The position numbers were made by a program, and so were the translations under genes. 32,000 nt of DNA. Origin: Candidatus Methanophagaceae archaeon. GTDB taxonomy: Archaea; Halobacteriota; Syntropharchaeia; Alkanophagales; Methanospirareceae. Position 1 is the stretch's first letter. Every line of letters begins with the position of its first letter. The stretch is taken from contig PQXB01000001.1 of assembly GCA_003194425.1 (NCBI GenBank), positions 220,444 through 252,443 on the forward strand. Direction: 5' to 3'. Shown piece after piece: positions 1 to 32,000 of this stretch. The notes under the pieces were generated by a model that did not search any database, was not told the origin of the DNA, and saw only the letters and a list, made by a program, of their open reading frames with translations.

Positions 1-739
1 CATTTCTCGCAGGTCCGAGCCCGCCCATCGTTATTCGGCTTCGGGTCTCGAGGTTGTCAAGAATCCGCTCGTAGCTCTCGGTCTTGACGAAACTACGCAC
101 GAACTTTTTTATTTTTTTAGATTCCGCCTCTATTTTCTTTGGCACGCTCCCGTAGCCTGCCTGCTCGTTAATTGCCTCCTTCGTCTTCTGAAGTAGCAGC
201 AGCGAGCCGAGTTCGTAAACATCGTTCATTATGCCGTGTTTCAGGAAACCGTTGGAGGAGTAGGGACGGTTCTCCCTGCCCTTCAGCTCGACCACGCAGC
301 CATAATTTTTCTCTGCGATTTTTCCGATCGAGGACTCGGTCTCCGAGACGATGGCGTTGATCGTAAATTTCTCGCTCCTCGTTCGCTCGATGTAGTCCGA
401 AAGTTGCTTAACCACGATTTTTGGCGTTGAGGTCTCGCCGCTGCCGGAATTAACGAGCAGTGCGATTTTGTCGTATTTCTTCTCCAAGACCGGCGCTGCC
501 TCGACGATGTCTCTGCCGGGGAAGTCGATGTCTACCATTGTTTTCACCGTCTTCTCTTTCATTTGCCCCATTCCGATGTACAACGCACTCTGCGACCTTC
601 CTTCGCCGACGAGGACGACGCAGTCCGCGGCGTTGAGGTCGTCGTAAAAAGCCCTGAACTCGCTGGGGTCGACGCTGCGAACATTTCGCGTTACTTTGTT
701 GAGGTAGCCTATTTTTCTCTCGTTTTCTCTTGGTGCCAT
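1..739 (-). CDS. SIS (phosphosugar isomerase/binding) domain protein, C-terminus off-window
   Basis: Not in the supplied track because it runs off the left edge. Hand translation from ATG at 739 gives MAPRENERKIGYLNKVTRNV...CVVLVGEGRSQSALYIGMGQM...KIALLVNSGSGETSTPKIV. The frame is open to position 1 and has a SIS-like SGSGET motif. Confidence 0.5.
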   Translation of the reverse strand, partial: MAPRENERKIGYLNKVTRNVRSVDPSEFRAFYDDLNAADCVVLVGEGRSQSALYIGMGQMKEKTVKTMVDIDFPGRDIVEAAPVLEKKYDKIALLVNSGSGETSTPKIVVKQLSDYIERTRSEKFTINAIVSETESSIGKIAEKNYGCVVELKGRENRPYSSNGFLKHGIMNDVYELGSLLLLQKTKEAINEQAGYGSVPKKIEAESKKIKKFVRSFVKTESYERILDNLETRSRITMGGLGPARN

Positions 740-796
740 AAGTTGCAAAAAAGAGGGCTTAACACTCTTTAAGACTTTCGGTTTTTTTCTATTTTT

Positions 797-2278
797 TTAA
801 TACGACCTTGCGATGTACACCCTCTTCCCGCCTCTCGCGCAAATTACGCATTTTCCTTCGCTTCCTCCCTTGCCCTCTCGTCCGCCTTCTTCTCTTTCTC
901 CGCCTTCCCCACTTTCTCCGCTTTTCCCCTCCGCCACTGCTCCTCTTTCTCCTCCTTCCCTGTTTTCCGCCACTGCCTCTCCCAACACACTCACTCCAAG
1001 CCGCTCCTCCACTTCCCGCCCGCACCGTTCTTGCCCGCAGAGGAACACGGAGGAAAAGCCGCGGAAAGCCGTTTTTGCTCGCTCGTGAATTTGGTCTTGG
1101 ATCTCGCTCAGCGCCCTCTTCACCTCCGAGACCACCTCGGCGAGTGGGACTTGTGTCCTCGAGAAGTCGTGCCTGCAGACGAGTTCGCAGCTCTTCGCCC
1201 TCAAATCCCGCGGACCGACCTCAACCCGCAACGGCACGCCCTTCAACTCCCACTTGAAATACTTCGCCCCCGGCCTCTCGTCCGAGTCGTCCAAAAGAAC
1301 CCGCACACCCGCCTCTTTCAACTCTTTGACCACACCAACGCCCGCCTGCAACACTTCTTCTGCACCCCCTTCTGCACCCCCTTCTGTACCGCTTCGCCCC
1401 CGCGAGTACAAAATCGGCACGACAACAACCTGCACGGGCGCGACCTCGGGAGGCAGCACCAGACCCCGCTCGTCGCCGTGCACCGAAATCACCGCGGCGA
1501 CGCACCGCTCTGAAATGCCGTAGCAGGTCTGGTTAACGAACTTCAGCGAGCCGTCTCGGTCCTCGAATTTTATCTCAAAAGTCCTCGCAAAACTCTCACC
1601 GAGCAGGTGAATTGTCGCAACCTGCAACGCCCGCCCGTCAGGCAGCAGCGTGTCAAACGCGAGGGTGTAGTCCGCCCCCGGGAACTTGTCCCACTCCGGC
1701 CGCCGCGTTACCAAGTAGGGAACTGCGAGTCGGTCGAAGAATTCTTTGTAAAGTGTGACCGCTTTCTTCACCTGCTCCTCCGCCTCGGCTCGGCTTGCGT
1801 GCACGGTGTGCGCCTCTTTGAACGAGGTGATTTCACGCAGCCGAATTAGCGGTCGCGTGTGCTTCGTCTCGTACCTGAAAGTGTTCACGATTTGGTAAAT
1901 CCGGAGCGGCAAGTCCCGGTGCGACCGAATCCAGACCTTAAACACAGGGTAAATCGCGGTCTCCGAAGTGGGGCGGAGTGCGAGAGGGACCTCCAACTCC
2001 GTGCTGCCTCCCTTCGTTACCCAAAAAACCTCCTCCTCAAACCCTTTTATGTGCTCCTTCTCCTTCAGCAACTCGTCCTCGGGAATCAAAAGCGGGAACA
2101 ACACTTCCTCGTGCTCCTCGTCCAAGAGCGACCGCAGAATCCCGTAAATCAGATTCCGCAGTTTGTAGCCGTGCGGAAACCACACGTACGCCCCCTTCAC
2201 CGGGTACCGCACGTCCAAAATCTCCGCCCGCTTCAAGATCTCGCTGTACCACTCACTGAAATCGCTTTTGCGTTCCAT
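797..2278 (-). CDS. proS: prolyl-tRNA synthetase, archaeal/eukaryotic type
   Basis: 493 aa ORF with class II aaRS signatures ([27 protein letters not shown]). The C-terminal Zn module ends in [18 protein letters not shown]. It also carries low-complexity inserts. Confidence 0.92.
1358..1392. repeat. 12-bp tandem repeat (ttctgcaccccc, about 3 copies) inside proS
   Basis: Read directly from the sequence. It encodes GGAEGGAE on the minus strand. Confidence 0.85.
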
Positions 2279-2296
2279 TTTCTTCTTGCGTTAGAG

Positions 2297-2368
2297 AGCC
2301 GCTGGTGGGACTTGAACCCACGCTCTGCTGATTACGAATCAGCCGCTTTACCTCTAAGCCACAGCGGC
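2297..2368 (-). tRNA. tRNA-Thr (anticodon CGU)
   Basis: Hand-folded cloverleaf: acceptor GCCGCTG/CAGCGGC, anticodon loop TTCGTAA, T-arm GTGGGTTCAAGTCCCAC. Confidence 0.85.
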
Positions 2369-2381
2369 GTAACTTTTAGAG

Positions 2382-2502
2382 ACTGACACTACTGACACTA
2401 GATTTAGTTTAGAATGTTTAGTTTAGAATGTTTAGTTTAGAATGCAACATTTAAATACTAACAGAACAATTAAAATCACAGGAACAATTGTAAATCACAG
2501 AA
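2382..2502. repeat. Three adjacent tandem duplications: 9 bp x2 (2382-2399), 14 bp x3 perfect (2403-2444), about 20 bp x2 (2461-2502)
   Basis: Units are actgacact x2, tttagtttagaatg x3, and cag(g)aacaatt(g/a)(t/a)aaatcacag x2. Together they fill the spacer between tRNA-Thr and the next gene. Confidence 0.85.
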
Positions 2503-2505
2503 AAA

Positions 2506-2739
2506 ATGAAGAAAGAGGAAGTAGTGCATTTGCATTTGTTGCTGGCACAGTTGAAGAAATATTGTGAGGAGAACGGAGGGAACGGTGAGTTTGTGAAGTA
2601 CAACAAGTTGGGCATTACACCTTTTCAGGTGCACCGAAGCAAAGCAGAACACAAACAAGCGATTTTCGTTCTCGGAACCGAACTTGTGTCAGTGACTGCA
2701 GGGAACAACGGCAATTTCCTGGTGACTAACAAAAAGTGA
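2506..2739 (+). CDS. small conserved archaeal protein, UPF0058-like
   Basis: 77 aa ORF: MKKEEVVHLHLLLAQLKKYCEE...FQVHRSKAEHKQAIFVLG. From memory it resembles the UPF0058 family pattern (HK-EL--LH ... H--K-EHK-AIF-L). G+C is visibly lower than in neighbouring genes. Confidence 0.45.
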   Translation: MKKEEVVHLHLLLAQLKKYCEENGGNGEFVKYNKLGITPFQVHRSKAEHKQAIFVLGTELVSVTAGNNGNFLVTNKK

Positions 2740-2790
2740 AGAAACTCTACTTGGCAGATCTGACAGGTCTAACAGGGTCTGCTTCTTCAC
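2736..2790. terminator. Inverted repeat between convergent genes (gtgaagaaac ... gcttcttcac)
   Basis: 10-bp arms with 1 mismatch at 2736-2745 and 2781-2790. It starts at the stop codon of the 2506 gene, and T-runs follow at 2813-2818. Confidence 0.3.
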
Positions 2791-2858
2791 TAAAGAGGGG
2801 GTTAATTTGTATTTTTTAGAAGGAGTAAGAAAAAAAGTGATTTTTGACATATTTTATT

Positions 2859-3554
2859 TTATTTAAAAAAAGTTTTGTACGCTTTTATTATTTCCTTTCC
2901 TTCCAGAAATACTAAGCCGCGTTCCGCCGCGAAAGATTTTGCGTCAGATTTGGAGACCGCATTCCCGGTCTTGCTGTCCAGCATTTCACAGATTACCGCA
3001 GCCGGAGGAGAAATGCCCGCGAGCAGTGCCAACGCCACCGAGAGCTCGGTCTGCCCCCTCCGCTCCTCGAGTAGTCCGTTTGCAGCACGCAGAATCGAGA
3101 CGTGCCCGGGGGTTCGGAACTCCGAGTAAAAGTCATAATCTTTGCCGCTTAGCACTTTCTCAACCGCCTCACCCACCTTTTTTATCGTCAGCGACCTGTC
3201 CCGGTCGGTTATTCCTGTAAAAGTTTCGCGGTGGTTCACCCACAGCGAGAAAGAGGAGCGTCTGTCGTACGAGAGGTCGCCCGTCCCCTCGACCATTTTT
3301 TTTAGCGGCGCGAAGTTCCTCAAAATATCGCTCATCAAAGGGAGACCGAGTCGCTCCGCGGCGGCAGCGTGAACGGCGACGCAAATTAGCCCGCCCGCCT
3401 CTCTTCTAAAATACGCGACCTTCCGTGGCGTCACAAAAGAAGCCGGCAGCACAAAGTCCGTCTCGCCCTCTCTGTCCTCAGCGTCGTAAATCAAGACGAG
3501 CCTGCCCTTCTTTACTTCTTCAATTCCACGCTCTACCGAGTCTGGGATTTTCAT
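2859..3554 (-). CDS. ribB: 3,4-dihydroxy-2-butanone 4-phosphate synthase
   Basis: 231 aa. The sequences LVLIYDAEDREGETDFVLPA, GGLICVAV and TPGHVSILRA match DHBP synthase. Confidence 0.85.
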   Translation of the reverse strand: MKIPDSVERGIEEVKKGRLVLIYDAEDREGETDFVLPASFVTPRKVAYFRREAGGLICVAVHAAAAERLGLPLMSDILRNFAPLKKMVEGTGDLSYDRRSSFSLWVNHRETFTGITDRDRSLTIKKVGEAVEKVLSGKDYDFYSEFRTPGHVSILRAANGLLEERRGQTELSVALALLAGISPPAAVICEMLDSKTGNAVSKSDAKSFAAERGLVFLEGKEIIKAYKTFFK

Positions 3555-3556
3555 TT

Positions 3557-4249
3557 TTATGTCACCACCTTCGCCCGCACCTCGTCGCCGTCGTTCAGTT
3601 TGAGTTCGCAGCGCAGGAAAATCGGCGAAATTATCTCCAAAACATCCTCAGGGTAGTGCGTGCGGTGCGGAATTATTACGGCACTCTTAACCCCCTCCGC
3701 TCGGTTGCAGGCGATTTTACAGGGGAAGCACTTGCCTCCCCCGAAAGTCCGCTTCGCCCTCTTCGACTCAAAACCCTCTAATTTAATCCCCTTTCGCACA
3801 TCCAAAATCCCCCGCGCCGCAATTCCTTGCGCGTCCAACCTGAGATTCAGAGTGCCGGGAAACGGCGTAAAGCCCAATTTCCCCTCAAACTGCCTCTTGT
3901 AGCCCTCAAGCGTCGTGTAATATTTCCCCTCGCCCAAGCCCGTAATCACACGCCCGACGAACTCAAGTTCAACGCTGCTCGCGGAAAAAAATATTTCCTG
4001 GTACTCGTAGCACTCCTCTTTCAACTGCACAATTCCCGTCTTCGTTAGCACAATCCACTGCCCGTCCGCAGTAATTCTGCGGTGCACGAACCCCTCCCGC
4101 TCGAGTTCCTGAAGTCGCCTCGCAGCCGTCTGCCCGCTTGAATTTATCATCTCCGCGAACTGCAGAGCGGACAGTTTAACGGGCTGCTCCACCGCACCAA
4201 GCAGCGCAAGTTTCCTTAACGAGAGCGTCGTCTCCCCACTTATTTTCAT
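3557..4249 (-). CDS. ribK: winged-helix DNA-binding domain fused to CTP-dependent archaeal riboflavin kinase (RbkR-type)
   Basis: The N-terminus is wHTH-like (SALQFAEMINSSGQTAARRLQELEREGFV). The C-terminus matches the archaeal kinase (GRVITGLGEGKYY...GFTPFPGTLNLRL). I chose the start at ATG 4249 (MKISGE); the 4336 start would abut the tRNA. The gap to ribB is 2 nt. Confidence 0.7.
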   Translation of the reverse strand: MKISGETTLSLRKLALLGAVEQPVKLSALQFAEMINSSGQTAARRLQELEREGFVHRRITADGQWIVLTKTGIVQLKEECYEYQEIFFSASSVELEFVGRVITGLGEGKYYTTLEGYKRQFEGKLGFTPFPGTLNLRLDAQGIAARGILDVRKGIKLEGFESKRAKRTFGGGKCFPCKIACNRAEGVKSAVIIPHRTHYPEDVLEIISPIFLRCELKLNDGDEVRAKVVT

Positions 4250-4291
4250 CTTTTCTTCTTCTTTCTTTTTTGTTTTTGTGTTTATCAATTT

Positions 4292-4305
4292 TGAGAGGCA
4301 TCTCA
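4292..4305. promoter_or_regulatory. Palindrome TGAGA-GGCA-TCTCA just downstream of a TATA-like box of the rbkR-ribB operon
   Basis: Read directly from the sequence. On the minus strand cttatttat (4305-4313) precedes it. It is a candidate autoregulatory operator. Confidence 0.25.
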
Positions 4306-4317
4306 TAAATAAGAATA

Positions 4318-4345
4318 TCCAAAACAAGAAGTCCAAAACAAGAAG
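4318..4345. repeat. 14-bp perfect tandem duplication (tccaaaacaagaag x2)
   Basis: Read directly from the sequence. It ends 1 nt from the tRNA-Leu 3' end. Confidence 0.9.
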
Positions 4346-4346
4346 A

Positions 4347-4455
4347 TGCGGGGGGAGGGATTTGAACCCTCGTATTCCTACGAAACAGGATTTCTCAGGT
4401 ACGAAGTTCTTTCCCTCTTAAGTCCTGCGCCTTTGTCCTGCTCGGCTACCCCCGC
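4347..4455 (-). tRNA. tRNA-Leu (anticodon UAA) with an intron of about 24 nt at 37/38
   Basis: Acceptor GCGGGGG/CCCCCGC, anticodon stem CAGGA/TCCTG with CTTAAG, then the intron, a long variable arm, and T-arm GAGGGTTCAAATCCCTC. Confidence 0.8.
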
Positions 4456-4525
4456 TTTTTACTCTTTTCACTAACTAACAAATCAAATAAATAAAAAGAT
4501 AAATTAACGAAAGGCTGGAAAAACG

Positions 4526-4870
4526 ATGAAATTAGGAATTGTAATTTATTCGGGAGATTCGGAGACCGTGTGGAACGCGTTTCGGTTCGGTAATTTCGCG
4601 CTGCAAACAGACGGCACGGGTGGCGACGGCGAAGGAAACGAAGTGAAAGTGTTCCTGCTTGGCAGAGGAGTGGAGTGCGAGTCGCTGGACAAGGGGAAAT
4701 TTAGGGTGACCGAAGAAATGCGGAAGTTGGTAGAGAGCGGTGGCGAGATTTTTGCGTGCGGCAGTTGCCTGAAGATCCGGCAGTCTGAGGGCTCGGAGTT
4801 GTGTCCGCTCTCGACGATGCGGGATTTGTATGAAATTGTGGCGGACTGCGAGAAAGTTGTTACATTTTAA
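4526..4870 (+). CDS. DsrE/DsrF-like family protein
   Basis: 114 aa: MKLGIVIYSGDSETVWNAFRFGNFAL...IFACGSCLKIR. Size and pattern are typical of the DsrE-like sulfur-relay fold. Confidence 0.55.
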   Translation: MKLGIVIYSGDSETVWNAFRFGNFALQTDGTGGDGEGNEVKVFLLGRGVECESLDKGKFRVTEEMRKLVESGGEIFACGSCLKIRQSEGSELCPLSTMRDLYEIVADCEKVVTF

Positions 4871-4875
4871 GAGTG

Positions 4876-5130
4876 ATGAAAAAAATTTGGTGGGTTGTGA
4901 TTGTGCCGGGAATCTTGGCGGTGGCTGCGGGGGCGTTTGCGCTACTTCTGTTCCTGATAAAATTGCTCTGGGCTTGGACTGTTCCCGACCTCTTCCCTGG
5001 CGCGGTTGAGCAGGGCTTGGTGGTAGGGACAATCTCCTGGGTCACCGCACTCAAGCTCGCTGTCTTTGTCGCTGTGCTGAGTGGGCTCGCGAGCGCGCTC
5101 GCGTCTCGGCACGGGAGTAAAGAAGGGTAG
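4876..5130 (+). CDS. small membrane protein (2 predicted TM helices)
   Basis: Two hydrophobic segments (IWWVVIVPGILAVAAGAFALLLFLI and ISWVTALKLAVFVAVLSGLASALA). The gene is tightly packed between its neighbours. ATG at 4876 is preferred over GTG at 4873. Confidence 0.5.
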   Translation: MKKIWWVVIVPGILAVAAGAFALLLFLIKLLWAWTVPDLFPGAVEQGLVVGTISWVTALKLAVFVAVLSGLASALASRHGSKEG

Positions 5131-5139
5131 AGAAGAAGA

Positions 5140-5976
5140 ATGGAAAAAAGCCTTAGACCGTTTGTTTTCATAAACGCGGCGACGAGTGCGGACGGTAAAA
5201 TCTCGACCGTAGAGCGGCGGCAGACGAGAATAAGCGGTAAGGAGGATTTTGAGCGGGTGGACTCGCTGAGGGCGGGGAGCGACGCAATAATGGTCGGTGT
5301 AGGCACGGTCTTGGCTGACGACCCTTCTTTGACTGTGAAAGCAGGAGCGAGGAGGGCAGCGAGGGCGAGGGCAGGGAAAGACGCAAATCCGCTGCGAGTC
5401 GTTGTGGACAGCAGGGCGAGGACTCCTCCTAATGCTGAGGTGCTGTGCAAAGGCGAGGGCAGGCGAATAATCGCGGTCTCTGAACTCGCGAACGCGGACG
5501 GCGAGAGAGTGGCGGAGTTGGGGAAGAGAGCGGAGGTTCTGGTCTGCGGGGGGAGCGGTGCTGCGGAGAGCGGTGCTGTGGAAAGCGGTGCTGCGGAAAG
5601 CGGTGCTGCAGGAGGAGGGGGGGGAGGAGGAGGGAAGGTGGATTTGGGGAAACTTCTCGCTCGGTTGCGGCAGCGGGGCGTGGAGAGACTGCTGGTTGAG
5701 GGAGGGGCGACACTTAACTGGTCGTTGATTTCGCAGGGGCTCGTCGACGAGATTTTTGTTTATGTGGGCAACCTGATTCTGGGCGGCGAAGACGCACCTA
5801 CGCTCGTTGACGGCGCGGGGTTCGTTGCGGGGGCAGGGGTGGTGAAGTTGGAACTCTTAAGTGCAGAGAGGCTGGGTGAGGGCGTTTTGCTAAAATGGCG
5901 GGTCGTGAGTGAGGGAGAAAGAGAAAAGGTCAGAGGGAAGGAGGGGAGCGCCGCGCAGTCAGGGCGCAAGGCGTGA
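5140..5976 (+). CDS. 2,5-diamino-6-ribosylamino-4(3H)-pyrimidinone 5'-phosphate reductase (RibD C-terminal domain family)
   Basis: FVFINAATSADGKIS...GSDAIMVGVGTVLADDPSLT...LLVEGGATLNWSL matches the RibD_C/archaeal reductase. It has an internal repeat insert, and its tail reads into a repeated cassette. Confidence 0.72.
   Translation: MEKSLRPFVFINAATSADGKISTVERRQTRISGKEDFERVDSLRAGSDAIMVGVGTVLADDPSLTVKAGARRAARARAGKDANPLRVVVDSRARTPPNAEVLCKGEGRRIIAVSELANADGERVAELGKRAEVLVCGGSGAAESGAVESGAAESGAAGGGGGGGGKVDLGKLLARLRQRGVERLLVEGGATLNWSLISQGLVDEIFVYVGNLILGGEDAPTLVDGAGFVAGAGVVKLELLSAERLGEGVLLKWRVVSEGEREKVRGKEGSAAQSGRKA
5554..5634. repeat. 15-bp tandem repeat x4 (agcggtgctgNggaN) followed by a G-rich run
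   Basis: Encodes SGAAESGAVESGAAESGAAGGGGGGGG inside the reductase. Confidence 0.85.
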
Positions 5977-5980
5977 AGAT

Positions 5981-5990
5981 ATTTATAAAA
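5981..5990 (+). promoter_or_regulatory. TATA box (atttataaaa) of cassette copy A
   Basis: AT-rich octamer preceded by a purine-rich BRE-like gtgaagat, directly after the reductase stop codon. Confidence 0.35.
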
Positions 5991-6027
5991 AATAGGGCAA
6001 AGTATAGTACGGAAAGGGGCGAGAAAA

Positions 6028-6093
6028 GGTAAGGGCAAAAGCGGTAAGGGCAAAAGCGGTGAGGGCAAAAGCGGTGAGGGCAAAAGCAAAAGC
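6028..6093. repeat. 15-bp tandem repeat x4 (ggt[a/g]agggcaaaagc)
   Basis: Read directly from the sequence. The homologous position in cassette copy B holds a single unit. Confidence 0.9.
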
Positions 6094-6568
6094 AGTAGGC
6101 GCAAGTAACGCCGAAAGGGGAAAAAAGAGAGAAGGTGCGAGTAGCAGTAGCAGTGCTGCTGTCTGCGAGTGCGCAAGCAGCTGGAATTGGAGGAGGAGAA
6201 GAAGGTTTATTTATCATAAAATTAAGAAGGAGCAAAAGCAGAAAAGGGAAGAAGGAAGAAGGAGTGAAAGCGGAAGAGGAAGTAAAGTCGGAGGCTGCGG
6301 AAAGAAGGGAGAAGGAATAAGAGATAATGAGAGCGATAAAAGAGTTAAAGGAACTGAAGCGGAGGATAGAAGAGCGGGGGGAGAGTCTGTCCTCTGTCTC
6401 TGATGTTTTTATGGCTCAGGTTTTTACTCTTTCTAAAATGAGTGCGGTGAATAGAGGAATAGAAGGAGCTATGCTCTTTGTCGTAATATCTAATGTCTAT
6501 AATAATATCTAATGTTTAGTTATAAAATGCAAAAGAAAGAAATGTCTCACGCTCATCTTGTCCAGATG

Positions 6569-6770
6569 GGAGCGCCGCGCGGTCGGGGCGCTAAAACGAA
6601 AAAATAAAAAGGGAAAGGAAAAAGCAGAAAAATGCCGACCAACAGGAAAAAACCGTGAAGATATTTATAGAAGGTAGGGCAAAGCATAGTAAGGAAAGGA
6701 GAAAAAACAGGATGAAGACTAAGGCAAAAGCAGTAGAAGTAACCAATGCCGAGAACGGCAACAGGCGAGA
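6569..6770. repeat. Copy B of the hairpin-TATA-leader cassette, upstream of the surface-protein gene
   Basis: Shares the hairpin (6572-6593), gtgaagatatttata and the leader sequence with copy A. About 60 extra nt lie between the hairpin and the TATA box. Confidence 0.7.
6662..6671 (+). promoter_or_regulatory. TATA box (atatttatag) of cassette copy B
   Basis: Same context as copy A. It implies a leader of about 180 nt before ATG 6875. Confidence 0.35.
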
Positions 6771-6852
6771 GGATAGGGTACCATATTCTCGACTGACTTT
6801 TGTCTTTGCTCTCTCTTATCTGCAATTCTTCCTTTCCAGGAGTAAAAAAAAG

Positions 6853-6877
6853 ATTAGGAGGTGAAAACGAAAAAATG
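6853..6877 (+). promoter_or_regulatory. Shine-Dalgarno/initiation region attaggaggtgaaaacgaaaaaATG
   Basis: Contains AGGAGGTGA. The 25-nt string is identical to 27616-27640. Confidence 0.6.
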
Positions 6878-7597
6878 AAAACACAAAAGCAAAAAAGAGG
6901 AAAAGCGATAATAGGAATTGCAATCGCAGCGATTATGCTGACTTCGGTCTTCGCAGCGCTGACACTGACAGGTAGTGCTACTACCTCAACGACTACTCTG
7001 CCTGCCTCTGTCACTGCAGGGACAACAGAAGAGTTTAGTATAAAGATACGGGAAGACACCGATGGAGATTTTGCAGTTGGTGATGTGATAAAGATAAAAC
7101 TTCCGGAGGGATTCACACTGACCAAAGCACCTACAATAGAATATCCTGCAACAACAGTTACCGTTGGACCGGTCACAGGTAAAGCAAATGACACAGAGAT
7201 TACAATACCAATAACAGCTGTAACAGCAGCAGCCCCCGACGTACTGCAAGTCACTCTCAGTGTGGATGTATCAGAAGATGCATATGGAACAGCGACATTT
7301 ACTTTGACAGATTCAACAGAACCAGATATACCAGATGTAACGACGATGGTAATAAGCACAAAAACTAGGCCTGAGCGCAATTTGATACGCAGCGGAGCAA
7401 CGATATTCATCAGCGAGCAGGGGTTGAAATTTGATGTGGACGACGATGGCGATTTCGGTGAGGATGGAAGTTTGGACACTACAACATTGACAGCTGTTAA
7501 CACAGACATAGCCGACACATTGTCCTTGTCATCGACTTACACGGTGGAGGATGTAACGAGGAGATTGCGGATTTCGTCGGCGTTGAGAACATTTTGA
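6875..7597 (+). CDS. secreted or membrane-anchored surface protein, probably C-terminally truncated
   Basis: Basic N-terminus plus a hydrophobic segment (MKTQKQKRGKAIIGIAIAAIMLTSVFAALTL), then a T/S/D-rich beta-type sequence. Codons are A/T-rich. The last 15-20 codons or so read out of frame through an ABC-ATPase remnant. Confidence 0.55.
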   Translation: MKTQKQKRGKAIIGIAIAAIMLTSVFAALTLTGSATTSTTTLPASVTAGTTEEFSIKIREDTDGDFAVGDVIKIKLPEGFTLTKAPTIEYPATTVTVGPVTGKANDTEITIPITAVTAAAPDVLQVTLSVDVSEDAYGTATFTLTDSTEPDIPDVTTMVISTKTRPERNLIRSGATIFISEQGLKFDVDDDGDFGEDGSLDTTTLTAVNTDIADTLSLSSTYTVEDVTRRLRISSALRTF

Positions 7598-8019
7598 GCG
7601 GGGTGGTTCGAAAGAATGAGAATGGCGTTGCAGAGGTGGAAGTCGTGTCGGGCGGCAAAGCGGGCGGCAAAGCGGGCGACAAAAAAGGGTGCAACATTTT
7701 CGCAGTTTCGGAGTACCGTGCAGGAGCAGTAAAAGTGCTCCTAAGACCCGAGGAGGTGATTTTGTCTAAAAGAAGAAGTGGGGGAAAGGGAGAGAGCAGT
7801 GCAAGCAGTGCAAGCAGTGCAAGCAGCACGAGCAGTGCGAGGAATGCGGTTAAGGGGAAAATAGAAGAGCTAACCGATTTGGGTCCTTTGACGCGTGTTA
7901 GGACTGACGCCGGGCTTGTCGCTCTTGTTACGAAGCCGTCTCGTGAGAGTCTGGAGCTGCGAGAGGGGGACGAGGTTTTTGCGACTTTTAAAGCCACCTC
8001 GGTGCATTTGGTGCGGTGA
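7594..8019 (+). CDS. orphan TOBE-domain protein, apparently the C-terminal regulatory domain of a ModC/WtpC-type ABC ATPase with no ATPase domain
   Basis: LRPEEVILS...SARNAVKGKIEELTDLGPLTRVRTDAG...LVTKPSRESLELREGDEVFATFKATSVHL. The same frame upstream (7558-7593) reads EEIADFVGVENIL, the ATPase-TOBE linker. There is no in-frame ATG, only TTG or GTG. Confidence 0.5.
   Translation: MSGVVRKNENGVAEVEVVSGGKAGGKAGDKKGCNIFAVSEYRAGAVKVLLRPEEVILSKRRSGGKGESSASSASSASSTSSARNAVKGKIEELTDLGPLTRVRTDAGLVALVTKPSRESLELREGDEVFATFKATSVHLVR
7651..7680. repeat. 12-bp tandem repeat x2.5 (ggcggcaaagcg)
   Basis: Encodes GGKAGGKAGD. Confidence 0.85.
7795..7839. repeat. 9-bp tandem repeat x about 5 (agcagtgca)
   Basis: Encodes SSASSASSASSTSSA between the two TOBE halves. 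Confidence 0.85.
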
Positions 8020-8037
8020 GATAGGAGGGAATTGAAA

Positions 8038-8538
8038 ATGTTAGAGAAGGTGACCTACAAGCCAATCGGAATAATACACACGGGATTTCGGGACAAAAGA
8101 AATGCTCCAATTCAAGGCGTGTTTGCAAAAGACGCTAAGGGCGTGGTTGAGGTGTTCCCCGAATATGCAGAGGGGCTAAAAGACATCAAAGGCTTCTCAC
8201 ATCTTATCCTCCTTTACCATTTCCATCTCGCCGACGCCGACACCGAGAGCTACTCTTTAACCTCAAAGCCCTTTTTAGAAGACGAAGAGCACGGAATTTT
8301 CTCAATTCGGCATTTCAAGAGACCCAACCCAATCGGGCTGTCTGTGGTGCGGTTGGAGAGCGTGAGAGGGAATCGGCTGGAAATCCGCGAGGTTGACATC
8401 TTGGACGGGACACCACTCCTCGATCTAAAACCCTTTGTGCCGCGGTTTGACAACAGACTGGAAGCAAAGACCGGGTGGCTTGCGAATCCGAATTTGGACT
8501 GGGCTAAAGGTGAATCCGGAAAGCACAGAAGCGAGTAG
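8038..8538 (+). CDS. TsaA/YaeB (TrmO)-family SAM-dependent methyltransferase
   Basis: YKPIGIIHT...APIQGV...FSHLILLYHFH...RPNPIGLSVVRLESV...LEIREVDILDGTPLLDLKP. ATG at 8038 follows aggaggg. Confidence 0.75.
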   Translation: MLEKVTYKPIGIIHTGFRDKRNAPIQGVFAKDAKGVVEVFPEYAEGLKDIKGFSHLILLYHFHLADADTESYSLTSKPFLEDEEHGIFSIRHFKRPNPIGLSVVRLESVRGNRLEIREVDILDGTPLLDLKPFVPRFDNRLEAKTGWLANPNLDWAKGESGKHRSE

Positions 8539-8582
8539 GGCGTAGAACTAGTAGGGCGTAGAACTAGTAGAGCGTAGAACTT
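8535..8582. repeat. 16-bp tandem repeat x3 (gtagggcgtagaacta)
   Basis: Two perfect copies plus one variant, starting at the stop codon of the preceding gene. The unit length is not a multiple of 3. Confidence 0.9.
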
Positions 8583-8633
8583 ACGGGAGTAGAAACTTAA
8601 CAACAACAATTTTAAAAAAGTAAATGAAGATAA

Positions 8634-11087
8634 ATGTTTGATTACACGGTAGTTGTGGTTGGGGACGAGTCAGAAGCGTCTGAAGTAAGAGGGTTGGTGC
8701 GTTCTTTGGAGCGTTCTCCGCTGGGTGCGGGTCTCCGCACACTCAACACAAGGCTTGTGCCAGTCGCAGAGAGTGGCTGGAACGGTGCTGCAGGCAACGG
8801 GCTTGGGACGCTCTTCGCACTACAAAATGCGAGCAGGGCTGTTGGGAAGGACCTCGTGAAAGAGGTGAAGGCAGGAAAGAGCGTTCTTGTCGTGCACACC
8901 GCGGGCGAGGGCACCCGAAACCTGCTCACAAGAACCTGCAAGAACAAATCCTTTGTTCAGGTCCCGGGACTCTCACTGCTTGAGGGAGCGGTGAAGCAGT
9001 TTCAAGAGTTCGCAATTCCGTCCCGCATTTTGGTTTCTTGGGCAGACCAGTTCCTGCTGCTTGAGGACAGTCCAGAAGCGGTAAGGCAGTGCGCAGAGAA
9101 CGCACACCTCCTGCTCTTTGGATTGAAGTTGAAGGCTGGACTTACAGAGGAGGTGGCGAAAAAATACGGCGTTCAAATCGTCAGGTGCGCGGAAGGGGTG
9201 GAAGGTTGCGAACTTCTTGACTTCGACGACACGCGGGACTACAAAGCGGTGAAGAGGAAGTTGGAAAGGCAGCGGGAGAAGGGGGGTGAAGCGAGGGTGA
9301 ATTTGGGGATGTTTGCGATGAGTAGTCTCTTGGCAGAAAAAATGTTCGACGCGTTTAGCGAGAATCTCAAGGAGCGGAGGGGTAAGTTCAACTCAGACGC
9401 GTTGTGGCAACTCTGGGTCTCGCCCGCAGACCGCGAGGACCGCGAGGACGAGGACGGAGCAGACCAGTGGCTCAGAGGGCGGGCGGAGAGGCTAAAAAAA
9501 GATTTGGTTCGGGCAGAGCCGCAGCCGTCGGAGCCGTCACTCGCACTAGTAAGAAGTTTCCCGCTGAGCGAGAGGACGGCGTGGCTGGACTTCGGGACGA
9601 ACGCGGGTTTTTACGAGAATGTGATGCGGGTTTTGGCAGAGGACGAGGTCGGGAGGAGGCTGCGGGAGTTTTTAGGTTTACCCCTTGAAGTTTCCTCCTC
9701 GGGCTCGGTCTTCTGTGAGGCAGCGGAGTTTGAGAGCGGGCTGGTAAAGAGCAGCGTTGTCTCTAACTCGAGTGCGAAGCACGCAGAACTCGAGCAGGCG
9801 TGCGTGCTGAATTCACGGCTGAACCGAGTGCGGGGGAGGCGGTGCGTTCTTTACAATGTGGTTGACTTCGGCTCGGTCGAGGTCGAGGACTGCGTTTTAG
9901 TAGATGTTTTTCACCCGAGCAGAGGCAGGGTAAGGCTAAAAATGCGAATCGGCGAGGAGGCGGGTGCGAAGCAGGACTGGTGGGAGAAGCGACTTCCGGG
10001 CAACGATTTCTCGCTGCGCGAGGTTGCGGAAATGTTGAAGAGTGTTTCAGGGGAGGAACTGGAGAGGGCGAAGAGGAGATTTGAGGAGGTTGCGGGGGAA
10101 GTTGCGGGGGAGGTTGCGGAGGAGGTTGTAGAGAGACCGCTGAAGATTAAGCCGTTCGTTGAGGAGAAGCCTTGGGGCTACGAGCTCTGGTCTGCGTCGC
10201 CGAGGAATTGTTGCGAGGTTTTTGTAGAAGGGACGAGGCTGGAGTTCACGCTCGAGGAACTGTCTTCTTTGTTTCCAGCGAAGGTTTTGGGGGCAGGAGC
10301 AGGAGGAGCAGGAGGAGCAGGGGCAGGAGCAGGGGCAGGAGCAGTGGAAAGAGAGGAGAAGTTCCCGCTGATTGTGAAAATAATAAAGGCGGACGAGAAC
10401 CTCTCGGTTCAGGTGCACCCAGACGACGAGTACGCGAGGAGGCGGTTTGGCGACGCTTTTGGTAAAGACGAGGCGTGGCAGGTTCTTGAAGCGTCGGCGG
10501 GAGCGAAGATTTATCTCGGTTTTCGGGATTTCTTGAGCAAGGAGGAATTTAAAAAGGCGGTGAAAAGCAAGGATTTTATTTCGCGTTTGAACGCTTTTGA
10601 CGCGCAGGTTGGAGAGACTTATTACATTCCTGCGGGCGTCGTTCACGCGTTGGGCGCCGGGACAAAGGTGTACGAGGTAAGCACAGCATCTGAACGGACT
10701 TTCAGGATTTTTGACTACGGCAGGGGACGGGAACTGCATTTAGAGGACGCTGCGCGGGTTTTGAAGTTTGGTGTAGAAGAGAGAGGCGAGGGTTTGAAGA
10801 AGGCAGGGAAGGAGCGTTTGGTTCTGCGTAAGTTTAAGGTTCGTGGGTTTAAGGTTCGTGGGTTTAAGGTTCGTGGTGGCGAGGGAGAGGCGAAAGTTTT
10901 TTTAGAGGAGAGGAGGCTGCGAGTGCTTACTTGCGTGCGTGGTCGCGTTAGGCTAAAGACGAGTGGAGGGGCGGTGCTTTCTTTAACGCCCTTTGAGACA
11001 GTGTTACTGCCTGCGTGTCTTGGGGATTTTGAACTGCGTGGCGAGGGAGAGGGGGAGGAGGCGGAGGTGGTCTGTGCTAAATGGTGA
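8634..11087 (+). CDS. fusion protein: N-terminal sugar-1-phosphate nucleotidyltransferase-like region (fucokinase/FPGT-type, tentative) plus C-terminal class I mannose-6-phosphate isomerase
   Basis: C-terminus: EEKPWGYELW, LSVQVHPDDEYA...GKDEAWQVL, YYIPAGVVHALGAGTKVYEVSTASERTFRIFDYGR (ManA cupin motifs). N-terminus: VLVVHTAGEGTRN and SWADQFLL, recalling GDP-fucose pyrophosphorylase-type domains. Confidence 0.6.
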   Translation: MFDYTVVVVGDESEASEVRGLVRSLERSPLGAGLRTLNTRLVPVAESGWNGAAGNGLGTLFALQNASRAVGKDLVKEVKAGKSVLVVHTAGEGTRNLLTRTCKNKSFVQVPGLSLLEGAVKQFQEFAIPSRILVSWADQFLLLEDSPEAVRQCAENAHLLLFGLKLKAGLTEEVAKKYGVQIVRCAEGVEGCELLDFDDTRDYKAVKRKLERQREKGGEARVNLGMFAMSSLLAEKMFDAFSENLKERRGKFNSDALWQLWVSPADREDREDEDGADQWLRGRAERLKKDLVRAEPQPSEPSLALVRSFPLSERTAWLDFGTNAGFYENVMRVLAEDEVGRRLREFLGLPLEVSSSGSVFCEAAEFESGLVKSSVVSNSSAKHAELEQACVLNSRLNRVRGRRCVLYNVVDFGSVEVEDCVLVDVFHPSRGRVRLKMRIGEEAGAKQDWWEKRLPGNDFSLREVAEMLKSVSGEELERAKRRFEEVAGEVAGEVAEEVVERPLKIKPFVEEKPWGYELWSASPRNCCEVFVEGTRLEFTLEELSSLFPAKVLGAGAGGAGGAGAGAGAGAVEREEKFPLIVKIIKADENLSVQVHPDDEYARRRFGDAFGKDEAWQVLEASAGAKIYLGFRDFLSKEEFKKAVKSKDFISRLNAFDAQVGETYYIPAGVVHALGAGTKVYEVSTASERTFRIFDYGRGRELHLEDAARVLKFGVEERGEGLKKAGKERLVLRKFKVRGFKVRGFKVRGGEGEAKVFLEERRLRVLTCVRGRVRLKTSGGAVLSLTPFETVLLPACLGDFELRGEGEGEEAEVVCAKW
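10087..10130. repeat. 12-bp tandem repeat x3.5 (aggttgcggggg)
   Basis: Encodes EVAGEVAGEVAEEVV at the junction before the PMI domain. Confidence 0.85.
10292..10343. repeat. hexamer repeat (gcagga/gcaggg)
   Basis: Encodes GAGAGGAGGAGAGAGAGA inside the PMI domain. Confidence 0.85.
10833..10877. repeat. 15-bp tandem repeat x3 (tttaaggttcgtggg)
   Basis: 44 of 45 nt identical. Encodes FKVRGFKVRGFKVRG. Confidence 0.9.
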
Positions 11088-11110
11088 GTGAAGAAAAATT
11101 CACTTTAAAA

Positions 11111-11184
11111 TGCCGGGGGCGGGGTTCGGACCCGCGACTTCCAGATTATGAGTCTGGCGCCCTAACCAACTAGGCCACCCCGGC
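11111..11184 (-). tRNA. tRNA with anticodon CAU (elongator Met likely; Ile2 not excluded)
   Basis: Acceptor GCCGGGG/CCCCGGC, anticodon loop CTCATAA, T-arm GCGGGTCCGAACCCCGC (C at position 55). Confidence 0.75.
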
Positions 11185-12202
11185 AGGATTTTCTCTCTTC
11201 TCCTTCCTCCTCTCCTTCTTTCAACTCTCTACGGAGGTCGCCCAGAGTCGCAACCCGTTCTGCGACTGCGTCGTGCTGGTGAATGCTCTCCTCGTTCACC
11301 TGCTTCAGCGTAACAACCGAATCGTCGGGCAGTTGCTCAAAAGTCTCGACCACCCGCTTCGCCATCTCACGAACGCAGTCCTCGACGAACATCGGGCGTT
11401 TGTGCGCCGCCGCGACGACCTCCGCCTCGTCTGCCCGCTTCAGCAGTTCGTAAGTCTTCGCACTCATCGACGCCTCAATAATTTTTATAATCTCCTCAAG
11501 CGAGACTTTTACGCTGTCGTCCACCTCGATCGAGATTAGCCCCCGACCCCGTTGGTTGTGCGTCGCCACAGGCACGGCATTCAAAAAATCCAACAACTCC
11601 TCTCCCCCGACCCCCAGCTTCGCCAATTCCTCTGCCGCCCGCTCCCGCATCAGTTCCTGCGCACAGGGACAGGTCGTCATTCCCACAATCTCCGCCCCGA
11701 TTAGTTTCTTTATTCTGCATCCAGTTTTGCTTCCACTCCCGCTCTCGCCTGAAGTTGTAGGGGGCGTGGGGGGCGGCGTGCGAAAGGCTTTCGCTTCGGC
11801 GAAGATCGTTGCAGGCTCTTGGCACTGAATCTTTAGCGTCGGCGTCCGCCGCTTCAACATATAAACGCTCCTCATTCCAACCTCGGCGGTGGAAGCGTAG
11901 TCGTGGCGGAGGAGCAGCCGCTTCGCCACCTCGCTGCACAACTCCTCAACCTCGTAGGTCGGCTCGCTGACCGCCTCCTCCAGCACTTCGTACATCGCCT
12001 CGAAGTTCCTTGAAAAGTTCGCACCTTTTATCTCGCTCGGCAGGTCGACGAAGATGTAGAAGTCCGAGACGAGAATTACAGGTCGTTTCCCGCCCTCTCT
12101 CGCTACCTCCACCAACTTCTTCACATTCTCTACGCCTACCCTCGTCAGGTTTATTTTCACTTTCGGGCTGCTCGCTTGCACATCCGGCAGAGGTAACGAC
12201 AT
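11162..12202 (-). CDS. mptA: GTP cyclohydrolase MptA (FolE2/type IV family)
   Basis: [39 protein letters not shown] and VATHNQRG match the archaeal Fe(II) GTP cyclohydrolase. The last 23 nt overlap the tRNA. Confidence 0.72.
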
Positions 12203-12250
12203 TTTCGCTCTTTTTCTCCTCCTTCTTCTGTCTCTCTCTGTTTTTGTCTT

Positions 12251-12362
12251 TTACCTTATTTTCCCTTCCTTACCTTATTTTCCCCCTTATTTTCCCTTCC
12301 TTTTATTCTTTCTCCCTTTCCTTCTTTGTCTCGGCTCTTAAAATTGTCTCGGCTCTTAAAAA
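12251..12362. repeat. Pyrimidine-rich spacer with ttaccttattttccc repeats (12251-12300) and an 18-bp x2 repeat tgtctcggctcttaaaa(t/a) (12327-12362)
   Basis: Read directly from the sequence in the mptA/metV divergent intergenic region. Confidence 0.8.
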
Positions 12363-12417
12363 GAAGACGAGAAGAAGGAGAGAAAAAGACGAGAAAAACA
12401 GCAGTAAAAAATAGAAA

Positions 12418-12427
12418 AGTTTATATG
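12418..12427 (+). promoter_or_regulatory. TATA-like box (aagtttatat) upstream of metV
   Basis: AT-rich element about 60 nt upstream of ATG 12485. Confidence 0.3.
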
Positions 12428-12484
12428 TCTGCCTGTCTTCTAATCCAAATATTTAACAGAGGGAGAGAGAATAAATAAGGGAAA

Positions 12485-13237
12485 ATGATTGCGCAAGAGC
12501 AGAAGCCAATTGAGGAGATTTTAGGCTACCTCAAGGGCAAGCGAAAGGTGGCTGTGGTGGGCTGCGGGGGCTGTTCTACTTTCTACAGGACAGGGGACAA
12601 AGCAGCAGTGGAGAAGAGGGCTGAGGAACTGATGAGCAAAGGCAAGGAGGTCCTCAAAATCGTCCTGCCGTTCAGCATTCAAGCCTGCGAGATTGAGAAG
12701 AGTGGTGTGTGGCTGGAGAAGAACAGGAAGAAGCTTGAGGGTTACGACGCGGTCTTGGTCTTGAGTTGCGGTAGCGGGGTGCAAGTGGTGGCGGACTACA
12801 TTAACGAGAAGATGGGTTTTGCGGTGCCTGTAATTCCAGCGAACGACGCAATTGGGCTCGTCGGCGGCGGTCCGAGGAGTTTAAAGGAGACCTGTCAGTC
12901 CTGCGGAATGTGCGAGTTGGGGAAGACGGCGGGGATTTGTCCGCTGACTGAGTGTGGTAAAGGGCTGATGAATGGGCCTTGCGGTGGCGTGCGAGAGGGC
13001 GACAAGTGCGAGATTGACGAGAAGAAGGACTGTGCGTGGGTGAAGATTTACAAGCGGATGGAACAGCTAGGGGAACTCGATAAATTTGAGGAAATCCGAG
13101 ACCCGCACGAGTGGAGCAAGATGAAGCGACCGCGTTTGTTTGAGATTGAGAATCCTGTGGGAATAAGCGAAATGATGGGTGCGTTACCCGGAATGCTGTC
13201 CACGATGCTCGGTCCGAAGCCGAAGCTGGACGAGTGA
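12485..13237 (+). CDS. metV: MetV: methylene-tetrahydrofolate reductase C-terminal-domain-like Cys-rich protein
   Basis: VVGCGGCSTF, LSCGSGVQ, CQSCGMCELGKTAGICPLTECGKGLMNGPCGG...CEID..KDCAW. It lies immediately upstream of metF. Confidence 0.7.
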   Translation: MIAQEQKPIEEILGYLKGKRKVAVVGCGGCSTFYRTGDKAAVEKRAEELMSKGKEVLKIVLPFSIQACEIEKSGVWLEKNRKKLEGYDAVLVLSCGSGVQVVADYINEKMGFAVPVIPANDAIGLVGGGPRSLKETCQSCGMCELGKTAGICPLTECGKGLMNGPCGGVREGDKCEIDEKKDCAWVKIYKRMEQLGELDKFEEIRDPHEWSKMKRPRLFEIENPVGISEMMGALPGMLSTMLGPKPKLDE

Positions 13238-13300
13238 AGGAGAAGAGAGAGAAAGAGAAGAGAGAGAGAAGGAGAAGAGAGAGAGAAAGAGAAAGAGTGA
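13238..13300. repeat. Purine (GA) tract with internal repeats upstream of metF
   Basis: aggagaagagagagaaagagaagagagagagaaggagaagagagagagaaagagaaagag. Confidence 0.8.
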
Positions 13301-13309
13301 GGAGAAAAA

Positions 13310-14239
13310 ATGAAAAGAAGGAGTGACGAAATTTACAGCGACTTGATGAGGGAGTTAGAAGAGGGGAGGTATGTTTTCACGGGCGAGTTAGAGCCGGAGA
13401 AGGCGGGGGATGTGAACGAGCCGATTGAGATGGCACGCGAGTTGCTGGACTTGGTAGTAGCCTGCAACGTGACCGACAACCCGCAGAGTTTTGCTTACGT
13501 CAGCAGCCTTGCAGCGTCCTACCAAATCCAAAAGGAGACCGGAATGGAGTGCGTTTACCAACTGCGGTGCGCGGACAGGAACCGAATGGCTCTTCTTTCA
13601 GACGTGCTCGGTGCGGGCGTGCTGGGGATAAAAAATATTCTGGCGTTAGCGGGCGACCACGTCTCGCTCGGGGACACGCCAGACGCGAAGCCTGTCTTTG
13701 ACCTTGACTCGACGACGCTGATTAAACTGATAAGAACGGTCGTGAGCGAGGGGAAAGACTTGGCAGGGAACGAAATTCACAACCCCCCGAAACTGCACGT
13801 CGGTGGTGCAGCAGCACCCGGAGCGGCACACTTGAAGGCAGAGGTTGCGAAGGTGAAGCGTAAAATCAAAGCCGGCGTTGAGTACCTGCAGACCCAGGTT
13901 GTTTACTTCACCGACGTTCTGGACAGGTTTTTCAAGGAACTGGGACCTGTGGACGTTCCGATTTTGGTCGGGATTTTCCCTGCACGGACTTTCGGGCAGG
14001 CAGACTTCTTCGACAAGTTCGTCGCGGGCGTGGACGTTCCGCCGGACTACTTGGAAAATATGCGGGCGACGAAGCAGATTAAGGACAAGGAGAAGAGGAA
14101 GGAAGAGGTGGACAGAGTGAATGTGGAGTTCTTCACAGGGTTCCTTGAGCACTTGAAGGGAACACCGGCTGCGGGCTGTCATATGATGGCTGTCGGCTAC
14201 CCCCGAGTAATTCCCGCGCTTAAGAAAATTATGGAGTAG
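13310..14239 (+). CDS. metF: 5,10-methylene-tetrahydrofolate/H4MPT reductase, MetF family
   Basis: GELEPEKA, CNVTDNPQS, VYQLRCADRNRMAL, NILALAGDH, YLQTQVVY. Confidence 0.8.
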   Translation: MKRRSDEIYSDLMRELEEGRYVFTGELEPEKAGDVNEPIEMARELLDLVVACNVTDNPQSFAYVSSLAASYQIQKETGMECVYQLRCADRNRMALLSDVLGAGVLGIKNILALAGDHVSLGDTPDAKPVFDLDSTTLIKLIRTVVSEGKDLAGNEIHNPPKLHVGGAAAPGAAHLKAEVAKVKRKIKAGVEYLQTQVVYFTDVLDRFFKELGPVDVPILVGIFPARTFGQADFFDKFVAGVDVPPDYLENMRATKQIKDKEKRKEEVDRVNVEFFTGFLEHLKGTPAAGCHMMAVGYPRVIPALKKIME

Positions 14240-14261
14240 GCGTGTGTAAGGGAAGAGCAGC

Positions 14262-14332
14262 AGTGAAGAGAGAAGAGGGGGAGTGAAGAGAGAGGGGGAG
14301 TGAAGAGAGAGGGGGAGTGAAGAGAGAGGGGG
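14262..14332. repeat. 17-bp tandem repeat (agtgaagagagaggggg), 3 perfect copies plus 1 variant
   Basis: Read directly from the sequence, downstream of metF. The unit length is not a multiple of 3. Confidence 0.9.
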
Positions 14333-14337
14333 AGGAG

Positions 14338-14359
14338 GGGAGGATTTCCCTCCCTTTTT
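14338..14359 (+). terminator. Hairpin GGGAGG-atttc-CCTCCC followed by TTTTT
   Basis: 6-bp stem plus an oligo-T run between convergent metF and the PUA gene. Confidence 0.35.
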
Positions 14360-14852
14360 AATTCCCCACCGCGTGCCGCACCTTCACTGCCACCCCGTGC
14401 TCAAAAACTTTCATCTCCTCGCCCGACAAGACCGCTCGCCCAGTCGCGAGCAGAGCGTCCGCCTCGTCAACCAAAATAACCTCGTCGTAAGCCCGCACCG
14501 CCGGGTCGGCGTCAACCACGTGCTTGCAAAACGCAGTCCCGCCTGCCCTCACAAATTCGCTGCTCTCTTCGTTCACCACAACCCGCAGTCTCGGGTATTT
14601 GAAGGACCTCTGCAACCGCTCTGCTCCTTCCAACCCCAGAGTCAGCAGACCGTCAGAACTCCGCAGCGTCGCAATTCTCCTCTCACTACCTGCCTTTTTA
14701 TCTTTTATCTGCGATATTCTCCCGGTCTTTGAGAGCAGAAAAGCCACCCTACCGTTAAACAGAACCTCTCCTGCTCCCGCGCCGAACTGAAAGTCTGCAA
14801 TGATTTTCGCCTTCTTGAGCAGGTTATTTGCGTCCGTGCCCGCTTTCTCCAT
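14358..14852 (-). CDS. PUA-domain RNA-binding protein (archaeosine-TGT C-terminal-like)
   Basis: ADFQFGAGAG...SKTGRISQI...IATLRSSDGLLTL...FCKHVVDADPAVRAYDEVILVDE...LLATGRAVLSGEEM..FEHGVAVKVR. Confidence 0.6.
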   Translation of the reverse strand: MEKAGTDANNLLKKAKIIADFQFGAGAGEVLFNGRVAFLLSKTGRISQIKDKKAGSERRIATLRSSDGLLTLGLEGAERLQRSFKYPRLRVVVNEESSEFVRAGGTAFCKHVVDADPAVRAYDEVILVDEADALLATGRAVLSGEEMKVFEHGVAVKVRHAVGN

Positions 14853-16155
14853 TTTTTTCTTTTTCTCTGCTCTCGATCTTCAATCCAAAGCAGTCAAAAA
14901 CCAAGTCCGCCTCTCCCACCTCCTCTAACTCCAAAAACCTCAAACCAAGCCCCTCCTCTACCTCCGCCCTCGAAAACAACTCGTCGTAAACAAAAACATT
15001 CAGCCCCTTCTCCGAGAGCGACCTCGCCAACGCCAAATTCCTGCTATGATACAACTCTTTCACCCCCTCTCTAAATGTTATTCCTTTCACGCAAATTTTA
15101 ACCTCGCTCAGCGGTTTGTTTACTCGGAGGCAGCCCAAAATAATCCGCTCCGCCCAATACTCAACCATTTCATCGTTCCCCCCCCTCGCAGCCCTCAACA
15201 ACCTCGCAGACCCGAACTTCCCCCGCTGCTCCGCCCGTTCCGCTGCCCTAATCAAGAACCACGGGTACACAGGAATGCAATGCCCTCCAACGCCCGTAGA
15301 AGGCAGAAGCAGGTGGCAATATTCGTGGTTCGCAAACTCCCTCGCCTCATAAAAATCCACACCCAACTCCTCTGCAATCCTGAAGAGCTCGTTCGCCAGC
15401 CCAACATTCACATCCCGGTAACACCCCTCCGCAATTTTTATGAACTCCGCAACCCGCGCAGACGAGACCAAGTGCAAGTTCGGAACAAAATTTTTATAAA
15501 CCTCAAATGCCCTAACCCCGCTCTCTCTGTTCGCACCGCCCACGACCTTCGGAAACTCACGCAGCCTCGAAATGCTGTACCCTGTCATTATTCGCTCAGG
15601 CGAGTGTGCAAGGTAAAATCCCCTCTCCTGCTCCCCCTCCTGCCCCTGCTCCTGCCCCTGCTCCTGCCCCTGCTCCTGCTCCTCCTGCCCCTGCCCCTGC
15701 TTCAGCCTCAGTCCACTCTCCTCTTCCAACCAACCCCTCGCAACTCCTTCCGTCGTCCCAGGCGGAACAGTCGTCTCCAAAACCACCAAGTCCCCCTTCT
15801 TCAAAACTCCACCGACTTTCCTAAACGCACTCTCGAGAGCGCTGAACTCCGGGTTCTTGTCCTCGTCCGTGAACAGCGGCACAATCACAACAAAGACCTC
15901 ACAGCCCCTTGCATCCTCAAAATTAGGCGTCGCAACCAACTCCTTCCCGCCGTGCCTCGCAACCAACTCGTCCAACCCGCTCTCCTCGGGGATTGGATTT
16001 TCACCATTGTTAATTGCCTCGCACCTCCTCTCGTCAATGTCCACGCCAACGACCTCAAAACCGCTCCCGCTGTCCGCCATGACGCTCGCAAGCGGCAAGC
16101 CCGCTTTTCCTAAACCAACTACCGCAATCCTTACATCCCTCTTCTTAATCCTCAT
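14824..16155 (-). CDS. nucleotide-sugar dehydrogenase (UDP-glucose/GDP-mannose dehydrogenase family)
   Basis: IAVVGLGKAGLPLA Rossmann motif, LAHSPERIMTG, GVGGHCIPVYP. It has a repeat insert and overlaps the PUA gene by 29 nt. Confidence 0.78.
   Translation of the reverse strand: MRIKKRDVRIAVVGLGKAGLPLASVMADSGSGFEVVGVDIDERRCEAINNGENPIPEESGLDELVARHGGKELVATPNFEDARGCEVFVVIVPLFTDEDKNPEFSALESAFRKVGGVLKKGDLVVLETTVPPGTTEGVARGWLEEESGLRLKQGQGQEEQEQGQEQGQEQGQEGEQERGFYLAHSPERIMTGYSISRLREFPKVVGGANRESGVRAFEVYKNFVPNLHLVSSARVAEFIKIAEGCYRDVNVGLANELFRIAEELGVDFYEAREFANHEYCHLLLPSTGVGGHCIPVYPWFLIRAAERAEQRGKFGSARLLRAARGGNDEMVEYWAERIILGCLRVNKPLSEVKICVKGITFREGVKELYHSRNLALARSLSEKGLNVFVYDELFSRAEVEEGLGLRFLELEEVGEADLVFDCFGLKIESREKEKNGESGHGRK
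15639..15674. repeat. 12-bp tandem repeat x3 perfect (cctgcccctgct) within a low-complexity block at 15627-15702
   Basis: Encodes QGQGQEEQEQGQEQGQEQGQEGEQE on the minus strand. Confidence 0.9.
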
Positions 16156-16180
16156 TGTCTCAGCCTGCCTTCCCGATATT

Positions 16181-16204
16181 CTTCAGTTTGAACTTCAGTT
16201 TGAA
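16181..16204. repeat. 12-bp perfect tandem duplication (cttcagtttgaa x2)
   Basis: Intergenic, upstream of the dehydrogenase gene. Confidence 0.9.
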
Positions 16205-16219
16205 TATTTAGTGAAAGCG

Positions 16220-17626
16220 TTAGTCGTGGTTAAATGAAATAAGTGGCGTAGGTAGGACTCTACACATCACAACGCCCTCGGCAACCTTCGGCAGGAAGAG
16301 CGTGGACTTCTGCGGAAATGCCTTCCTCTCCTCTCGTGCCTTGTGCTCTACTTCTGCGATTCGCAGCGGTTTCAGGAAAAACGCAACCCTGCACTCACCC
16401 GCGTCCACCTTTCTAACCGCCTCCCGCGGACTGGCGACGAAAGCAATTTCACTAACCGTCGGGTCAGGCACAGAGTCAGGACCAAGAACCCACTCGTGCA
16501 GGCTTATCAAATCCAGCCCCACTCGTTCGCCCCGCTCCTCTGCTAACGCCCTTATTTTTCGCTCGTCCACCCGCAGCAAAAAAAAATTGTCGCCGTCGTA
16601 CATTCCCAACCTGACCCTAAATTCGTTCTCGTCGTTCTCGTTCTCGTTCTCGCTCTCGCTCTCACACCACTTGCTCTCACACCACTTGCTCTCACACCAC
16701 TTGCTCCTCTCGTAGCTTTCAACTTTTTCAACTTTTTCAACACAAAAATTCGCCTCTACCCGCGACCACAAATCCTGCATCCGAGATTCTCCCACTTTCA
16801 CGCACCTGTGCCAGGGAAGGAGTAAAAGCCCTTTCCCCTCGTCCCTGCCGTCCAAGAGCATCGTCAGCGCGTACGCCGCCGTTCCCAGCCGGGAAGAAGC
16901 GGCGTAGCGGTGGTGCCCGTCGAGAATAATAATTTTCTCCCCCTTCATCAGCGACTGAATCCTGCCGACAATTTCCGTGTCCGAAATTTCCCAAAGCAAG
17001 TGCCGAGCACCGTCTAACTCAACGTCCACAATCGGGTCGCGCCTCAAATAATTCTCAAAAATACGACTCATTTCGCTCTTCCCCTCACCCTCGTGGTCGT
17101 GGCTCGACATCTTGTACGCGGCAACAATCGGAGAGAAGTGCAGGTCGCACGCTTTCATCAGCCGGCACCGCTCCCGCGTCTTCGCCTCAAAAGTCTTCTC
17201 GTGCCCAAAAATCTCGCCCTCGTTCAGCCGCTCGGTTTTCACCAGCGCCACCAGCCCGAGTGCGAAGTAGATCTCTCGTCGGTCTTCCTCCGGAATTTGC
17301 TCCAGAACCTCTCCCGAGAGGCTGTACCTGACGCCGTAAATGTAGAACGCGGGCTTCTCTCGCTCGACCAGAAGCCGCTCGCGGAAGAACCTGTTGAGGT
17401 TCTGCTTCGCAGCCACCACAAATTCCCGCTCTTCTACGCCCTCTTTTCGTGTGGTAAAGCAGATTACATTGTTCTTTTTGGCGGAATATTTCTCGTACAG
17501 GGCTGCGTCAATCGTGTCATAAACCGGGCAGACCATTTCCGCCCGGCTCCCCTTTCCCCCCTTCCCCGTCTCCCGCTCCAATTCCGGGTTCAGAACTACC
17601 GCCTTGAAAGGTTTGATCTTTACCAT
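16220..17626 (-). CDS. DUF1015 family protein
   Basis: IKPFKAV, CPVYDTID, PAFYIYGVRY, FGHEKTFEAKTRER, HFSPIV, ILDGHHRYAAS. Confidence 0.78.
   Translation of the reverse strand: MVKIKPFKAVVLNPELERETGKGGKGSRAEMVCPVYDTIDAALYEKYSAKKNNVICFTTRKEGVEEREFVVAAKQNLNRFFRERLLVEREKPAFYIYGVRYSLSGEVLEQIPEEDRREIYFALGLVALVKTERLNEGEIFGHEKTFEAKTRERCRLMKACDLHFSPIVAAYKMSSHDHEGEGKSEMSRIFENYLRRDPIVDVELDGARHLLWEISDTEIVGRIQSLMKGEKIIILDGHHRYAASSRLGTAAYALTMLLDGRDEGKGLLLLPWHRCVKVGESRMQDLWSRVEANFCVEKVEKVESYERSKWCESKWCESKWCESESENENENDENEFRVRLGMYDGDNFFLLRVDERKIRALAEERGERVGLDLISLHEWVLGPDSVPDPTVSEIAFVASPREAVRKVDAGECRVAFFLKPLRIAEVEHKAREERKAFPQKSTLFLPKVAEGVVMCRVLPTPLISFNHD
16625..16702. repeat. Hexamer run (gttctc/gctctc) followed by a 15-bp tandem repeat x3 perfect (gctctcacaccactt, 16658-16702)
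   Basis: Encodes SKWCESKWCESKWCESESENENENDENE on the minus strand. Confidence 0.9.
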
Positions 17627-17661
17627 TTTTGTTTAATTCAATTTTGATATCTTTATTTGTA

Positions 17662-18606
17662 ATGAAATTCTCGGGCTCGCTCTCAGAGGCGGAGAAGGAG
17701 AAGGCGTCGTACGAAATAGTTGGCGTGCCGTTCGACGGTAACGCCTTCAAGAAAGGCGCGAGGGAAGGACCGAGAGCGGTAAGAAAAGCGTCGCAGCGGC
17801 TTGAGACTTTCTTGTGGCACGAGAAACTCGAGCTCTCGGATTTGCTGTACTACGACCGTGGGGATTTGGATTTGAGCGGGTTTGGCGAGTTTGGCGAGTT
17901 TGGCGAGTTTGGCGGGTTTGGCGAGTTTGGAGGTTTAGTGAGTTTGGAGGGGTTGGAGGGGTTGGACCTGCGGAAGAAGAAGGTTTTTATCGGCGGAGAC
18001 CATTCCGTCTCCTTTCCTCTCGTCAAACATTTCTTCGAGCGGGGTGAGGTCGAGAGGGTGGTAGTTTTAGACGCCCACACCGACTTCAGAGACTCCTACA
18101 AGAGCAACAAATTCTCCAACGCCTGCGTGGTGCGGCGGGTGGCGGAGTTGGTAGGACTTGAGCGGGTGGTTGAGATTGGGGTTCGGTCGTCTTCCGAGGA
18201 GGAGTACGCGCTGCTTAAAGACAACGACAAACTCCGGATTTACGACGCAGGGACGCTGAGGCGGGAAGGAGGAAGAGCAGGAGAAGGGGAAGGAGGAAGA
18301 AGTGAAAGAGGAAGAAGTGAAAGAGGAGGAAGAGAAGAGGCGACTTACCTCTCGATTGACATTGACGTGCTTGACCCAAGCGTAGCGCCGGGAGTGGAGA
18401 ATCCAGAGCCTTGCGGGTTCTCGCTGGAGCGGTTGATTTCTGTGGTGCGTGGCGTGATAAAATCTGAGGGAGTGAGAGTGGTTGCGGCGGATGTGGTTGA
18501 GGTGAACCCGCGACAGGACAACCCAAACGGAATTACAAGCCTCAACGCTGCAAGGCTCGTGTTTGAGATCTTGGCAGGCTACTGGGAAAGGGACAGCCGT
18601 TATTAA
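17662..18606 (+). CDS. speB: agmatinase (arginase/ureohydrolase family)
   Basis: GVPFDG, GGDHSVSFP, LDAHTDF, LSIDIDVLDPSVAPGV. ATG at 17662 is preferred over TTG at 17629. Confidence 0.78.
   Translation: MKFSGSLSEAEKEKASYEIVGVPFDGNAFKKGAREGPRAVRKASQRLETFLWHEKLELSDLLYYDRGDLDLSGFGEFGEFGEFGGFGEFGGLVSLEGLEGLDLRKKKVFIGGDHSVSFPLVKHFFERGEVERVVVLDAHTDFRDSYKSNKFSNACVVRRVAELVGLERVVEIGVRSSSEEEYALLKDNDKLRIYDAGTLRREGGRAGEGEGGRSERGRSERGGREEATYLSIDIDVLDPSVAPGVENPEPCGFSLERLISVVRGVIKSEGVRVVAADVVEVNPRQDNPNGITSLNAARLVFEILAGYWERDSRY
17881..17966. repeat. 9-bp tandem repeat x about 6 (tttggcgag), then ttggagggg x2
   Basis: Encodes GEFGEFGEFGGFGEFGG..LEGLEGL. Confidence 0.9.
18268..18345. repeat. Purine-rich repeat block including a 15-bp x2 unit (ggaagaagtgaaaga)
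   Basis: Encodes REGGRAGEGEGGRSERGRSERGGREE inside agmatinase. Confidence 0.8.
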
Positions 18607-18633
18607 TTTACACAAAAACAAACTACTACAAAA

Positions 18634-20346
18634 ATGCACTGGTCGTTGGCGATTGCGAAGGAAATCGTAAAGCGTGGAAGAGAGAAAGAGAAGCAAGGAG
18701 AAGAGAGGGGAGGTGAGAAGCGTGGTGAGAAGCGCGGAGAAAGGGGAGGAGAGAAGCGTGGTGAGAAGAGGCAGGTGGTTGCGACAGGAATTACGCCGTC
18801 TGGCGAGATTCACGTGGGCAACCTGCGAGAAATAATTACAGGAGCAGCGGTGCATTCCGCTCTCGTGGATCTGGGTGTGGAGGCTAGGCTAATTTACATC
18901 GCGGACACTTTCGACCCGCTGCGGCGAAGGTACTCTTTTCTGCCCGAAGAGTACGAGGTAGAGGTTGGGAGACCGCTGTCCGAGATTCCTGACCCGCGGG
19001 GGTGCCACTCGTCTTACGCCGAGCACTTTCTGCAGCCGTTCCTCGAGTCGTTGGAGGAGTTGGGCATAAAAGTGGAGGTCTTCAGAGCCGACGAAATGTA
19101 CAAGTCGGGGCAGTACGCGGAGGCGATAAAAGAGGCAGTTGCGAGAAGAGCGGAGTTGTCGCGAATTCTTGAGGAGGTCTCGGGCAGGCGACTACCCGAG
19201 GGCGAGGGTTGGTCGCCTTTTAATCCGCTCTGCGACGCCTGCGGCAGAATTACAACCGCGGTCGTGAAAGAGTCCAGCTTGGACTTGGAGAGCCTGGAGA
19301 GAGAGGAGGTGCGTTACGAGTGCGAGTGCGGGAACGAGGGCGTCGCCTCGTTTAAGGGTGGTGGGAAGTTGGCGTGGCGGGTGGACTGGGCGGCGAGGTG
19401 GAAAATATTGGGCGTTACAGTCGAGCCGTTTGGCAAGGACCACGCCGCTCCCGGGGGGTCGTTCGAGACTGGAAAGCGAATTTCCGCCGAGATTTTCAAT
19501 TACGAGCCACCTTTCCCTGTCCCGTTTGAGCACATTCTTTTGAAGACGAAGCGGGAAGGAGAAGGGGCAAAGGCAAAAGTTACGGCAATGTCCTCGTCCC
19601 GGGGAACGAACGTTCCAGTGCACGAGGTTTTGGAGACGGTGCCGCCGGAGGTCTTGAAGCACCTCATTTTGAGAACCCGCCCCGAGAAGCACATTGAGTT
19701 TGACCCTGGTTTACCGCTGCTCAATTTAATTGACGAGTACGAGCGGGAGAAGGGCGGAATCGGAAAAGGAACCGCGGGTAAAATCCCGTTCAGGCATCTC
19801 TTAACGTTGGTGCAAATTGCACGGGGCGATTTCTCCGAACTCCTCGAGGTCGTCAAAAGGAGCGGGTACGAGGTTCGTGTGGAGAGCGAAGAAGAGAGCG
19901 AAGAAGAGAGCGAAGAAGAGAGGAAGGAAATAAAAAAGAAGGCGGGCTACGCGGAGAATTGGCTGCGGAAGTACGCACCCCCGAGTTTGAAGTTCGAGCT
20001 GCAGTCCGCGTTGCCGAGCGAGGAGGTGAAAAATCTGTCAGAAGGGCAGAAGAGGGCGTTGGGGCAGTTGGCAGGGCAAATAAAAGGGAGGGGAAAGGGA
20101 GAAGAGGGAAGGAACTTGAGTGCTGCGGAGTGGCAGGATAAAATCTACGAAGTCGCTGCGGCTACCGAGACGGAGGCGAAGGAGATTTTTAAGGCGGTTT
20201 ACTTGGCTCTGTTGGGAAAGCCTTCGGGACCGCGGGCTGGCTGGCTGCTCGCTTCTCTGGACGCGGAATTCCTGAGAGGGCGGTTTGAGGCGGTGCGGGA
20301 GTGCGAAGCAAATCCAAAGGAATTGCCCGGTCGTGAACCGCGGTAG
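18634..20346 (+). CDS. lysK: lysyl-tRNA synthetase, class I
   Basis: TGITPSGEIHVGNLRE (HIGH-like), WRVDWAARW, FGKDH, AMSSSRG (KMSKS-like). These are typical of class I LysRS. Confidence 0.9.
   Translation: MHWSLAIAKEIVKRGREKEKQGEERGGEKRGEKRGERGGEKRGEKRQVVATGITPSGEIHVGNLREIITGAAVHSALVDLGVEARLIYIADTFDPLRRRYSFLPEEYEVEVGRPLSEIPDPRGCHSSYAEHFLQPFLESLEELGIKVEVFRADEMYKSGQYAEAIKEAVARRAELSRILEEVSGRRLPEGEGWSPFNPLCDACGRITTAVVKESSLDLESLEREEVRYECECGNEGVASFKGGGKLAWRVDWAARWKILGVTVEPFGKDHAAPGGSFETGKRISAEIFNYEPPFPVPFEHILLKTKREGEGAKAKVTAMSSSRGTNVPVHEVLETVPPEVLKHLILRTRPEKHIEFDPGLPLLNLIDEYEREKGGIGKGTAGKIPFRHLLTLVQIARGDFSELLEVVKRSGYEVRVESEEESEEESEEERKEIKKKAGYAENWLRKYAPPSLKFELQSALPSEEVKNLSEGQKRALGQLAGQIKGRGKGEEGRNLSAAEWQDKIYEVAAATETEAKEIFKAVYLALLGKPSGPRAGWLLASLDAEFLRGRFEAVRECEANPKELPGREPR
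18703..18775. repeat. 12-bp-based repeat block (ggtgagaagcgt and variants)
   Basis: Encodes ERGGEKRGEKRGERGGEKRGEKR just upstream of the HIGH-like motif. Confidence 0.85.
19882..19917. repeat. 12-bp tandem repeat x3 perfect (gagagcgaagaa)
   Basis: Encodes ESEEESEEESEE. Confidence 0.9.
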
Positions 20347-21031
20347 CGACCAACGCACCTTTCACCCCGACCGCCTCCAGCCGAGACAAGTCCTCGCAGC
20401 CCCTAACTCCGCCACCGCACAAAATTGAGTGCTCCGAGCACTCAACGCAGCGAGCTAGGAAATCAAAGTCAATCCCGCGTTTTGTCCCCACACGGTCCAG
20501 TTCCAGCACAATTATTTCCTCAACCGAAAACGCGTTCAACTTCTCTAACAGCCCCAGCGGTTCAACCCTCAAACTCTCGTCCCGAGCCAACACCTTTTTG
20601 TTGAAGAGGTCGAGGCTCACACTCGCACTCGCACTCGTGCCGCAAGAACAAAAAACATTAGACGCCGCCTCAAGCAGCGACAAAGACGCGGTCTCTGTCC
20701 CTAAAACAATTGTGTCAGCAAGTCCTGCCTCCGCTACTTCTCTCAACTCCACCACCCCCCGCACGCCACAATCCAGCATTAGTCTCGCCTCGTTGTTCTT
20801 CGCTCTTATTTCGCTAACTGCTTCTTTGTTAGAGCCGCCTGTCCCCGTAAGCCTGTTCAGGTCTGCGAGATAAATTTCCGCAGGTCTCACCGCTTCCAGA
20901 ACCCGAAGAGGGTCCGAGGTCTCAACAACAGAACTGAAGCGGTGAATCGGCTCGTACTTCTCTCGCTCGCCTCGCTTCGCGTGCACCACCACGCCGTCGA
21001 GCAAGTCCAACACAAAAATCAGTCGGAACAT
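20189..21031 (-). CDS. HisA/HisF-family TIM-barrel protein (not canonical HisA)
   Basis: MFRLIFVLDLLDGVVVH...IYLADLN...GGGVRGCEDL. The start is chosen at ATG 21031. The 3' tail overlaps lysK. Confidence 0.5.
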   Translation of the reverse strand: MFRLIFVLDLLDGVVVHAKRGEREKYEPIHRFSSVVETSDPLRVLEAVRPAEIYLADLNRLTGTGGSNKEAVSEIRAKNNEARLMLDCGVRGVVELREVAEAGLADTIVLGTETASLSLLEAASNVFCSCGTSASASVSLDLFNKKVLARDESLRVEPLGLLEKLNAFSVEEIIVLELDRVGTKRGIDFDFLARCVECSEHSILCGGGVRGCEDLSRLEAVGVKGALVATAVHDRAIPLDLLRTPAPPQTALSGIPRPEKRAASQPAVPKAFPTEPSKPP

Positions 21032-21034
21032 TTT

Positions 21035-21081
21035 TACCGCCACACCGTTACCGCCACACCGCACCGTTACCGCCACACCGT
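21035..21081. repeat. 14-bp tandem repeat (taccgccacaccgt) x3, the middle copy carrying a 5-nt insertion
   Basis: Lies between the hppA stop and the HisA-like start. Confidence 0.85.
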
Positions 21082-23219
21082 CACACCGGGAAGACGCAGT
21101 AAGCCACGAACAAGGACGAGAAGAGAATCGCGACCATCGTCATCGCCTTAATCAGCGGATTTATCGCAGGACCTGCAGTGTCTTTAAAAGGGTCACCGAC
21201 CGTGTCGCCAACGACCGCGGCTTTGTGTGCCTCGCTGCCTTTCCCGCCCAAGTAGCCGTCCTCAATCAGTTTCTTGGCGTTGTCCCACGCTGCACCGCCG
21301 TTCGCCATCATCAGTGCGAGCATCAAGCCCGAAATAATCACGCCAATTAGCAGCCCGCCGAGTGCAACCGGACCGAGCAGAAGCCCCACAGCCACCGGCA
21401 CGACGATCGCAATCAATCCCGGCACCACCATTTCACGCAGCGCCGCCGAAGTAACGATGTCCACGCACTTGCCGTACTCCGGTTTCGCGGTGCCGTCCCA
21501 AATGCCCGGAATCTCCTTGAACTGCCTTCTCACTTCTTCGACGACCTTGAACGCTCCCTTCCCTACCGCCCGCATCATCACGGAACTGAACAAGAAGGGA
21601 AGGAGACCGCCGAGCAGGAGTCCGACGAGCACGAGCGGGTTGAAGAGGCTGAACTCCTCCGCAGGCACGCCTACTTTGTGCAGGTAGTCAGAGAAGAGAG
21701 CTAAAGCCGCGATTGCCGCCGACGCGATTGCGTAGCCCTTTGTTACCGCTTTCGTGGTGTTTCCGACCGCGTCGAGCTTGTCGGTCGTCGCCCTGACCTC
21801 AGGAGGCAGGTCCGCCATCTCCGCAATCCCGCCCGCGTTGTCCGTAATCGGACCGTAGGAGTCGAGTGCGACGATAATTCCAGTGGTCGAGAGCATCGCG
21901 ACCGCGGCGATTGAAATCCCGTAAAGCCCGGCAATGCTCGCTGCTGCTCCGCCCCCGTCTGTCCCTCCCGTAGCCAAGAAAGGCACGAAGTAAGCGGCCA
22001 AAATCCCACCGCAAATTATCACGACCGGCAGCCCCGTAGACTGCATTCCTACCGCCAGACCTGTGATCAGATTCGTGCCAGCGCCTGTCTTGCTCGCGTC
22101 TGCAATTGAACGCACAGGGGCGTGCAGTTGCGTGAAGTATTCGGTGACGACGACCATTAAAGCCATAATTATTATTCCGACGACCGCTGAGACGAAGATT
22201 GAAATTCCGAACGGGTCGGTCCCGATTAACGCCGCGGTTACGGGGTAGAACAAAATTACGCTCAGCACCGAGGCTGTAGCAACGCCCTTGTAGAGCGTTT
22301 TCATAATGTCTCCGTGCTTCCCCATTCTGACTGCGAAGACCGCGACGATCGAGGCGAAGATCGCGACTGCTCCCAAGACCAGCGGGTACTCAATCGCGTG
22401 GACTGGGACTGCAAAACCTCCTGCCCCCGTTCCGCTTCCCCCCGTTCCGCTTCCTCCCTTCAACATCAAACCCCCGATTAGCATCGCTGCGATCGAAGTC
22501 ACAACATAAGTCTCAAACAGGTCGGCGCCCATTCCCGCGCAGTCGCCCACATTGTCGCCCACATTGTCCGCGATTACGCCTGCGTTTCGCGGGTCGTCCT
22601 CTGGAATCCCCGCCTCTACCTTGCCTACCAAGTCCGCACCGACGTCAGCGGCTTTTGTGTAAATCCCGCCGCCAACCCGTGCGAAAAGCGAAATCAGCGA
22701 GGCACCGAAGCCGTAGCCCACGACGAGGTCGACTGCGTGCGAGTCGCCGCCGAAGAGAATGTAGAGGCAGCTCGTCCCGAGCAGTGCGAGCCCCACGACT
22801 GCGAGTCCTGTTACCGCACCGCCGCGGAACGCGATCGTGAGTGCCCTGCGAACTCCTGACGAAGCGGCTTGAGCAACGCGGACGTTCGCCCTCGTCGAGA
22901 CGAACATTCCGATGTAGCCCGCTGCGGCGGAGCAGACCGCACCAGCCAAGAAACCCGCTGCGACCCTGCCCGAGTCGAAGAACCCGCCCGCGAAACCGCC
23001 TGAAAGAGCAACGAACAAGACCGCTGCGACCACGACTGCGACGACGCTGACGGTCTTGTACTGCCTCTTCAAGTAAGCGGCTGCTCCCTCTTGAACCGCC
23101 TCCGAGATTGCGTTCATCTTCTCGCTGCCCTTCTCCTGCCTGAGCGTCTGTGCAGCGAAGACCGCTGCGAACGTCAAACTTACGAGCCCTGCAACCGGCG
23201 CCAAGAATAACAAGTCCAT
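21081..23219 (-). CDS. hppA: membrane-bound H+-translocating pyrophosphatase
   Basis: 712 aa polytopic protein with [63 protein letters not shown] and GGAWDNAKK. Confidence 0.95.
22426..22455. repeat. 15-bp tandem duplication (cccgttccgcttccc x2)
   Basis: Encodes [11 protein letters not shown] within the PPase. Confidence 0.85.
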
Positions 23220-23298
23220 TTCTCTCTTCTCCTTCTTTCTTCTCTCTTTATCTTTTTATACTAAATAAAAGTAGAAAGAAAGGAAAGGAGAAAAATAA

Positions 23299-23372
23299 GG
23301 GGCAGTAGGGTAGCCAGGTCATCCTCGTGGCTTTGGGAGCCATGGACCCCAGTCCAAATCTGGGCTGCCCCA
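23299..23372 (+). tRNA. tRNA-Pro (anticodon UGG)
   Basis: Acceptor GGGGCAG/CTGCCCC, anticodon loop TTTGGGA, T-arm CCCAGTCCAAATCTGGG (C at position 55). Confidence 0.8.
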
Positions 23373-23384
23373 TTTCTCTCGCAA

Positions 23385-23493
23385 TGCGGGGGGCGTGACT
23401 CGAACACGCGGACTCCTACGAGACAGGGTCTCTCCGCAACTCCTTTAAGTTGCTCCTAAGCCCTGCGCCTTTTCCTATCTCAGCAACCCCCGC
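23385..23493 (-). tRNA. tRNA-Leu (anticodon UAG) with an intron of about 24 nt at 37/38
   Basis: Acceptor GCGGGGG/CCCCCGC, CAGGG-CTTAGG-intron-A-CCCTG, long variable arm, T-arm GCGTGTTCGAGTCACGC. Confidence 0.8.
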
Positions 23494-23527
23494 AAACAAC
23501 CACGAAGCGTTTTTGGTCAAACTTTTC

Positions 23528-24103
23528 TTAAAAGTTTGTTCTTAAAAGTTTGTTCTTCTCCTTCCGCTCCACCTTCACCTCCTCCACCCGAGTGTGCGGG
23601 TAATTCCCTGTCTCGTCCTTCTCCTCCTGCTTTACCATATCCCAAACCGTGAGCAACGCCACACTCACGCCGTGCAGCGCCTCCATTTCTACGCCCGTCT
23701 TTCCAACCGACTTCACCGTTACCACCGCCCTCACTTCCCGCTCCTCCCCCTGCTCTCCCTGCTCCCCCTCCTCCTCGCCCACCGAAAATTCAACCTTCAC
23801 CGCCTCAATATTTATCGGGTGGCAGAGCGGAATCACACTCGGCGTTTTTTTCACCGCCAACACCGCCGCCGTCTCTGCACTCCCAAGCACATTTCCCTTC
23901 TCTACACGCCCGCTTTTAATCTTTTCGAGAGTGCTGCCCTTCAATTTTATCCTGCCCGAGGCTACTGCTACTCGCTCAACCTCTTCTTTCCCGCTAATGT
24001 CCACCATTCTACTGCTGCTGCTACTGCTACTGCTGCTACTGCTACTGCTACTACCACCGCCACCGCCTCCGCCACTGCTCGCACCTTGACCTTGCCGATT
24101 CAT
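23528..24103 (-). CDS. moaC: cyclic pyranopterin monophosphate synthase accessory protein MoaC
   Basis: MVDISGKEEVERVAVASG...KGNVLGSAETAAVLAVKKT..IPLCHP...KTGVEMEALHGVSVALLTVWDM. The real start may be ATG 24007, which would exclude the poly-Gly/Ser extension. Confidence 0.85.
   Translation of the reverse strand: MNRQGQGASSGGGGGGGSSSSSSSSSSSSSSRMVDISGKEEVERVAVASGRIKLKGSTLEKIKSGRVEKGNVLGSAETAAVLAVKKTPSVIPLCHPINIEAVKVEFSVGEEEGEQGEQGEEREVRAVVTVKSVGKTGVEMEALHGVSVALLTVWDMVKQEEKDETGNYPHTRVEEVKVERKEKNKLLRTNF
24011..24073. repeat. Trinucleotide repeat tract (gct/act, then acc/gcc)
   Basis: Encodes G7-S14 on the minus strand if translated. Confidence 0.9.
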
Positions 24104-24130
24104 CGTCGTTAAACTTGACCTTACGCCGGC

Positions 24131-24346
24131 CTACACCGGCCAAACCCCAAAATAAATCTCCAGCCCCAAGATCACCACGCCAATAAACACGCCCACGAGC
24201 AGAACGGTCTTCGGCGACAACCTGACAGCAGACTCCTCAACATCGTAATATCGCATTAACCCTGCAGAGGACATTAGCCCACGCTCTTCGGATTTTCCGC
24301 CCTTCCCTCCTTTCTTCGCCTTCTTCGCCGCTTTTCCTTTCGCCAT
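24131..24346 (-). CDS. secG: protein translocase subunit Sec61-beta (archaeal SecG)
   Basis: 71 aa with a basic N-terminus, SSAGLMRYYD and a single C-terminal TM helix. Confidence 0.75.
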   Translation of the reverse strand: MAKGKAAKKAKKGGKGGKSEERGLMSSAGLMRYYDVEESAVRLSPKTVLLVGVFIGVVILGLEIYFGVWPV

Positions 24347-24430
24347 ATTTCTCTCTCTATTTTACCTTCTAATAAAAAATAAACTGAAAGGAAACTGAAA
24401 GGAGATGAAAGGAAACTGAAAGGAGAAAAA

Positions 24431-25276
24431 ATGGGAATAAGTTGGCAGGCGATTTATGTGCTGTGGCTCAGGGAGATGAAAGGAATGTGGAGGGCAAAGA
24501 GCAGAGTGGTCGGTGCGTTAGGAATGCCGATTTTCTTCCTCGCGTTCCTGGGCTTGGGGTTTGGGCAGGCGTCGATTCCGGGAATTCCCGCGGGAGTGAG
24601 TTATGTTGAGTTTCTAACGCCTGGGATAATTGGAATGACGATGCTCTTCAGTTCGATGTTCGCGGGAATCTCCGTTCTCTGGGACAAGGAGTTCGGGTTT
24701 CTCAAGGAGGTGATGGTAGCGCCGGTCTCGAGGCTCTCAATCGTGCTTGGAAGAGTAGCAGGCGGCTCCACCGTTTCAGTGCTGCAGGGCTGTTTAATCT
24801 TGACGCTGAGCAGTTTGATGATGGGGTTTAGAGTTCGGGGGAGTGCTGGAGGGGTGGCGCCCGTTCCCGTTAGCCTTCTGCTCGCGTTGATTTTTATGTG
24901 CTTAATTTCGGTTACTTTTATCGGGCTGGGCTTGATTTTCGCTTCGCGGATGCGGGATATGCAAGGCTTCTCATTGGTGGTGAATTTCGTGATGTTCCCG
25001 ATTTTCCTGCTCTCTGGTGCGTTGTTCCCTGTGGAGACGCTGCCTGCTTGGCTCGTTCCTCTCTGTTACGCAAATCCGCTGACTTACGGCGTTGACGGTT
25101 TGAGGGGCGTTCTGCTCGGCGGGCTCGGTGGGCTCGGTGGGCTCGGCGGGGCGGGAGCAGGGGTAGGAGTGGCGGAATTTCCTGTGCTGCTCGATCTTTT
25201 GCTGACCGCTGCAAGTTCGGTTGGAATGGTGAGCGTGGGCTCGTATTTGTTTGAGAGCACCGAGGTGGAGCGGTGA
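24431..25276 (+). CDS. ABC-2 type transporter permease
   Basis: REMKGMWRAKSRVVGALGMPIFFLAFLG, six hydrophobic segments, PLTYGVDGLRG. No adjacent ATPase gene. Confidence 0.65.
   Translation: MGISWQAIYVLWLREMKGMWRAKSRVVGALGMPIFFLAFLGLGFGQASIPGIPAGVSYVEFLTPGIIGMTMLFSSMFAGISVLWDKEFGFLKEVMVAPVSRLSIVLGRVAGGSTVSVLQGCLILTLSSLMMGFRVRGSAGGVAPVPVSLLLALIFMCLISVTFIGLGLIFASRMRDMQGFSLVVNFVMFPIFLLSGALFPVETLPAWLVPLCYANPLTYGVDGLRGVLLGGLGGLGGLGGAGAGVGVAEFPVLLDLLLTAASSVGMVSVGSYLFESTEVER
25113..25148. repeat. 9-bp tandem repeat x about 4 (ggctcggtg)
   Basis: Encodes GLGGLGGLGG. Confidence 0.85.
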
Positions 25277-26415
25277 GGAGGCGGTGTTTTGCAACCGAGA
25301 TTATCGCAATTCTGCTTATCGCAATTCTGCTGGCGGTAAAGATTTTCTCATTTCTTTTAGCCACTCTCTCGTGGGCGGTTTTTAAGGGGCAGCCTGCGGA
25401 CATTATTTTTCTTTGGAACCGCTGGGACGCCCCGCATTATGTGGAAATCGCAAAGAACGGCTACACAGCAGTCGGAGAAGCGAGGTATTTTATCGTTTTT
25501 ATGCCCCTCTTCCCGTTTCTGATAAAGGTCGTAGCGGTCTTCGTCAGGAACTACGAGGTCGCTGCACTGCTAATCTCAAACTCCGCGTCAGTCCTCGCAG
25601 CTCTCTACCTTTACCGACTCGCAAGACTCGACTACCCTCACGGCACGGCACTGAAGAGCGTTTTTTATTTCTGCATCTTTCCCACCTCCTACTTCTTAAT
25701 CGCAGGCTACACCGAGAGTCTGTTTTTGTTGTTGACGATTGCCTGCTTTTACTACGCGAGGCGAGGGAAGTGGTTCTCGGCGGGCGTGTTGGGAATGCTT
25801 GCGTCCGCCACAAGAATCACGGGGCTTGTCCTAATTCCTGCGTTGTTCTTTGAACTTTTCTCGCAAACGCAAAATGCGGAGACGCAAAATGCGGAGACCA
25901 AGACCAGGAAGAGCGTCCTTCACGCTCTTTCAGTCTGCTGCCTAATTGGGCTGGGTTTTGTCTCTTACCTCGTCCTGAATTATGCGGTCTTTGGCGACGC
26001 GTTTGCGTTCCTCGCAGTGCAGCAGGAGCACTGGTCGAAGCACCTCGCACCGCCTTGGGAGGGGCTGTTGGGGGCGTTGAGTAGCGTTTTTTGGCGAGAC
26101 GCTGCGGGAAAAGTGCTTGTCGGCGGTGCAGAACTCGTCTTCGGCTTGCTTGGCTTGGCGTGCATTCTTTACGCAGTCGCTGCGAGGCTACGCCCCTCTT
26201 ACACAATTTACACGCTTCTCACCTGGCTCGTGGTGACTTCGACCAGTTTTTGGCTGAGCGTTCCGCGTTACACGCTCTCTCTGTTCCCGATTTTCATCCT
26301 GCTCGCTGTTCTTGGGGAGAAGCGGGAGGAGTTGCATTACGCGATGACCGTAGGTTTTCTGCTCTTTTTTGGCTTCTTCCTCGTTCTTTTCACGCAGGGA
26401 CAGTGGGCGTTTTGA
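25273..26415 (+). CDS. GT-C type integral-membrane glycosyl(mannosyl)transferase, PIG-V/DUF2029-like
   Basis: WNRWDAPHYVEIAKNGY...FMPLFPFL...AGYTESLFL and many TM segments. The GTG start overlaps the permease stop (GTGA). Confidence 0.5.
   Translation: MRRRCFATEIIAILLIAILLAVKIFSFLLATLSWAVFKGQPADIIFLWNRWDAPHYVEIAKNGYTAVGEARYFIVFMPLFPFLIKVVAVFVRNYEVAALLISNSASVLAALYLYRLARLDYPHGTALKSVFYFCIFPTSYFLIAGYTESLFLLLTIACFYYARRGKWFSAGVLGMLASATRITGLVLIPALFFELFSQTQNAETQNAETKTRKSVLHALSVCCLIGLGFVSYLVLNYAVFGDAFAFLAVQQEHWSKHLAPPWEGLLGALSSVFWRDAAGKVLVGGAELVFGLLGLACILYAVAARLRPSYTIYTLLTWLVVTSTSFWLSVPRYTLSLFPIFILLAVLGEKREELHYAMTVGFLLFFGFFLVLFTQGQWAF
25301..25330. repeat. 15-bp perfect tandem duplication (ttatcgcaattctgc x2)
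   Basis: Encodes IIAILLIAILL in the first hydrophobic segment. Confidence 0.9.
25867..25896. repeat. 15-bp perfect tandem duplication (acgcaaaatgcggag x2)
   Basis: Encodes TQNAETQNAE in a loop. Confidence 0.9.
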
Positions 26416-26440
26416 CTTCTCAAACCCTTAAAACTAACCC

Positions 26441-27421
26441 CTAGGTCTCCTCCTCTCTCCTGCCGATTTTCTTGGTTGACTCTGCGTAGTCCCACTTGTA
26501 AGGTATTTTGTTGAGGTGGAAGAGGAGGAACGCGAGAGCCTTTGCAGAGCCCTCAAGAAAAATCGCAGCCACAAAAAAGTGCACCTTTTTCAATTTTATC
26601 ATTTTTTTCAGAGCTCGCAGAACCTCGCGTGTTTTTACGGTCTGCGGGACGTAGCCGCCGGTCAAGCGAGCGATTTGGTAGTGCCCGATGTGAATTCTCA
26701 CGCGTTGTCGCATAAAATCCCGCAGCGTATCAGGACCTTTCATTTGCGAGACCGCGTTCAACGCCTGTTCAATTTTGTAGCCCTGCTCCTTTATCTTTGC
26801 CTCTACAAAAAGGTCGTCGTTCACGACCTGCCGCGGAATCTCACGCACCAAACTCGGCTTAATCGCGTAAAACTCGCCGGTCAACTTCACACCACCCTCG
26901 CCGGTCAGCGACAGAGCGTAGTGCAGGTCCCAAATAAGGTGCGAGACGAATCCAAAGAGCGTGGCTCGGTCGTTGACAGGAGTTGGACGACTGCTAACTG
27001 CTCCTACTTTCGCTTCTTCTCCTCCTTCTTTTCCTTCTCCTTTTTTTTGTGCCAACAGCGGTTTTACGAGGTTGCTAACTGCTCCCGTTTCGGGTAGGTT
27101 ATCCGCGGAGAGCATTACCAAAACATCCTTCCCCCGCGCCGCCCTCAAAATCAAATTCACCGCAGAACTCTTCCCTCGCCTCTCTGGCTCCGAAATGTGC
27201 CTCACCCTCCTCTCTCTCCCTGCCCTCGCCCTCGCTGCGAACTCTGCCACGATTTCGTCCGTCCTGTCGGTGCAGCCACTCGTGACAACAATTATCTCGT
27301 CCAACCGCGCTGCTCCTTCTAACGAGGCTAACGGCTGATTCAGCAGGTTTTCAAGCAGCCTGCCGATGTTTGCCTCCTCGTTGTGTGCTGCGATTCCAAT
27401 TCCCACCGTCGCCTCTTTCAT
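26441..27421 (-). CDS. family 2 glycosyltransferase
   Basis: GIGIAAHNEEANIGRLLENLL...IIVVTSGCTDRTDEI...GKSSAVN...VMLSADN. ATG at 27421 is preferred over TTG at 27424. Confidence 0.7.
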   Translation of the reverse strand: MKEATVGIGIAAHNEEANIGRLLENLLNQPLASLEGAARLDEIIVVTSGCTDRTDEIVAEFAARARAGRERRVRHISEPERRGKSSAVNLILRAARGKDVLVMLSADNLPETGAVSNLVKPLLAQKKGEGKEGGEEAKVGAVSSRPTPVNDRATLFGFVSHLIWDLHYALSLTGEGGVKLTGEFYAIKPSLVREIPRQVVNDDLFVEAKIKEQGYKIEQALNAVSQMKGPDTLRDFMRQRVRIHIGHYQIARLTGGYVPQTVKTREVLRALKKMIKLKKVHFFVAAIFLEGSAKALAFLLFHLNKIPYKWDYAESTKKIGRREEET

Positions 27422-27430
27422 CAAACACTC

Positions 27431-27490
27431 CTCCTCTTTCTGCTCCTCTTTCTGCTCCTCTTTCTGCTCCTCTTTCTGCTCCTCTTCTTC
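27431..27490. repeat. 12-bp tandem repeat, 4 perfect copies plus 1 variant (ctcctctttctg)
   Basis: Intergenic, directly upstream of the GT2 start. It is followed by ttctcaca(c)tttt x2. Confidence 0.9.
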
Positions 27491-27521
27491 TCACTCTTTT
27501 TCTCACACTTTTTCTCACACC

Positions 27522-27530
27522 TTTATATAG
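27522..27530 (+). promoter_or_regulatory. TATA box (tttatatag)
   Basis: About 110 nt upstream of ATG 27638, with the same ...tatagaag context as 6662-6675. Confidence 0.3.
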
Positions 27531-27615
27531 AAGCAGCGTTATTGTTTTAATGTCCCTGCTTCCTCGCTCTACTGATAAAAGGGAAAAGGAGGGGGGAGAA
27601 AAGGGGCAGAAAAAA

Positions 27616-27640
27616 ATTAGGAGGTGAAAACGAAAAAATG
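27616..27640 (+). promoter_or_regulatory. Initiation region attaggaggtgaaaacgaaaaaATG, identical to 6853-6877
   Basis: 25 of 25 nt identity, read directly from the sequence. Confidence 0.6.
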
Positions 27641-28219
27641 GATAAAAAAATAGCCGTCGCGGGAATAGCCGCAATCGCGGTCGTTGTAGTAACTCTGCTC
27701 GTCGCTCAGCCAATAATGTCGCAAGAAGAGACCGTCTCGCCGGAGATTGACGATGCGAGGATAACTGCCGTTCTCGATGAAATATTAGCAGGGCAGCAGG
27801 GCGGAGAAGTGAGCCCTTCGCTGAATGGTCTTGACAACGGACAAGCGTCCAGCACCAGCACCGACACAGCAACAGCGAACCCTTGGGTCTCCAATGTCTC
27901 TTACAGCACAGCGGTCACAAAAGTGAAGGAAAGCCGTTCTGGAAGCGAAAATATGTACTGGATGAATTACAGGCCAACCAAAGCAAACAAGCAACTGGAC
28001 TTCATAATTTTGTACATGGGAAAAGGGAAATCGGTAATAGATTACGAGTGGCAGCATTTTGACTTCACCAAACTCTACCCAAGCGGATACAGCGGAGGTA
28101 CATCGACACCCTTTGGTGTAACCTACTGGGGTGGCGACCCCATAATTGGACCAGCGTATCTTGTCGTGTTTGCTGACGGCGCCTACCAAGGCTACTACGC
28201 CTTCGAAGTAGTGAAGTAA
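27638..28219 (+). CDS. secreted or membrane-anchored protein of unknown function
   Basis: N-terminal hydrophobic anchor (IAVAGIAAIAVVVVTLLVA), an S/T-rich linker and an aromatic-rich C-terminal domain. No family recognised. Confidence 0.5.
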   Translation: MDKKIAVAGIAAIAVVVVTLLVAQPIMSQEETVSPEIDDARITAVLDEILAGQQGGEVSPSLNGLDNGQASSTSTDTATANPWVSNVSYSTAVTKVKESRSGSENMYWMNYRPTKANKQLDFIILYMGKGKSVIDYEWQHFDFTKLYPSGYSGGTSTPFGVTYWGGDPIIGPAYLVVFADGAYQGYYAFEVVK

Positions 28220-28261
28220 GACTAACAGAACCGCGACGGTTTTGTAAAGGACTAAAAAAAT

Positions 28262-28287
28262 AGGGGGTTTTTCTTTTTTATCCCCCT
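28262..28287 (+). terminator. Hairpin AGGGGG-(T-rich loop)-CCCCCT followed by T-rich repeats
   Basis: 6-bp stem at 28262-28267/28282-28287; cgtttatttt x2 follows. Confidence 0.35.
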
Positions 28288-28320
28288 CGTTTATTTTCGT
28301 TTATTTTTCTATTTTTAAAC

Positions 28321-28348
28321 CAACCGTTACAAAACAACCGTTACAAAA
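28321..28348. repeat. 14-bp perfect tandem duplication (caaccgttacaaaa x2)
   Basis: Read directly from the sequence, just 3' of tRNA-Glu. Confidence 0.9.
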
Positions 28349-28356
28349 GCAGACGA

Positions 28357-28431
28357 TGCTCCGGTCGGGATTTGAACCCGAGTCCTCGGCTCGAAAGGCC
28401 GAAATGATTGGCCGAGCTACACTACCGGAGC
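28357..28431 (-). tRNA. tRNA-Glu (anticodon UUC)
   Basis: Acceptor GCTCCGG/CCGGAGC, anticodon stem TCGGC/GCCGA with loop CTTTCGA, T-arm TCGGGTTCAAATCCCGA. Confidence 0.8.
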
Positions 28432-28540
28432 AAAACAAAACTTTTAAGAACAAACTTAAAAAAAAGTCTGATCAAAATGCTTCGCGGTTGTTTCTTTACT
28501 AAATTTCCTTTCCAAAGAAAAGTTTCTTTTTAAGAAAAAT

Positions 28541-28894
28541 TTAGCCGAAGAGCGAAGCAAGTCCTTCCATCCCTGTCTCTTCTCCTTTTTCTTCCTCCTC
28601 CTCTTCCTTCTTCTCCTCTTTCTTCTCCGCCTTCGCCTCTTCCGTCGTCGCTGCTGGTGCTTGTGCCTGCGGTGCCTGCGCAGGAGAGGGGATTGCCGTA
28701 GCCGCAGCGTAAGCAGGCGACTGGGCTTGTGCCATCGCCTCGTCAATGTTGACTCCGTCGAGCGCCGAAATCAGTGCCTTTACTCTCCCCTTCTCTGTTT
28801 CTATCCCCGCAGCGTCCATCACCGCTGTTATCCCGTCCTCTGTAATCTCCTTGCCCGAGTTGTGCAAGAGCAATGCAGCATAGATATATTCCAT
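28541..28894 (-). CDS. rpl12: 50S ribosomal stalk protein P1 (L12e)
   Basis: [19 protein letters not shown]..., an Ala/Pro hinge and an acidic tail ending GLASLFG. Confidence 0.9.
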
Positions 28895-29011
28895 CTTCGT
28901 TCTGCCTCCTTTTTTTCGCTTTACTTTTGTTTTGCTTTCTTTTATTTTTGTTGTTTAAATAGTTAAAGAATTTCCTGCTGCGTTCCGTCGCACTTCGCTG
29001 TTCTACTTACC

Positions 29012-30376
29012 CTACACTGCGCCCTCTGCCTCTGCCTCTACCTCTGCCTCTGCCTCTACCTCTGCCTCTGCCTCTACCTCTGCTCCTGCCTCTGCGCCTG
29101 CCCCTGCTCCACGCCACTGCTCCTGAGCCTGCGTAGCGAAATTCGCCAACGCCTTCTTAAGCGCGCTCAAGCCCGAACTGCGAAGGAAAAAGCAGGGCTT
29201 GTTCCGCAGTTTGCACGCCTCCTTGACCAGCCTGCAGGCGTTGTGGCTGTTTATGTCAATCGGGCAGAAGACGACATCAATTTTTTCCACGAGATTCTCA
29301 ATCCCCCTCCTCCCCCGCTCGCAGTGCCCGCAGTGGTAGCAGAAGGCGCAGCCGAAAGATTGTGCGACCTCCTCGTAGCACGACTCAAGCGACTCCACTC
29401 CGCCGACGTAAGCCACTCGCGTGTCTTTGAGATTGAGATTAAGATTGAAATTCGGCGCAACTTTACACTCGTTCACTGCCGCCGCGGGCGCCGCTGTTGG
29501 CGCGGGTTCTGAAGCGAAGATTTTTACCAACTCCGCGTTCTCCTTGTTCAGCCGCTTCATTTCTTCTCTCAACGCCTGAATCTCTGTTCTCATCGCCCCA
29601 ACCCGTTCAACCTGCTCAAAGACCGCTTCCCCGCCCAACTTCGCCACCTTCCTCCGCAACTCCTCGCTCTCCCGCCTCTGCTCCGCCAACTCCTGAACGA
29701 GCCTGCTCTTCTCCGCTCTAACCGCCTCTCGCTCGGAAATTAGCTCTTCCCTCTTCTGCTCCAGCCGTTTAAAATTGCGTTGCAGTTTTTCGTTTGTTTC
29801 TAAAGCCGTTCTCAGCTCCTCAACCACATTTTCCACCTTCTTTCCTCCTGGCAGCCTGCGAGAGAGTTCGTCGTAAAACCGCAGAGCCTGCTGCTCTTTT
29901 AGAGAGACCGCAGAGGAGAGCCTCGTCGCGATTTCGTTGCTCTTGTTGCTTTGCTCTTTGCCGTTTCCGTTGCGTGCCGCGTTGCGTGCCGCGTTGCGTG
30001 CCGCGAACCAGAGCAGAGCGGAGAGAGGAACTGCTCTAAACCCGTTTGCCCCGTTTTCCGTTTCAATAAACTCGCAAATTTCTTCGGGGTCTGCCCACCC
30101 GACTTCCTTCTTGTAGGGGGCGAACTTCTTTTCAAGCAGTTTTTCCACTCGCTTGGCGTGCTGGCTCGGCGTCCTGCAGACCTGCGCCAAATTCTGCTGC
30201 ATTTCAAGTGCCGTTAAAAACTGCGTGCTGCTGCTACTGCTCCTGCTGCCACCGCCGTTGCTAAGTTTCAACTCTTTAAAGACACGCTTCAGTCCTGCTT
30301 CGTCAAAGCTCAAGCCCAGGATTTTAGAGGACATAAAAGACGGGAACTCCCAAATCCTCTTTCTCTTTGCGTTCAT
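29012..30376 (-). CDS. DUF2325-domain protein with a central coiled coil and a Cys-rich motif
   Basis: C-terminus: RVAYVGG...CAFCYHCGHCE...IDVVFCPIDINSHNACRLVKEACK..KPCFFLRSSGLSAL (DUF2325 pattern). Residues of about 185-285 are heptad-like and E/R/K-rich. The gene holds several tandem-repeat inserts. Confidence 0.6.
   Translation of the reverse strand: MNAKRKRIWEFPSFMSSKILGLSFDEAGLKRVFKELKLSNGGGSRSSSSSTQFLTALEMQQNLAQVCRTPSQHAKRVEKLLEKKFAPYKKEVGWADPEEICEFIETENGANGFRAVPLSALLWFAARNAARNAARNGNGKEQSNKSNEIATRLSSAVSLKEQQALRFYDELSRRLPGGKKVENVVEELRTALETNEKLQRNFKRLEQKREELISEREAVRAEKSRLVQELAEQRRESEELRRKVAKLGGEAVFEQVERVGAMRTEIQALREEMKRLNKENAELVKIFASEPAPTAAPAAAVNECKVAPNFNLNLNLKDTRVAYVGGVESLESCYEEVAQSFGCAFCYHCGHCERGRRGIENLVEKIDVVFCPIDINSHNACRLVKEACKLRNKPCFFLRSSGLSALKKALANFATQAQEQWRGAGAGAEAGAEVEAEAEVEAEAEVEAEAEGAV
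29028..29081. repeat. 18-bp tandem repeat x3 perfect (gcctctgcctctacctct) with degenerate flanks (29023-29110)
   Basis: Encodes AEVEAEAEVEAEAEVEAE at the C-terminus. Confidence 0.9.
29429..29452. repeat. hexamer repeat x4 (gagatt/aagatt/gaaatt)
   Basis: Encodes NFNLNLNL. Confidence 0.8.
29969..30004. repeat. 12-bp tandem repeat x3 perfect (gttgcgtgccgc)
   Basis: Encodes AARNAARNAARN. Confidence 0.9.
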
Positions 30377-30394
30377 TTTCAGTAACCCCCCTAC

Positions 30395-30556
30395 TTACGA
30401 GGCTTGGTAAAGCTGGCAGCCCTCGAGGAACCACGAGCCTAACTCTTCTTTTATCCGCCCAATCCTTTCGTCCAAGCCGTCCAAGTCTTCCAACTCGTCC
30501 AAGTCCTCGATCTTTCTCAACTCCTTCAACAATTTCGTTATTTCCATTTCGTTCAT
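30395..30556 (-). CDS. small acidic helical protein (53 aa), hypothetical
   Basis: Not in the track because it is under 60 aa. Hand translation: MNEMEITKLLKELRKIEDLDELEDLDGLDERIGRIKEELGSWFLEGCQLYQAS. GGAG lies 9 nt upstream of the ATG, and the stop is 18 nt before the DUF2325 start. Confidence 0.35.
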   Translation of the reverse strand: MNEMEITKLLKELRKIEDLDELEDLDGLDERIGRIKEELGSWFLEGCQLYQAS

Positions 30557-30581
30557 TCGCTTACTCTCCTTCTTTATTTGT

Positions 30582-30597
30582 TTTAGGTTTTCCTAAA
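30582..30597. promoter_or_regulatory. Palindrome TTTAGG-TTTT-CCTAAA downstream of tandem TATA-like boxes; candidate DtxR-family operator
   Basis: Perfect 6+4+6 palindrome containing the TTAGG/CCTAA half-sites of the DtxR consensus. On the minus strand, ttttatatg x2 lies immediately upstream. Confidence 0.35.
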
Positions 30598-30695
30598 TAC
30601 ATATAAAAACACATATAAAATAAGAAAATTAGGCACACAAATAGCAACCCCTAAAAATCTTTGGTCTGTTAAAGCAAGCCCAAATAAGTTCGGTT

Positions 30696-31184
30696 TTAGT
30701 GAGAGAACCGAAGCCCTTTCCCTTTTTTTTCCCGCCGCCGCTCTCCAGGTTTGCAGGAATGCACCCCAGTCGCGCAGAAAATCTCAAAATGCTTCAGCCA
30801 CTGTGGATAATCTGGCGCCGACTGCACAAACCTTACCAAATTCTTTATCTGCTCAATCGTCTTCGCTTCCAACTCGTGCTCAATTATGCAGGCGTCTTTG
30901 TCCGCCGTCTCCTTCGGCACATTGATAATTTCCAGAAACGCCCTTATAATTTCGTGCCGGTCCCTCACAATTTCTGCTATTTCTTTTCCCTTTGGTGTTA
31001 AGGTAACGCCGTCGTACTTGCGATAAATAACGAGACTCTTGTCGTCCAGTTTCTTTGCCATTTCTACAGCGCTCGCAGGCGTAACGCTCAAAGCTCGTGC
31101 AATGTCCCTTATCCTCGCGTAGCCCTTCTGCTCCGAGATGTTCAGAATCGCCTCGAGGTAGTCCTCCGCTTTTCTTGTCAGCAT
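30696..31184 (-). CDS. DtxR/MntR-family metal-dependent transcriptional repressor
   Basis: AEDYLEAIL...GYARIRDIARALSVTPASAVEMAKKLD...LTPKGKEIAEIVRDRHEIIRAFL...DACIIEHEL. Confidence 0.8.
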   Translation of the reverse strand: MLTRKAEDYLEAILNISEQKGYARIRDIARALSVTPASAVEMAKKLDDKSLVIYRKYDGVTLTPKGKEIAEIVRDRHEIIRAFLEIINVPKETADKDACIIEHELEAKTIEQIKNLVRFVQSAPDYPQWLKHFEIFCATGVHSCKPGERRREKKGKGLRFSH

Positions 31185-31185
31185 A

Positions 31186-31210
31186 CCTAATATTGTTAGG
31201 GTAGCCCTTA
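31186..31210. promoter_or_regulatory. Overlapping palindromes CCTAA-tattg-TTAGG and TTAGGGTAGCCCTTA next to the repressor start; candidate auto-operator
   Basis: Read directly from the sequence. It sits between tttaaata (31209-31216, minus-strand TATA) and ATG 31184. Confidence 0.35.
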
Positions 31211-31262
31211 TTTAAATTTTCAATTTGAACTTCAAAGATTGTTACCGCTTTGACTTAGAATT

Positions 31263-31280
31263 ATTGTCGAAAACGACAAT
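31263..31280. promoter_or_regulatory. Palindrome ATTGTCG-AAAA-CGACAAT upstream of the PQQ-repeat gene
   Basis: Perfect 7+4+7 palindrome, extendable to about 12-bp arms with 2 mismatches. A further palindrome, TTTGAA-c-TTCAAA, lies at 31224-31236. Confidence 0.3.
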
Positions 31281-31312
31281 TATTTAAAGATAAATTTATT
31301 TTAAAATTAAAA

Positions 31313-32000
31313 ATGAAAAAAATAGGAAAATTATCGGTTGTTAGTGTTCTTTGCGCGTTTGTTTTTGTGAGTGTCCTGCTACTAACTGCAGCAGTGCCAG
31401 CGTCGGCAACTTCGTCGGCAACTTCGTCGGCAACTTACCCGACGCTTCAGTACGACGCACAGCGAACTGGGAACGTGGGCGGTGCTGCACCAGAAACCGC
31501 CTCTCTGCTGTGGCAGTCGGGCGAGAAGACCGCAGGCTGCGTGCAAGCAGGTCCGGTTGTCTTGGACGGCAGGGTCTTTTTCACTACTTGGTGGTCGGGA
31601 GGAATGGGAGTTGAGGGGAACGCCAGCGACGCTCTCTACTGCCTCGACGAGGAGACGGGTGAGGAGGTTTGGAACAACACCGCAGTCTTCGGCGCTTCTA
31701 CTGCGGCGGTCGCAGCGGCAGAAGGGAAGTTGTTTGTGGGCACGCACCGCGGGAATTTCACTTGCGTTGACACCACGAGTGGCGAGATTTTGTGGAGCAG
31801 GCGGGTAGAAGAGAACCCGTCGTGGTACGGAGTTGGATCTTCTCCGCTCGTCTTTGACGGGACGGTCTTTGTGCTAACCTTCTCGGACGGCACGCTGCAC
31901 GCCTTCTCTTTCGAGGGTGCAGAACTCTGGAACTTCTCCACAGGTGAGGAAATATTTAAGTACGCGTCGCCCTCCGCTTACGAGGACAAAATCTTCTTCG
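31313..32000 (+). CDS. secreted PQQ-like beta-propeller repeat protein, C-terminus off-window
   Basis: Not in the track because it runs off the right edge. Hand translation: MKKIGKLSVVSVLCAFVFVSVLLLTAAVPASATSSATSSATYPTLQYDAQRTGN...VVLDGRVFF...LYCLDEETGEEVW...GKLFVGTHRGNFTCVDTTSGEILW...PLVFDGTVFV. Confidence 0.6.
   Translation, partial: MKKIGKLSVVSVLCAFVFVSVLLLTAAVPASATSSATSSATYPTLQYDAQRTGNVGGAAPETASLLWQSGEKTAGCVQAGPVVLDGRVFFTTWWSGGMGVEGNASDALYCLDEETGEEVWNNTAVFGASTAAVAAAEGKLFVGTHRGNFTCVDTTSGEILWSRRVEENPSWYGVGSSPLVFDGTVFVLTFSDGTLHAFSFEGAELWNFSTGEEIFKYASPSAYEDKIFF
31402..31437. repeat. 12-bp tandem repeat x3 (gtcggcaacttc)
   Basis: Encodes ATSSATSSAT right after the signal peptide. Confidence 0.9.

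What the first reader, a model, noticed from the sequence alone, without database searches (positions are those of the whole stretch)
1..32000. Very dense near-perfect short tandem repeats, strictly 3n inside housekeeping genes but not between genes
By hand I found more than 35 tandem-repeat loci in 32 kb, each with 2-6 copies and mostly 100% identical. Every locus inside a CDS has a unit of 6, 9, 12, 15 or 18 bp. These add in-frame peptide repeats to otherwise conserved proteins: ProRS, class I LysRS, agmatinase, H+-PPase, MoaC, UDP-sugar dehydrogenase, DUF1015, the riboflavin reductase, the PMI fusion, the ABC-2 permease, the GT-C enzyme, DUF2325 and the PQQ protein. Intergenic loci include units of 14 bp (2403, 4318, 21035, 28321), 16 bp (8535) and 17 bp (14262). 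That contrast points to frame-preserving selection acting on a general repeat-generating process. Most encoded repeats are G/E/A/S/R/K/Q-rich, but some are not: KWCES x3, FKVRG x3, GEF x5, and IAILL x2 inside a TM segment. Perfect copies imply recent or ongoing expansion. Perfect genic and intergenic tandem repeats of this kind have been described for Borg extrachromosomal elements of Methanoperedens. This window, however, is core chromosome (aaRS genes, tRNAs, a ribosomal protein), is visibly GC-rich and has genes on both strands. The phenomenon therefore appears to operate on a host genome.
Basis: partly seen in the sequence, partly recalled or inferred. Interest (0 to 1): 0.85.

Follow-up and report, generated by a model that had tools for sequence, protein, structure and literature searches.

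The report
Hypervariable short tandem repeats, ANME-1 chromosome
A heat-vent methane-oxidising archaeon (ANME-1 group) carries short, mostly near-perfect tandem duplications throughout its ordinary chromosome, including inside essential enzymes. Their copy numbers differ between almost identical strains, a pattern so far described mainly for the giant "Borg" elements of a different archaeon.

Summary
The window holds 37 perfect tandem repeats (at least 24 nt; 1.16/kb), against 0 in Markov simulations and 0.015-0.022/kb in 1.1 Mb of related archaeal loci. TRF arrays scoring 50 or more run at 1.34/kb against 0.07/kb.

All 21 perfect repeats inside genes have 3n units. Of the 16 outside genes, 7 have units of 14, 16 or 17 nt.

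The window is chromosomal DNA of an isolated Methanophagales (ANME-1) lineage from hydrothermal samples. Its LysRS has no relative between 71% and 99% identity.

Twelve public contigs of the same species are 99.0-99.99% identical to the window and five more are 100% identical. In the differing contigs, 43 of 49 distinct indels fall in repeat arrays. Of the genic indels 25 of 26 are 3n; of the intergenic ones 5 of 23 are (p = 8e-8).

The repeats are lineage-specific insertions: five in LysRS, mapping to low-confidence or loop segments of an AlphaFold model. An unlinked 21.7-kb locus of the same organism has 0.74 repeats/kb.

Best reading: an ongoing process across at least these two loci that duplicates 9-22 nt in tandem and then expands or contracts the arrays, filtered by frame- and structure-preserving selection. 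The enzymology is unknown. It resembles Borg repeats but sits on a cell's chromosome, and I found no prior description.

The parts
1357..1390 (-). 12-nt unit x2.8 inside ProRS, encoding EGGAEGGAE
   Evidence: Pfam
2403..2444 (.). 14-nt unit x3.0, perfect, intergenic between tRNA-Thr and UPF0058. L085 has 2 copies and is otherwise identical apart from 1 SNP in 6.9 kb.
4318..4345 (.). 14-nt unit x2.0, perfect, between the CTP-RFK start and a probably intron-containing tRNA
5553..5634 (+). 15-nt unit x4.1 (ESGAA) followed by a GGA/poly-Gly run, inside the RibD_C reductase
6028..6104 (.). 15-nt unit x4.0 (97% matches) downstream of RibD_C, outside any supported gene
7649..7683 (+). 12-nt unit x2.9 (GGKA) in the TOBE protein
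7795..7838 (+). 9-nt unit x4.9 (SSA) in the TOBE protein
8534..8581 (.). 16-nt unit x3.0 starting in the last codons of TrmO and running into the spacer
10293..10344 (+). 6/9/12-nt units (GAG/GAGA) in the 817-aa PMI-like protein; L096 has +6 nt
10832..10876 (+). 15-nt unit x3.0, perfect (FKVRG x3), in the PMI-like protein; L096 has 2 copies
12249..12410 (.). Cluster of intergenic arrays in the divergent MptA/MetV spacer (units 10/12, 18 and 11/22 nt); strain indels of +7, +14 and +1 nt
13232..13326 (.). GA-rich array (units 2/13/15/17 nt) between MetV and MetF; changes of +/-2 nt between strains
14252..14344 (.). 17-nt unit x3.8 (97% matches) between the convergent MetF and PUA genes; -31 nt in L081, -10 and -14 nt in L096. 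One of three loci meeting the Borg criterion.
15620..15723 (-). 12-nt unit x5.7 (QEQG) in the UDP-sugar dehydrogenase; alleles of -33, -45 and -6 nt
16181..16204 (.). 12-nt unit x2.0, perfect, in the spacer between DUF1015 and the UDP-sugar dehydrogenase
16623..16741 (-). Three adjacent arrays in DUF1015: 6-nt x5.3 (EN), 15-nt x3.3 (KWCES) and 9-nt x2.8 (VEK); -18 nt in L081, L096 and L097
17871..17966 (+). 9-nt unit x8.6 (GEF/GGF) in agmatinase; +9 nt in L096. Part of it is an insertion relative to PDB 3pzl.
18263..18340 (+). 12- and 15-nt units (GRSER) in agmatinase; +24 nt in L081, -15 nt in L097
18688..18768 (+). 12/36-nt units (EKRG type) forming a 27-aa N-terminal insertion in LysRS; -24 nt in L081. 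pLDDT is below 50 for residues 29-43.
19882..19926 (+). 12-nt unit x3.8 (ESEE) in LysRS; one unit fewer in L096, L097 and P0001. Orthologues have only EENEE at this site.
21034..21088 (.). Overlapping 14-nt x2 and 19-nt x2 perfect repeats between H+-PPase and the HisA-like gene; -5 nt in L081
22424..22458 (-). 15-nt unit x2.3 (GGSGT) within a 17-aa insertion after a transmembrane segment of H+-PPase, judged against PDB 8b37
22542..22568 (-). 12-nt unit x2.25 encoding DNVGDNVGD, the conserved H+-PPase motif. It is not an insertion and is listed as a false member of the set.
23525..23557 (.). 14-nt unit x2.4 straddling the MoaC stop codon
24009..24075 (-). 6/9/15/21-nt units (poly-Ser/Gly) in the MoaC N-terminal extension or 5' leader; -9 nt in L086
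24385..24426 (.). 21-nt unit x2.0, perfect, 5 nt upstream of the ABC-2 start and including an AAGGAG motif; single copy in L086
25114..25150 (+). 9-nt unit x4.1 (GLG) in the ABC-2 permease; -9 nt in L086
25301..25331 (+). 15-nt unit x2.07 (IAILL x2) in the hydrophobic N-terminal segment of the GT-C enzyme (first transmembrane helix inferred from the sequence, not predicted); single copy in L086 and L087
25867..25898 (+). 15-nt unit x2.1 (TQNAE) in the GT-C enzyme
27431..27524 (.). 12-nt unit x5.8 plus 12-nt x3.4 immediately upstream of the GT2 start; units contain GAGGAG on the gene strand. Alleles of -24 and -36 nt. Meets the Borg criterion.
28287..28348 (.). 10-nt x2.1 and 14-nt x2.3 repeats beside tRNA-Glu. 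The 10-nt unit is single-copy in four strains; -13 nt in L088.
29023..29107 (-). 6/18-nt units (AEVEAE) in the C-terminal tail of DUF2325; at least five alleles (-60, -9, -3, +3, +9 nt). Meets the Borg criterion.
29427..29452 (-). 6-nt unit x4.3 (LN) in DUF2325; -6 nt in four strains
29968..30005 (-). 12-nt unit x3.2 (AARN) in DUF2325; -12 nt in L094
31401..31436 (+). 12-nt unit x3.0 (ATSS) just after the hydrophobic N-terminal (apparent signal) segment of the PQQ beta-propeller protein

Best explanation
The window is ordinary chromosomal DNA of an isolated, GC-rich lineage of Methanophagales (ANME-1), sampled repeatedly from public metagenomes and enrichment-type read sets; the hydrothermal origin is inferred from record names. 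In this lineage a frame-blind mutational process keeps creating tandem duplications of about 9-22 nt, often with no flanking microhomology. It then expands and contracts the resulting arrays by whole units.

The most likely route is strand slippage or misalignment during replication or repair, but this step is inferred.

Purifying selection then filters the output. In intergenic DNA any unit length survives and arrays are about 6 times denser. In genes only in-frame units survive, at sites that tolerate an insert: loops, linkers, termini and the last codons. Point mutation then slowly degrades arrays, which gives the observed spread from perfect to 70% identity.

The visible results are variable-number repeats between strains, flexible low-complexity inserts in otherwise conserved housekeeping proteins, and short-read assemblies that break at the repeats.

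Shown here: the density, the frame contrast, the strain polymorphism, the lineage specificity, the structural location in LysRS and occurrence at a second locus. Inferred: the molecular mechanism, that the trait is truly genome-wide, and that most inserts are neutral or tolerated rather than adaptive.
For: Density far above chance and above relatives.

Frame contrast in standing repeats: 21/21 genic against 9/16 non-genic are 3n. TRF arrays at score >=40: 31/31 against 10/24.

Frame contrast in strain indels: 25/26 genic against 5/23 intergenic are 3n, p = 8e-8. The single genic exception is a 14-nt duplication 19 nt before a stop codon. An assembler cannot produce this contrast, so the differences are biological.

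Location of variation: 43 of 49 indel events and 40% of SNP positions fall in arrays that cover 9.7% of the sequence.

Turnover: 1 SNP against 1 unit change in 6.9 kb, and 5 SNPs against 2 unit changes in 12.8 kb.

Births seen as polymorphisms (1 copy against 2) at 24385, 25301, 28287, 11068 and 18263.

Microhomology: 17 of 37 perfect repeats have an integral copy number with <=2 nt of extra match.

Independent origins: unit sequences are unique apart from one pair of overlapping registers of a single array and one identical low-complexity 12-mer shared by two genes.

Lineage specificity: none of the LysRS orthologues inspected at 47-71% identity carries the window's repeats, although one (P0081) has low-complexity inserts at two of the same sites, and there is no relative between 71% and 99%. 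Another ANME-1 lineage (L098) has 0.07/kb.

Structure: pLDDT below 50 at residues 29-43 of the EKRG insert and 487-490 of the GRGKGE insert, and the ESEE region is coil. The H+-PPase and agmatinase repeats align as gaps against solved homologues.

Second locus: 16 perfect repeats in 21.7 kb, tetranucleotide correlation 0.975 with the window against <=0.51 for other archaea.

Chromosomal nature: Pfam content, tRNAs, mixed strands, and the MptA-MetV-MetF-LysRS neighbourhood shared with ANME-1 locus L011.
Against: Only about 58 kb of the genome was examined, and the repeats are patchy: about 5.5 kb at the left edge has none.

No reads were mapped. Copy numbers in short-read assemblies can be wrong, which the Borg authors also warn about (PMC9879509), so individual alleles are less certain than the overall pattern.

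No replication or repair gene was examined, so slippage is an inference. The lack of microhomology at many two-copy repeats does not fit classical slippage between short direct repeats.

The 3n fraction of standing non-genic repeats (9/16) is above one third. This could mean unannotated small ORFs or a process that favours 12- and 15-nt units.

Genic repeats are purine-rich (0.71 against 0.574; 0 of 2000 resamples reach it). That could be a mechanistic bias rather than selection, although intergenic units show no such excess.
Confidence: 0.8

Rival explanations
1. The repeats are kept mainly because they are useful. Genic repeats would be positively selected to create new disordered regions. 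Intergenic repeats would act as tunable regulatory elements in promoters, ribosome-binding sites or ncRNAs, like contingency loci. This is what was proposed for Borg repeats.
For: Several intergenic arrays sit 3-12 nt from start codons and duplicate Shine-Dalgarno-like motifs: 24385-24426 before ABC-2 and 27431-27524 before GT2. Genic repeats are enriched in G, E, A, S and Q and lie in flexible segments. Multiple alleles segregate at DUF2325, the UDP-sugar dehydrogenase and LysRS.
Against: The targets are a cross-section of housekeeping enzymes (aaRS, cofactor synthesis, H+-PPase), not surface or regulatory proteins. Some repeats are biochemically odd: KWCES, FKVRG, and IAILL in a hydrophobic N-terminal segment. 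Arrays are 6 times denser where there is no coding constraint. Intergenic indels are 3n at the neutral rate. Arrays also lie between convergent gene ends, where no promoter is expected (14252-14344). No functional data exist. This reading is compatible with the main explanation as a secondary layer.
Confidence: 0.12
2. The window is part of a Borg-like giant extrachromosomal element of an ANME-1 host that has captured many host genes. The repeats would then be an element-specific trait, not a chromosomal one.
For: The repeat characteristics match Borg repeats closely (PMC9879509). Borgs can carry host-like translation and metabolic genes (bioRxiv 10.64898/2026.05.22.727314). No rRNA or replication origin was seen in the window.
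Against: About 28 of roughly 36 protein genes have Pfam housekeeping assignments, whereas Borgs encode mostly hypothetical proteins. There are five tRNA genes for different amino acids (four from ARAGORN, plus an Rfam hit at 4347-4455). Genes switch strand more than a dozen times, whereas Borgs code on one strand per replichore. GC is 53%. The MptA-MetV-MetF-LysRS neighbourhood is shared with an ANME-1 chromosome. Unique essential genes such as ProRS and LysRS are roughly equidistant (64-71%) from all other ANME-1 genomes, as expected for vertical descent. The unlinked locus carries the A-ATPase, TFB, CTP synthase and diphthamide synthase. The genes lie on a 1.19-Mb contig deposited as a MAG of Methanospirareceae/Methanophagales.
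Confidence: 0.05
3. The repeats or their copy-number differences are assembly or sequencing artefacts.
For: Short-read assemblers can collapse or mis-count tandem units (PMC9879509). Several public contigs end inside arrays. One contig carries adapter sequence at its end.
Against: Contigs assembled from two sequencing runs (Logan SRR6664617 and SRR6664622) reproduce the arrays base for base over 5.3, 4.4, 2.9 and 2.9 kb, and over 6.9 kb apart from 1 SNP and one missing 14-nt unit at 2403. Most arrays are about 24-100 nt, shorter than reads and than the k = 141 implied by the k141 contig names. The arrays are in frame in 21 of 21 genes. The genic/intergenic contrast in indel length (p = 8e-8) cannot arise from an assembler.
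Confidence: 0.02
4. The inserts are ancient, static low-complexity regions typical of the clade or of thermophile proteins.
For: A few other ANME-1 LysRS proteins have low-complexity inserts at similar sites (P0081, P0093). Many arrays here are imperfect.
Against: Fourteen of 43 arrays are perfect at the nucleotide level and ten more are 95-99%. Copy number varies among strains that are 99.0-99.99% identical. Relatives have 50-75 times fewer perfect repeats. None of the orthologues inspected carries the window's repeat units.
Confidence: 0.01

Closest known systems
Tandem repeats of Borg extrachromosomal elements of Methanoperedens (Schoelmerich et al. 2023, PMC9879509; Al-Shayeb et al. 2022)
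   Same: Both have short, perfect or near-perfect tandem direct repeats scattered through genes and spacers, with nearly unique unit sequences. Genic units are always 3n and intergenic units mostly are not (Borg 14-38% 3n; here 22% of intergenic indels and 35% of TRF >=50 arrays). Copy number varies between close genomes, the repeats are absent from homologues, and the encoded repeats are disorder-prone. Some arrays start in the last codons of a gene. By the Borg criterion (>=50 nt, >=3 perfect units) density is similar: 3 loci and 0.56% of 32 kb here, against a mean of 46 per 829 kb and 0.62%.
   Different: This replicon is a cellular chromosome of a different order (ANME-1): GC 53% against about 33%, genes on both strands, and housekeeping gene content. 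The bias is towards G and purines rather than A, and it is not seen in intergenic units. Arrays are shorter (mostly 2-5 copies of 9-21 nt). Targets include essential cytoplasmic enzymes rather than mainly extracellular or membrane proteins. The Borg-specific PolB9 hypothesis could not be examined here.
Satellite-rich archaeal genomes such as Methanosarcina (Subirana & Messeguer 2019, PMC6749651)
   Same: These are archaeal chromosomes with unusually many short tandem repeats. Many units are 3n and code for amino-acid repeats, and the paper attributes the birth of satellites to anomalies of DNA replication.
   Different: The highest reported density is 89 satellites/Mb (by a different definition), whereas here there are about 1,300 TRF arrays/Mb or about 1,150 perfect loci/Mb. 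That survey did not report strain-level copy-number variation or systematic insertion into conserved enzymes. I could not run a like-for-like comparison on a Methanosarcina genome.
Low-complexity and tandem-repeat insertions in housekeeping proteins of Plasmodium falciparum and Dictyostelium (own knowledge; see also PMC3140889)
   Same: A genome-wide mutational tendency adds in-frame repeats to otherwise conserved proteins, including aminoacyl-tRNA synthetases. The inserts lie in surface loops, and polymorphism is raised in and near them.
   Different: Those are eukaryotes with AT-rich genomes and Asn/Gln/Lys-rich inserts, and recombination contributes. Here the genome is a GC-rich archaeal one with G/E/A/S-rich inserts.
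Bacterial VNTRs and contingency loci (Neisseria, Haemophilus, Mycobacterium MIRU-VNTR; own knowledge, and reviewed in the discussion of PMC9879509)
   Same: Unit gain and loss by slippage produces strain-level copy-number variation, and some repeats sit in promoter or 5' regions.
   Different: Contingency loci are few, lie in surface or restriction genes, and often use non-3n units to switch genes on and off. Here the repeats are pervasive, lie in housekeeping genes, and are strictly frame-preserving.
Duplication mutator phenotype of flap-endonuclease (rad27/FEN1) mutants in yeast (own knowledge)
   Same: There is genome-wide accumulation of short tandem duplications of tens of nucleotides, which offers a candidate class of mechanism (faulty Okazaki-flap processing).
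   Different: The rad27 duplications are flanked by 3-12-bp direct repeats, whereas 17 of 37 repeats here have <=2 nt of extra match. No FEN1 or other replication gene of this organism was examined.

Membership tests
Borg-type tandem repeats (the phenomenon defined in PMC9879509) | Perfect tandem direct repeats (>=3 units, >=50 nt) at a density far above that of related genomes | tested here: met
   Three such loci in 32 kb (0.56% of the sequence), against a Borg mean of 0.62% and Methanoperedens at <=0.01%. With a looser definition there are 37 loci, against 0.015-0.022/kb in controls.
Borg-type tandem repeats (the phenomenon defined in PMC9879509) | All genic units divisible by three; most intergenic units not | tested here: met
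   Genic 21/21 are 3n. Non-genic: 9/16 of perfect repeats, 6/17 of TRF >=50 arrays and 5/23 of intergenic strain indels are 3n.
Borg-type tandem repeats (the phenomenon defined in PMC9879509) | Fast evolution: unit number varies between or within closely related populations, and indels are confined to repeat regions | tested here: met
   43 of 49 indel events between contigs that are 99.0-99.99% identical lie in arrays. Within-sample read-level variation was not testable.
Borg-type tandem repeats (the phenomenon defined in PMC9879509) | Unit sequences essentially unique per locus (independent origin) and absent from homologues | tested here: met
   Only one identical 12-mer pair among the 37 units. 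LysRS and CTP synthase orthologues lack these repeats.
Borg-type tandem repeats (the phenomenon defined in PMC9879509) | Adenine enrichment of units on the coding strand, in genic and intergenic repeats alike | tested here: not met
   Genic units are G-rich (G 44%, A 28%; purine 0.71 against 0.574 background). Intergenic units do not differ from the intergenic background (p = 0.37).
Borg-type tandem repeats (the phenomenon defined in PMC9879509) | Encoded amino-acid repeats are disorder-promoting and predicted to be disordered | tested here: met
   The repeats are enriched in G, E, A, S and Q. Two LysRS inserts (EKRG, GRGKGE) contain segments with pLDDT below 50; the ESEE and LESLE sites score about 74-76. 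Exceptions exist (KWCES, FKVRG, IAILL). Only one protein was modelled.
Borg extrachromosomal element (the replicon) | Linear element of about 0.6-1.1 Mb with terminal inverted repeats, all genes on one strand per replichore, low GC, mostly hypothetical genes, and a Methanoperedens host | tested here: not met
   Genes lie on both strands with many switches, GC is 53%, and most genes have housekeeping Pfam assignments. The nearest relatives are Methanophagales. Termini were not testable.
Phase-variable contingency loci (bacterial SSRs) | Repeats whose unit changes shift the reading frame or promoter spacing so as to switch specific, usually surface, genes | tested here: not met
   Genic unit changes never shift the frame except in the last 6 codons of one gene. 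The targets are housekeeping genes. Effects on promoters or ribosome-binding sites were not testable.
CRISPR array | Direct repeats of 24-40 nt separated by unique spacers of similar length | tested here: not met
   All arrays are head-to-tail with no spacers, and units are 6-36 nt.
Methanophagales (ANME-1) chromosome | MetF/MetV (MTHFR) in place of Mer; housekeeping genes whose nearest relatives are in ANME-1 genomes; local synteny with ANME-1 | tested here: met
   MTHFR and DUF5981 genes are adjacent. MetF is 88.6% identical to ANME-1 locus L011, and MptA-MetV-MetF lie near LysRS in both. The top LysRS hits carrying a source name are mostly Methanophagales or Methanospirareceae. Identical MetF and DtxR proteins are deposited under ANME-1/Methanophagales/Methanospirareceae MAG names. 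Mcr genes and rRNA are not in the window.

The most novel reading that the evidence does not exclude
A free-living archaeal lineage (thermophilic ANME-1) has an ongoing short-tandem-duplication mutator state across its own chromosome, as dense as or denser than in Borgs. It is continually creating new, strain-variable peptide inserts in essential enzymes. If so, Borg-type repeats are not an element-specific invention. They would be a cellular replication or repair phenotype that can arise independently, possibly through a specific change in polymerase, flap processing or repair that comparative genomics of this lineage could identify.
Probability: 0.55. Interest if true: 0.8.

Novelty: new variant of a known kind. 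Interest (0 to 1): 0.72.

Why it matters
Pervasive perfect tandem repeats with 3n-only units in genes have been treated as a hallmark of Borg elements and as 'virtually absent' from cellular host genomes. That hallmark has been used to recognise Borg DNA and to argue that a Borg-encoded polymerase makes the repeats.

1. Mechanism. Finding the same pattern, at equal or higher density, on the chromosome of an unrelated methane-oxidising archaeon shows that the process does not need a Borg.

2. A tractable natural system. Public records of the same species include what appear, from their names, to be enrichment-culture read sets and a 1.19-Mb contig. They could be used to find the responsible replication or repair defect.

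3. Protein evolution. The data show new disordered segments arising in essential proteins such as aminoacyl-tRNA synthetases and H+-PPase, with many alleles already segregating.

4. Practical consequences. These repeats break short-read assemblies, which probably explains why this lineage is poorly represented in reference sets. Repeat content alone should not be used to classify a contig as extrachromosomal.

Tried and rejected
1. Purine or A-bias as a mechanistic signature. Genic units are purine-rich, but intergenic units do not differ from the intergenic background, so I attribute the bias to selection on tolerated residues.

2. A conserved motif at duplication boundaries (a nick or recognition site). 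The 24 integral-copy repeats from the window and L099 show no convincing positional signal.

3. Microhomology-mediated origin. Extra matching bases are <=2 nt in 17 of 37 loci, about what chance gives.

4. Known RNA families in the intergenic arrays. Rfam at gathering thresholds finds only tRNAs.

5. Locating the source genome in the GTDB species representatives through LysRS. The best hit is only 70% identical. The lineage is either absent or its LysRS contig was lost.

6. Accession searches in the paper library (SRR6664617, SRR6664622, JBTNFB, 3300021468) found nothing. Searches for tandem repeats together with ANME-1, Methanophagales or Guaymas found no description of this phenomenon.

7. 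Another long-LysRS ANME-1 lineage (P0081, L098) as a second repeat-rich genome. It has only 0.07 perfect repeats/kb.

8. Synteny-based orthologue sets for all window proteins from the 80 LysRS loci. Only L011 shares neighbours, so insertion status was tested by alignment only for LysRS, H+-PPase, agmatinase and, at the second locus, CTP synthase.

9. My simple test for whether an indel equals its flank under-calls multi-unit changes in imperfect arrays, so I used overlap with TRF arrays instead.

Full report

Tandem Repeats Finder at score >=30 returns 123 rows. These merge into 83 arrays covering 9.7% of the window, and 43 of them score >=50 and cover 6.5%. A scan of my own for perfect repeats (unit 4-60 nt, at least 2 copies, at least 24 nt) finds 37 loci, or 1.16 per kb and 4.1% of the window.

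Thirty second-order Markov simulations of the window gave none. The same scan on 80 LysRS-centred loci from other archaea gave 3 loci in 139 kb for ANME-1 relatives and 15 in 981 kb for Methanothrix, Methanoperedens, Methanocella and others. That is 0.022 and 0.015 per kb. By TRF at score >=50 the window has 1.34 arrays per kb against 0.07 per kb in controls, and the highest single control locus has 0.33 per kb. The enrichment is therefore 20- to 75-fold depending on the metric.

Of the 43 stronger arrays, 14 are perfect, 10 are 95-99% identical, 12 are 85-94% and 7 are below 85%. 'Mostly 100% identical' therefore overstates things a little: there is a spread of ages.

**2. Gene map and the frame contrast**

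Gene calls on overlapping public contigs added UPF0058, an 84-aa membrane protein, Sec61-beta and a 53-aa ORF. The two window ends carry a SIS-like gene and a PQQ beta-propeller gene.

With this map, all 21 perfect repeats inside genes have units of 9, 12, 15 or 18 nt. The 16 outside genes, or straddling a stop codon, have units of 12-21 nt, including 14 nt (five times), 16 nt and 17 nt; 9 of the 16 are 3n (Fisher p = 0.001). Taking the best TRF row per array at score >=40, genic arrays are 31/31 3n and non-genic arrays 10/24. The only genic non-3n rows are five chance-level matches scoring 30-34. Repeats are 5.7 times denser in non-coding DNA (4.2 per kb) than in coding DNA (0.74 per kb).

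**3. What organism and what replicon?**

The MetF/MetV pair is the ANME-1 replacement for Mer (PMC9894754). LysRS is 64-71% identical to its best hits; those that carry a source name are mostly Methanophagales or Methanospirareceae. It is 55-57% identical to Alkanophagales and about 50% to Methanothrix and Methanoperedens. In a database of 5.8 billion proteins there is one cluster at 99% identity and nothing between 99% and 71%, so this lineage is isolated.

Exactly identical MetF and DtxR proteins are deposited under the names 'ANME-1 cluster archaeon ex4572_4', 'Methanophagales archaeon' and 'Candidatus Methanospirareceae archaeon'. They also lie on a contig of 1,187,124 nt.

MptA, MetV and MetF lie within a few kb of LysRS both here and in ANME-1 locus L011, where MetF is 88.6% identical. 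The window has 53% GC, genes on both strands with many switches, four tRNAs by ARAGORN plus one probably intron-containing tRNA by Rfam, and mostly housekeeping genes. This is a chromosome, not a Borg-like element.

**4. Are the repeats recent and variable?**

Exact-protein look-ups retrieved 17 public contigs overlapping the window. They come from NCBI MAGs or metagenome assemblies (GCA_054799305.1, GCA_029935835.1), JGI metagenomes (3300021468, 3300005264), ENA assemblies (ERZ1742239, ERZ27227318, ERZ27227320, ERZ27245762, ERZ27248407) and Logan assemblies of SRR6664617, SRR6664622 and SRR21545386. Outside one diverged gene they are 99.0-100% identical to the window.

Four Logan contigs from two runs are 100% identical over 5.3, 4.4, 2.9 and 2.9 kb, including all their arrays, which excludes an assembly artefact. 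Their ends fall inside arrays (for example positions 16688, 17925, 21063 and 23240), showing that short-read assemblies break there.

Pooling the pairwise alignments gives 49 distinct indel events. Forty-three lie in TRF arrays that cover 9.7% of the sequence (p = 2e-37), and 40% of SNP positions lie there too. Many events are exact single units:
- the 14-nt unit at 2403;
- the 15-nt FKVRG unit at 10832;
- the 12-nt ESEE unit at 19882;
- the 21-nt unit at 24385;
- the 15-nt IAILL unit at 25301;
- the 10-nt unit at 28287;
- the 12-nt AARN unit at 29968.

Genic events are 3n in 25 of 26 cases. The exception is a 14-nt duplication 19 nt before the stop codon of the PMI-like gene. Intergenic events are 3n in 5 of 23 cases, close to the neutral one third (Fisher p = 8e-8). 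An assembler knows nothing about reading frames, so this contrast shows that the differences are biological and filtered by selection.

Turnover is fast relative to point mutation. Contig L085 differs from the window over 6.9 kb by one SNP and one repeat unit. At the second locus two contigs differ over 12.8 kb by five SNPs and two unit changes.

**5. Are they lineage-specific insertions, and where do they sit in proteins?**

I aligned the window LysRS with 11 orthologues. The window protein has five private inserts: a 27-aa EKRG-type N-terminal insert, GE, LESLE, ESEEESEE (next to an ancestral EENEE) and GRGKGE. None of the 11 aligned orthologues has them, although one other ANME-1 protein (P0081) has low-complexity G/E-rich inserts at two of the same sites. 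The window protein is 570 aa, whereas nearly all hits are about 505-510 aa. Three length alleles exist within the species: 570, 566 and 562 aa.

An AlphaFold model built with 56 sequences has a mean pLDDT of 87.7. Its only segments below 50 are residues 29-43 (the EKRG repeat), 487-490 (GRGKGE) and the C-terminal tail. The ESEE region is coil with pLDDT of about 74.

Against the Pyrobaculum H+-PPase structure (8b37), [11 protein letters not shown] lies within a 17-aa gap after a transmembrane segment. By contrast DNVGDNVGD aligns with the same conserved motif in 8b37, so that 'repeat' is ancient. Against agmatinase 3pzl, the GEF and GRSER repeats coincide with alignment gaps.

**6. Is it genome-wide?**

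I searched with the CTP synthase of another ANME-1 genome and found one homologue (P0172) with private repeats: QLEQLEQ, EVEAEAEVEA, FDGFDGF and VHGVHGVHG. Its contigs (L099-L101; ENA ERZ27248118 and ERZ27227317, JGI 3300021503) have 52-53% GC. Their tetranucleotide correlation with the window is 0.97, the same as for contigs that overlap the window, whereas every other archaeal locus scores <=0.51.

This unlinked 21.7-kb locus carries the A-ATPase, a ClpB-like protein, TFB, CTP synthase and diphthamide synthase. It has 16 perfect repeats, or 0.74 per kb. So the trait holds at two separate loci, about 58 kb in total. It is patchy, however: window 1-1350 and the 4.2 kb to its left have none. 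A different ANME-1 lineage (L098) has 0.07 per kb, so the trait is lineage-specific.

**7. Mechanistic clues**

Units range from 6 to 36 nt, with modes at 12 and 15 nt in genes and 14 nt between genes. Unit sequences are unique apart from one pair of overlapping registers of a single array and one identical low-complexity 12-mer shared by two genes, which argues for independent origins.

Seventeen of the 37 perfect repeats have an integral number of copies with <=2 extra matching bases, about what chance gives. Several of these are polymorphic as 1 copy against 2. New duplications therefore often arise without flanking microhomology, which is not what classical slippage between short direct repeats, or the yeast rad27 phenotype, would give. 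Later unit gain and loss fits slippage well.

No boundary motif was found. Genic units are purine- and G-rich on the coding strand (0.71 against 0.574, with 0 of 2000 resamples reaching that value) and encode G, E, A, S and Q. Intergenic units are no more strand-asymmetric than the intergenic background (p = 0.37). I therefore attribute the bias to which inserts proteins tolerate. The enzymology remains unknown, because no replication or repair gene lies in the sequence I could reach.

**8. Comparison with what is known**

The closest match is the Borg repeat phenomenon (PMC9879509). Both share perfect repeats, unique units, 3n-only genic units, mostly non-3n intergenic units (14-38% 3n in Borgs), variable unit number, absence from homologues and disordered inserts. 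By the Borg authors' own criterion (>=50 nt, >=3 perfect units) the window has 3 loci covering 0.56% of its length. Borgs average 46 per 829 kb and 0.62%, and Methanoperedens genomes have 1-4 per genome (<=0.01%).

The differences are the replicon (a cellular chromosome of another order), the base bias (G and purine rather than A, and not in spacers), shorter arrays, and housekeeping targets.

Subirana and Messeguer (PMC6749651) showed that some archaeal chromosomes, notably Methanosarcina, are satellite-rich, up to 89 per Mb by their definition. The general idea of repeat-rich archaeal chromosomes is therefore not new, but that density is an order of magnitude lower, and strain-variable inserts in conserved enzymes were not described. 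From my own knowledge, Plasmodium falciparum offers a eukaryotic analogue: low-complexity inserts in housekeeping proteins.

Full-text searches combining tandem repeats with ANME-1, Methanophagales or Guaymas found no description of this trait. A 2026 paper on ANME-1 genomic hotspots mentions tandem repeats only in its methods.

**9. Verdict**

I classify the finding as a new variant of a known kind: Borg-like hypervariable tandem repeats operating on a cell's own chromosome.

The main uncertainties are these:
- only about 58 kb was examined;
- no reads were mapped;
- the mechanism is inferred;
- an unpublished or unsearchable description may exist, for example accompanying the recent 1.19-Mb assembly.

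Noticed in passing
window 4347-4455 (-) and 23299-23372 (+): Rfam finds a 109-nt tRNA, probably intron-containing, at 4347-4455 that ARAGORN missed. Conversely, ARAGORN's tRNA-Pro at 23299-23372 is not in the Rfam gathering-threshold list.
   Followed up: no
window 11110-11185 / 11162-12202 (-): The last 24 nt of the MptA (GCHY-1) ORF overlap the 5' part of tRNA-Met on the same strand. The true MptA stop codon or tRNA boundary may differ from these calls.
   Followed up: no
window 27638-28219 (+); locus L089: One strain (ENA ERZ27227318) carries a strongly diverged allele of this secreted hypothetical protein, with many indels and substitutions, in an otherwise roughly 99% identical background. 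This looks like a local hotspot of divergence or recombination that is unrelated to the tandem repeats.
   Followed up: partly
window 22542-22568 (-): The conserved H+-PPase motif DNVGDNVGD is encoded by a perfect 27-nt nucleotide repeat in which both halves use identical codons. This could be chance, or homogenisation by the same slippage process.
   Followed up: partly
window 10313-10344 (+ gene) and 15637-15679 (- gene): The same 12-mer unit (AGGAGCAGGGGC, or its reverse complement) forms arrays in two unrelated genes and is read in different frames (GAGA against QGQE). It is the only unit shared between different loci in the window.
   Followed up: no
loci L083, L084, L093, L095 (ends at window 16688, 17925, 21063, 23240, 29054, 29086): Short-read contigs of this species end inside repeat arrays. 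The lineage's LysRS is absent from the GTDB species representatives that were scanned. The repeats probably fragment assemblies and depress MAG quality for this lineage.
   Followed up: partly
locus L086, last ~60 nt: The contig end translates to 'SYTHLRAHETSLHLV', the signature of Nextera adapter read-through in a public assembly.
   Followed up: no
locus L085 positions 6882-11124 and window 1-1350: A stretch of about 5.5 kb (SIS protein, PS decarboxylase, a HinfI-like protein, PCMT, a KH protein) has no perfect tandem repeat, in contrast to the rest of the window. Repeat density is patchy for reasons I did not find.
   Followed up: partly
locus L099 1-1572: At the unlinked locus of the same organism, the A-type ATPase catalytic subunit contains an intein with a LAGLIDADG domain.
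   Followed up: no
proteins P0081 (L098), P0093, P0151/P0155: A few other ANME-1 and related lineages have isolated low-complexity inserts at the same LysRS or CTP synthase sites (for example GGEGEGKGKGE and GQKGKGKGKD). However, the one contig I checked has ordinary repeat density (0.07/kb).
   Followed up: partly
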